64,000 nucleotides of DNA from a bacterium. Its GTDB lineage: Bacteria > Krumholzibacteriota > Krumholzibacteriia > LZORAL124-64-63. The notes under the pieces were generated by a model. The model ran no database searches. It had not been told where the DNA came from and was given only the letters and a program-made list of their open reading frames with translations. The position numbers and the translations under genes were made by a program. Shown here piece by piece: positions 1 through 64,000 of the stretch (the first letter of the stretch is position 1; each line of letters begins with the position of its first letter). Location: positions 1,404 through 65,403 of the forward strand of contig JAGRNP010000006.1 in NCBI GenBank assembly GCA_020440705.1, written 5' to 3'.

Positions 1-1
1 G

Positions 2-610
2 GCCCGTTCGGTGGCCACCTCCGTGGGCAAGCAGTTCGAGATCCTGTCGCTCATCCTGCTGCGGGCGTCGTTCAAGGAGTTCACCTACTTCGAACTGCCC
101 ATCGACTGGCACCACATCAGCAAGCCGCTCTACCACATCCTCAGCGATGCGGCGGGCGCGCTGCTCATCTTCCTGCTGCTGGTGCTGTACCGGCGCATGC
201 TCGTCCACAAGCCCATCACCCGCGACGTGGAAAGCCAGGGTCGTTTCGTGGTGGCCAAGAAGGTGCTGGCCCTGATGATGCTGGCGGTCTACGCCGCGGC
301 GGGCGGCTACGTGGCCTTCGCCTGGCTGACGACCGCGTCGGCCCCGGCCTTCTTCGAGACCTTCTACACGGTGCTGATCTTCGCCGACTTCCTGCTGATC
401 TTCATCTCGCTGCGCTACGCCGCGTCCTACTTCATCCTGTTCCGCAACTCGGGCTTCGCCCTGGCCACGGTGGTCATCCGCATCGCCCTGACGGCGCCGC
501 CCTACTGGAGCGCGGCCCTGGGCGTTTGCGCCATGATCTTCGCCCTCGGTGTGACGGTGGCCTACAACCTCCACACCGGGGCTCGTCTGCGGGGGGCTGA
601 ACCCGCCTGA
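2..610 (+). CDS. Hypothetical multi-pass membrane protein, 5' end outside the window
   Basis: Frame is open from base 2 to TGA at 608-610 and encodes several hydrophobic helices. No family motif recognised. Confidence 0.7.
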   Translation, partial: ARSVATSVGKQFEILSLILLRASFKEFTYFELPIDWHHISKPLYHILSDAAGALLIFLLLVLYRRMLVHKPITRDVESQGRFVVAKKVLALMMLAVYAAAGGYVAFAWLTTASAPAFFETFYTVLIFADFLLIFISLRYAASYFILFRNSGFALATVVIRIALTAPPYWSAALGVCAMIFALGVTVAYNLHTGARLRGAEPA

Positions 611-770
611 GAAGCGCACTCGTTTTCAGTTGAATCGCCTGGGTCGGAATCTCATAACCAATTAATTTGATATGATTTGCGCGCATATTATGTTTCCCGG
701 GTCAGCGTTCGTTGACTACTATGGAAACGGCCGATCCGGCTCGCCCGAGTCCGCAAGGAGGTCGACGTCC

Positions 771-1826
771 ATGCATCCCATCGATCTGATTCCCGTGCCC
801 GATGCCGTTCCCGTCGCCTGGGGTTGGTTCCAGGTCCTGTTGACGGTGACCTTCGTCCTGCACGTCATCTTCATGAACTTCATGCTCGGCGGTGCGGTCA
901 TCGCGCTCGTGGCGACCCTGCGCGGCGGCACGCGCCCGGACATCGCCGGCTGGCTCGGGGGCAAGCTCCCCTTCAGCGTCGCCTTCGCCGTCAACGCGGG
1001 GGTGGCGCCGCTGCTCTTCGTCCAGGTGCTGTACGGCCATTTCGTCTACTCGAGCAGCATCCTGATGGCGGCCGCCTGGTTCGCGATCATCCCGCTCTTG
1101 ATCGTGGCCTACTACGCCCTGTACGCGTTCCGCGGCCGCACCGCGCCCGGCGCACGCACGCTGCTGATCGGGAGCGCCACGCTGATCCTGCTCTTCATCG
1201 GGTTCCTCTTCACCAACAACTGGACCCTGTCGGTGACGCCGGAGAAGTGGGGCGCCTACTTCACCCACGCGGGCGGCACCTTCTGGAACCTGGACGAGCC
1301 GACGCTCTGGCCGCGCTACCTGCACATGGTGGTGGGGGCCGTGGCGGTCGCGGGCCTGGGCATGGCCGCATTCGGTCGCGTCCGCGAAGGCCGGACCGGC
1401 GACGGCGGCGGTCTCGTGGGGCACGGCATGGCCTGGTTCAAGTGGGCCACGCTGGGGCAGTTGGCCCTCGGCCTGTGGTGGCTGCTGGTCCTTCGCAGCG
1501 ACGTGATGAAGCTCTTCATGGGCGGCAACCCGGTGGCGACGGCGGCTTTCGGCGCCGGCTTCCTGCTGGCGGTGGGCGCCCTGCTGACGGGCTTCCTGCA
1601 GAAGGTCTGGCCGAGCGTGGGCCTGACCGCGGGCACGCTGCTGGCCATGGCCGTCATGCGCGAGTACGTGCGCTACGGCTACGTCCGGGCCCACTTCACG
1701 CCCGATCAGCTGCGGGTCGATCCGCAGGTCTCCTCCCTGGTGCTCTTCCTCGCGACATTCGCGGTGGGCATCGGCTGCATCTGGTACATGCTGCGCCTGG
1801 CGGCCCACGCCGGAAAGGAGGTCTGA
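771..1826 (+). CDS. CydA-like polytopic membrane partner subunit of a cytochrome bd-superfamily oxidoreductase
   Basis: AAGGAGG SD at ~755-761 before ATG 771 (MHPIDLIP...). About 9 TM helices, with His in LHVIFMN and PTLWPRYLHMVVG. Stop is 1 nt before the CydA-like gene. Confidence 0.7.
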   Translation: MHPIDLIPVPDAVPVAWGWFQVLLTVTFVLHVIFMNFMLGGAVIALVATLRGGTRPDIAGWLGGKLPFSVAFAVNAGVAPLLFVQVLYGHFVYSSSILMAAAWFAIIPLLIVAYYALYAFRGRTAPGARTLLIGSATLILLFIGFLFTNNWTLSVTPEKWGAYFTHAGGTFWNLDEPTLWPRYLHMVVGAVAVAGLGMAAFGRVREGRTGDGGGLVGHGMAWFKWATLGQLALGLWWLLVLRSDVMKLFMGGNPVATAAFGAGFLLAVGALLTGFLQKVWPSVGLTAGTLLAMAVMREYVRYGYVRAHFTPDQLRVDPQVSSLVLFLATFAVGIGCIWYMLRLAAHAGKEV

Positions 1827-1827
1827 G

Positions 1828-4491
1828 ATGAACTACCCCGTCTGGGATCTCTTCGCGACCGGGGGCGGCTTCTGGATCGCCCTCGTCGCGACCGTGCACG
1901 TCTTCGTCTCGCACTTCGCCGTCGGCGGCGGCCTGTGGCTCGTGCTCACCGAGCGCAAGGCGCTGCGCGAGGGCGACGCCGACCTGCTCGGCTACGTCAA
2001 GGGCCACGCGAAGTTCTTCCTGCTGCTGACCATGGTCTTCGGTGGGCTGACGGGCGTCGGCATCTGGTGGACCATCGCCCTGCTGAGCCCGGCGGGCACG
2101 TCGGTGCTGATCCACAACTTCGTCTTCGGCTGGGCCACCGAGTGGGTGTGCTTCGTGGGCGAGATCGTCGCGCTCTTCATCTACCACTACACCTTCGGCA
2201 GGATGCGCGCCCGCGAGCACCAGATCATCGGCTGGTTCTACTTCGTCTTCGCGTGGCTGAGCCTGGTGCTGATCACCGGCATCATCGGCTTCATGCTCAC
2301 GCCGGGCGCCTGGACCGCGACCGGCGACTTCTGGGACGGCTTCCTCAACCCGACCTTCCTGCCCGGCGTCGTCTTCCGCACCTTCCTGAGCCTGATGATC
2401 GCCGGCATGTTCGGCCTCGTCACGGCGGTGCACCGGCGCCAGGCCGCTTTCCGGGAGAAGGTGATCCGCTGGAGCGCCGGCTGGATCCTGGCCCCGTTCG
2501 CGCTGATGCTGGCCTCGGCCTGGTGGTACGTGCAGGCCCTGCCCGACGCGCAGGCCGCCATGATCCTGCACAAGGCCCACGAGATCGCGCCCTTCCTGCA
2601 GGCCTTCGCCGTGCTGACGCCGGTGCTGCTGGTCGGGGCGCTGGTGATGGTCATCAGGCTGCCGGGCGGCGTGAAGAAGCCCCTGGCCTACCTGGTCATG
2701 CTCATCGGCTTCTTCCACATGACGAGCTTCGAGTTCATCCGCGAGGCCGGGCGGCGCCCGTACGTCATCCACGGGCACATGTATTCGAACTCGGTGCTGG
2801 CGGCCGACGTCGACCGCATCGATGCCGAGGGCGTCCTCAAGGTCGCCAAGTGGACCGAGTTCGCCGCGATCACGCCGGAGAACGAGCTGGGCGCGGGCGA
2901 GGAGATCTTCCGGCTCGAGTGCACGTCGTGCCACAGCCGGGGCGGGGTGCTGAACGACATCCTGCCGCTCACGGCCGGGATGCCCCTGCTCGGCGTCGAC
3001 GCCCAGCTCTCGGGTCAGGGCACGGTCGTCGAGTACATGCCGCCCTTCGTGGGCACGGCGCAGGAGCGGCACGCGGTGGCGCGCTACATCACCGAGGGGC
3101 TGCACGGGATGCGCGAGACGGCGCCCGTGTTCGAGGACAAGCCGCTGGCGACCGACATCCCGCCCTTCGACGTGGACCAGGACGCGTACGTGCTGCTGGC
3201 CTGGAACAACCTGGGCATGCACTGCCTCAGCGACAGCGACCCGTACTTCGTGATCCTGCCGCCGGCCAACGAGATCCAGGCCCAGCTGATCCGGCGCGGC
3301 GAGACGCCCGAGGTCGTCACCGAGGGCGTGAAGATCACCTACAAGCCCGAGGCCGGCTTCGAGGATCCCGCGGCCAACGTGCGGTTCTGGGAGTTCGACG
3401 AGCAGAACTTTGGCGTCGACCTCGCGCGGAACGTCGGCCTGAAGGGCTTCGGCATGTCCGGCGAGCTGCACCTCGAGGAGGCGCGCGGCATCTGGGAGGC
3501 GCCCATGGTGCCGATCGCGCCCTACGACGGCGAAGGCCACTACAACCCGTTCCCGCTGTTCACCATCGAGGCCGTCGACGCCGAGTCGGGCGACGTGCTG
3601 GCCATGACGAAGACCGTCGTGCCCACGGCCACGGAGATGGGCTGCCAGAACTGCCACGGCGGCGGCTGGCGGGTCGACGGCGTGGCGGGCTTCACCGACG
3701 CCACGAGCGCGGCGATCCTGGCCGTGCACGACAAGCACTCGGGCACCGAGCTGCTGAAGATGGCCGAGCGGGGCGAGCCGCGCCTGTGCGCGAGCTGCCA
3801 CGAGGACCCGGCCACCGGGACCGGCCGCTACTCCGGCAACGAGGACTTCGCGCACGCCGACCTGCTGAACCTGCCGGCGGCGGTGCACGGCTGGCACGCC
3901 AACTACCTGCGGGGAGCGGGGGCCGAGGCCTGCGCCTACTGCCATCCGGCCAACCCGCAGGGCGCGACCCAGTGCCTGCGCGGCGGCCACAGCGTGAACC
4001 TCGACTGCACCAACTGCCACGGCCGCATCGAGGACCACGCCCTGGGCCTGCTCAAGGCCGAGCAGGAGAAGGGCAAGCCCGGCGCGGCGCGGCTCATGGC
4101 GAACCTCGTTTCGCCCGCGGTGGCGAGCCACGACGAGGTGGTCGGCCGGGTGCCCTGGTTGCAGGAGCCGGACTGCCTGGCCTGCCACGAGGACTTCACG
4201 CGGCCCGATCCGGCCACGGCCTCGGCGGTCTACAAGTGGGTCGAGGGGCCGAGCGGGCTGTACCGCTTCAGCAGCGACGAGTCGGGCCTGATCCCGTGCC
4301 TGTCGTGCCACGGTTCGCCGCACGCCACGTTCCCGACCCACAGCCACAAGTACGGCGCCGACCGGGACAACATCCTGCCGCTGCAGGTGCAGGGGAACCG
4401 GCGGCCCATCGGTGCCGGGGGGAACTGCAAGGTGTGCCACACGATCGACATGGAGGATTCGATCCACCACGAGAACATGGAGAATCCGTAG
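1828..4491 (+). CDS. CydA-like (cytochrome bd subunit I superfamily) protein fused to an octaheme cytochrome c region
   Basis: N-terminal membrane part has HVFVSHFAVGG, WATEWVCFVGE and EAGRRPY (GRQPW-like). C-terminal part has eight CxxCH motifs: CTSCH, CQNCH, CASCH, CAYCH, CTNCH, CLACH, CLSCH, CKVCH. Confidence 0.85.
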   Translation: MNYPVWDLFATGGGFWIALVATVHVFVSHFAVGGGLWLVLTERKALREGDADLLGYVKGHAKFFLLLTMVFGGLTGVGIWWTIALLSPAGTSVLIHNFVFGWATEWVCFVGEIVALFIYHYTFGRMRAREHQIIGWFYFVFAWLSLVLITGIIGFMLTPGAWTATGDFWDGFLNPTFLPGVVFRTFLSLMIAGMFGLVTAVHRRQAAFREKVIRWSAGWILAPFALMLASAWWYVQALPDAQAAMILHKAHEIAPFLQAFAVLTPVLLVGALVMVIRLPGGVKKPLAYLVMLIGFFHMTSFEFIREAGRRPYVIHGHMYSNSVLAADVDRIDAEGVLKVAKWTEFAAITPENELGAGEEIFRLECTSCHSRGGVLNDILPLTAGMPLLGVDAQLSGQGTVVEYMPPFVGTAQERHAVARYITEGLHGMRETAPVFEDKPLATDIPPFDVDQDAYVLLAWNNLGMHCLSDSDPYFVILPPANEIQAQLIRRGETPEVVTEGVKITYKPEAGFEDPAANVRFWEFDEQNFGVDLARNVGLKGFGMSGELHLEEARGIWEAPMVPIAPYDGEGHYNPFPLFTIEAVDAESGDVLAMTKTVVPTATEMGCQNCHGGGWRVDGVAGFTDATSAAILAVHDKHSGTELLKMAERGEPRLCASCHEDPATGTGRYSGNEDFAHADLLNLPAAVHGWHANYLRGAGAEACAYCHPANPQGATQCLRGGHSVNLDCTNCHGRIEDHALGLLKAEQEKGKPGAARLMANLVSPAVASHDEVVGRVPWLQEPDCLACHEDFTRPDPATASAVYKWVEGPSGLYRFSSDESGLIPCLSCHGSPHATFPTHSHKYGADRDNILPLQVQGNRRPIGAGGNCKVCHTIDMEDSIHHENMENP

Positions 4492-4522
4492 CTGCGGTCG
4501 GGCCTGCATCCCGATCGACACG

Positions 4523-4557
4523 CGGCCCCCCGTGCCCGACGCGGGGGGCCGTTCCTT
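4523..4557 (+). terminator. Probable intrinsic terminator
   Basis: Stem cggccccccg / cggggggccg followed by ttcctt, just after the cytochrome operon. Confidence 0.55.
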
Positions 4558-4573
4558 GTGCGGCGGGTTCACC

Positions 4574-4602
4574 TTGCCCCACCCCTCCCTCTCCACTAAG
4601 AT
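4574..4602 (+). promoter_or_regulatory. Sigma70-type promoter for yicC-gmk
   Basis: TTGCCC-N17-TAAGAT upstream of a GGAGG SD and ATG 4660. Confidence 0.55.
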
Positions 4603-4659
4603 TCCCGCGACCACCTGCGACGTCCGGGCCCGTCCCGGCATCCCCTCCTGGAGGACTCC

Positions 4660-5541
4660 ATGCTCAGCATGACCGGATTCGGCGTCGGCGAAGGCCAGGC
4701 CGGCCCCGCCACCATCACCGTCGAACTGCGTTCCGTGAACCACCGCTTCCTCGACGTCAGCCTGAAGCTGCCGGGCGGTCTCGGTTTCCTCGAGACCGAC
4801 ATCCGCAACTTCCTCAAGGACAACGTCGCGCGCGGGCGGGTCACGGTGGCCGTGCAGATGCAGATCAACCGGGACGCCGGGGCGGCCGGCCTCGACCCGG
4901 TGCGGCTGCAGCAGGGGCTGGACATGGTGCGCGCGGCGGCGCGGCGGCTGACGGAGGAGACGGGGGTCGAGCATCCGGTCACCCTCGATCACCTGCTGGC
5001 GGTGCCCGACCTCTTCCGCGCCGAGGAGCCAGAGCTCGAGCAGGACGACCTGCGCAAGGCCTTCATGGCCGCCATCGAGTGCGCCCACGCGGGACTGATG
5101 GCCATGAAGCAGGCCGAGGGCGACGCCCTGGTGAAGGAGATGCGCGACCGCCTCACCACCCTGTCGGCCCGGTTGGTCGAGGTCGAGAAGCTGGCGCCCC
5201 AGGCCGCCGTCGAGATCCAGAAGCGGCTCGACGAGCGCCTGGCCAAGATCCTCAACGACCAGGTCGATCCCCAGCGGCTGGCCCAGGAAGTGGCCCTGCT
5301 GGCGGACAAGGCCAACATCAACGAGGAGTGCGAGCGGCTGGGCATCCACATCACCCACTTCCACGCGGCCCTCGACGAGGGCGGCCAGGTGGCCAAGCGG
5401 CTGAACTTCCTGCTGCAGGAGATGCACCGCGAGGTGAACACCATGGGCAGCAAGACCAGCCTCATGGACATCACCCAGGCCGTCATCGCCATGAAGGACG
5501 AGGTCGAGTCCATGCGCGAGCAGATCCAGAACCTGGAGTAG
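4660..5541 (+). CDS. yicC: YicC/YloC family endoribonuclease
   Basis: N-terminal MLSMTGFG and ELRSVNHRFLD; C-terminal KRLNFLLQEMHREVNTMGSK and MREQIQNLE. Lies upstream of gmk as usual. Confidence 0.95.
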   Translation: MLSMTGFGVGEGQAGPATITVELRSVNHRFLDVSLKLPGGLGFLETDIRNFLKDNVARGRVTVAVQMQINRDAGAAGLDPVRLQQGLDMVRAAARRLTEETGVEHPVTLDHLLAVPDLFRAEEPELEQDDLRKAFMAAIECAHAGLMAMKQAEGDALVKEMRDRLTTLSARLVEVEKLAPQAAVEIQKRLDERLAKILNDQVDPQRLAQEVALLADKANINEECERLGIHITHFHAALDEGGQVAKRLNFLLQEMHREVNTMGSKTSLMDITQAVIAMKDEVESMREQIQNLE

Positions 5542-5545
5542 TCGC

Positions 5546-6130
5546 ATGATCCTGCTGATCACGGGGCCGTCGGGGGCGGGGAAGAGCAGCTTCATCCGGC
5601 TGCTGATGGACGGGAATCCGCGCCTCGCGTTCTCGATTTCCACCACCACGCGGCCCATCCGCGAGGGCGAGACCGACGGCATCGACTACGACTTCGTCGA
5701 CCGCAGCGTCTTCGCCGAACTGGTGGCCGACGGGGCCTTCGTCGAGCACGCCGAGGTGCACGGCAACGGCTACGGCACGCGGCGCAGCCGGCTCGAGGAG
5801 ATGACCCAGGCCGGCCACATCCCCGTGCTCGACATCGACGTGCAGGGCGGGGTGCAGGTGCTCGACCTCTTCGCCGAACGCATCGTCTCGGTCTTCCTGT
5901 TCCCGCCGTCGTGGGAGGAGCTCGAACGCCGCCTGCGCTCGCGCGGCACCGACAGCGACGAGGTGATCGCGACCCGCCTGCGCAACGCGCGCCACGAGGT
6001 GGGCTTCGCCCACCGCTACCGCTACTGGATCGTCAACGACGAACTGGATGCCGCGGTCCACCGCATGAACGCCGTGATCACGGCCGAGGAATGCCGGCGC
6101 GAGGCGTTCCGGCGCCCGCCCCTCGACTGA
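5546..6130 (+). CDS. gmk: Guanylate kinase
   Basis: P-loop GPSGAGKS, STTTRPIREGE, GNGYGT and LDIDVQG. Confidence 0.95.
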   Translation: MILLITGPSGAGKSSFIRLLMDGNPRLAFSISTTTRPIREGETDGIDYDFVDRSVFAELVADGAFVEHAEVHGNGYGTRRSRLEEMTQAGHIPVLDIDVQGGVQVLDLFAERIVSVFLFPPSWEELERRLRSRGTDSDEVIATRLRNARHEVGFAHRYRYWIVNDELDAAVHRMNAVITAEECRREAFRRPPLD

Positions 6131-6139
6131 ACCCGCGTC

Positions 6140-8128
<1,989 letters not shown>

Positions 8129-8136
8129 CGCGCCGT

Positions 8137-8150
8137 TTGATTGATATCAC
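8137..8150. promoter_or_regulatory. Possible Crp/Fnr-family binding site
   Basis: TTGAT-tgat-ATCAC is one mismatch from TTGAT-N4-ATCAA and sits in an AT-rich divergent intergenic region. Confidence 0.3.
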
Positions 8151-8344
8151 GGTATCGTCTTGCGTGGCAAACTTATGTAATGATTTCTGGCGAAATTTTT
8201 AGATGTAGTTTGATATTGTCCTGTTTCGCGCATGCCGCCCGGGGCGGTGCGCCCGGGGCGGTCATCCGGACAGGCCGGCTCCCACCGCCGCCGATTCGTG
8301 CTATCATGGTGCCGAACCGATCCTTCCCGTTCCCGAGGTGCCCC

Positions 8345-10594
<2,250 letters not shown>

Positions 10595-10613
10595 GGGGCG
10601 GAACGCCGATCCC

Positions 10614-10641
10614 TTGCATTTTTCCGCGAAAACGCTATTGT
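10614..10641 (+). promoter_or_regulatory. Sigma70-type promoter upstream of rpoZ
   Basis: TTGCAT-N16-TATTGT in an AT-richer patch. Confidence 0.4.
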
Positions 10642-10739
10642 TCCTCGGTTGCCAGAAACACGACGGACCGGTTTGCCCTCCGCCCGGGGCGAGCCGGACG
10701 CGAGCGTCGCTTCCGTCCCCAGCCTGTGAGGAAGGCCGC

Positions 10740-10982
10740 ATGACCTACATTCCGCGTCAGAAAGTCACGAAGCTGATCCCGAACAAGTTCGAGGCCATCA
10801 AGGTCGCCGCCCTCGAGGCCCGGCGCCTGAACGACCGCGCCCGCACCTACAACGTCGCCCTGCCGGGCAAGATCACGACCCTCGCGGTCGAGCGCCTCAT
10901 CAACGGCAAGATCGAGTTCTACGACGTGAAGGAGCGCGCCCGCCAGGTCCGGCTCGAGAGGGAGCAGGAAGGCGAGGAGTAG
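10740..10982 (+). CDS. rpoZ: RNA polymerase omega subunit
   Basis: 80 aa, MTYIPRQKVTKLIPNKFEAIKVAALEARRLN...KITTLAVE. Directly upstream of coaBC, the canonical position. Confidence 0.85.
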   Translation: MTYIPRQKVTKLIPNKFEAIKVAALEARRLNDRARTYNVALPGKITTLAVERLINGKIEFYDVKERARQVRLEREQEGEE

Positions 10983-10985
10983 CCC

Positions 10986-12234
10986 ATGGCCGCCCCGGGA
11001 CAGGTTCGCGTGCTGCTGCTGGTCACGGGGGGGATCGCCGCCTACAAGAGTTGTTTCCTGACCCGCCTGCTCGTGCAGGCGGGTTTTTCCGTGAAGGTCG
11101 CCATGACTGCGGCCGCCACGCGCTTCGTGGCGCCCATGACGTTCCAGGTCCTGTCGGGCCATCCGGTGGCCACCGACCTCTGGGGTGACGGACAGAGCGA
11201 CGCCCTCGACCACATCGAGTACGCCCGCTGGGCCGACCTGACGGTCGTGGCGCCGGCGACGGCGAACACCATGGCCAAGGCCGCCCACGGCATCGCCGAC
11301 GAGATCGTCTCGACCCTGCTGCTGGCCCAGCCCGGTCCGGTGCTCATGGCGCCGGCCATGAACGACAACATGTGGCGGCATCACGCCACGCAGGCGAACC
11401 TGGCGATGCTGACCGGGCGCGGCGTGCGCACGGTCGGGCCGGGCGCCGGCTTCCTCGCCTGCGGCACCGTCGACGCAGGGCGCATGGCCGAGCCCGAGGA
11501 GATCCTCGCGGCGGTTCGCGACCTGGCGGCGGCCCACGCGGAGATTCCGGTGGCGCCGGCCGCGGCCGGTCCGTGGGCCGGACGGCGCGTGGTGATCACC
11601 GCCGGCCCGACCCACGAGGCCATCGATCCGGTGCGGTTCCTGGGCAATCGCTCGACCGGCGCCATGGGCTACGCCCTGGCGGCGGCCGCGGTGGCGCGGG
11701 GCGCGCGTGACGCTGATCAGCGGTCCGGTCGCACGGGTCGCGCCGCGGGGCCTGGCCGGCCTGGTGCCCGTCACCTCGGGCCGCGACATGGCCGACGCCG
11801 TGGGCAAAGCCCTCTCCGCCGGCGCCGACTGGCTCATCATGAGCGCCGCCGTGGCCGACTTCACGCCGGCCGCGCCGTCGGCCACCAAGGTGAAGAAGGA
11901 GACCCTCGGCGACGTTTGGCGGTTGGAACTGGCGCGCAATCCCGATATCCTCGCCGAGGTGGTGCCGCGGCACCGCACCGACGGCCTGCGGGTGGTCGGT
12001 TTCGCCCTCGAGACCGGGGACGTGGTGGCCCGCGCCCAGGCCAAGCTGCAGGCCAAGGGCCTCGACTTCATCGTGGCCAACGACCCGACCGCGGCCGGGG
12101 CGGGCTTCGGCGACACCGACCATCAGGTCCGGCTGCTGGGTCCGGAGGGTGTGCTCTGGGAGAGCCCGTCCTGCGCCAAGAGCGAACTGGCCGCCGCCCT
12201 GCTCGACGAGATCGCGCGCCGCGCGCGCCCCTGA
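10986..12234 (+). pseudogene. coaBC: Bifunctional CoaBC with an apparent frameshift at ~11700-11707 (true lesion or sequence error)
   Basis: CoaC motifs GGIAAYK and APAMN, then CoaB start ITAGPTHEAIDPVRFLGNRSTG in one frame. CoaB continues (VTLISGP...AAVADF...VGFALET...IVAND) in the +1 frame from 11707 to 12234. Confidence 0.8.
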
Positions 12235-12262
12235 GACGACGACCGGGAACCCCGGGGAAGAC

Positions 12263-13297
12263 ATGACGCATCACGCCGACGAGCAGCTCCGCCTCATCGC
12301 CGATCTCCGAACCTGGATCCGGCAGAACACCGACCTGGGCACCGCCTGGTACCTCGACGAGGGCGACCGCCCGGATGTGATCCCGACGGCCCTGGCGACG
12401 TCGTCGCCGCCGGCTCCTGTCGCGACGGCGGCCACGGTGGCGACGGACCCGGACCCGGCCCCGGACTCGGCCTCGGCGGTTGAGGTGCCGAGTCGCCCCC
12501 GGACCCCGGCCCCGGTCACGGGGGCGGCCGCGCCCGCAGCGGTCCAACCGGCGCCGGCCCCGACGCCCACGCCCGCACCCGCGGCGGCAGCGGCGCCCAA
12601 GGATGCCGCCTTCCAGGCCATGTGCGACGCCTTCGTCGCCGAGACCCTCGGCCTGATCGACCGCGCCGCCCACGCCGATCCCCTCCGCCTGCCCGACGAG
12701 CCCCTGCTCGCGGCCCACGGTGGCGATCCGGCGGCGGCCATGGCGGCCCTGCGGAGCGAGGTGCTGCCCTGCACCGCCTGCGATCTCGGCGCCACGCGCA
12801 CCCACACCGTCTTCGGTTCGGGCCACCCGCGAGCCGACGTGGTCTTCGTGGGCGAGGCCCCGGGCCGGGACGAAGATCTCCAGGGCGAGCCCTTCGTCGG
12901 CGCCAGCGGCCAGTTGCTGACCAAGATCCTCGGCGCCATCGGCTTCGCCCGCGAGGACGTCTTCATCTGCAACATCCTCAAGTGCCGGCCGCCGAACAAC
13001 CGCGATCCGCTGCCCGAAGAGGTGGCCCACTGCGAGCCGCACCTGCAGCGGCAGCTGGCGATCCTGCGCCCGCGCATCATCTGCTGCCTCGGCCGCGTCG
13101 CCGCCCAGACCCTGCTGAAGACCGATCTGAGCCTCGGCCGCCTGCGCCGCACGGTCCACTTCTACCGGGGGGTGCCCGTGATGGCCACCTTCCATCCGGC
13201 GGCGCTGCTGCGGAACCCCAAGTGGAAGCGCGACACCTGGGACGACGTCCGCAAGCTGCGGGCGCTGTGCGACGCGTTGCGGGCCCGGGAGGGGTGA
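12263..13297 (+). CDS. Family-4 uracil-DNA glycosylase with N-terminal extension and Pro/Ala-rich linker
   Basis: CTACDL, VFVGEAPG, PFVG, NILKCRPPNNR, CEPHL and FHPAALLR motifs. Confidence 0.92.
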   Translation: MTHHADEQLRLIADLRTWIRQNTDLGTAWYLDEGDRPDVIPTALATSSPPAPVATAATVATDPDPAPDSASAVEVPSRPRTPAPVTGAAAPAAVQPAPAPTPTPAPAAAAAPKDAAFQAMCDAFVAETLGLIDRAAHADPLRLPDEPLLAAHGGDPAAAMAALRSEVLPCTACDLGATRTHTVFGSGHPRADVVFVGEAPGRDEDLQGEPFVGASGQLLTKILGAIGFAREDVFICNILKCRPPNNRDPLPEEVAHCEPHLQRQLAILRPRIICCLGRVAAQTLLKTDLSLGRLRRTVHFYRGVPVMATFHPAALLRNPKWKRDTWDDVRKLRALCDALRAREG

Positions 13298-13298
13298 G

Positions 13299-23999: not shown

Positions 24000-24363
24000 G
24001 CATCGGCCGGGGGCGTGCGGGCACGACCGAACGGCTGCGGCGTCGGGCCGGCGCGCTCCGGTACGTCCCGCTTTGCTCTTGCCCCCGCGGTCGCCTTTTC
24101 CCTACACTCATGCCAGCATCGATCCTCTCGATGCAAGGGGGACCCCACACGGCCAGTCCACATCCTCGCTCACTCTTGCCCGCAGTCCGGGCCGTGGCGT
24201 GTTCGTCCCGGCGTCCCGGCCGACGGGTCCCGCCGGGCCGGGCATGAACCCGCCGACCCGAACGGTGTGATCGCGCCCGTCGCGACGTCCGTCGCCCGAA
24301 CCGGGGGACCATGGCGCCCCGGCGCCGCGATCGGCCCCTGGAACCTGAAAGGATGGTGGCACC

Positions 24364-24807
24364 ATGAAACGTCCGCATCGCAACCTGTCGTGCGTCCCGG
24401 CGATCTGCGCGTTCGTCGCGCTCGTCGGGCTCGCGACGTCGCCGGCGCTGGCCCTGGTCGGGCAGGCCGATTCGGCGCCGTTCCCGCTGAACACCCAGCA
24501 GGCGGCGGCAGCCGGGGTTCCGCTGCTGCGGGACCACCTGGCCTCCTGCGCCCCCAATCCGTTCAACCCGCAGGCCCTGATCCGCTACGAGTTGGCCGGC
24601 CCCACGCCCGTCAAGCTGCGGGTGTACGACCTGCAGGGGCGTCTCGTGCGCACCCTGGTCGACGACGTCGCGGCGGCGGCGGGGCCCTTCGAAGCCGTCT
24701 GGGACGGTCGCGACGACCGCGGCCGCGCGGCGGCGGCCGGCGTCTACCTGTGCCGCCTGGAGACCTCGCGCCGCGTCATGGGGATGCGGATGACCCTCGT
24801 CAAGTGA
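24364..24807 (+). CDS. Small secreted protein consisting almost only of a FlgD-Ig/T9SS-like C-terminal domain
   Basis: Signal peptide (...SPALA), ~30-aa linker, then APNPFNP...VYDLQGRLVRTL...WDGRDD...GVYLCRL...MTLVK. Confidence 0.8.
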   Translation: MKRPHRNLSCVPAICAFVALVGLATSPALALVGQADSAPFPLNTQQAAAAGVPLLRDHLASCAPNPFNPQALIRYELAGPTPVKLRVYDLQGRLVRTLVDDVAAAAGPFEAVWDGRDDRGRAAAAGVYLCRLETSRRVMGMRMTLVK

Positions 24808-24835
24808 GTTCGCCGCCCCGGAAAGGGGGACCGTC

Positions 24836-27058
24836 ATGTTCAAATCGATCTCGACCTTCCTTCCCGCCGGGCCCGTGGCGGCTCTGGTGCTCCTGTGCGG
24901 CGCCGCCGCGTCGAGCGGTCCGTTCGGCGCCGCGCCGGCCCTGGCGGCGTCCGCGCCGGTGGTCAGCAACGTGACCGCCGCGCAGCGGGACAGCACGTTT
25001 CTCGTCGACATCGGCTACGACGTGGCCGACGCCGACGGCGATCCGCTCTTCATCACGATCCTGTTCTCGCCGGACGGCGGCGCCACCTGGCCGGTGATCT
25101 GCCGGTCCGTGTCCGGCGACGCGGGAGCGGGGGTGCTGCCCGGGGACGGCAAATCCGTCGTGTGGGACGCCCGCGCCGACTACCCGGGCATGATTCTCGG
25201 CGCCGGCATCGTGCGCGTGACGGCCAACGACGAACTGCCGATCCCCCGGTTGGCCCGGCTCTTCCGGTCGGCCCTCGACGGGTCCGGCGAACGGGCCCTG
25301 GCCCCCGGGGACACCATCGGCTTCGGCGAGCCCGTGCACATCGGCTGGGAGTTCGCGGCGCCGTCCCTCGCCGGTCTCGATCCGGCCTGGATCGCGGCGC
25401 AGGACTCGGTCGCGCCCTTCGACGACGGCATCCTGGGCGCGAAATGGTTCTCGAGCCTCGACGGCTGCATCCCGGCGCTCGAGGACTGCTGGCACCCGCG
25501 CCGGTTCAACGAGGCGACGGGCGACAGCGACTCGTACTTCGCGCCGGTCTGGGGCCTCGACCTGCGGAACGACGGCTCGGGAGCGGACCTGTCCGGAGCC
25601 CTGCTCCCTTCGGGGGCGTTGCAGCTGCACCTGAACGCCCTGGACATCGTCGGCCTCGAAGCCGGCGACATCACCATCGACCTGGTGGTGAACCACGATC
25701 CCCAGACCATCGTGCTCGACAACGAGACCGACTGGGCCCACCCGGCGGATCCCGAGGTGTACCCGTACTACATCCACCTCGACGACCCGGCGCAGGAGCA
25801 CCACCCGTTCGGCGGCGGCGACCGCGTTCCCGACCGGACCTACGTGGTCTTCAAGGCGCTCGTCCGCGACGATCCGCGCGACCAGCGGCTCGATCCCGGC
25901 CAGTCGGCCCGCCTGACCGGGCACTTCGAGGGCGTCCGCACGAACACCTTCGGCGGCCTGTTCTCCTTCGCCTCGGACGCGAGCGAGATCGCCCCGCCGG
26001 CCTGGCCCGCGACCTGCGACACCTGCTGGGCCGCGGACACGCTCGGGTTCCTGGTCGGGCCCAGCACCGAGTTCACCATGAAGCTCCAGGCGGTCGACGA
26101 GCACGACCGGCGGGACGGGACCCCGGCGTCCCTCGCGTTCGAAGTCGGCTATCCGCCCTGCGTCCAGTGCGTGGAGCTCCTGCCGAAATCCTCGGCCACG
26201 TCGCAGTTCGGGCCCGGTCTCGAGTGCGTGGCGGATCCGGCGGCGAGCCCGTGCCTGGCCGGCACGACGGAGTTCCGGATCACCCAGTCGGGGACCGAGC
26301 CCGATGCCCTGCAGTTCTTCCAGAGCATCTTCATGCTCGTCGACAAGGACACCTACGCCGTGCGCCTGGCCGATTCGAGTGCGGGCCAGGAAGCCACCAA
26401 CTACGTGGTGGACGCCCGCCTCTACCGGATGTCGGTGCTGCTGCACGGGCGGGACGACCCGCGCGACGCGTGGAACCAACCGCTGCGGCGCGTCGGCGGC
26501 TGGCGCTACCAGATCGATCACGAGTGCGACCCCTTCAACCAGCTGCGTGAAGGGGGCGGCCCGGACGACATCCTGGACGTCCTGTGGGGCGAGGACGCCG
26601 CCGGGCTGGTCGACATCAGCAACGTCGACGGTCTGTGGCGTCTGGAGGTCGACGTCGTCGTGCCGTCGATTCTCGTCACTACGGGAGCCGATATCTACCT
26701 GACGGTCCTGACCTTCGCCCAGGCCGGCGGCGATCCCGCGGTGGCGCAGAACATCTTCGACGCGACGACGAAGCAGTTGGGTGCGGGCGTGGTGCAGGCC
26801 GTCGCCCTCGACCAGACCCGGTGCGACGCCTCGCCCGCGCGGCCCGCGCGGTTCCACTATTTCCGGGGTGTGCGGCCGAGCGGCCCGCTGCCGGTCGGCC
26901 TGACGTGGCGGGACTGCTACCTGCCCCTGCCGGGCCTGAAGGGCAGCCTCGAATTGAGCAACGGCGCCATGCAGAGCGGCATGGGCCTGCCGGTCACCAA
27001 GGAGTTCCGGATCGTGGTGGCCACGCCGGCGGGCGACTACGTCTGCTCCGGGCCCTGA
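24836..27058 (+). CDS. Large secreted hypothetical protein (740 aa)
   Basis: AAAGGGGGA SD, signal peptide, N-terminal beta-rich module (APVVSNVTAAQR...VDIGYD...SPDGGATW...VWDA), many Cys. No catalytic motif recognised. Confidence 0.75.
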   Translation: MFKSISTFLPAGPVAALVLLCGAAASSGPFGAAPALAASAPVVSNVTAAQRDSTFLVDIGYDVADADGDPLFITILFSPDGGATWPVICRSVSGDAGAGVLPGDGKSVVWDARADYPGMILGAGIVRVTANDELPIPRLARLFRSALDGSGERALAPGDTIGFGEPVHIGWEFAAPSLAGLDPAWIAAQDSVAPFDDGILGAKWFSSLDGCIPALEDCWHPRRFNEATGDSDSYFAPVWGLDLRNDGSGADLSGALLPSGALQLHLNALDIVGLEAGDITIDLVVNHDPQTIVLDNETDWAHPADPEVYPYYIHLDDPAQEHHPFGGGDRVPDRTYVVFKALVRDDPRDQRLDPGQSARLTGHFEGVRTNTFGGLFSFASDASEIAPPAWPATCDTCWAADTLGFLVGPSTEFTMKLQAVDEHDRRDGTPASLAFEVGYPPCVQCVELLPKSSATSQFGPGLECVADPAASPCLAGTTEFRITQSGTEPDALQFFQSIFMLVDKDTYAVRLADSSAGQEATNYVVDARLYRMSVLLHGRDDPRDAWNQPLRRVGGWRYQIDHECDPFNQLREGGGPDDILDVLWGEDAAGLVDISNVDGLWRLEVDVVVPSILVTTGADIYLTVLTFAQAGGDPAVAQNIFDATTKQLGAGVVQAVALDQTRCDASPARPARFHYFRGVRPSGPLPVGLTWRDCYLPLPGLKGSLELSNGAMQSGMGLPVTKEFRIVVATPAGDYVCSGP

Positions 27059-27078
27059 CGGGACGATCCCGGAAGAAC

Positions 27079-27111
27079 GACGAAGGCTCCGGCATGGCCG
27101 GGGCCTTCGTC
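27079..27111. terminator. Hairpin between convergent genes, probable bidirectional terminator
   Basis: gacgaaggctccggc-atg-gccggggccttcgtc. Confidence 0.6.
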
Positions 27112-27152
27112 CTGCTCCACGGTGACGGCCGCGGTGCTGCCGGTCTGCTTCA

Positions 27153-27830
27153 TCAAACGCTGAGCGAGCGCCCGTTGTGCGACCGGTCCAGGCCCAGGAT
27201 GAGGTCGGCGGCGCGGGGGGCCCACGCGTCGGGCCTGGGATAGGCCCCGGCCGCACCGGCCCAGCACGAGCGCAGCATGTCCGTGTCGATGACGCCGGGA
27301 TTCAGGGCCACGGCCGCCAGCGGCGCCGGCAGTTCGGCGGCGAGGCTGCCGGTGAGCCCCTCGACGGCGTACTTGCTCGCGCAGTAGGGTCCCACCTCGG
27401 GCGAGGTCGAGCGCCCCCAGCCGCTGCTCAGGTTCACGACCACGCCGCGACCGGCGGTGATCATGGCCGGCACGAAGGCCCGGACCACATGCACCGTCCC
27501 GTTCACGTTCACGTCCATCAGGCGGGCGAACTCGTCGGCCGGCACCTCCCACAGGGGGGCGGGGGTGTTCATCAGGGCGGCGTTGTTGATCACCAGATCG
27601 GGTGCGGGGCCCGCCGCGGCGAGACGCGCCGCCCAGGCGGCGACGGCCTCGGCGGCGGCCACGTCCACGGCGGCGAAGTCGTGGGGCGCCCCGTGGAACG
27701 CCGCCAGTTCGGCGCAGGCCGCGGCGTCGCGCCCGCAGCCGAGCACCGTGTGGCCCCGCCGCACGAACTCCACCGCGAGGGCGCGGCCCAGGCCGCGGGT
27801 GGCTCCGGTCAGGACGATGGTGCGGTGCAC
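27153..27830 (-). CDS. SDR family oxidoreductase
   Basis: TGATRGLG, INNAA, NLSSG and YCASK (YxxxK). Confidence 0.92.
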   Translation of the reverse strand: MHRTIVLTGATRGLGRALAVEFVRRGHTVLGCGRDAAACAELAAFHGAPHDFAAVDVAAAEAVAAWAARLAAAGPAPDLVINNAALMNTPAPLWEVPADEFARLMDVNVNGTVHVVRAFVPAMITAGRGVVVNLSSGWGRSTSPEVGPYCASKYAVEGLTGSLAAELPAPLAAVALNPGVIDTDMLRSCWAGAAGAYPRPDAWAPRAADLILGLDRSHNGRSLSV

Positions 27831-27848
27831 GGGAACCTCCTACGCGGC

Positions 27849-28412
27849 TCAGCCCAGGGCCAGACCGCAGTCGGGGCACTCGGTCGCGTCATCGCCCAGA
27901 CCGCAGCCGCAGGCCGGGCAGGCGGACGCATCGAACTCGCGGTACAGGCCTTCGGGGCGGTCCGGATGCAGTTCGGTGTACAGGTCGTCGACGAGGGCCG
28001 CGGCCCGCTCGTAGTCCGGCCGGCGGACGTAGAGTTCGTATTCGTAGCCGTCCAGCACCGAACCGACCGGTTCGAAGCCGGCGCCCCCCTCGGCCAGGGC
28101 GCCGAACACGCGGGAGTAGCTGGGCGTGCCGCCGCGGCCCACGAACCGCGTCCGCGGCAGCAGGGCGGCCGGAATGCCCGCCTCGTGCAGGTGGGCCAGG
28201 TAGACGCGCACGATGTCCTCGTGGTCGCCGGTGACGAGGCCGAGCAGGCCGCCGGCGGCCAGGGACTCCCACGAGGCGGTGTCCAGGGCGCCGGGTTCGG
28301 GTGTGGGCCCGGGCGCGCGGGTCCACTCCAGGGTCACGTTGCAGTCGGCGCAGTTCAGGGCCGTCGGCCGGTACTCGGCACCGCAGGCGGGGCAGGTCTT
28401 CGTCGTCTCCAC
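27849..28412 (-). CDS. Hypothetical protein with N- and C-terminal zinc ribbons around a DUF2007-like core
   Basis: CPAC...CADC and CPACG...CPDCG. Middle LHEAGIPA...LYVRRPDYERA. GTG start after GGAGG. Confidence 0.7.
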   Translation of the reverse strand: METTKTCPACGAEYRPTALNCADCNVTLEWTRAPGPTPEPGALDTASWESLAAGGLLGLVTGDHEDIVRVYLAHLHEAGIPAALLPRTRFVGRGGTPSYSRVFGALAEGGAGFEPVGSVLDGYEYELYVRRPDYERAAALVDDLYTELHPDRPEGLYREFDASACPACGCGLGDDATECPDCGLALG

Positions 28413-28560
28413 TTCACCCTCCAATCCATGGGACGATCCCGTCGTGGTCCGGGGCATCATAGCCCCATCGGGAACCCGGACGCCACCCCGCCGTTCTCCC
28501 GCTTCGCGTCCGCTCCCGGCGGTTCCGGAGGTGTCGCCCGCTGGACGCCGGGTCCCGGTC

Positions 28561-28569
28561 TGCTAGAAT
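28561..28569 (+). promoter_or_regulatory. Extended -10 promoter element
   Basis: TGcTAGAAT 45 nt upstream of ATG 28615. Confidence 0.45.
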
Positions 28570-28614
28570 CACCTGACCTGGGACCGCGGTCCACCCACCC
28601 GGAAGGAACCGATC

Positions 28615-31176
28615 ATGCGACTGCTGCAGAGGAAACCCGTTCGCGCGCTGCTGGCTCTGCTCGCGATCGTCGTCGTCGCCGTCGTGGCGGTGAAGGTCTT
28701 CCTGCCCGCCGAGAAGATCCGCGACCTCGCCCTGGCCCAGGCGCGTCAGAAACTCGGCCGGGAGATCACGGTGGGCGAGGTTTCGGTGTCCCTGCGCGGG
28801 GGCCTGGGGGTGCGGCTGGCCGATTTCGCCGTCCACAACCCGGACGGTTTCGGCGGCGATCCGCTGCTGACCACCGCCGGCCTCGACCTGAAGCTCGCGG
28901 TGCGCCCCCTGCTGCACGGCGAGATCCAGGTGCACCGGCTCGTCCTGGACACGCCGCGGCTGAACCTCGTGCGCCGCGCCGACGGCAGCGACAACTTCAC
29001 CTTCCCGGCGTCGGGCGAGAAGCCGGCCGGAGGGGCGCCGGGCGCCGCGGACGGCGGCGAGGCCCCGCCACCCCTGTCGGTGGCCAGCCTCACCGTGAGC
29101 TCCGGCCGCGTGGCCTACACCGACGAGGGCGCGGCCCCCGACGGCATGCGCGGCACCACCGTCGACGGCCTCGCCCTCGGCCTGAGCCTCGACACGACCG
29201 CGTCGGGCGCCTACCACGCCGAGGGCCGCGCCACCGCCGAACGCCTGGCCGCCGACGCGTCCCGCGACGTGGCGGTCGACAACCTCGTCCTCGACTTCAG
29301 CTTCGACACTCTCGCCGAAGGAATGTACCGCGCGGGCGGGCGCGCCACCGCGGCCCGCCTGGCCGCCGACGGCTCGCCGGGCGTGGCGGTCGACGACCTC
29401 GCCGTCGACTTCGCCGTCGACACGCCCGCGCCCGAGGCCTGGCACGCCACCGGGCGGACCTCGGCCCGCCGCATCGCCGTCACCGGCCCCGGCCAGGTGC
29501 CCGAGCTCGACGCCGGCCTCGACTTCGACCTGACCTGGGACGGCGGCCAACGGCAGCTCGACCTGGCCCGCGTGGCCGGCGAGGTGCTCGGCCTGCCCCT
29601 CGCGGCCGCCGGCACCGTGGCGGTGGCCGACGGCGGCGCGCGGGGTTCGCTCCGGGTGCAGATGGCCGACCAGCCCCTCGCGCGCCTGAAGCCCTTCCTG
29701 CCGGCCGACCTGCAGCCCCGCTTCACGGCCGACGGGAAGAGCGGCACCGTGTCCGCGACGGCCGACCTGACCCTCACCGGCAGGCAGGACGTCCCGGTCC
29801 ACACCCGCGCCGAGATCCGGGCCCGCGACGTGGACCTGGCCCTGGCCCAGCCCTTCCTGCCGCCGGGCCAGAAGGGCCGGCTCGCGGGCCGCGGCGACGT
29901 GGCCGCCACCGTCGTCGACACCACCGGCAACCCCGACCGGATCGACTACCGGGGGACCGCGACCGTGCGCGAGGCGTCCTACACCGAGTCGGGCCTGGTC
30001 GACGAGCTGCAGAAGCTCGACGGCCGCGTGACCTTCACGCCGACCGCTTTCGTGGTCGAGCAGAGCCGCGCCGTCTTCGCCTCGGGCACCTTCGATCTGA
30101 CCGGCCGCCTCGACGACCCGTTCCCGTACTTCCTGCCGCCGGAGCTGCAGGCGGGCAAGGCGATGAAGACGCCGCGCCTCGGCTTCGCGCTGCACGCGAA
30201 GAAGCTCGACGTCGACCGCCTGATCCCGGCGGCCAGCCCCACGGGCGCGGCCGCGCCGGGCGCCGGGCCCGGCATGACGCGCAAGTCGCCGGTGCCGGAC
30301 GGCGTCGAGTTCCCGGACATCGTCTGCGACGGCACCGTCGCCGCCGACACGGTGGTGTACATGCAGGTGCCGCTGACGCAGGTGAAGGGGCAGGTGAAGG
30401 TGCGCGACCGCCGGCTCAGCGTGCAGGACGTGACGGCCGCCGTGTACCGCGGCACGGTCGCCGGCCAGGTCGACATCGACCTGAACGACCTGCAGCGTCC
30501 GGCCTACAGCGGCAACTACGCCGCGCGCAACATCGAGGTGAACGACTTCATGACCCGCTTCGCCGGCCTGTCCGGCGTGCTCTTCGGGGCCTGCAACTTC
30601 GGCGGCGACTTCGCGGCGGCCGGCTTCGATCCGGAGGCCATCCGCAACAGCCTGACCCTCGACGCCGACGCCCTCGTGGCCCAGGGCAAGGTCGTCACGC
30701 AGGGAAAGGTGTACGAGTCGCTGCACACCGTGGCGACGAAGACGGGGGGCAGCTTCGACCAGGAGCAGGCCCTGCGCGACCTGGCGACCCACGTGAAGGT
30801 GCAGGACGGCCGCGTGGGCGTGAGCGAGCTGACCACGCGCCTGGGCCGATTCGCCGACGTGACCGTCGACGGCTCCTATGCCTTCGCGGGCGACCTGGAC
30901 TACCGCGGCACCCTGCTGCTGACCGAGACCCAGACCGCCGAGATCTTCGCCCGCGGGCCCATGGCGGAACTGGCGAAGCTGCTGGGCTCCCGGCAACCCG
31001 CGCGGCTGCGCCTGCCCATCTCGGTCGGCGGCACGCGCACCGATCCGAAGGTGAAGATCGAGCTCGACGGGGTGGTGGACGAACTGCAGAAGCTGGTCGT
31101 CAAGGAGCAGGGGCAGAAGCTGGAGGACGAGGCGAAGCAGAAGGTGGGCGACCTGCTGAAGAAGTGGAAGAAGTGA
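28615..31176 (+). CDS. AsmA-family (repeating beta-groove) protein
   Basis: N-terminal TM anchor then chorein-like start ([14 protein letters not shown]...), long amphipathic beta-strand pattern, C-terminal [14 protein letters not shown]. Confidence 0.85.
29191..29532 (+). repeat. Three tandem in-frame 114-bp (38-aa) repeats inside the AsmA-like gene
   Basis: Units start at 29191, 29305 and 29419: [22 protein letters not shown]..., [22 protein letters not shown]..., [21 protein letters not shown]... Confidence 0.85.
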
Positions 31177-31197
31177 CCTCGGCCGACCGGCCCGCAA

Positions 31198-31232
31198 CGG
31201 GAAGGCCGGACCGCGGTGGTCCGGCCTTCCCG
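31198..31232. terminator. Perfect 15-bp hairpin between convergent genes
   Basis: cgggaaggccggacc-gcggt-ggtccggccttcccg. Confidence 0.75.
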
Positions 31233-31260
31233 GCGTGACGGCTCCGCCCGGGGCAGGGCA

Positions 31261-33333
<2,073 letters not shown>

Positions 33334-33543
33334 GAACGGGCTCCTTGGTCTGGGTGCGGGGATCGTGAAGGGGGCGGCGACACTACGCCCGCCCCCGGCG
33401 ATTGTTGCAGGCGGGGCAGCGGGGTCCGGATCCGGGAGTCGACATGGGCCCCCCGCTTGTGCTAGGGTTTTCTGTAGGGCAGGGGCCGCGGCGCCGTTCG
33501 GCGGACGCGGCCTGGTCGCATGTTCCGCATCCCGAGGTGACCC

Positions 33544-34503
33544 TTGAGCGCTCCCCACCCGACTCCGCCGCATCTCGGCGACGACCGCAACTTCCGCACC
33601 TTCATCGAGACGATCGACGAGATCGTGCTCATCGCCAGCCGGCAGGGCCGCATCGTGTACACGAATCCGGCGACCACGCGCATTCTCGGCTTCACGCCGG
33701 CGGAACTGCTCGACATGGCGGTGCCCGACATCCACCCCGAGTGGTGCCGCGAGGAGGCGGTCGCCATCCTCGGCGAGATGCTGGACGGCAGGCGGCAGTC
33801 CTGCCCGTTGCCCCTGCGCGGCAAGGACGGCCGCATCGTGCCCGTGGAGACGCGCGTGTGGTTCGGCCGCTGGAGCGGCCAGGACTGCATCTTCGGCCTG
33901 TGCAAGAACCTGTCGGCCGAGCAGGAGGCGCTGGAGAAGTTCGAGAAGGTGTTCCGGGTCAACCCCGCTCCCATGGCCCTCTCGGACGGCGAGACGCGGC
34001 GGTTCCTGGAGATCAACGCCGCCTATTCGCGGGTGCTCGGCTGGGAACCGGACGACGTGGTCGGGCGCACGGTCTTCGACCTCGACATGGCGGTCGACCC
34101 GGAAGCCTTCCGGCAGGCCGGCGGCATGATGAGCCGCTACGGCGTGATCCGCGACGTCCCCCTGCAGGTGCGGAGCAGGGACGGCAACGTGCACGACGGG
34201 CTCTTCTCGGGCGAGGTGATCCGGGGCCAGGGCCGCACCTACCTGCTGACCGTGATGGTCGACGTGACGGCCCAGCGCAAGGCCGAGTTCGAACGCGAGC
34301 AGGTCATCCGCGAGCTTCGCAGCGCCCTCGACCAGATCGAGGCCCTGCAGCGCATCCTGCCCATCTGTGCGCACTGCAAGAAGATCCGCGACGACCAGGG
34401 CTACTGGCAGCAGGTCGAGGCCTATGTTTCCAGCCACACCGGCGCCCGATTCAGCCATGGGATCTGCCCGGACTGCAGGGAAGAGCACTTCGGGGATCTG
34501 TAG
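33544..34503 (+). CDS. PAS-PAS protein with C-terminal Cys/His motif domain ([13 protein letters not shown]...SHGICPDC)
   Basis: TTG start after GAGGTG. Two PAS-like segments, a coiled coil, then CxxC...H...CxxC. No kinase, GGDEF or HTH output. Confidence 0.85.
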
Positions 34504-34526
34504 CCAGACCCCCGTGGCGAAGACAT

Positions 34527-35177
34527 TCAGGCTTCGGGGTCGGCCTCCGGATAGAGTCCAGCCTCGCGCCTGCTCATCTCCCCGGCGATGATCGCCGCGT
34601 CTCCGCCCTGGGCGTCCAGCTTCCCCCTGATGTTCCGGAAACTCGCCGCATCCCGGTTCTGGCTCAGCTTGGTCACGTGGTCGAGCTCGGTGACCACGAT
34701 CTCGAACCCCGAGATCATGGGCAGGAACTGCGCCTTGTACGCGTCCGGCAGGTTGGCGAAGTAGGTCGGCGAGGATTCGTCGCCGTTCTCGAAGTGCAGC
34801 GACAGCCGCCGCATGACCGCGGCCAGTTCGTCACCGCCGAAGAGCCGGATGGTGCCGCGGGCGTGCACGCTGAGGTAGTTCCAGGTCGAGCCCACGCCGG
34901 GCTCGGTGTACCACGACGCACTGACGTAGGTGTGGGCGCCGGTGAACACCGCCAGCACCCGGGGATTCGCCGCGAAGGCCTTGTGGTGGTCCGAGGCCTT
35001 GGCCAGGTGGCCGGTCAGGACGAGGCGGCCGTCGCGCTCGTCGGTGAAGACCGGGACCTGGGTGGCCACGGGGCGCCCGTCGGCGTCGCAGCCGGCGAGC
35101 AGCACGAAGGGGTGGGCGGTCATGAAGGCCCGCACGGCCGCGGGGTCCTCGTCCTTGAAGTAGGGGCGGTCGTACAT
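34527..35177 (-). CDS. FMN-binding split-barrel protein, PaiB family
   Basis: MYDRPYF..., [30 protein letters not shown] and KLSQNR. Confidence 0.88.
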
Positions 35178-35303
35178 GGAACTCCTGGGCGGTCGGGGTG
35201 GGCCGGAGATCGGGTCGGACCACCCCATTATTGCCTCGGATGCCCCGATGCGCCATATTCCCCCCTTCACCCGTCCTGAACCCGCTTTCCGAGGTGATCC
35301 GAC

Positions 35304-37739
35304 ATGGCCTACGATCCGGCGAAGATCGAGCCCAAATGGCAGCAGCACTGGGACGCCCACGAGACCTTCCGGGCGCCCAACCCCGGCGAGGGCGACGCCG
35401 CCCGCAGGCCCAAGTACTACGTGCTGGACATGTTCCCCTACCCGAGCGGCAACGGCCTGCACGTGGGGCACCCCGAGGGCTACACGGCGACCGACATCGT
35501 CGCGCGCTACAAGCGCATGACCGGGCACAACGTGCTGCACCCCATGGGCTGGGACAGCTTCGGCCTGCCGGCGGAGAACCACGCCATCAAGACGGGCACG
35601 CATCCGGCGGTGACGACGAAGCAGAACATCGCCAATTTCAAGCGACAGTTGAAGATGCTCGGTTTCAGCTACGACTGGAGCCGCGAGGTCGCCACCTCCG
35701 ATCCCGACTACTTCCGCTGGACCCAGTGGATCTTCACCCGGCTGTACGATCAGGGTCTGGCCTACGAGGGCGAGATGGCCGTCAACTGGTGCCCCGCGCT
35801 GGGCACGGTGCTGGCCAACGAAGAGGTGAAGGACGGCCTGAGCGAGGTGGGCGGCCACCCGGTGATCCGCAAGCCCATGAAGCAGTGGATGCTGAGGATC
35901 ACCGCCTATGCGCAAAGGCTGCTGGACGACCTCGAGGACCTGGACTGGCCCGAGTACATCAAGGACCTGCAGCGGAACTGGATCGGCCGCAGCGAGGGGG
36001 CCGAGGTCGATTTCGCGGTCGAGGGTCACGATCAAAAACTGCGCATCTTCACCACCCGCCCCGATACGCTCTTCGGCGCCACCTACATGGTGCTGAGCCC
36101 GGAGCACCCGCGGGTCGACCGGTTCACCACCGACGCCCAGCGCGGGGCCGTGGCCGCCTACAAGGCCGAGGCCGCCGCCAAGAGCGACCGCGACCGCCAG
36201 ATCGCCAAGGAGAAGACGGGCTGCTTCACCGGCGCGTACGCGATCAATCCGGCCAACGGGGAGCGCATTCCCATCTGGGTGGCCGACTACGTGATGATGG
36301 GCTACGGCACGGGCGCGATCATGGCCGTGCCCGGCCAGGACGAGCGCGACTGGGAGTTCGCCGAGAAGTTCGACCTGCCCATCGTGCGCACCGTGCAGGT
36401 GCCCGCGGGGTGGGAGGGCAAGGCCTTCACCGAGGATGGTCCGGCCATCAACAGCGGCTTCCTCGACGGGATGGGCGTGGCGGAAGCCAAGGCCCGCATG
36501 ACCGACTGGCTGGTGGAAAAGGGTCTGGGCGAGCGCAAGATCAACTTCAAGCTGCGCGATTGGCTGTTCTCGCGGCAGCGCTACTGGGGCGAACCCTTCC
36601 CGCTGCTGAAGCTCGCGGATGGATCGGTGCGCCTGATGGGCGAGGACGAGCTGCCCCTGACCCTGCCCGAGGTCGAGAGGTACGAGCCGTCCGGCACGGG
36701 CGAGGGCCCGCTGGCCACCATCACCGAGTGGATGGAGATCGACGATCCGGTGTCGGGGCAGAAGGCCACCCGCGAGTCGAACACCATGCCCCAGTGGGCG
36801 GGCTCGTGCTGGTACTACCTGCGCTTCATGGATCCGCGCAATTCCGAGCAGGCGTGGGATCCCGAGCTGGAGAAGTACTGGGGGCCGGTCGACCTGTACC
36901 TCGGCGGCACCGAGCACGCCGTGCTGCACCTGCTGTACGCGCGCTTCTGGCACAAGGTGCTGTTCGACCTGGGCCTGGTCTCGACCACCGAGCCGTTCCG
37001 CAAGCTGCGCAACCAGGGCATGATCCTGGGCGAGAACGGCGACAAGATGAGCAAGAGCCGCGGCAACGTCGTCAACCCCGACGACGTGATCGCCGACCAG
37101 GGCGCCGATGCGCTGCGCCTGTACCTGATGTTCCTGGGCCCGCTGGAGCGCGACAAGCCCTGGAACACCAAGGGCATCGAGGGGGTGCGCCGCTTCCTGG
37201 ACCGCGTGTGGCGCCTGTACTGCGACGACGAGACCGACGCGCTGCTGCCCGCCGTGCAGGACGTCGCCCCGGCGGACGACGCCCTCAAGGTGCTGCACCG
37301 GACCATCGACGCCGTGACGACCATGACCGACGACCTGCGCTTCAACACCGCCATCAGCCAGATGATGGTCTTCGTCAACGAGATGACGGCGCTGGAGGTG
37401 CGGCCGCGGGCCGTGCTCGAGCCCTTCGTGGTGATGCTGGGCGCCTATGCGCCGCACCTGGCCGAGGAGCTGTGGCAGAAGCTGGGCCACGGCGAATCGC
37501 TGGCCTACGCGACCTGGCCGACCGCCGATCCGCGCTACCTGGTCGAGGACCTGATCACCGTCGTGGTGCAGGTCAACGGCAAGGTGCGCGACCAGTTGGA
37601 CGTGCCGGCGGACATCGCCCAGGACGAGATCATCGCCCAGGCGCTGGCCGGAGAGAAGATCCGGGCGTGGACGGATGGGAAGACCGTCGTGAAGACGATC
37701 TACGTGCCGGGGAAGCTGGTGAGCGTGGTGGTGAAGTGA
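35304..37739 (+). CDS. leuS: Leucine--tRNA ligase
   Basis: MFPYPSG, HVGH (HIGH), KMSKSRGN and C-terminal VQVNGKVR. Confidence 0.98.
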
Positions 37740-37854
37740 GAGCGGGGGGCGGGCCGAAGGGGGCGAGCGGACTGCCATCTATCCAAAACTAAAATTATCC
37801 GGTATAGTCGTCGAGCAGTCCCGGCCCACCGTCCGACCAGAGGGAGGCTCGACC

Positions 37855-40290
37855 ATGAAACCCCGTATCACCACCTTCATCGTTCTCGGCCTGCTGGCCG
37901 CGGCGCCCGTCCGCGCCGAATGGCCCCACGACCCCTACACAGGCAACCCCATCGACGTCACCCCCGCCGGATGCGGCCTCCAGAGGACCGTCGCCGACGG
38001 TGCCGGGGGCGCGTTCGTCATCTACCAGCAGGCCCCCGACGGCGGGGACGGCGCCTACGATCTGCTGGTCCGCAGGGTGGACCATCAGGGCGAACTGGTC
38101 TGGGGAGGGGCGGTCCTGGTCCATGACGGCACCCCGACGTCGAGCCTCGCTTCGCTCGAGGCGGTTTCCGACGGCGCCGGCGGCGTCCTGGTGGTCTACA
38201 GCTACCTTGCCGGCGGGACGTTCTACCCGCAGTCGGTCCAGCGCATCAGCGGCACCGGCAGCCTGCTCTGGGGGCCCGGCGGCACGGCCGCCATCGCCGG
38301 TCCGGCCACGTTCTCCACCTCCGATCCGCAGATCGCAGCCGACGGCGCCGGCGGGGCCTTCCTGGTGTGGCAGGATTCCCGCAACTACGGTTCGTCGAAC
38401 AACGACATCTGGGCCCAGCGTTTCGATGCCGGCGGCAGCCGGCAGTGGGGGGCCAGCGGCGTGGCGGTGTGCGGGGCCGTCCAGAACCAGTACCAGGCCG
38501 TCGTGTGCGCCGACGATGCGGGCGGGGCCATCGTGGCCTGGGCCGACTACCGTTCGGGCACGGACTACGACATCTACGGGCAGCGGCTGGCGGCGAACGG
38601 CTCGCCCCTGTGGTCGGTCGACGGAAAGCGCCTGTACGTCAACGGCGCCGAAACCGACATCGACCCCGTCCTGGTGCCCGCGGGAATCGGCTCGGAGTTC
38701 TTCCTGGTCAACCGCAGGTACGAGGCGCCGGCCTACAACGTCCAGTGCGCGCGGTACACCGCGCTGGGAGACGCCTACTGGTATACCTACGTATCCGGTG
38801 ATCCCGGCATCTGGCAGTACGATCCTGCGGCGATCGGCGACGGCAACGGCGGCGTCTTCGTGGTCTGGCGCGACGCGCGGGACAACGGCTACGCCGGCTA
38901 CCAGCTGTACGCGCAGCACCTCGGTGCGGGAGGCAATGCCCAGTTCGCCAGCAGTGGTACCCTCGTCGCACCTGCTGCCGGCAGCCAGTACGACCCGAGC
39001 CTGGCGCTCGACGGGACGGGCGGACTGCTCGTCGCCTGGGAGGACCTGCGGAACATCAACAGCGACATCTACGGGCAGCGCCTCAGCCCCACCGGTGCGA
39101 GGATGTGGGACTACTCGGGGACGCCGATCAGCCAGATCAACTCCGAAGACGACAAACCGGCCGCCGTGGCCGACGGCGCCGGCGGCATGATCGTCGGGTT
39201 CACCTCCTACCAGTTCGGCTACTACAAGAATCTCTTCGCCCAGCGGATCGGCTACCACGGCCGGCTCGGCTTCGCCAATCCGACCCTCACCGCCGTGACC
39301 GATCTGCCCCAGGACCAGGGCGGCCGCGTGCGCCTGGACTGGGACCGGAGCTATCTCGACGACTACAGCTACATGGACATCAGCGACTACACCGTCTGGC
39401 AGCGCTATGGCGGCGGGGCCAAGGGCCTGGCGCCGACCGGCGCGGACCAGGATCCGGCGCACGTGGCCGAGGTCACCGGTCTGGCCCCCGCGGCCGCCGC
39501 CGCGCGGCTGGCCGCCGGTTGGCTGCTGCTGGACCACGTCACGCCGTACCTGCGCGAGTCCTACGCCTACGACGCATCGACCTACGCCGATTCGACCGCG
39601 GCGGGCATCGTATGGACCGAGTTCCAGATCCTGGCCCACGCCAGCCAGTTCTTCTTCTGGGAGTCGAACATCGTGGCCGGCTATTCGGTCGACAATCTGG
39701 CGCCGGGTATGCCCCTGGCGCTTTCGGCCAGCTGGGTCGCGCCGGACGGGCTGCTCGCCTGGTCGCCGGGCACCGTCAGTGTGCCCGACCTGCAGGGCTA
39801 TCGCCTGTATCGCTCGGCCACGCCGGGGTTCGTGCCCGGCCCGGCCACGTTCATCGGCACGACCACCGACACCACGTTCGTCGATCCGGCCCTGGCCGGC
39901 GGCGACTGGTACTACCGCGTGACCGCCCGGGACATCCACGACAACGAGAGCGAGCCGAGCAACGAGGCGCAGTTGCTGGCGGCCTCCGGGGTGGGGGACG
40001 ACGCGCTGCCGGCCGCCTTCCGCCTGGCGGCGGCGGTGCCCAACCCGTTCAACCCGTCGACTCTCGTGCGGTTCAGCCTGGCCCAGGACGGACCGGCCGC
40101 AGTCGATGTCCTCGACCTGCAGGGCCGGCACGTGCGCACGCTCGTGGCCGGGGCGATGTCCGCGGGCGAGCAGACCGTCCGCTGGGATGGTCGCGACGAT
40201 GCGGGCCGCGGCGTGTCCTCGGGCGCCTATTTCATCCGCCTGCGGGCGGGTGACCGGATCGCGACCCGCAAGGTGACCCTCATGAAGTAG
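37855..40290 (+). CDS. Secreted repeat (probable beta-propeller) protein with Fn3-like and FlgD-Ig/T9SS-like C-terminal domains
   Basis: Signal peptide, seven DGxGG-type repeats, YRLYRS...YYRVTA Fn3-like region, VPNPFNP...RKVTLMK. Confidence 0.85.
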   Translation: MKPRITTFIVLGLLAAAPVRAEWPHDPYTGNPIDVTPAGCGLQRTVADGAGGAFVIYQQAPDGGDGAYDLLVRRVDHQGELVWGGAVLVHDGTPTSSLASLEAVSDGAGGVLVVYSYLAGGTFYPQSVQRISGTGSLLWGPGGTAAIAGPATFSTSDPQIAADGAGGAFLVWQDSRNYGSSNNDIWAQRFDAGGSRQWGASGVAVCGAVQNQYQAVVCADDAGGAIVAWADYRSGTDYDIYGQRLAANGSPLWSVDGKRLYVNGAETDIDPVLVPAGIGSEFFLVNRRYEAPAYNVQCARYTALGDAYWYTYVSGDPGIWQYDPAAIGDGNGGVFVVWRDARDNGYAGYQLYAQHLGAGGNAQFASSGTLVAPAAGSQYDPSLALDGTGGLLVAWEDLRNINSDIYGQRLSPTGARMWDYSGTPISQINSEDDKPAAVADGAGGMIVGFTSYQFGYYKNLFAQRIGYHGRLGFANPTLTAVTDLPQDQGGRVRLDWDRSYLDDYSYMDISDYTVWQRYGGGAKGLAPTGADQDPAHVAEVTGLAPAAAAARLAAGWLLLDHVTPYLRESYAYDASTYADSTAAGIVWTEFQILAHASQFFFWESNIVAGYSVDNLAPGMPLALSASWVAPDGLLAWSPGTVSVPDLQGYRLYRSATPGFVPGPATFIGTTTDTTFVDPALAGGDWYYRVTARDIHDNESEPSNEAQLLAASGVGDDALPAAFRLAAAVPNPFNPSTLVRFSLAQDGPAAVDVLDLQGRHVRTLVAGAMSAGEQTVRWDGRDDAGRGVSSGAYFIRLRAGDRIATRKVTLMK

Positions 40291-40435
40291 CCGCCATCCG
40301 CGTCGGAGCAGGCAGCGGCCCGGGTCTTTCCGACCCGGGCCGCGCCCGTCCGGGCGGGGAGCCCCGGCGGGACCGAATCCGGTTCGGCGGAAACTTCCAT
40401 TGGAATCCGGCGCCGAATCGCTTATTCGTTGCATC

Positions 40436-42223
40436 ATGCGCATCAAGTCCAACACCATCATCAGCGGCATCTTCGCCGCGGCCCTGCTGTCGGCCGCCGT
40501 CCTGGCCATCCACTTCCTGCGGCTGCCGGTGGCGCCGGCCTCGGACGCGGAACGGATCGCCGACGTGCTCCCGCCTTCTCCGCCCGCGCCCTGGCTGCCC
40601 CGCCTCGCGGCGCCGCGGGCCGTGCTCGTGCTCGACGTGTCCGGCAGCATGGGCGTCGTCAACCGGCCGGCTGATCCCGGGCGCCTGCAGACGGTGGCGG
40701 CGCTGCGGTTCTTCGACAGCTACGTCCGGATGTGGCGCGAGATCGCCGGGGACGACGCTGCCGGCGCGGGGATCGCCGTGGTGCTGTTCGGCACCGTGGC
40801 CCAGACCATCGACTGGAGCGGCGACGGCGAGCTCTTCCTGCCGGTGACCGAGGCGAACCGCCGGCGCTTCACCGACGGCCTCGTCCGCTATCTCGGGCGG
40901 CCCCTCGCGTGGGGCGGCGATGCCGGCGAGGATCCGCGCCGGGCGCAGGACTCGGACTACGCCGCGGCGCTGGACGCCGTGGCCGACCTCGTGGCCGACG
41001 CGCCGAGTCCGCCGGCGGTGCTCTTCATGACCGACGGCGCCATGGATCCCCATCCCTGCTTCACGCCGCTGCTCTCGGCGGCCGTGCGCGAGCGCTACCG
41101 CAGCTGCGACCGGCGCGGCGAGGTGCCCGCCACCCTGGCGGCGGTCGGCGGCCCGCCGATCTTCGACCGGCGCGCGGGCGAGAAGCCCATCAACAAGTCC
41201 GACATGCCTCCGAACCTCGACATCGACGCCGGTGTCGCCGAACGCCTCGGGCGGCTGCTGGACGCCCGCTTCCCGGTGGCGGGGAAGGGGGGCGACGAGG
41301 CGGCGCCGCTGGCGTGGTTCCCCATCTACCTGGACACGCGACCGTGGCGCTCCGACCTGGTGGCCGTGCGCCGGATGCTGTCCGGCGACGAGGCCAACGC
41401 CCGCTTCTGGGGCACCGAGCCGGGGGTGACCCACTGCCGCAGCGCCGACGAGCTCGCCGGCCACTTCGTCGCGGCTTTCGCCCGCTGGTTCCACATGAGC
41501 GCGCTGGAGATCGCGCCGGGCGGGACGCGCTTCCGCGTGCCGGACGACACCCGCGCCCTCGTGGTGCAGGCCGCCGCCGACGCGCCGCTGAAGTCGCTGC
41601 GGCTGGTGCGCGGCGACCGCGCCGTCGATCTCGCCGGCCGGGGCCGCTTCTGGACCGGCGTGCTGGCCGACGACACCGCCGGCGACTGGGTCCTGGTGCC
41701 GGGCGGCGGCAACCTGGTGCAGGCGTCGGTCTATCTCGAACCGAGCTACGGCTGGACCCTGGCCGTGCCCACGGTGTGCCGCGAGGGCTCGGCCGGGGAA
41801 CTGCCCGAGGCCCGGCTCTACATGTGCCGCTTCGCCGACGGCACGGCCGTGGCGGGCGGCGAGGTGTACGGCAACCTGCCGGCGCAGCTGCCCGGCTCCA
41901 TCCGGCGCGATTCGGGTGAGGTCCTGCCGCTGGACTTCGCGTTGGCGGTGGAAAGCGGCGAGGGCCCCCGGGCGACCTACGTCGCCGCCCTGCCCGTGGC
42001 CCGGCTGAGCGAAGGCCCGGCGCTGGTCACGGTGCGGCTCGACACGCTGCTGAGCCTGGGGATCCCTGTGCGCGACCCGGCGCAGTCGCGTCCGGTCGCC
42101 GTCGAGTCCCTGACCCGCCTGGTGGTGACCGACGGCGAGGGGCGCCGCCTGCCCGGCTTCTCGCTGGAGGGCGTCCCGCACGCGCCGGGCTGGACGGCCG
42201 GCCTGAGGGGGGATGCGCCATGA
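40436..42223 (+). CDS. Membrane-anchored von Willebrand factor A domain protein
   Basis: N-terminal TM, MIDAS VLVLDVSGSM, FMTDG, beta-rich C-terminal half. Confidence 0.75.
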   Translation: MRIKSNTIISGIFAAALLSAAVLAIHFLRLPVAPASDAERIADVLPPSPPAPWLPRLAAPRAVLVLDVSGSMGVVNRPADPGRLQTVAALRFFDSYVRMWREIAGDDAAGAGIAVVLFGTVAQTIDWSGDGELFLPVTEANRRRFTDGLVRYLGRPLAWGGDAGEDPRRAQDSDYAAALDAVADLVADAPSPPAVLFMTDGAMDPHPCFTPLLSAAVRERYRSCDRRGEVPATLAAVGGPPIFDRRAGEKPINKSDMPPNLDIDAGVAERLGRLLDARFPVAGKGGDEAAPLAWFPIYLDTRPWRSDLVAVRRMLSGDEANARFWGTEPGVTHCRSADELAGHFVAAFARWFHMSALEIAPGGTRFRVPDDTRALVVQAAADAPLKSLRLVRGDRAVDLAGRGRFWTGVLADDTAGDWVLVPGGGNLVQASVYLEPSYGWTLAVPTVCREGSAGELPEARLYMCRFADGTAVAGGEVYGNLPAQLPGSIRRDSGEVLPLDFALAVESGEGPRATYVAALPVARLSEGPALVTVRLDTLLSLGIPVRDPAQSRPVAVESLTRLVVTDGEGRRLPGFSLEGVPHAPGWTAGLRGDAP

Positions 42224-43218
42224 TGACCTCCCTCGTGCCGAACGCCGGTGCCCTGGCGCTCGCCCGACGCCGGGCGGCCGCGCGCATCGGTCTGGTCTTC
42301 GCACTGCTGGCCTTGCTGACGGCCCTGTTCTTCGCGCTGAACCTCTACGTGCTGCTGCGGATCCAGCCGCGTCCGTTCACGCTGGACCTGCAGTCGAGCC
42401 ACTACGAGCTGAGCACGTCCGGCGCGGTGCTGACCTTCGTCTGGGACGGGCCGGAGAGCGGCGACGGGCCCGCCCCGGCGGAGCGGCCGCGCCTCGTGGT
42501 GGCCGGCGCACAGCTGGTTCCCGGTCGACCGGGCGTCGATACAGGGGCCGTGGGTGTACCCCTGCTCGGCCCGGTCGAGGTGGCGGTCGTCATCCCGGCC
42601 CGCGTCGCGCCGGGGCGCCACTCCGGGCACTTCGTGCTGCAGCTGCCCGCCGTGGATCCGGCCGCCTGGCCCACGGCGCCGCTCGTGGTCGCCTTCACCG
42701 ACAACCCCTGGGCCGTGTGGTCCGTCCTGCGCGCCTGGCTGGTGGTGGCCGCGATCCTCGCGGTGGCGGCCTACGCCCTCTGCCGGACGCTCTTCCCGGC
42801 GCCGTCCGGTGCCGTGTTCATCAGCCGGTCGCTGTCCTCGGTCACGCCCCACGGCTCGGGCTCCACGCGCCGGGGCGTGCGCCTGCGGATGGGGCCGCTC
42901 GCGGCGCTGTTCCCGTGGCGCCGGGCCCGGCTGCAGCTGGAGGACATCCTCGACCAGGGCGGGGTCGCCCTGCTCAACTGCCCCGGCGGCACGCTGTGGT
43001 TCACGGCCGCGCAGGCGGCGCCGGTGCTGCTGATCAAGCCCAACCAGGGCACGCCGCTCTACCGCCGCGAGATCTCGCGCGAGGATCCGGACCCCAAGGG
43101 CATGGACACGGTGCTCGCCGACGAGGAGATGCTGCCCGACCGCGAGTACCTGTTCATGGATCCGCTGGCCAAGAGCTGGGTGTCGTTCAACTGGGCGCCC
43201 AAGGGCTCGGAGTCGTAA
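42220..43218 (+). CDS. Hypothetical two-TM membrane protein coupled to the vWA gene
   Basis: ATGA overlap with the vWA stop. TM - beta-rich region - TM - soluble C-terminal domain. Confidence 0.65.
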   Translation: MMTSLVPNAGALALARRRAAARIGLVFALLALLTALFFALNLYVLLRIQPRPFTLDLQSSHYELSTSGAVLTFVWDGPESGDGPAPAERPRLVVAGAQLVPGRPGVDTGAVGVPLLGPVEVAVVIPARVAPGRHSGHFVLQLPAVDPAAWPTAPLVVAFTDNPWAVWSVLRAWLVVAAILAVAAYALCRTLFPAPSGAVFISRSLSSVTPHGSGSTRRGVRLRMGPLAALFPWRRARLQLEDILDQGGVALLNCPGGTLWFTAAQAAPVLLIKPNQGTPLYRREISREDPDPKGMDTVLADEEMLPDREYLFMDPLAKSWVSFNWAPKGSES

Positions 43219-43266
43219 CCGGCCGGCGGCGACGCCGCCGCTCGACCGGCGCGCGGCCCGGCCGGA

Positions 43267-43295
43267 TTGACAGGGCTGCCCGGGTCGGCTAGCAT
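43267..43295 (+). promoter_or_regulatory. Sigma70-type promoter
   Basis: TTGACA-N17-TAGCAT, consensus -35. Confidence 0.75.
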
Positions 43296-43331
43296 CACCC
43301 CTTCGAAACGGCTCATGCAAGGGGGAAAGCC

Positions 43332-43919
43332 ATGACCAGAACGCTCCTGCCGATCATCTTCCTGCTGCTGCCGGCCGCCGCCGGCGCGATCATCGATCCC
43401 ACGCCCGACGCCATCGGCATCTACTTCGACGCGACCGCGGACACCACCTGCGCCACGGTCGGCACCGCCGGGACGGTCGATGTCTACTACCTCATCACCA
43501 ACCCGACGGCGGCGGTGAGGAGGGTCATCGGGGAACGGCACGCCGAGTTCCCCACGGGCCTGGAAGGCCCGGTCCTGCCCGGTTCGCGGGGACTGCCCGA
43601 CGGGTGCTTCGACTGCATCGAGACGTCGCTCTACTGCACGGGCTGGATCGACGCCCAACTCGACCAGACCTGCAGCCCGCCGCTGGCGCCCGTCGACGGG
43701 GTCGTCATCGTCCGCAAGGTCAGCCTGACGTTCCTCGTGCCGACCGAGGTGGAGTTCTACCTGAGGCCGTCCGTTTACATCGACCCCGACGGTGGGGAGC
43801 ATGTGCTGTCCCCGAGCACCGGGGACTGGAACCTGCCCATGGCCACGATCAACGGCGACTGCGCGGTGGTGGGGGCGGAATCCGCCTCGTTCGGCGGGGT
43901 GAAGGCGCTGTACCGCTGA
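43332..43919 (+). CDS. Small secreted single-domain protein ending in a ...SFGGVKALYR tail
   Basis: Signal peptide ...AAAGA, domain IGIYFD...PMATING, C-terminal AESASFGGVKALYR. Confidence 0.8.
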   Translation: MTRTLLPIIFLLLPAAAGAIIDPTPDAIGIYFDATADTTCATVGTAGTVDVYYLITNPTAAVRRVIGERHAEFPTGLEGPVLPGSRGLPDGCFDCIETSLYCTGWIDAQLDQTCSPPLAPVDGVVIVRKVSLTFLVPTEVEFYLRPSVYIDPDGGEHVLSPSTGDWNLPMATINGDCAVVGAESASFGGVKALYR

Positions 43920-44046
43920 GTCCGGAGGGTTCCGGCCGCGACCCGGTCCCGCAGGGCCCGTCCACGGCCCGTTGCGGGCGAACCGGCCGCGGGACTATCT
44001 TGCCCGCCGCGACGGGGCACCACCCGCGAGGAAGGGCGAAGCGGTC

Positions 44047-45519
44047 ATGTCGAACAGAGGCGAAGCCGGATTCCCGGCGGCGCGCGGATTCCGCCGCGCC
44101 GTCCGCCGCCGCGCCCGACTCCTGCCGTTGGGGCTCGCCCTTCTCGGCCTGAGCGCCAGCGCCGCGCCGGCTGCCGCCCCGCCCTTCACCGACATCACTG
44201 TCGCCGCCGGCCTGGCCGATCCGGGCGCCGAGCGCGGCGTGGCCTGGGGAGACTACGACGGCGACGGCCGGCCCGACATCTTCATCGCCGTGCTCGACGG
44301 TCCGGACCGCCTCTACCGCAATCTCGGCGACGGCCGCTTCGCGGAGGTCCCCGGGCCCATGAACGATCCCGCCGGCCGTTCGGCCTGCGGGGCCTGGGGC
44401 GACTGGGACGGCGACGGCGACCTCGACCTCTTCGTGGGCCGGGTGGGCCCGAACGCCCTGTACCGCCAGGATCCGGACGGCTTCACCGACGTGCGGGCCG
44501 CCGCCGGCCTGTCCGACACCCTCGTGACCTGGGGCGCGGCCTGGAGCGACTTCGACGGCGACGGCCGTCTCGACCTCGCGGTGATCAACTTCGGGCTCCT
44601 GCCCAACAGCCTGTACCGCAACCTGGGAGATGGCCGCTTCGCCGACGTCGCCGCCGCGCTCGGGGTGGACGACGAGGGGCACGGCGCCACCGGCGCCTGG
44701 GGCGACTGGGACGGCGACGGCGACCTGGACCTCTTCGTGGCCAACAAGGACGGCGCCGACCGCCTCTTCCGCAACGAGGCGGGCGCGGGCTTCACCGACG
44801 TCACCGCGGCCGCCGGGATGCTCGAGGAGGGCGACAGCACGGGAGCCGTCTGGGGCGACGCCGACGGCGACGGCGACCTGGATCTCTTCGTGGCGCGCAA
44901 CCTCTCGGCCGACCGGCTCTTCCTCAACAACGGCGACGGCACCTTCGTCGAGGGTGCCGCGGCGGCAGGCCTGGCCTTCGCCGGCGCGAGCCGGGGCGGG
45001 GGCTGGGGCGACTGCGACAACGACGGCGACCTCGACCTCTTCCTCGCCGTGTCCGAGCAGCCCAGCCGCCTCTACCTGAACCTCGGCGACGGCCGCTTCG
45101 AGGAGGACGGCGCCGCGGCGGGCGTCGCCGAGGTGCCGGGCGCATCGGCGGCCTGGGCCGACCTCGACGGCGACGGCGACCTCGATCTGCTGCAGGGGAA
45201 TTTCGGCGGCCACCTGCGCTGCTTCGAGAATCGCCTGGAGACCGGCGCCGGCTGGCTCGCCGTCGATCTGCGCGGAGCGGGGGCGAACACCCGCGCCGTC
45301 GGCGCCACGGTGCGCGTCTTCGCCGGCGGGCGGGTGCTGCTGCGGCAGCAGACCATGGGCGGCGGCGGCTACCAGTCCCAGGCGCCGTCCCGCCTCCACT
45401 TCGGCCTCGGCGCCGCGCCCGTCGACTCGCTGGCCGTCACCTGGCCCGACGGGTCCGTGACGAAACAGGGCCCGACCCCCGGGGGCCGGACCCTGCGCCT
45501 CGTGCAACCGCGCGACTGA
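44047..45519 (+). CDS. FG-GAP/VCBS repeat protein with ASPIC/UnbV-like C-terminus (CRTAC1 family)
   Basis: Repeated W(G/S/A)D(Y/W/F/A/C/L)D(G/N)DG(D/R)xD motifs, C-terminal GATVRV...YQSQ...LHFGLG...VTWPDG. Confidence 0.88.
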   Translation: MSNRGEAGFPAARGFRRAVRRRARLLPLGLALLGLSASAAPAAAPPFTDITVAAGLADPGAERGVAWGDYDGDGRPDIFIAVLDGPDRLYRNLGDGRFAEVPGPMNDPAGRSACGAWGDWDGDGDLDLFVGRVGPNALYRQDPDGFTDVRAAAGLSDTLVTWGAAWSDFDGDGRLDLAVINFGLLPNSLYRNLGDGRFADVAAALGVDDEGHGATGAWGDWDGDGDLDLFVANKDGADRLFRNEAGAGFTDVTAAAGMLEEGDSTGAVWGDADGDGDLDLFVARNLSADRLFLNNGDGTFVEGAAAAGLAFAGASRGGGWGDCDNDGDLDLFLAVSEQPSRLYLNLGDGRFEEDGAAAGVAEVPGASAAWADLDGDGDLDLLQGNFGGHLRCFENRLETGAGWLAVDLRGAGANTRAVGATVRVFAGGRVLLRQQTMGGGGYQSQAPSRLHFGLGAAPVDSLAVTWPDGSVTKQGPTPGGRTLRLVQPRD

Positions 45520-45536
45520 GGTCGGCGGCAGCCGCC

Positions 45537-46115
45537 CTACTTCACCCGCTCGTAGACCAGATCCATGGCCTTCATCTCCTGGCCCTCCATGGTGTGCCAC
45601 ATGGCGAAGGTGACCTTGTCGTCCGAGACGAAGACCGTCTCCGAGCGCGAGGGGATGGTCATGGGTCCGAAGGTCATGTCCCCGGCGTGGCGCAGGGTCT
45701 TGCCGTCGGCGTCGAGCTGGCCGTGGGCCAGGTAGTAGCCGGTGCCGAAGTTGTCGATCCACATGCTGAAGTACTGCTGCGTGCTGTTGTCGTAGCCGTC
45801 GACGTTCATGCCGGCGAAGTCCTGGCCCATGGCCATGCCGGTGTGGTGACCCACGAAGTAGCGGCCGCCGAGGACGGCCTCGCCCCGGTAGGTGCCGGTG
45901 CTGGTGGTGGGCTCGGGGCCGTCCATGTAGGAGGTCATGGTGGTCTTCCACTCGCCGGTCAGCTTCGCCAGCAGCTGATGCTGCGGACCGGGCGTGGCGA
46001 GCTTGTACATCATCTCTTCCATGGCCTGCGGGTCCATCTGGGCGTCCTGGGCCAGCACGGGGAGCGCGCCGACCAGCAGGGCGGTCAGGGCCGCGAGAGC
46101 GAGCAACTTGCGCAT
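45537..46115 (-). CDS. Secreted DUF1579-like protein
   Basis: Signal peptide, then ATPGPQHQLLAKLTGEW, GYDN...SMWIDN and C-terminal YERVK. Confidence 0.75.
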   Translation of the reverse strand: MRKLLALAALTALLVGALPVLAQDAQMDPQAMEEMMYKLATPGPQHQLLAKLTGEWKTTMTSYMDGPEPTTSTGTYRGEAVLGGRYFVGHHTGMAMGQDFAGMNVDGYDNSTQQYFSMWIDNFGTGYYLAHGQLDADGKTLRHAGDMTFGPMTIPSRSETVFVSDDKVTFAMWHTMEGQEMKAMDLVYERVK

Positions 46116-46308
46116 GGATTTCTCCTGGGCAGGGGTGGATGGTCGTTCCAGGGCGGCGAACCCGTGGCCGCCGCATCCGGACACGATACGAGAGATCGGG
46201 GACGGCGGCATCACCCCGGGCAACAGTCGCGGCCCGTCTTCGTATGCGGGGAAATCAAGGCGGCGACCCGGTCGCCCCTCGTCGGAACCGGACACCGAAA
46301 GGACCAAC

Positions 46309-46500
46309 ATGGGATTCCTGTGGGAGATCGTGCAGTCGGGCATCGTCTACGGCCAGCACAAGAAGACCGAGACCCTCGAGGAGCGGGTCGTCGAACTGGA
46401 GCGGGGCCTGGAGGCCACCCAGGAAACGATCCGCAAGCTGGTGCGGAAACTCGAGGAGATCCACGGCCTGGACGTGGACGGCGACGGCCGCGTGGGCTGA
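46309..46500 (+). CDS. Small coiled-coil hypothetical protein (63 aa)
   Basis: AAAGGA SD. MGFLWEIVQSG...LEERVVELE...DVDGDGRVG. Confidence 0.7.
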   Translation: MGFLWEIVQSGIVYGQHKKTETLEERVVELERGLEATQETIRKLVRKLEEIHGLDVDGDGRVG

Positions 46501-46616
46501 ACCCGCCCGCGCCGTGGCCGTCGCCGCAAACCCTGCCGGGGTGGTCCTGCCGAAGGGCTGCCCCGGCGCCTCCGCAGCCCCGCGCGCTGCGGGCCCCACC
46601 CTTCCGGAGGAGAACC

Positions 46617-47813
46617 ATGAAGACCGCCGCCGCCCTCTTGCTGTGCCTGTCCTCGGCCGTGCTCGCCCGCGCCGACGACGTCCCCACCCGCATCGCCCCC
46701 GGGCCACCGAGCGGGGGCGTCGTGACCCTCGCCCTGGAGGAGCTGTGGCGCGCCGGGGGCGACGACGGCGACGTCCTCTTCGGGCGCCTGAACGACATCC
46801 TGCGTCACCCGAACGGCGAGATCATGGTGCTCGACAACCAGCTCTGCCAGGTCGAGGTCTTCGGGCCCGACGGCGCGCACCGGCGCACCCTCGGCCGCGA
46901 GGGCGACGGGCCGGGCGAGGTGCGCCAGGCCATCGGGCTGGCCTTCCTGCCGGGCGATCTGGTGGGCATCGGGTCGGGCTTCCCGGGCAAGATGGTCACC
47001 CTGACCCTCGACGGCGCCCCGGTGGCCACGCGCTATCCCATCGGCGAACCGTCCGACGGCAACATCGGCGTCATGATCAGCCTGCGCTCCGGACCGGGCC
47101 TGCTGGCCGCCACCGGCGGCCGCCTCGTCTTCGACACCCCGGAGACCAGCTACACCGAACGCTTCCTGGCCGTCTCGGACGCCGACGGCACGGGCGAGTT
47201 CACGCGCATCCTCCCGCGGCGCACGCCCATCGACCCCACCGGCCGGCTGTGGGACGAGGCGGCCGACTACTACTTCGACGGGCGCTGGACCATCGATCCG
47301 GACGGGCACATCCTCGTGCCCCTCGAGCGCGACCGGTACGTGATCTCCGTGGTCGACCGCGGCGGCCGCGAGCTGCGCCGCTTCGGGCGCGAGCTGGCCC
47401 CGCGCCGCCGCACCGCCGCCGACAAGGACCGCGCCGGCCCCATCATCAACGTCAACGGCCAGCGCAACGACGACGCCTGGGAGATCTGCGACACGGACGA
47501 GGCCGTCGGGCGCATCATGGTCGATCCGGACACGGGCGACGTCTGGGTGCTCACGCCCCACGGCGCCAACGACCAGCCCGACGGCGTGCTGCAGACGTGG
47601 GACGTGTTCGCGCCCGACGGGGAGTTCGTGCGGGAGGTCATCGTGCCCCTGGGCCACGAGATCCGCGAGGGGTTCTGCTACCTGGTGGGCGACGGCCTGC
47701 TGGTCGTGCAGCGCGGCACGGGCACGTCGCTCGTCGAGAACGACGCGGCCACCGAGCCCGCCGACGCGGAAGAGCCCGAGCCCCTCGAGGTCATCTGCTA
47801 CCGGATCCGCTGA
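46617..47813 (+). CDS. Secreted six-bladed beta-propeller (NHL-like) protein
   Basis: GGAGGAG SD, signal peptide, EELWRAGG...LFG, LGREGDGPGE, DVFAPDGEF. Confidence 0.78.
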   Translation: MKTAAALLLCLSSAVLARADDVPTRIAPGPPSGGVVTLALEELWRAGGDDGDVLFGRLNDILRHPNGEIMVLDNQLCQVEVFGPDGAHRRTLGREGDGPGEVRQAIGLAFLPGDLVGIGSGFPGKMVTLTLDGAPVATRYPIGEPSDGNIGVMISLRSGPGLLAATGGRLVFDTPETSYTERFLAVSDADGTGEFTRILPRRTPIDPTGRLWDEAADYYFDGRWTIDPDGHILVPLERDRYVISVVDRGGRELRRFGRELAPRRRTAADKDRAGPIINVNGQRNDDAWEICDTDEAVGRIMVDPDTGDVWVLTPHGANDQPDGVLQTWDVFAPDGEFVREVIVPLGHEIREGFCYLVGDGLLVVQRGTGTSLVENDAATEPADAEEPEPLEVICYRIR

Positions 47814-47827
47814 GGCCGTCGGTCGGG

Positions 47828-48373
47828 TCAGGCGGTCGCGCGCCCCTTCCCGAGGCTGCGCCACAACGCCACCAGGAAGATGCCCAGCGTGATGCCCATG
47901 CCCGCGTGGACGACGCCGTAGACGGCGTAGCGCAGGGCGTGGGACCCGCCGAGGAAGGCCGCGTCCACGGCGGCGAGGTCCGGCTGCCCGCCGCGCACCG
48001 CCAGCAGGATGTGGTACCCCTTGACCAGCTGCAGCGCCAGCGAGGCCACCGTGAACGGCAGGTAGCCCCACACGAGCGCCGCCAGCGGCCGCGGGCCGAG
48101 TTCCGCTCCGCCGGCCTGGCGTGCGAGCACGAGGGCGCCGCCGAGCACCAGCGGCATGATCACGGCCATGGTGAAGATGTGGCCGTGGGAGAGGGCCAGG
48201 GTGAGCAGGCTCTCCAGGTGCAGGCCGGGTCCGGCCATTTCCCAGGTCAGCTTCCTGGCCGATTCCTGGAACGAGATGCCCACCAGCAGCCCGACGATGC
48301 CGGCGGCGGCGGCGAAGCGGATCAGGGTGCGCAGGGCGCGGCGGTAGGTTTCGGGTAGCGGGGCGGTGGTCAT
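47828..48373 (-). CDS. Four-TM membrane protein with conserved-looking His residues (DUF2871-like)
   Basis: Four hydrophobic helices, LSHGHIF and GVVHAG. Confidence 0.55.
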   Translation of the reverse strand: MTTAPLPETYRRALRTLIRFAAAAGIVGLLVGISFQESARKLTWEMAGPGLHLESLLTLALSHGHIFTMAVIMPLVLGGALVLARQAGGAELGPRPLAALVWGYLPFTVASLALQLVKGYHILLAVRGGQPDLAAVDAAFLGGSHALRYAVYGVVHAGMGITLGIFLVALWRSLGKGRATA

Positions 48374-48554
48374 GGGCGACGGCTCCTGTTGCGGGGAAGC
48401 GGCGGGGAAACGGGAACCGGGGCACGTTAGTCCAGGGCGGCGGCGGCGTCCAGTGGAGGTGCGGGCGGCCGGGCCGTGTCGGGAAAACCCCGCGTTCTGC
48501 GCGTTGGGGGGAAACGGCCGGCTCTGCCGCAGCCCCAACCCCCGGAGGACCGCC

Positions 48555-51164
48555 ATGACCACCCGCACCATCCTCAGCCCTCGGCCGACAGCCCTCGCCT
48601 TCGTCCTTCTCGTCGTTCTGGCGGTCGCGTCCTGCGGCGGGAGCGACGATCCCGGCCGCCCCGGCGCCGCGCCCGTCGCCCTGACGGTCACCCCGGCCGC
48701 CGGGCCGGTGGGAACCGTCATCGAAGTGGCCGGCCTCGATCTGACCGGCGTCGCTCCCGGACGCATCGGGGCGACCATCGGCGGCCGGCCCGCAGCGGTC
48801 TCGCTCGCGGCCGACGGCACCCCATTGGCGGCGATCCCCCTCTTTGTCGCCCCCGACGGCCACCTGGCCGGACCTACGGGCGAGGCCCTGGACGTCACGA
48901 TCCTGCGGGACGGCGAGCCTGCGGGCGTCGCCGCGGCCGCCTTCACCGTCACGGCCCTGCCGGCCGCGCCCGGGGCCGTCAGCCGGACCGCCACGGCCCT
49001 CGGCGCCATCGTCGACGATCTGGAGACGGTGAGCGGCGCCCTGCTGCCGGCGCCGAGCCTCGAGCACGGCTACGCGACCGCCCTGGCGGGGGCCGCCCGC
49101 GAACTGATCGCCGGGTCGGCCGACTCCTCGCTCGTCTCGCTGGTGGCGGCCCTGGCGGCCGAGGATCCGGCGGCGCTGGCGGACCTCGAGGGGATCCTGG
49201 CGGCGTCGGGCCTGGAGACGATGCTGCAGGAGGTGGCGGCGGGCTTCGCCGTCCTGGCGCAGGAGTCGCGCGCCGTCGCGCGCACCGGGTCGGCGGCGAA
49301 ATCCGCCGACATGACGGACAGCGATCTGGCCGCGCGCATGCAGCTCTATGTGATGATCCGCGACGTGGGGGAGCAGGTCATCGGCCGGACCAACGCGACC
49401 TGGGGCACCTGGATGGGCACCATCGTCGGGGGAATCTCCTTCGTGGGGGTCGGCGGCACCGCGGCGGCGCCCGGTCTCGCCCTGGCCGGGACCATCGGCA
49501 CCGTGCTCGGACTGATCGACACCGCGGTGAACAAGGTGGCGCTCGGCTACCTGCCGGCCCACGTGGACGCCTTCGACCTGCAGGTCGGCGAGGCGTTCGT
49601 GGCGCCCGGCGAGGTGCCGACGACGCTCATCACGCTGCGTGGGGTGAACGAACCGGTCTCGATCACGACCCTCGACCTGGTCGACCTCGTGCTCAACGCC
49701 ATCGGCGTGCTGCCGGACGACCTCCCGTCCGGGCACCCGCGGCGGGTGGCCCTGATCCAGACCATCGACTACTTCCTGTCGATCTTCCGCGGGCTGCTCG
49801 CGAACTACGCGGGCATGTATCCGGACGCCGACCTGGCCTTCGACGTGGCGAGCATCCCGCCCATGAGCTGGAGCGTCGAGGTGACCGACGCGCGCTACGT
49901 TTCGCCGCGCTCCCTGACGCCGACCGTGATCGACGCCAACGGTGGCGGCATCCTGGCCTGGCGGGCCGCCACGGACGGCGCGGGTGAGGGCCGGATCTTC
50001 GCGAGCATCAACAGCGGGCCCGAGGTCACCTCCCTCGTCCAGATCCCCGGCTACACCTACAACGCGGGCGCCTTCGGCGACGACATCCCGGTCACCCCGA
50101 CCCGATCGGTCGAGGTGGCGCTGCCCGTGTTCGCGGTCTCGTCCATGAATCCGTCCATCGCCCCGGGCGGTGCCAACGGACTGGAGGTGCGGGTCGGGTC
50201 GGTGACGGCGACGGGCGACACGATCTGGGTCGCCGGCGCGCAGGTGGCCTGCACGACTTCCGGCGGCACGGCCTCGCCGGCCACGGGCACGACCGGCGGC
50301 GACGGGCGATTCGACACCATCGTGACCCTCGACAGCGGCAGCACCTCCGTGACCATCGACATCGCCGTCGACGCGGGACACGGCCGGCGGGCGTCCGACG
50401 TGGCGGCCGCCTCGAGCTCGCCGGTCACCTTCACCCTCGTCAGTTCGCAGGCCCTGACCTCGCACGAAGTGCGGGGGCACATCCTCAGTCCCCAGCGGAT
50501 CATCGGCCAGGTCTTCTACGACGAACTCGCCTCCGACGGCCGCACCGTCGAGGGCGACCAGGGCGCGGCCGCCGCCGTGGACTACGAGAACTCGGGCAGC
50601 TACGACTGGGGCGGCGGCAACGTCATCACCATGAACGTGACGGGCACCGGGGCGGCGGCCGTCGTCGTGGGCGGAGCCGGCACGACCCGGACGATCTCCG
50701 CGTCGGCCAGCCGTGCCATGCGGGTGGAGGTGCAGAACGCCCCGCCGGAGACCGACACCTACTGGGGCTTCGCGAACGCCATCGACGGCACGGCCTACGC
50801 CGGGTTCACCTTCCGCGTCGAGGGGGGCTCGTTCCACCTCAACGCCCAGGCCGACATGCCGGACCTCGGGGGCGTGGACATCCACCGGCGGGGCAGCTGG
50901 GATGCATCCTACTACCCCCTGTGCGCCCGGGCGGGGCATGCCTGCACCGACGTGCCCCAGGGCAACGCCTTCGACGGCATCCTGCCGGCAGGGACCTACG
51001 ACGTGTACGTCCACCTCGACACGCAGCCGAACGAGACCCGCGGGCTGGAACTGGGCAATGGGACGGCCTTTTCCATGGGGCGGGAGGGCACGGCTTCCTA
51101 CAGCGAGTCGGTGAGCATGACCCTGACGATCGATCTGGCGCCGGGCACGATCCCGGTGGAATAG
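48555..51164 (+). CDS. Large lipoprotein with Ig-like (IPT/TIG- and Big-like) domains
   Basis: GGAGG SD, lipobox VASC, VTPAAGPVGTVIEVAG (IPT-like), later VACTTSGGTASPATGTTGGDG (Big-like). Confidence 0.75.
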   Translation: MTTRTILSPRPTALAFVLLVVLAVASCGGSDDPGRPGAAPVALTVTPAAGPVGTVIEVAGLDLTGVAPGRIGATIGGRPAAVSLAADGTPLAAIPLFVAPDGHLAGPTGEALDVTILRDGEPAGVAAAAFTVTALPAAPGAVSRTATALGAIVDDLETVSGALLPAPSLEHGYATALAGAARELIAGSADSSLVSLVAALAAEDPAALADLEGILAASGLETMLQEVAAGFAVLAQESRAVARTGSAAKSADMTDSDLAARMQLYVMIRDVGEQVIGRTNATWGTWMGTIVGGISFVGVGGTAAAPGLALAGTIGTVLGLIDTAVNKVALGYLPAHVDAFDLQVGEAFVAPGEVPTTLITLRGVNEPVSITTLDLVDLVLNAIGVLPDDLPSGHPRRVALIQTIDYFLSIFRGLLANYAGMYPDADLAFDVASIPPMSWSVEVTDARYVSPRSLTPTVIDANGGGILAWRAATDGAGEGRIFASINSGPEVTSLVQIPGYTYNAGAFGDDIPVTPTRSVEVALPVFAVSSMNPSIAPGGANGLEVRVGSVTATGDTIWVAGAQVACTTSGGTASPATGTTGGDGRFDTIVTLDSGSTSVTIDIAVDAGHGRRASDVAAASSSPVTFTLVSSQALTSHEVRGHILSPQRIIGQVFYDELASDGRTVEGDQGAAAAVDYENSGSYDWGGGNVITMNVTGTGAAAVVVGGAGTTRTISASASRAMRVEVQNAPPETDTYWGFANAIDGTAYAGFTFRVEGGSFHLNAQADMPDLGGVDIHRRGSWDASYYPLCARAGHACTDVPQGNAFDGILPAGTYDVYVHLDTQPNETRGLELGNGTAFSMGREGTASYSESVSMTLTIDLAPGTIPVE

Positions 51165-51333
51165 GACCGCGGACGCCGTCGCCCCGGCGGGCCCGACCAG
51201 GGGCCGGCCGGGGCGTGGTGGCGAAAGATCACAATAACGTGAATAATTGGGTATTGTTTTGAAACCTCAATTTGCTACACTGACTTGTCCTCACGATTGA
51301 TCAAGCATCATCAGCCCCGACGAGGTGACCACA

Positions 51334-54300
51334 TTGAAGACCACGCTTGCCCGCAGCGCCGTCCTGACGGCGGTGCTCCTCTTCGCCTTCGCCCTGGCGG
51401 CCGCGGCCGCGCCCGCGCCGCAGCCCTTCGCTCCGGTCCAGGGCGGCTATGTCGCCTCCGCCGAGACGGTCCTGCCCTGGGCCCCGGACCGGATCCTCGT
51501 CAAGTTCACGCCCGAGGCCCTGGCGTCCTCGCCCCTCGCGGCCAACAAGGGGCGCAAGGACATCGTCGCCAAGTCGACCTCGCTGCCCTCCCTGGACGCC
51601 CTGCTGGCCGAAGTCGGCGCCACGGGCATCCGCGCCGCCTTCCGGCAGCCCGCGGCCAAGGCCATGGCCGACGAGCTGGGCACCGGCCGGTGGTTCATGG
51701 TCGACCTGGGCGCCGGCGCCGACGTGCCCGCGGTCGCGGCCCGGCTGGCCACCGACCCGGGTCTCGAGTTCGCCCTGCCCGACCTGCGGGCCTTCCCCGC
51801 CGTGGCGCCCAACGACCCGCTCTATCCCAACAACTGGGGCCACGACAACACGGCCCAGCTGCCGGACCTCGACTGGGGCGGCACCTACGACCACACCCTG
51901 CCGACGACCGTCGGCACGCCCGGCTTCGACACCGACGCCGACCTGGCCTGGAACGGCAGCCAGGGCTTCGGCTCGAGCTCCGTGGTCATCGCGATCCTCG
52001 ACTCGGGTGTCGAGGCGGGCCACCCCGACCTGAACCAGATGGCCGGCTACGACTTCGGTGACGGCGACAGCAATCCCGACGACAACAGCGCCCAGGCCGG
52101 CCACGGCACCGCCTGTGCCGGCGTCGCGGCGGGCATCGCCGACAACGGCGTCGGCGTGGCCGGCGTCGCCGGCGGCTGCACGATCATGCCGGTGAAGGTC
52201 GCCGACAGCGGCGGCTCGCTCTTCTTCTCCTACATCGTCGACGGCGTGTACCACGCGGCCGACAACGGCGCCGACATCATCAGCATGAGCTTCGGCGCCT
52301 CGACCACCGCCTACGCGCCCATGGACGCGGCCATCACCTACGCCTGGAACGCAGGCGTGACCCTGCTCGCGGCCACCGGCAACAACAACGGCGGGACGAT
52401 CCACTACCCGGCCTACAACCTGCGCGTCATCGGCGTCGGCGCCGCGTCGCCCTGCGGCGAGCGCAAGCGCTCCTCGAGCAGCAGCGGCGAGGTCAACCCG
52501 GGCGTGAGCACCGATCCCAACGGCTACACCTGCGACGGCGAGCGCTGGTGGGGCTCGAACTACGGCGTCAACATCCAGGACCACCAGGGTGCCGTCGACG
52601 TCATCGCCCCGACCATCCTGCCGACGACCGACATCCTCGGCGCCGGCGGCTACGATCCGACGAACTACTCGAAGTTCTTCAACGGCACGTCCTGCGCGAC
52701 CCCGTACGCGGCCGGCGTGTGCGCCCTGATCAAGTCCAAGAACCCCGGCTTCACGCCGACCCAGGTCTGGGACCAGCTCACCGCGACGGCCATGGACGTG
52801 GTCAGCGTCGAGTCGGGCGCCGGCTGGGACCGCTACACCGGCTACGGCATGGTGAACGCGTCCGACGCCGTGGGCGGCGGCGTGTCGGCCCCGGTCGCCA
52901 ACTTCAGCGCCTCGACTGCCTCGGGCTGCCTGCCCCTGCTGGTCGACTTCACCGACCTCTCCACGGGCACCGTCGACACCTGGTCCTGGACCTTCGGCGA
53001 CGGCGGCACCTCGAGCGCCCCGAGCCCGTCGCACTCCTACACGGCGGCCGGCCTCTACACGGTCTCCCTCACGGTGTCCGGCCCGGGCGGCGCCGACGTC
53101 CTGACCCTGACCGACCTGATCCAGGTCGACGGCCCGCCGACCGCGGCGTTCTCGGCCGCCCCGACCACGGTCCTCGTCGGCGACCCCGTGGCCTTCACCG
53201 ACCTGTCGACCGACGCCACGGCCCGGCTGTGGTCCTTCGGCGACGGGAACACCTCGACCCTCGCGAACCCCAGCCACGCCTACGCGGCGGCGGGTCTGTA
53301 CACCGTCAGCCTGCTCGTCTCCAACGGCTGCGGCGACGACACCATGACCTCCGTCGACCTGATCAGCGTCGTGGCGCCGGCCATCAACGTGGCCGTCAGC
53401 CCCGTCGATCCCGGCATCGGCACCGTCTCGCTGTACTCCCGTCCGGACGGCGCCGGCGATCCGCTCAGCGCCGCCCAGGACTGGGACGGCGTCGTGGGCA
53501 ACGCCCCCGCCATCGTCGATGCGACCATCAAGGTGGTCCTGACCGACGCCTTCGGGGCGCCGGTCGTGGGCTTCCCCGCGGCCGGGATCACGGTGCAGTC
53601 GTCGGCCGGCGGCTGGAACCAGTGCGAGCCCCTGGCCGCCGACGGACCCACCGACGCCAGCGGCACCACGACCATCAGCGGCGCCCTCTTCGCCGGCGGC
53701 TCCAGCGCGTCGGGCGAACTGCTGCAGGTGGTCGTCGACGACCCCGCGGTCGGCGCCATCACCTACCCGGGCGGCCTGGCCGGACTCGACTACCGCGTCA
53801 ACAGCTCGGACATCAACGGCGACCTGGCGGCGAACCTGATCGACGTGCCCCTCTTCGCCACCGCCTTCCACGGCGGGACGTACGTCTACGGCGCCGACTT
53901 CTTCTGGACCGGCTCGATCAACCTGACCGACGTCACCCTCATCGCGTCGGGCCTCGGCGCGGTCTGCCCGGCCAAGGTCGCCGCCGACCAGGTCGCCGTC
54001 GGCGGCCGCATGGGCGTGCTCTTCGACGACGAGGGCCTGCGCCCGTCCCGGGACCTCGCGCCCGGCCGTCAGGTCGAGGCCTGGGTCGTCCTCGAGGGCG
54101 ACGCCGCGGCGCGGGGCATCAGCGCCTGCGAGTTCACCCTGCGCGCCAGCGACAACGTGGAGATCCACGCGGTCGAGACGGTCGGCGGCGGGCTCGACCT
54201 CGGGTCCGACCGCACGGTCATCGTCGGCTGGGCCGCGCCCCGTGCGGCCACCGGCAACGCGCCGCTGAAGCTCGCCAGGGTGCAGCTCTCGGTCACCGAC

Positions 54301-54750
54301 GAACTGCCGGCCCACCTCTGGCTCGAGGCCGGCCGCGCGGCCGGGCTGGACGAGCCCGCGGTCGTCGTCGACGGCGGGATGCTGCGGGCGGCGCCCGTCT
54401 CCGGCGATGTCGCCGACCCGGTGGCCAGCCTGAACGACAAGGACTTCAGCCTCGAGGGCGACACCCCGCTGGTGCGGAAGCTCGCCATGGCCGTCGCGCC
54501 GAACCCGTTCAACCCGCGCACCGAGATCCGCTTCGCGCTGCCGGCCGATGGCGACGTCCAGCTGCAGGTCTTCGACGCCCGGGGCACCCTGGTCGCGACC
54601 CTGATCGACGGCAGCCTGGGCGCCGGCGAGCACACCGCGGTGTGGAACGGCACCGACCGGCACGGCCGCCACGTGGCCTCCGGGGTCTACTTCTCGAGCC
54701 TGCGCACCGACTCCGGTCGCGTCATGCAGAAGATGCTGCTCATGAAGTAG
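51334..54750 (+). CDS. Secreted S8 subtilase with two PKD domains, dockerin-like repeats and FlgD-Ig/T9SS-like tail
   Basis: TTG start after GAGGTG. Triad ILDSG, HGTACAG, GTSCATP. PKD WTFGDG/WSFGDG. DINGD...D repeat. APNPFNP...KMLLMK. Confidence 0.92.
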   Translation: MKTTLARSAVLTAVLLFAFALAAAAAPAPQPFAPVQGGYVASAETVLPWAPDRILVKFTPEALASSPLAANKGRKDIVAKSTSLPSLDALLAEVGATGIRAAFRQPAAKAMADELGTGRWFMVDLGAGADVPAVAARLATDPGLEFALPDLRAFPAVAPNDPLYPNNWGHDNTAQLPDLDWGGTYDHTLPTTVGTPGFDTDADLAWNGSQGFGSSSVVIAILDSGVEAGHPDLNQMAGYDFGDGDSNPDDNSAQAGHGTACAGVAAGIADNGVGVAGVAGGCTIMPVKVADSGGSLFFSYIVDGVYHAADNGADIISMSFGASTTAYAPMDAAITYAWNAGVTLLAATGNNNGGTIHYPAYNLRVIGVGAASPCGERKRSSSSSGEVNPGVSTDPNGYTCDGERWWGSNYGVNIQDHQGAVDVIAPTILPTTDILGAGGYDPTNYSKFFNGTSCATPYAAGVCALIKSKNPGFTPTQVWDQLTATAMDVVSVESGAGWDRYTGYGMVNASDAVGGGVSAPVANFSASTASGCLPLLVDFTDLSTGTVDTWSWTFGDGGTSSAPSPSHSYTAAGLYTVSLTVSGPGGADVLTLTDLIQVDGPPTAAFSAAPTTVLVGDPVAFTDLSTDATARLWSFGDGNTSTLANPSHAYAAAGLYTVSLLVSNGCGDDTMTSVDLISVVAPAINVAVSPVDPGIGTVSLYSRPDGAGDPLSAAQDWDGVVGNAPAIVDATIKVVLTDAFGAPVVGFPAAGITVQSSAGGWNQCEPLAADGPTDASGTTTISGALFAGGSSASGELLQVVVDDPAVGAITYPGGLAGLDYRVNSSDINGDLAANLIDVPLFATAFHGGTYVYGADFFWTGSINLTDVTLIASGLGAVCPAKVAADQVAVGGRMGVLFDDEGLRPSRDLAPGRQVEAWVVLEGDAAARGISACEFTLRASDNVEIHAVETVGGGLDLGSDRTVIVGWAAPRAATGNAPLKLARVQLSVTDELPAHLWLEAGRAAGLDEPAVVVDGGMLRAAPVSGDVADPVASLNDKDFSLEGDTPLVRKLAMAVAPNPFNPRTEIRFALPADGDVQLQVFDARGTLVATLIDGSLGAGEHTAVWNGTDRHGRHVASGVYFSSLRTDSGRVMQKMLLMK

Positions 54751-54773
54751 GCTGATCGGGTTTCCGAACGGAC

Positions 54774-54807
54774 GAGCCCCCTGCACTCCGGTGCGGGGGG
54801 CTCTTTC
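54774..54807 (+). terminator. Probable intrinsic terminator
   Basis: gagccccctgcac-tccg-gtgcgggggctc followed by tttc. Confidence 0.65.
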
Positions 54808-54870
54808 GATGGCACAACCCCTTGACCCATCCGGGCACGTCCCGCACCATGCGGCACGGAGGTCTCCGTC

Positions 54871-56286
54871 ATGCCGCACTCCCCGCGCCCCCGCAGCCCC
54901 CTGTCCGCCCTGCGGCGCCGGAACCGGGCCACGGTCGTGCTGGCCGCGCTCCTGGCCTGTGCGGTCCCGCTCGCCGGCTGCGAGCGCACGCCGCCGCGGC
55001 CGAACATCCTGCTCGTTTCCCTCGACACGACCCGGGCCGACCACCTGTCGGCATACGGCTACGGGCAGCCGACCTCGCCCTTCCTGGCGGAGCTGGCCGC
55101 CGAGGGGGCGCTCTTCCGGCGCGCCTACGCCAGTGCTCCGGCCACGGCGCCGTCCCATGCCACCATGTTCACCGCGCTGTCGCCCCTCAGCCACCGCGTC
55201 GTGCGCAACGCCGTCACCCTGGGCGAACAGCACGTGACCCTGGCCGAGCGGCTGGCCGGTGCCGGCTACGAGACCGCGGCGGTCGTCAGCTCGTTCGTGC
55301 TCAACGCCCGCTTCGGCCTGGCACAGGGGTTCGCCAGCTACGACGACGAGTTCGACCGCGAGGGGGCGTCCGTGTCGTGGCGCCGCTGGGAAGGACTCGA
55401 GCTGACCGGTGCCTTCGACCGCCGCGCCGACGTGACCACCGACCGGGCCCTCGCCTGGCTCGCCGCCGGGCGGCGCGATGCCCCGTTCTTCCTCTTCGTC
55501 CACTACTTCGACCCCCACGACCCCTACGAGCCGCCGCCGTCGTACCGGGGACGCTTCGCGGGGCCGGCCGACGTGGCCGATGCCGACCGGCGGCGGCAGG
55601 TCGCGCTCTACGACGGGGAGATCGCCTTCGTCGACGACCAGCTGCGCCGCCTGTGCGCCGGTCTCGCCGCGATGGGCCTCGCCGACGACACCCTCGTCAT
55701 CGTGGTCGGCGACCACGGTGAGGGTCTGTGGCAGCGCGGCTACCAGTTCCACGGCGCCCAGATCACCGAGGAGGCGGTGCGCGTGCCGTGGATCGTGCGC
55801 TGGCCCGCGGGGATCCGGCCGGGCCGTGAGACGGGCCTGCCGGTGACCATGGCCGACCTGCTGCCGACGGTGTGCGAACTGGTGGGCGTGTCCGCCGGCG
55901 ATGGTGCCGTGCATGGTCGGAGCCTGGCGTCCTTCCTGCGCGAGGGCGAGGCGCCTCCCGATCGACCCGTGTTCCTGTACCGCATCCCGTACGAGCCCCA
56001 CGAGGAGTACGGCGTGTGGGTCGACGGCGAGAAGCACGCCGTGCGCTACGGACGCTGGAAGTACCTCGCGTCGGCGACCGAGCACACCACCGAGCTCTAC
56101 GACCTGAACGCCGATCCCGGCGAGACGCGCGACCTCGGCGCCGTGGAGACCGGCGTGGCGGCCGACATGGCGGGGCTGCTCGACGACTGGCTCGAAGCCG
56201 TGACCCGGCCCGACTCGCTGACCATCCGGCCCGAACTCTCGGACACCGATCGGGAGAAGCTGCGCTCCCTGGGCTACGTGCGATGA
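54871..56286 (+). CDS. Sulfatase-like hydrolase/transferase (alkaline phosphatase superfamily), lipoprotein
   Basis: Lipobox LAGC, SLDTTRAD, TAPSH at the nucleophile position, HYFDPH and GDHGE. Confidence 0.85.
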   Translation: MPHSPRPRSPLSALRRRNRATVVLAALLACAVPLAGCERTPPRPNILLVSLDTTRADHLSAYGYGQPTSPFLAELAAEGALFRRAYASAPATAPSHATMFTALSPLSHRVVRNAVTLGEQHVTLAERLAGAGYETAAVVSSFVLNARFGLAQGFASYDDEFDREGASVSWRRWEGLELTGAFDRRADVTTDRALAWLAAGRRDAPFFLFVHYFDPHDPYEPPPSYRGRFAGPADVADADRRRQVALYDGEIAFVDDQLRRLCAGLAAMGLADDTLVIVVGDHGEGLWQRGYQFHGAQITEEAVRVPWIVRWPAGIRPGRETGLPVTMADLLPTVCELVGVSAGDGAVHGRSLASFLREGEAPPDRPVFLYRIPYEPHEEYGVWVDGEKHAVRYGRWKYLASATEHTTELYDLNADPGETRDLGAVETGVAADMAGLLDDWLEAVTRPDSLTIRPELSDTDREKLRSLGYVR

Positions 56287-57866
56287 GGGCGCACCTGCCG
56301 GGCGGCATCCGGCCCGCCGCGGCCCTGTTCCTCGTCTGCGCCCTCGCGGGATGCGCCGCGCGCGACGACGCCACGGTCCCGGACCGGCCGCTCTTCCGCA
56401 CCGTCGAGGCGTCCGGCCTGCCCGCGGTGGGCATCAGTTTCGGCGCCACCTGGGCCGACGTCGACGGCGACACGCGCGCCGACCTCGTGCTCGGACGCCA
56501 CGGCGGCGGCGTCTCGGTGCGCCTGGCCCGTCCGGGGCTGCGCTTCGCGGCGGTCGACAGCTGCGCCCTGTTCCCCTGCCGCGCGTTCGACATGCACGGT
56601 CTGGCCGCCTGCGACTACGACCGCGACGGCATCTGGGAGTTCTACGTGGCGGTGGGCGCGGACCGGGGCACCGGCCAGGGGCCCAACGAACTCTGGGACC
56701 GGGCGGGCGACGGCCCCTACCGCAACGTCCTGTCCTCCGACGACCTGCCGGCGGTGCCGCGCGGCCGGGGCCGCGGCGCCATCTGGCTCCCTCTCGACGA
56801 CGACCCCTGGCCCGAACTCCTGGTTCTCGACTACAACTCGCCGTCGCGGCTCTTCCGCTGGGACGGCCGGGCGTGGTCCGACTGGAGCGACCGCGTGGCG
56901 ACCTACCTGCGGGGCCGGCCGAGAAACGTCGACCCGCAGGGCGCCCTCGGCCGCTGGAACACCGTGGCCACCGTGGCCGATTTCGACGGCGACGGCCGCC
57001 TCGACCTCTTCCTCGCGGGCGACGGCCAGACCCTCTTCCTCGCGGGCCCCGGCGGCACCCTCACCGACGTGACGGTCGCCGCGGGCCTGCCCACCGGCGG
57101 CGCGAAGCTGGTGGCCGCGCCCGCCGGCGACGTCGATGGCGACGGCGATCCCGACCTGCTGTACGTGCCGCGTCTCGCCGCCGGCCTCGTCCTCTGGCGG
57201 AACGTGAGCACCCCCGGCGCGCCCCGCTTCGCACCCGGGCCGCCCCTCGACGCCCTGTCGCTCGCGCCCGAACGGGATGCGGCGGTCCTGGCCGACCTGG
57301 ACAACGACGGCCGCCTCGACCTCTACGTCATGCAGCAGGCGTCCGAGACGCAGAACGCCCCCGATCTGCTGGCCCGGGGCGACGGCGCCGGCCGCTTCGA
57401 CGACATGACCTCGGTGTGGGGGAGTCCGGCCGTGGCGGCCCTGCCCCGGGGCGTGTGGCCCATCGACCCGGACCGCGACGGCGACCTTGACCTCGTCCTC
57501 GTGCACGGCAAGGGGGATTTTCCGCAGCGCGCCGGCCTTGTCGTGCTGCGCGCCAACGAGGCGCCGGGCGCCGGGGTGACGCTCGCGTTCGACGGCAGCG
57601 GCGGCCCGGCCCACGGCATGGGTGCCCGGGTCGAGCTGCGCGGCCGGCACGGCACGTGGCGGCGCCAGGTCCGGCCGGTGATGGTGCACTGGAACGCGAC
57701 GGTGCCGCCGCTGCACTTCGGTGTGGGCGAGGACGAGGGTCCGTTCGAGCTCGTGGTGACGTGGCCCGACGGGGCGGTGCGGCAGTTCGAACTGCCGTCC
57801 GCCCGCGCCGCCTACCTGGTCTCGGCCGCGACCGGTTCGGCCCTGCAGTTGCCTGCGACCGACTGA
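56283..57866 (+). CDS. FG-GAP repeat / ASPIC-UnbV (CRTAC1 family) lipoprotein
   Basis: ATGA overlap with the sulfatase-like stop. Lipobox LAGC, DxDGDG repeats, C-terminal GARVEL...LHFGVG...VTWPDG. Confidence 0.82.
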   Translation: MRAHLPGGIRPAAALFLVCALAGCAARDDATVPDRPLFRTVEASGLPAVGISFGATWADVDGDTRADLVLGRHGGGVSVRLARPGLRFAAVDSCALFPCRAFDMHGLAACDYDRDGIWEFYVAVGADRGTGQGPNELWDRAGDGPYRNVLSSDDLPAVPRGRGRGAIWLPLDDDPWPELLVLDYNSPSRLFRWDGRAWSDWSDRVATYLRGRPRNVDPQGALGRWNTVATVADFDGDGRLDLFLAGDGQTLFLAGPGGTLTDVTVAAGLPTGGAKLVAAPAGDVDGDGDPDLLYVPRLAAGLVLWRNVSTPGAPRFAPGPPLDALSLAPERDAAVLADLDNDGRLDLYVMQQASETQNAPDLLARGDGAGRFDDMTSVWGSPAVAALPRGVWPIDPDRDGDLDLVLVHGKGDFPQRAGLVVLRANEAPGAGVTLAFDGSGGPAHGMGARVELRGRHGTWRRQVRPVMVHWNATVPPLHFGVGEDEGPFELVVTWPDGAVRQFELPSARAAYLVSAATGSALQLPATD

Positions 57867-59062
57867 GCCGCCCCGGCCGCCGGCAACCCGAGGGTGAAGC
57901 GGGCGCCGCCCCCGGCAGGGCTCTCGGCCTCGAGGGTGCCGCCGTGGGCGGTGACGATCTCCCGGCAGATGGCCAGACCCAGTCCCGTGCCCAGCTCGGC
58001 GGGCTTCGTGGTGAAGAAGGGATCCCAGATCGACTGGAGGGTCCCGTCGGGAATGCCGGGCCCGTCGTCGGCCACGGTGATGGCGACCCCGTCGCCGTCC
58101 GGTCGCGTGGTCACGGTGATGACCCCGCGACCGTCCATGGCCTGGGCCGCGTTGTTGATCAGGTTCACGAAGACCTGCACGATCTGCTGGGGCTGCACCT
58201 GGACCTCGCGCCCTGCGAGTCCGAAATCCCGGCGCACCTCGATGCCGTACTTCAGCACGTTCTGGCACAGCAGCAGGGCGTGCTCCACGAGGTCCTCCGG
58301 GTCTGCGAGGCTCTTCTCGCCGGGATTCTTGCGCGAGAAGCTCTTCAGCCCGTCGCTGATGGCCACGATGCGGTCCACGCCGGAGCTGATGTCGGCGAGC
58401 ATGGCCGGGATCTCGTCGGTCAGGTAGGCGAGGTCCTCGCCGTCGCCGAAACCGCGCGCGCGGCAGTCGGCGAGACAGGCCCGCACGTCCGGCCACCACG
58501 ACTGCAGGGTCTGGAGGTTGCCGGCGACGAAGGACAGGGGGCTCTTGATCTCGTGGGCCAGTCCCGCGCTCATGGTGCCGAGGGTGGCCAGGCGGTCCTG
58601 GTGCAGCAGCTGGCGGGCGCGGGCCTCGGCCAGCCGCTCCATCTCGACGGCGTACCGGTCCAGCGCGATGCGCGCCCGCTTCTTCTCCACGGCGTAGCGC
58701 AGGGTGCGGGTCAGGAGCGAACCCTGCCGCACCTCCTGCTTCACCAGGTAGTCGTCGGCGCCGAGGTGCATGGCGGCCATGGCCAGGCTCTCGTCGTCGC
58801 AGCCGGTGAAGACCACGAGCGGCACCTCGCGGTCCACCTCGCGGACCCGCGTCACGGTTTCCACGCCGGTCGACTCGGGCAGGGTCAGATCGAGGATCAC
58901 GACGTCGACGGCCTGATCGCGCAGGTGGGCGGTGGCCGCGGTCAGGTTGTCGCAGGCGTGCAGGCTGAAGGCGGCATGGGGATCGTCCCGGAGCATGGCC
59001 GAGACGACCTGGCGGGCGGTGGCGCTGTCCTCGATCAGCAGGACCCGGATCTTGGTGTCCAT
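57812..59062 (-). CDS. REC-HisKA-HATPase hybrid (receiver-fused histidine kinase)
   Basis: LLIEDS...ILDLTLP...YLVK, H-box AHEIKSPL, NLINNA, DDGPG, FFTTK and GTGLGL. Confidence 0.92.
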   Translation of the reverse strand: MDTKIRVLLIEDSATARQVVSAMLRDDPHAAFSLHACDNLTAATAHLRDQAVDVVILDLTLPESTGVETVTRVREVDREVPLVVFTGCDDESLAMAAMHLGADDYLVKQEVRQGSLLTRTLRYAVEKKRARIALDRYAVEMERLAEARARQLLHQDRLATLGTMSAGLAHEIKSPLSFVAGNLQTLQSWWPDVRACLADCRARGFGDGEDLAYLTDEIPAMLADISSGVDRIVAISDGLKSFSRKNPGEKSLADPEDLVEHALLLCQNVLKYGIEVRRDFGLAGREVQVQPQQIVQVFVNLINNAAQAMDGRGVITVTTRPDGDGVAITVADDGPGIPDGTLQSIWDPFFTTKPAELGTGLGLAICREIVTAHGGTLEAESPAGGGARFTLGLPAAGAAQSVAGNCRAEPVAAETR

Positions 59063-59214
59063 GCCTGGCAACTCCCGTAGAGGCGATGGGAACGGGTGCG
59101 AACCCGTCCCCGGGTATCGGCACATGGGAAGTTCCGTTAAAGGGATACTTATTGTCAAAATCGTGCCGCAGGACAAGATGGTTCGATTCGGCCGGCCAAT
59201 GGGGTAGAATGGCT

Positions 59215-59244
59215 CGGAACCGGAACCGGAACTGGAACCGGACC
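59215..59244 (+). repeat. Five tandem hexamers (CGGAAC-like) in the 5' leader of the 59258 gene
   Basis: cggaac cggaac cggaac tggaac cggacc, between TAGAAT (59205-59210) and the AAGGGGGA SD. Confidence 0.8.
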
Positions 59245-59257
59245 AAGGGGGAACATC

Positions 59258-61999
59258 ATGCGCAGATCTCTGCTTGTCTTCGTGGCGGTCGTGTTGGCGG
59301 CAGCCACCGCCCGTGCGGACATCGGCGACCCGGACCGTCTGGCCGCCTACACCGACGCCGCCTGGACGCGTGCGGTCACCACCAACGCCACAGCACCTGA
59401 CACCGTCACCATCCATTTCGTGCTCGAGGGACCCAGCCGCGGCGGCGACATCGCGAGCCTGCGCCAGACCTTCGCCTTCGGATCGCTGAAGCTGCTCGCC
59501 GTGTCGCGCGGCCACGTGGAACAGCCCTACCCGTTCGTCGACTACCACGAAATGATCATCGAGGGTGAGGATGCGATCCCCATCGTCGACCGCACGGAGG
59601 TCTTCACCATGACCTTCGAAGTGCCCGACACGGGCGCTCACGTGCTGTCCGGCTCCGGGGCCGACTGCACGATAGTGGGCGAAACCGACACCTACACCCT
59701 CCATTGGCCCTACCAGACGTCGGCCGTGGCCTGGATCAACCCGCCGCCGCCGCAACTGCACTTCACGGTGACTTCGTACTTCGCCGGCGAGATCCTCGTC
59801 GGGGTCGAGTCCCAGAATAACCTCTCGCTCGTCAACACCGGCGGGCCTTCGTTCGCCGCGCCCGCTTTCGTTTCGTCGAGCGGGGCCTTCCGCATCGACG
59901 ACCTGGACGACCTGGCCATGATCAGCCCGGGCAGGAACCGCGCGATCCGGATCCGTTTCACGCCGCCCACCGTGGGTCTGCACGAGGCATCCCTCGACGT
60001 GGGCGACGCCTCGCTCGCGATGGCCGGCCTGGGGCGCGGCGCCGAGTATCTCCTGTCCCGACCCGACACGCTGATGCTGCCGCCGGGTCTCGTGGGCCAG
60101 ATCCGCACCGCCGCGCTCCCGGTGTTCAACGAGGGGCGTGATCCGGTGCCCCTCGTCACGTCCCCGCTGACGTGCGGCGATTTCACGGTGACTCCGATCG
60201 ACGCCCCGGCGTCGCTCATGCCGGGGCAGTGGGCCTCGTTCTCCGTCCGCTATACGGTCCGCGACTCGGTCACGAACTTCTGCGCCTTCGACGTGGCGGC
60301 GCCGCCCGCCGCCGGGGCCGGCACCTTCGTCGCCGTCGGGTCCGCGCGCGAACCGAACTTCCTGGTCACCGTGTCGACGGACACCCTTGATTTCGACCCG
60401 GCGGAGGTCGGCTCGACGTCGTCGGCGTCGGTGACGGTGCGGAATTCCGGCGACTTCCCCGCCCGGATCGTGCCGGTCATCGCGCCGGCGGGCGAGCCTT
60501 TCCAGTACCTGGGGGCGCCGGAGTTCGACCTGGCCCCCGGCCAGGGCGTCACCCTCCACCTGCGCTGCGGCGGCACCACCCCCGGCGAGTTCGCGGCGGT
60601 GCTCGAACTGGGCGAGGACTGCCCCGCCGTGGTCCTGCGCGGCTCCGTCGTGGAGCGCCTCTACGCCCTGGAGGTCGACCCGCCCGTCCTCGAGTTCACC
60701 GATACGACGCCCGGCACCGAGTCCACCCGGACCTTTACGATGCGCAACACCGGTGCAGCGCCCCTGACCCTGGAGATGCGCTGTCCGGACCCGCAGGTCA
60801 GCGTCCCGACCGGGAGTGAGCCCATCGCCCCCGGCGAGGTGCTCGCGGTGACGGTCGGGTTCGTGCCCGCCGAGTACGGCTACTACGAGTTCACGTCACG
60901 CCTCGTGCACGAGCTCGACGTGATGCTCCCCGGCCGCGTCTGGCCCCGATTCGATTTCGGTCCGGACGAGAACCGGGTCGCCCTGCACTTCGATCCCGAC
61001 TTCGCCACCGACGAGATCACCATCGAGCCGGTGCCGCAGGTCGTGCCCGCCCACCTCGTCCTGCACGCGCCGTCCGACGCCCTGGGCGTGCTCGGCTGGG
61101 AGTGCCGGCTGGGCCTGCCCGCCGGCGTGACCCTCGCCGGCTGGGACACCTACGGCGACGTCATCAACGCCAGCGACCCGCCCGAGTTCACCGTGGGCCT
61201 CGCCTCCCCGCTGCCCCAGGCGGCGAACGTGCCCCTGGCCACGTTCTACCTGCTGGCCTGGGACGTCGCACGCGATGAGCTGCCCCTGTCCCTGCTGCCG
61301 AAGTCGGTGCCGTCCCTGATCGGCCTGATGGCCTGGGCGCCGGGTTCGGACGTGGAGAACCTGACCGCCATGCTGCCGGCGAGCGGCGACTCGGTCGTGG
61401 CGCGCATCCGCGTGCGCAACGCCGTGGCGATCGCGTTGCCCACGCCCCGCGTGGAGGCCGGTCCGGACGGGGTGAGGCTGACCTGGCCCAATGGGGCCGG
61501 ACCCGACGGCGGCTACCACGTGTGGCGCCGCGTCGGCGACGGCCCCGCCCGGCGCCTGACCGCGACGGTGCTCACGGCCGATGGCCCCGAGATCGTGTGG
61601 TTCGACGCGACCCCCGGCCGCCGGCCCGACGCCCTGACGACCTACGCCTATGCCCTGGTGGTGGCCGGTCGCGAACTGGGGCGCAGCCCCGAGGCCGGCC
61701 TCGACGCCGGAGATCTGCCCCAGGTCACGCGCCTGCTGCCCAATGTGCCGAATCCATTCAACCCGAGCACCGCGATCCGTTTCGAGGTGGCGCGCATGGG
61801 GCCGGTGGAGGTGGCCGTGTACGACCTGGCGGGACGGCGCGTGCGCACCCTCGTCGCGGCCGAGATGGCGCCCGGGGCCTACGCGCCTCTGTGGGATGGC
61901 CGCGACGACGGGGCCCGCCCGGTGCCGAGCGGCGCCTACATGGTGCGGCTGATGACGCCCGACGGAGTGGACCGGCGCAAGGTGACGCTGCTGAAGTAG
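59258..61999 (+). CDS. Secreted multi-Ig protein (ASH/HYDIN-like repeats) with FlgD-Ig/T9SS-like tail
   Basis: Signal peptide, repeated F...VG......V/L.N.G segments (VTVRNSG, FTMRNTG, LVNTGG), VPNPFNP...RKVTLLK. Confidence 0.82.
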   Translation: MRRSLLVFVAVVLAAATARADIGDPDRLAAYTDAAWTRAVTTNATAPDTVTIHFVLEGPSRGGDIASLRQTFAFGSLKLLAVSRGHVEQPYPFVDYHEMIIEGEDAIPIVDRTEVFTMTFEVPDTGAHVLSGSGADCTIVGETDTYTLHWPYQTSAVAWINPPPPQLHFTVTSYFAGEILVGVESQNNLSLVNTGGPSFAAPAFVSSSGAFRIDDLDDLAMISPGRNRAIRIRFTPPTVGLHEASLDVGDASLAMAGLGRGAEYLLSRPDTLMLPPGLVGQIRTAALPVFNEGRDPVPLVTSPLTCGDFTVTPIDAPASLMPGQWASFSVRYTVRDSVTNFCAFDVAAPPAAGAGTFVAVGSAREPNFLVTVSTDTLDFDPAEVGSTSSASVTVRNSGDFPARIVPVIAPAGEPFQYLGAPEFDLAPGQGVTLHLRCGGTTPGEFAAVLELGEDCPAVVLRGSVVERLYALEVDPPVLEFTDTTPGTESTRTFTMRNTGAAPLTLEMRCPDPQVSVPTGSEPIAPGEVLAVTVGFVPAEYGYYEFTSRLVHELDVMLPGRVWPRFDFGPDENRVALHFDPDFATDEITIEPVPQVVPAHLVLHAPSDALGVLGWECRLGLPAGVTLAGWDTYGDVINASDPPEFTVGLASPLPQAANVPLATFYLLAWDVARDELPLSLLPKSVPSLIGLMAWAPGSDVENLTAMLPASGDSVVARIRVRNAVAIALPTPRVEAGPDGVRLTWPNGAGPDGGYHVWRRVGDGPARRLTATVLTADGPEIVWFDATPGRRPDALTTYAYALVVAGRELGRSPEAGLDAGDLPQVTRLLPNVPNPFNPSTAIRFEVARMGPVEVAVYDLAGRRVRTLVAAEMAPGAYAPLWDGRDDGARPVPSGAYMVRLMTPDGVDRRKVTLLK

Positions 62000-62080
62000 G
62001 GGGGAGGGCCCGGACGCCGGGATCGGGTCCGAGGACCCGACCCCGAGAGACGTGATTCGGCGTCCGGCTTCGACCGGGTG

Positions 62081-62533
62081 CTACGGCGTGACGAAACTGC
62101 CGCAGATCTCGGTGAAGTTCGTGTCATGCTGGAAATCCCGCGACACGTCGCCGCCGACGGGGCCGAGGTCGATGCGCCAGGAATGATCCGTCGGCGGCGA
62201 GTCGCAGGATCCGCTGCCGTCGTGATCGGCATAGAAGTCGATGCAGTAGGACACGTTCTTCTCCAGCAGACCATTCCAGGTGAAGGCGAAGTTGCCGTCG
62301 ACGGGCACGACGATCTCGCCGTGCACGGCGACCGCATCCGTGTCGTCGCGGACCACCATCACATGCAGGAGCTGGCTGGCGTGCGGCAGCACTGTTCCGG
62401 TGAGTACCAGGTCGTAGGGGCCGTCGTCGGCCGCCGGGGTCGTCGGATCGTCATCGTCACAGGCGGTCACGGTCAGCAGGAGGATGAACGGCACCCAGCA
62501 GAAGATTCTGGAATTGCGCAGGCGATTCGGCAT
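62081..62533 (-). CDS. Small lipoprotein, hypothetical
   Basis: Lipobox VTAC followed by DDDDPTTP. CIDFYAD...CD. Confidence 0.72.
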   Translation of the reverse strand: MPNRLRNSRIFCWVPFILLLTVTACDDDDPTTPAADDGPYDLVLTGTVLPHASQLLHVMVVRDDTDAVAVHGEIVVPVDGNFAFTWNGLLEKNVSYCIDFYADHDGSGSCDSPPTDHSWRIDLGPVGGDVSRDFQHDTNFTEICGSFVTP

Positions 62534-62650
62534 GGCGGTTCTCCCGGTTTGCGGTCGTGGGGCGAAGGGGACCACCGGGAATCTAGATGAGAATGAGATT
62601 TGATATCAGTGACTTTGTCACCCAACTGCCAGATCGCCGCGCCCGGCCGC

Positions 62651-63583
62651 CTACCCCAGCCGCAGCACCTTCCGCGCCATCACCTTGCCGCGATACGCCA
62701 GGCTGCTGCGCCAGCGGATCAGCTTCTGCAGCCGGGGCAGGGCCTCGCGGGTGGCGGCGTAGCCCCGGGCCCGGCACGCCTCGCCGGCGCCGAAGTCGGC
62801 CCAGTGGAATTCCGTCACGGCGGGCCGGATCACGAAGTCGGCCTGGGCGCAGACGAAGGCGTTCAGCCTCTGGCGGGCGATGGTGTTGCTGCGCAGGATC
62901 ATGTCCAGCCCGGTGGCGAAGTGGGTCTCCTCGAAGGCGGGGATGTCCACGGCGATGACGAGGTTCGCACCCATGTCCTGGCAGGCCTCGACGGGCACCC
63001 GGTAGGGGCCGCCCCCGTCGCACACCATGCGGCCGTCCTTCTCGATGGGCGGGAACACGGCGGGAATGGCGCTGCTGGCGTAGATCCCGTCCACGAGCGG
63101 GCCGTCGCTGTAGATCACGCCCTCGCCGGAGATCAGGTCCAGGGCCATGGCCGCGAAGGGGATCTGCAGGTCGGAGAACCGGATGGGCCCGAAGAGTTCG
63201 GTCAGCGGCCCGCGCAGCTTGCTCTCCGGCTGCATGGACGGCCGGGTGACCGTCTTGACCGCGATCAGCTTGCGCTGCATGTAGTCGAAGATGCCGGCCA
63301 GGCGGCTCTGGGGATCGCGCGCCTCGTTCTCGTCGCGCGGCACGAAGGGCGCCCAGTACGAGGCGAACTCCTCGTTGCCCACGTAGGCGCCCAGGCGCTC
63401 CCAGACCCGCGCCGGATCCGGGTCGTGGGCGTACAGGCCGCCCACGATGGAGCCCATGCTGGTGCCGGCGACCACGTCGGCGCGGATGCCCGCCTCCTCG
63501 AGGGCCTCGAGCACTCCGGCGTGGGCGAGGCCGCGGGCGCCGCCGCTGCCGAGCGCCAGCCCGATCTTCATGCCACTGGACAT
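62651..63583 (-). CDS. Patatin-like phospholipase (NTE family)
   Basis: GSGGARG, GTSMG (GxSxG) and DGG motifs. Confidence 0.93.
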   Translation of the reverse strand: MSSGMKIGLALGSGGARGLAHAGVLEALEEAGIRADVVAGTSMGSIVGGLYAHDPDPARVWERLGAYVGNEEFASYWAPFVPRDENEARDPQSRLAGIFDYMQRKLIAVKTVTRPSMQPESKLRGPLTELFGPIRFSDLQIPFAAMALDLISGEGVIYSDGPLVDGIYASSAIPAVFPPIEKDGRMVCDGGGPYRVPVEACQDMGANLVIAVDIPAFEETHFATGLDMILRSNTIARQRLNAFVCAQADFVIRPAVTEFHWADFGAGEACRARGYAATREALPRLQKLIRWRSSLAYRGKVMARKVLRLG

Positions 63584-63716
63584 CGGATCCCACCTTGTGT
63601 AGCGTTTCCGCGATCAAAACGGGTCCAGCATAACAAACGTGCCGCGGCCCACCAAACGAGACTTTGCAACCCGTGCGGCCGCCGCCCGCCGCCCGCCGCC
63701 TGGAGATGTCCGGACC

Positions 63717-64000
63717 ATGCCCGACGCCCACGATTCCCCGGCCACGTCGCCCTTCGTCATGGAGCGCCTCCTGCGCGACGCCTACCGGCGCGAGAAGCGC
63801 GAGGAATGGGCCAATGCCGACGACGGTGTGCCGGCCGGCGCCGCCGTCCCGGCCGACGATCCCGTCGAGACGGCCCAGGAGCTCGCCTACCAGGCCTACG
63901 AGAGCGACGACGCGGACGCGGCCCGGGCGCTGGTGGAGCGGGCCCTCGGCCACGATCCCGCCTGCGTCGACGCGCTGACGATCCGGGCCTTCCTGGAGAG
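63717..64000 (+). CDS. Hypothetical TPR-like protein, truncated by the window end
   Basis: ATG after GGAG. AQELAYQAYE...ALVERALGHDPACVDA resembles a TPR. The frame is open to the window end. Confidence 0.6.
   Translation, partial: MPDAHDSPATSPFVMERLLRDAYRREKREEWANADDGVPAGAAVPADDPVETAQELAYQAYESDDADAARALVERALGHDPACVDALTIRAFLE

What the first reader, a model, noticed from the sequence alone, without database searches (positions are those of the whole stretch)
43413..61420. Shared ~140-aa domain in three unrelated secreted proteins plus a dockerin-like pair: possible cohesin-dockerin-type surface assembly system
Seen: one domain recurs at ~43413-43860 (stand-alone), ~54004-54438 (S8 protease) and ~60977-61420 (multi-Ig protein). 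Starts are IGIYFD / MGVLFD / VALHFD; next strand VDVYYL / VEAWVV / VPAHLV; GISACEF / GVLGWEC in two; VGWAAP / VGLASP in two; ends PSTGDWNLPMATIN / PVSGDVADPVASLN / PASGDSVVARIR. In the protease it directly follows SDINGDLAANLIDVPLF...ADFFWTGSINLTDVTLI (53806-53950), a duplicated Ca-loop-plus-helix pattern like a type I dockerin. Established: cohesin-dockerin pairs assemble extracellular multi-enzyme complexes. Inference: the domain is a cohesin-like beta-sandwich. A protease with both modules could polymerise or recruit other enzymes, and the stand-alone copy with the ALYR tail and a consensus promoter could be the cell-surface anchor. That would be a proteolytic or adhesive cellulosome-like scaffold in a little-studied lineage. 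The fold assignment is by eye only.
Basis: partly seen in the sequence, partly recalled or inferred. Interest (0 to 1): 0.7.

Follow-up and report, generated by a model that had tools for sequence, protein, structure and literature searches.

The report
Hidden cohesin-dockerin surface docking kit
Three secreted proteins of an uncultured Krumholzibacteria-like bacterium share an unannotated "socket" domain with the cohesin fold, and the protease among them also has a real dockerin "plug". This points to a cellulosome-style snap-together system on a Gram-negative cell surface, but binding has not been tested.

Summary
The three segments belong to one domain family. A profile built only from 19 paralogous copies elsewhere in the genome scores them at E 8e-38, 7e-20 and 1e-8. 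The genome holds about 30 copies in 24 proteins. Public data hold about 1,900 clusters, and none has a Pfam or NCBIfam name.

Two independent AlphaFold models (pLDDT 76.6 and 94.9) both have cohesins as nearly all of their best PDB matches. No sequence method links the family to cohesins.

The module at 53806-53985 is a true dockerin by profile (E 4.9e-9 to a solved dockerin). It always follows a conserved, beta-rich ~135-aa "X" module.

The link between plug and socket is genomic:
- The two are fused in enzymes with different catalytic heads.
- Small X-dockerin genes sit directly beside stand-alone socket genes in at least six genera, usually followed by a C25 peptidase gene.
- Every socket protein ends in a sorting signal, either a T9SS-type CTD or a short ...WGxVKALYR tail. 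Free plug proteins never do.

Most likely this is a surface cohesin-dockerin system. The protease cassette is probably self-docked. It is a new variant of a known kind.

The parts
43267..43295 (+). Promoter-like site TTGACA-17-TAGCAT, 37 nt upstream of the P0001 start codon. An AAGGGGGAAAG ribosome-binding stretch follows it.
   Evidence: 10 of 12 consensus positions match; 1 site found against 0.1 expected in shuffles. Sequence read. This is a consensus match only.
43332..43919 (+). P0001, 195 aa: signal peptide, one cohesin-fold module, and a short C-terminal tail.
   Evidence: More than 169 stand-alone homologues exist, none with a Pfam domain, and 118 of 120 end in K-A-L-Y/F-R.
43404..43856 (+). 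Cohesin-fold module of P0001 (residues 25-175). It is the most divergent of the three copies, with a Cys-rich insert at residues ~90-115.
   Evidence: The profile built without the window copies gives E 1.1e-8. The AF2 model has pLDDT 76.6 and pTM 0.72. The top Foldseek matches are cohesins 2vo8, 2w1n, 2jh2 and 1qzn, with probability 1.00 and TM (target) 0.62-0.66.
43887..43916 (+). C-terminal tail SFGGVKALYR, a candidate sorting or anchoring signal.
   Evidence: About 39 ORFs of the genome end in (W/F)GxVKALYR-type tails on unrelated domains. No NCBIfam or Pfam model matches it.
51325..54750 (+). P0002, 1141 aa: signal peptide, S8 subtilase, 2 PKD domains, X module, dockerin, cohesin-fold module, and a T9SS-type CTD.
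   Evidence: An orthologue with the same architecture, P0124, is 1143 aa.
51976..52848 (+). Peptidase S8 catalytic domain (residues 218-508).
   Evidence: Pfam PF00082, E 1.5e-42.
52921..53367 (+). Two PKD domains (residues 533-681).
   Evidence: Pfam PF18911 and PF00801.
53392..53805 (+). X module (residues 690-827): a beta-rich ~135-aa module that precedes the dockerin in eight of the nine dockerin proteins of this genome; the other has a shorter Cys-rich region. It has one invariant Cys.
   Evidence: Alignments A4 and A6. Modelled with pLDDT 95-98. No Pfam or PDB sequence match.
53806..53985 (+). Dockerin (residues 828-887). It has two loop-helix repeats. The first loop, DINGDLAANLID, is canonical. 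The second, DFFWTGSINLTD, is degenerate at loop positions 3 and 5. The module ends in a conserved Cys-Pro.
   Evidence: The family profile matches solved dockerins, with 2y3n_B at E 4.9e-9 and nearly all further hits being dockerins. Two helices are modelled at residues 840-850 and 867-876. Pfam PF00404 scores below its threshold here but is on record for 70-82% identical homologues of a paralogue.
54007..54438 (+). Cohesin-fold module of P0002 (residues 895-1038), joined to the dockerin by a linker of a few (~7) residues.
   Evidence: The profile built without the window copies gives E 7e-20. The cassette model has pLDDT 94.9 and pTM 0.89. About 45 of the 50 listed Foldseek matches are cohesins, and 2vo8 gives E 1.4e-5 with TM (target) 0.69.
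54493..54738 (+). T9SS-type C-terminal sorting domain (FlgD-Ig-like), residues 1057-1138.
   Evidence: TIGR04183 scores 26.4 bits against a cut-off of 23, and PF13860 scores 36.2 against 27. A PorU orthologue is present in the genome at 475 bits against a cut-off of 420.
59258..61999 (+). P0003, 913 aa: signal peptide, three choice-of-anchor-D/HYDIN-type Ig domains, a cohesin-fold module, an Fn3-like stretch and a CTD. The architecture is scaffoldin-like.
   Evidence: Paralogues and relatives carry 2-4 copies of the module between the same Ig domains.
59333..59458 (+). Possible degenerate N-terminal copy of the module (residues 26-67).
   Evidence: Only a weak match: 9 bits in the full profiles and not significant in the leave-out profile. 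Seven paralogues have a clear copy at this position.
60971..61411 (+). Cohesin-fold module of P0003 (residues 572-718). This is the canonical type of the family, with the GWEC, VGLASPLP and SLxGxMAW motifs.
   Evidence: The profile built without the window copies gives E 8e-38 over the full length. It was not modelled itself; the fold is inferred from family membership.
61742..61984 (+). T9SS-type C-terminal sorting domain of P0003 (residues 829-909).
   Evidence: PF13860 scores 29.9 bits against a cut-off of 27. TIGR04183 scores 21.2, just under its cut-off of 23.

Best explanation
The shared ~145-aa domain is a very divergent, so far unannotated module with the cohesin fold (the 'socket'). 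The 60-aa module in the protease is a dockerin (the 'plug'). The dockerin always follows a conserved, beta-rich X module, as in the X-dockerin dyads of type II/III cellulosome anchoring.

Proposed mechanism (inferred):
1. Socket proteins are exported and fixed to the cell envelope by their C-terminal signal. That signal is either a T9SS-type CTD, processed by the PorU sortase present in the genome, or the short WGxVKALYR tail.
2. X-dockerin proteins have only a Sec signal and no tail. They are held on the cell, or carried out, by binding a socket. Binding is probably Ca-dependent.

For the three window proteins:
- In the S8 protease, plug and socket are fused with a short linker. They most likely dock onto each other within one chain and form a rigid X-Doc:Coh stalk between the enzyme and its CTD anchor. 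Head-to-tail swapping between molecules is the less likely alternative.
- P0003 is an anchored scaffoldin-like protein with one clear socket and one possible degenerate socket.
- P0001 is an orphan stand-alone socket with the short tail. It would hold one of the five small X-dockerin proteins encoded elsewhere in the genome.

Shown here: family membership, both folds, gene fusions, gene neighbourhoods and tail asymmetry. Inferred: binding, Ca dependence, cis docking and surface location.
For: Family membership: the profile built without the window copies gives E 8e-38, 7e-20 and 1e-8. Iterations from each copy converge on the same ORFs.

Fold: two models built from different alignments, P0001 and the P0002 cassette, both give cohesins as nearly all top PDB matches, with probability 1.00 and TM (target) up to 0.69.

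Dockerin: the profile hits solved dockerins, best E 4.9e-9. The first Ca loop is canonical. Close homologues carry PF00404. The Pfam dockerin model touches no other ORF of the genome.

Gene fusion: the X-Doc-Coh-CTD cassette is conserved at 49-57% identity behind different heads. These are S8+PKD, GH32/43-like, LamG and a head with no Pfam match.

Gene neighbourhood: tandem X-Doc and Coh-tail genes occur in G000 contigs C2 and C110. They also occur in G001, G003, G004, G009 (twice), G020, G023 and an NCBI MAG, so in at least 6 genera. In G005 the dockerin hit lies at the contig end a few hundred bases before two Coh-tail genes.

Tail asymmetry: essentially all Coh proteins of the genome end in a CTD or a KALYR-type tail (one ORF is cut by its contig end), and the seven stand-alone dockerin proteins end at the dockerin. 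118 of 120 stand-alone Coh homologues carry the tail. 119 of 120 X-Doc homologues end in ...CP and none carries a tail.

Compact cassette: pTM is 0.89 for a three-module, 361-aa construct, and the linker blocks have pLDDT 81-95.

T9SS: a PorU orthologue scores above its curated cut-off, and about 45 other ORFs match the CTD part of that model.
Against: - No sequence method links the family to cohesins. Pfam Cohesin gives no hit. The profile against PDB sequences gives nothing. hhalign against the genome's two more canonical cohesin-like ORFs is not significant. The fold could therefore be convergent or simply a general beta-sandwich.
- Sockets outnumber plugs about 30 to 9 in this genome, the reverse of cellulosomes. 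Many sockets may have other ligands.
- The genome also has cohesin-like ORFs closer to the Pfam model, C98_17367-17990 and C88_3180-4073. These could be the real partners.
- The second Ca loop of the window's dockerin is degenerate.
- Model coordinates and PAE were not available. Which surfaces touch in the cassette is therefore unknown.
- P0001 has no X-Doc gene next to it.
Confidence: 0.6

Rival explanations
1. The domain is a cohesin-shaped beta-sandwich that does not bind dockerins. It would act as a stalk or spacer in front of C-terminal sorting signals, or bind another ligand such as a glycan, the envelope or itself. The dockerins would bind something else or nothing.
For: There is no sequence similarity to cohesins. 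There are about 30 sockets against 9 plugs. In stand-alone proteins the module always lies just before the tail. The same tail is carried by about 28 proteins with unrelated domains. Several relatives outside the family have dockerins but no detectable socket, namely G026, G028, G033, G036 and G038.
Against: Fusion and tandem neighbourhood with X-Doc recur in at least 6 genera. By chance a given gene has a socket gene as direct neighbour in only about 1% of cases in this genome. The multi-Ig proteins also carry N-terminal copies far from any tail. The best Foldseek matches are cohesins, not CBMs or Ig domains.
Confidence: 0.22
2. The dockerins are real, but their partners are the more canonical cohesin-like ORFs elsewhere in the genome (C98_17367-17990 with a KALYR tail, C88_3180-4073 with a CTD, and C143). 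The family studied here would be a bystander.
For: Pfam Cohesin gives its only hits, all below threshold at 17-21 bits, to these ORFs. They carry the same two kinds of sorting signal.
Against: None of them lies on a contig with a dockerin gene. They are singletons with no paralogues. The studied family is the one that is fused to X-Doc and neighbours it.
Confidence: 0.08
3. One reading: the protease polymerises head to tail, or recruits other enzymes in trans, giving a proteolytic cellulosome-like complex on a scaffold.
For: The protease carries both a plug and a socket. Relatives include scaffoldin-like proteins with up to 4 sockets and a CTD. Cassette-bearing enzymes of several classes exist.
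Against: The cassette is modelled as one compact unit with a short, ordered linker. A fusion of partners usually means binding within one chain. Only two large cassette proteins with dockerins occur in this genome (an S8 protease and one with an unassigned N-terminal region), and most plugs sit on small proteins with no catalytic domain. No CBM-bearing scaffoldin was seen.
Confidence: 0.15

Closest known systems
Type II/III X-dockerin:cohesin anchoring pairs of clostridial and ruminococcal cellulosomes. Examples are C. thermocellum CipA XDoc with SdbA or ScaA-type cohesins (PDB 2b59, 5k39) and R. flavefaciens (4iu2).
   Same: The dockerin is always preceded by a beta-rich X module. The cohesin side carries the cell-anchoring signal and the dockerin side does not. 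The cohesin fold and the dockerin profile both match.
   Different: The anchor is a T9SS-type CTD or a short KALYR tail on a diderm, not an SLH domain or sortase motif. The cohesin family has no detectable sequence similarity to known ones. The X module has no match in Pfam or among PDB sequences. Most plug proteins have no enzyme. A Cys in X and the C-terminal Cys-Pro suggest a disulfide clasp, which is an inference.
Non-cellulosomal cohesin-dockerin enzyme complexes of Clostridium perfringens. The cohesins 2vo8, 2jh2 and 2w1n are the best structural matches here. PMC12997984 summarises five enzymes with a single cohesin each and one GH31 with both Coh and Doc.
   Same: Single cohesins are carried on enzymes. 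One polypeptide can carry both modules. The system is not cellulolytic. These are the best Foldseek matches.
   Different: The organism is a Gram-positive pathogen whose complexes are secreted, not T9SS-anchored. Its modules are recognisable by sequence. There are no small X-Doc/Coh operons.
Predicted cellulosome-like system of 'Ca. Stygibacter' (Cloacimonadota), as described in PMC8542988.
   Same: It is a candidate phylum of the FCB group. Dockerins sit on an S8 peptidase and on glycosidases. A cohesin scaffoldin with a T9SS CTD is proposed as the surface anchor.
   Different: There the modules were found by InterPro, so they are canonical. The scaffoldin is 3,755 aa with tandem cohesins and CBMs. 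Here the sockets are invisible to Pfam, mostly single, often on ~200-aa proteins with a different tail, and fused in cis in the enzymes.
Non-cellulosomal cohesin- and dockerin-like modules across the three domains of life. This refers to Peer et al. 2009, cited in PMC8542988, and to the A. fulgidus cohesin 2xdh.
   Same: Cohesin and dockerin modules occur outside cellulolytic bacteria, often in low numbers and with unknown partners. 2xdh is among the structural matches.
   Different: Those modules were found by sequence similarity, and this family was not.

Membership tests
Cohesin (Pfam PF00963) | Elongated beta-sandwich of the cohesin type. | tested here: met
   AF2 models of P0001 (pLDDT 76.6) and the P0002 cassette (pLDDT 94.9) were searched with Foldseek. 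Cohesins of types I, II and III and non-cellulosomal cohesins are nearly all of the best matches. Probability is 1.00 and TM (target) is 0.62-0.69. The P0003 copy was not modelled; its fold is inferred from family membership.
Cohesin (Pfam PF00963) | Significant match to the family's sequence model or to known cohesin sequences. | tested here: not met
   No Pfam hit at E <= 0.1 for any of the three proteins. PF00963 searched over the whole genome touches none of these ORFs. The A5 profile against PDB sequences has a best E of 0.38, to ferritin. hhalign to two cohesin-like ORFs gives probability below 2%.
Cohesin (Pfam PF00963) | Specific, usually Ca-dependent, binding of a dockerin. | not testable with these tools
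   Only indirect evidence is available: fusion and neighbourhood with X-Doc genes and a compact cassette model with pTM 0.89. No multimer prediction and no model coordinates were available.
Dockerin (Pfam PF00404) | Two ~22-residue repeats, each an EF-hand-like Ca loop (D-x-N/D-x-D-G-x-x-N/D-x-x-D) followed by a helix. | tested here: met
   Alignment A1. In P0002 the first loop is DINGDLAANLID. The second is DFFWTGSINLTD, which lacks the usual acidic or amide residues at loop positions 3 and 5. Two helices are modelled at residues 840-850 and 867-876. The profile hits solved dockerins, best E 4.9e-9.
Dockerin (Pfam PF00404) | Score above Pfam's gathering threshold of 22.9 bits. | tested here: not met
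   P0002 gives no hit at E <= 0.1. Paralogues score 12.5-18.8 bits. Eight homologues of the C110 X-Doc protein, 56-82% identical to it, do carry a precomputed PF00404 hit.
T9SS cargo with type A CTD | C-terminal sorting domain that matches the curated models. | tested here: met
   P0002: TIGR04183 scores 26.4 against 23, and PF13860 scores 36.2 against 27. P0003: PF13860 scores 29.9 against 27, and TIGR04183 scores 21.2, just below 23. P0001 has no CTD.
T9SS cargo with type A CTD | T9SS machinery present in the same genome. | tested here: inconclusive
   The PorU sortase orthologue at G000:C22:4437-7838 scores 475 bits against a cut-off of 420. The other components (SprA, PorV, GldKLMN) were not searched.
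Cellulosome-type multi-enzyme complex | A scaffoldin with several cohesins plus many dockerin-bearing enzymes and a substrate-binding module. | tested here: not met
   Proteins of the P0003 type have 1-2 sockets, and relatives have up to 4. Only 2 of 9 dockerin proteins of this genome have a large N-terminal region, only one of them a recognisable enzyme. No CBM was found on socket proteins.

The most novel reading that the evidence does not exclude
The conserved gene set of X-dockerin gene(s), two or three cohesin-fold genes with WGxVKALYR tails, and a CTD-bearing C25 peptidase could encode a new surface-attachment pathway of FCB-group candidate phyla. In this reading the PorU-like C25 peptidase acts as a dedicated sortase for the short KALYR tail, which about 39 proteins in this genome carry. 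The tail-anchored sockets would then hold, or carry through the outer membrane, X-dockerin proteins that have no sorting signal of their own. That would be protein-mediated piggyback display in a diderm, based on a cohesin family of about 1,900 clusters that no database recognises.
Probability: 0.15. Interest if true: 0.8.

Novelty: new variant of a known kind. Interest (0 to 1): 0.55.

Why it matters
Cohesin-dockerin pairs are the classic high-affinity building blocks of extracellular protein assemblies and are widely used in protein engineering. They are nearly always discussed for Gram-positive cellulolytic bacteria.

This work adds three things:
- A socket family that sequence databases cannot see. 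It has about 1,900 clusters at 50% identity and no Pfam or NCBIfam name.
- An X-dockerin dyad that goes with that socket family.
- Two kinds of outer-membrane sorting signal on the socket side only.

Together these give testable partners for asking how Sec-only proteins are held on the surface of T9SS-bearing bacteria from little-studied phyla. They also offer new orthogonal plug-socket pairs for synthetic biology. If binding fails, the family still deserves a name as a widespread surface module with the cohesin fold.

Tried and rejected
- Pairwise BLASTP of the three segments was too weak to decide.
- Pfam and NCBIfam scans gave nothing for the shared domain, the X module or the tail.
- The socket family profile against PDB sequences gave only chance hits.
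- The X-module profile against PDB sequences hit only the designed 'Pizza' propeller proteins. This is one short stretch that fails on its own, so it was rejected as spurious.
- hhalign of the family against the two more canonical cohesin-like ORFs, C98 and C88, was not significant.
- phmmer iterations seeded with C98 and C88 found no paralogues.
- The idea that P0001 has an adjacent dockerin partner was rejected. Its upstream genes are a 607-aa and a 332-aa protein with no Pfam match, and the downstream gene is an FG-GAP/ASPIC protein.
- The idea that the three window genes form one operon was rejected. They are separated by unrelated secreted-protein genes, including a sulfatase, FG-GAP/ASPIC proteins and a DUF1579 protein.
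- An N-terminal second copy in P0003 has only a weak, non-significant match.
- The model coordinates and PAE are not given out, so the Doc-Coh interface in the cassette could not be inspected.
- No literature was found on cohesin or dockerin in Krumholzibacteria.

Full report
SETTING. The window is contig C374:1404-65403 of a 4.36-Mb, 407-contig, ~71% G+C genome. Close homologues of its proteins come from MAGs labelled Krumholzibacteria or Krumholzibacteriota. The finding covers three genes on the + strand:
- P0001, 43332-43919, 195 aa.
- P0002, 51325-54750, 1141 aa. It has an S8 subtilase at residues 218-508, two PKD domains at 533-681 and a FlgD-Ig/T9SS-type CTD at 1057-1138.
- P0003, 59258-61999, 913 aa. 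It has three choice-of-anchor-D/HYDIN-type Ig domains and the same CTD.

All three start with a signal peptide. They are not one operon. Between them lie genes for an FG-GAP/ASPIC protein, a DUF1579 protein, a sulfatase, a second FG-GAP/ASPIC protein and several ORFs with no Pfam match.

OBSERVATION. Pairwise BLASTP is only marginal: P0002-P0003 gives E 1e-3, P0001-P0002 gives E 9e-3 over the last 29 residues, and P0001-P0003 is not significant. Neither Pfam nor NCBIfam sees the region.

Profiles settle the question. I laid the genome out as 32,539 six-frame ORFs. phmmer and HMM iterations started from each of the three segments converge on the same ~24 ORFs with ~30 domain copies. A profile made from 19 paralogous copies, with all three window copies left out, scores P0003 at 8e-38, P0002 at 7e-20 and P0001 at 1.1e-8 against that ORF set.

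P0001 is the outlier. It has a Cys-rich insert and matches the profile in two pieces, but it aligns end to end at 27-34% identity with seven stand-alone paralogues. The shared domain is therefore real.

FOLD. Two AlphaFold2 jobs used different alignments.
- P0001 with 95 stand-alone homologues gave pLDDT 76.6 and pTM 0.72, with only the Cys-rich insert poorly modelled.
- P0002 residues 690-1050 with cassette orthologues and paralogous modules gave pLDDT 94.9 and pTM 0.89.

Foldseek against the PDB returned cohesins as nearly all of the best matches in both cases. These included the C. perfringens cohesins 2vo8, 2jh2 and 2w1n, type I (1anu, 1ohz, 2ccl), type II (1qzn, 3l8q), R. flavefaciens type III (5n5p, 5aoz) and A. 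fulgidus 2xdh. Probability was 1.00, TM normalised to the target reached 0.69, and sequence identity was 10-17%. Other beta-sandwiches (DUF4466, pMMO, SoxYZ, pilins) ranked lower or had poor TM.

At the sequence level nothing links the family to cohesins. There is no PF00963 hit, no hit of the family profile among PDB sequences, and no significant hhalign match to two more canonical cohesin-like ORFs of the same genome. I therefore call it a module with the cohesin fold. Common descent with cohesins is likely but not shown.

DOCKERIN AND X MODULE. The segment at 53806-53985 has eight relatives in the genome. Their alignment shows two repeats of a Ca-loop pattern followed by a helix, with consensus NSPDLNGDGxVNLxDVPxFA...SDFxxDGxINLxDVVxLAxxLGAxCP. 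A profile of it hits solved dockerins almost exclusively. The best is 2y3n_B at E 4.9e-9, followed by 4wi0, 4u3s, 4fl4, 1ohz and 2ccl.

Pfam Dockerin_1 stays below its threshold on this genome. It is, however, on record for several 56-82% identical homologues, and it touches no other ORF of the genome.

In P0002 the first loop is canonical. The second, DFFWTGSINLTD, lacks the usual residues at loop positions 3 and 5.

Each of these dockerins, apart from the shorter Cys-rich ORF on contig C76, is preceded by the same beta-rich ~135-aa module, which has no database match. I call it X by analogy with X-dockerin dyads. X has one invariant Cys, and the dockerin ends in a conserved Cys-Pro. A disulfide clasp between them is my inference.

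HOW PLUG AND SOCKET ARE LINKED.

(i) Fusion. The block X-Doc-socket-CTD of P0002 is conserved at 49-57% identity in ten public proteins. Their N-terminal parts differ: S8+PKD, GH32/43-like, LamG, and a ~600-aa region with no Pfam match that also occurs in the paralogue on contig C371.

(ii) Neighbourhood. In this genome the small proteins made of signal peptide, X and Doc on contigs C2 and C110 are followed directly by stand-alone socket genes. The same tandem arrangement is seen in seven more relatives, G001, G003, G004, G009 (two loci), G020 and G023, and in NCBI MAG GCA_039714075.1. In G005 a dockerin hit at the contig end lies just before two Coh-tail genes. That covers at least six genera. 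In most of these loci a ~1,460-1,550-aa C25 peptidase with a CTD follows.

(iii) Asymmetry of sorting signals. All socket proteins of the genome, apart from one ORF cut by its contig end, end either in the CTD or in a short ...(W/F)GxVKALYR-type tail. All seven stand-alone dockerin proteins stop at the dockerin. Among public homologues, 118 of 120 stand-alone sockets have the tail. 119 of 120 small X-Doc proteins end in ...CP and none has a tail.

(iv) Co-occurrence. The dockerin is found in 37 of 41 related genomes. The socket is found in 31 of 41, including all 25 genomes of the same family, at 2-32 copies each.

A PorU sortase orthologue above its curated cut-off is present, and about 45 further ORFs match the CTD part of that model.

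SUBFAMILIES. A tree of 43 socket modules puts the three window copies in three different groups.
- P0003 falls with the multi-Ig, CTD-anchored scaffoldin-like proteins. Relatives of this type carry up to four sockets.
- P0002 and its paralogue sit on their own long branch, the fused type.
- P0001 is on a long branch among stand-alone sockets that sit in X-Doc clusters in other genera. Its placement is weakly supported.

MECHANISM. Taken together, the sockets are most likely the anchored partners and the X-dockerins the held partners, as in the anchoring of cellulosomes.

For the protease, I take docking within one chain as the most likely state. The reasons are the fusion of both partners with a short linker, the confident modelling of that linker, and a pTM of 0.89 for three modules. 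This would give a rigid stalk between the enzyme and the anchor. Head-to-tail swapping is the alternative. I could not inspect coordinates or PAE, so the interface is not established.

P0001 would hold one of the five small X-Doc proteins encoded elsewhere. It has a plausible promoter of its own, TTGACA-17-TAGCAT at 43267-43295.

The function of the small X-Doc proteins is unknown.

CAVEATS. Sockets outnumber plugs about 3 to 1, and only two dockerin proteins of this genome have a large N-terminal region, one of them a recognisable enzyme. 'Cellulosome-like' therefore fits the coupling principle, not the composition. The genome also holds cohesin-like ORFs nearer to the Pfam model (C98 with a KALYR tail, C88 with a CTD, and C143) that could compete as partners. 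None of them lies near a dockerin gene.

COMPARISON AND NOVELTY. The closest known systems are these:
- X-dockerin:cohesin anchoring pairs of clostridia and ruminococci.
- The non-cellulosomal enzyme complexes of C. perfringens. Their cohesins are the best structural matches here, and one GH31 there carries both modules (PMC12997984).
- The cellulosome-like system predicted for Cloacimonadota with a T9SS CTD anchor (PMC8542988).

I found no paper that mentions dockerins in Krumholzibacteria. The new elements are:
- A socket family invisible to sequence databases: 1,863 clusters at E <= 1e-3 and 1,088 at E <= 1e-10 among 1.84 billion representatives.
- Its X-Doc partner module.
- The cis-fused cassette.
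- The small-gene operon with a C25 peptidase.
- The use of two different sorting signals on the socket side.

Earlier notes of this scan describe similar hidden cohesin-dockerin kits with T9SS tails in other FCB lineages. I treated them as leads only.

VERDICT. This is a new variant of a known kind. Binding remains to be shown.

Noticed in passing
window 43887-43916; genome-wide in G000: About 39 ORFs end in ...(S/T)(W/F)GxVKALYR-type tails. The tail sits on unrelated domains, for example a TlpA-like thioredoxin (C76_17676) and a CHRD-like protein. Only 11 of the 39 carry the socket module. No Pfam or NCBIfam model matches the tail. It behaves like a general C-terminal sorting signal.
   Followed up: partly
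G000 contig C110:37772-44868 (outside the window); L013:1415-8038; L001-L005: A conserved gene set runs X-dockerin gene(s), then two or three socket genes with the KALYR tail, then a ~1,465-aa C25 (gingipain/PorU-like) peptidase with a CTD. It is seen in at least 8 genomes. The peptidase could process the tails or be part of the assembly.
   Followed up: partly
G000 contigs C98:17367-17990 (-), C88:3180-4073 (-), C143:27479-34777 (-): Three other ORFs give hits to Pfam Cohesin that fall below threshold, at 17-21 bits. One ends in the KALYR tail and one in the FlgD-type CTD. The genome may therefore hold a second, more canonical kind of socket with the same two anchoring signals.
   Followed up: partly
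window 59333-59458: The N-terminus of P0003 has a weak, partial match to the socket profile. Seven paralogues have a clear second copy at this position. It is probably a decayed copy.
   Followed up: partly
G000 contig C22:4437-7838 (-): A PorU (T9SS sortase) orthologue scores above the curated cut-off. About 45 further ORFs match the CTD part of that model, so T9SS-type cargo is abundant in this genome.
   Followed up: partly
window 37855-40290, 43972-45519, 54871-56286, 55872-57866: The neighbourhood is rich in other secreted proteins. It holds an 811-aa protein with the same CTD, two FG-GAP/ASPIC (CRTAC1-type) proteins and a sulfatase. None has a socket or a dockerin.
   Followed up: no
X modules and dockerin ends (window 53392-53985 and paralogues): There is one invariant Cys in the X module, and 119 of 120 small X-Doc homologues end in Cys-Pro. 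A disulfide that staples the dockerin's C-terminus to X is plausible. It would be a covalent counterpart of the 'intramolecular clasp' described for the R. flavefaciens ScaA dockerin (PMC3821032).
   Followed up: no
public protein P0183 (1,567 aa): This protein is an S8 subtilase with four stretches that match the socket profile and no recognised CTD. It may be a protease that is itself a multi-socket scaffold.
   Followed up: no
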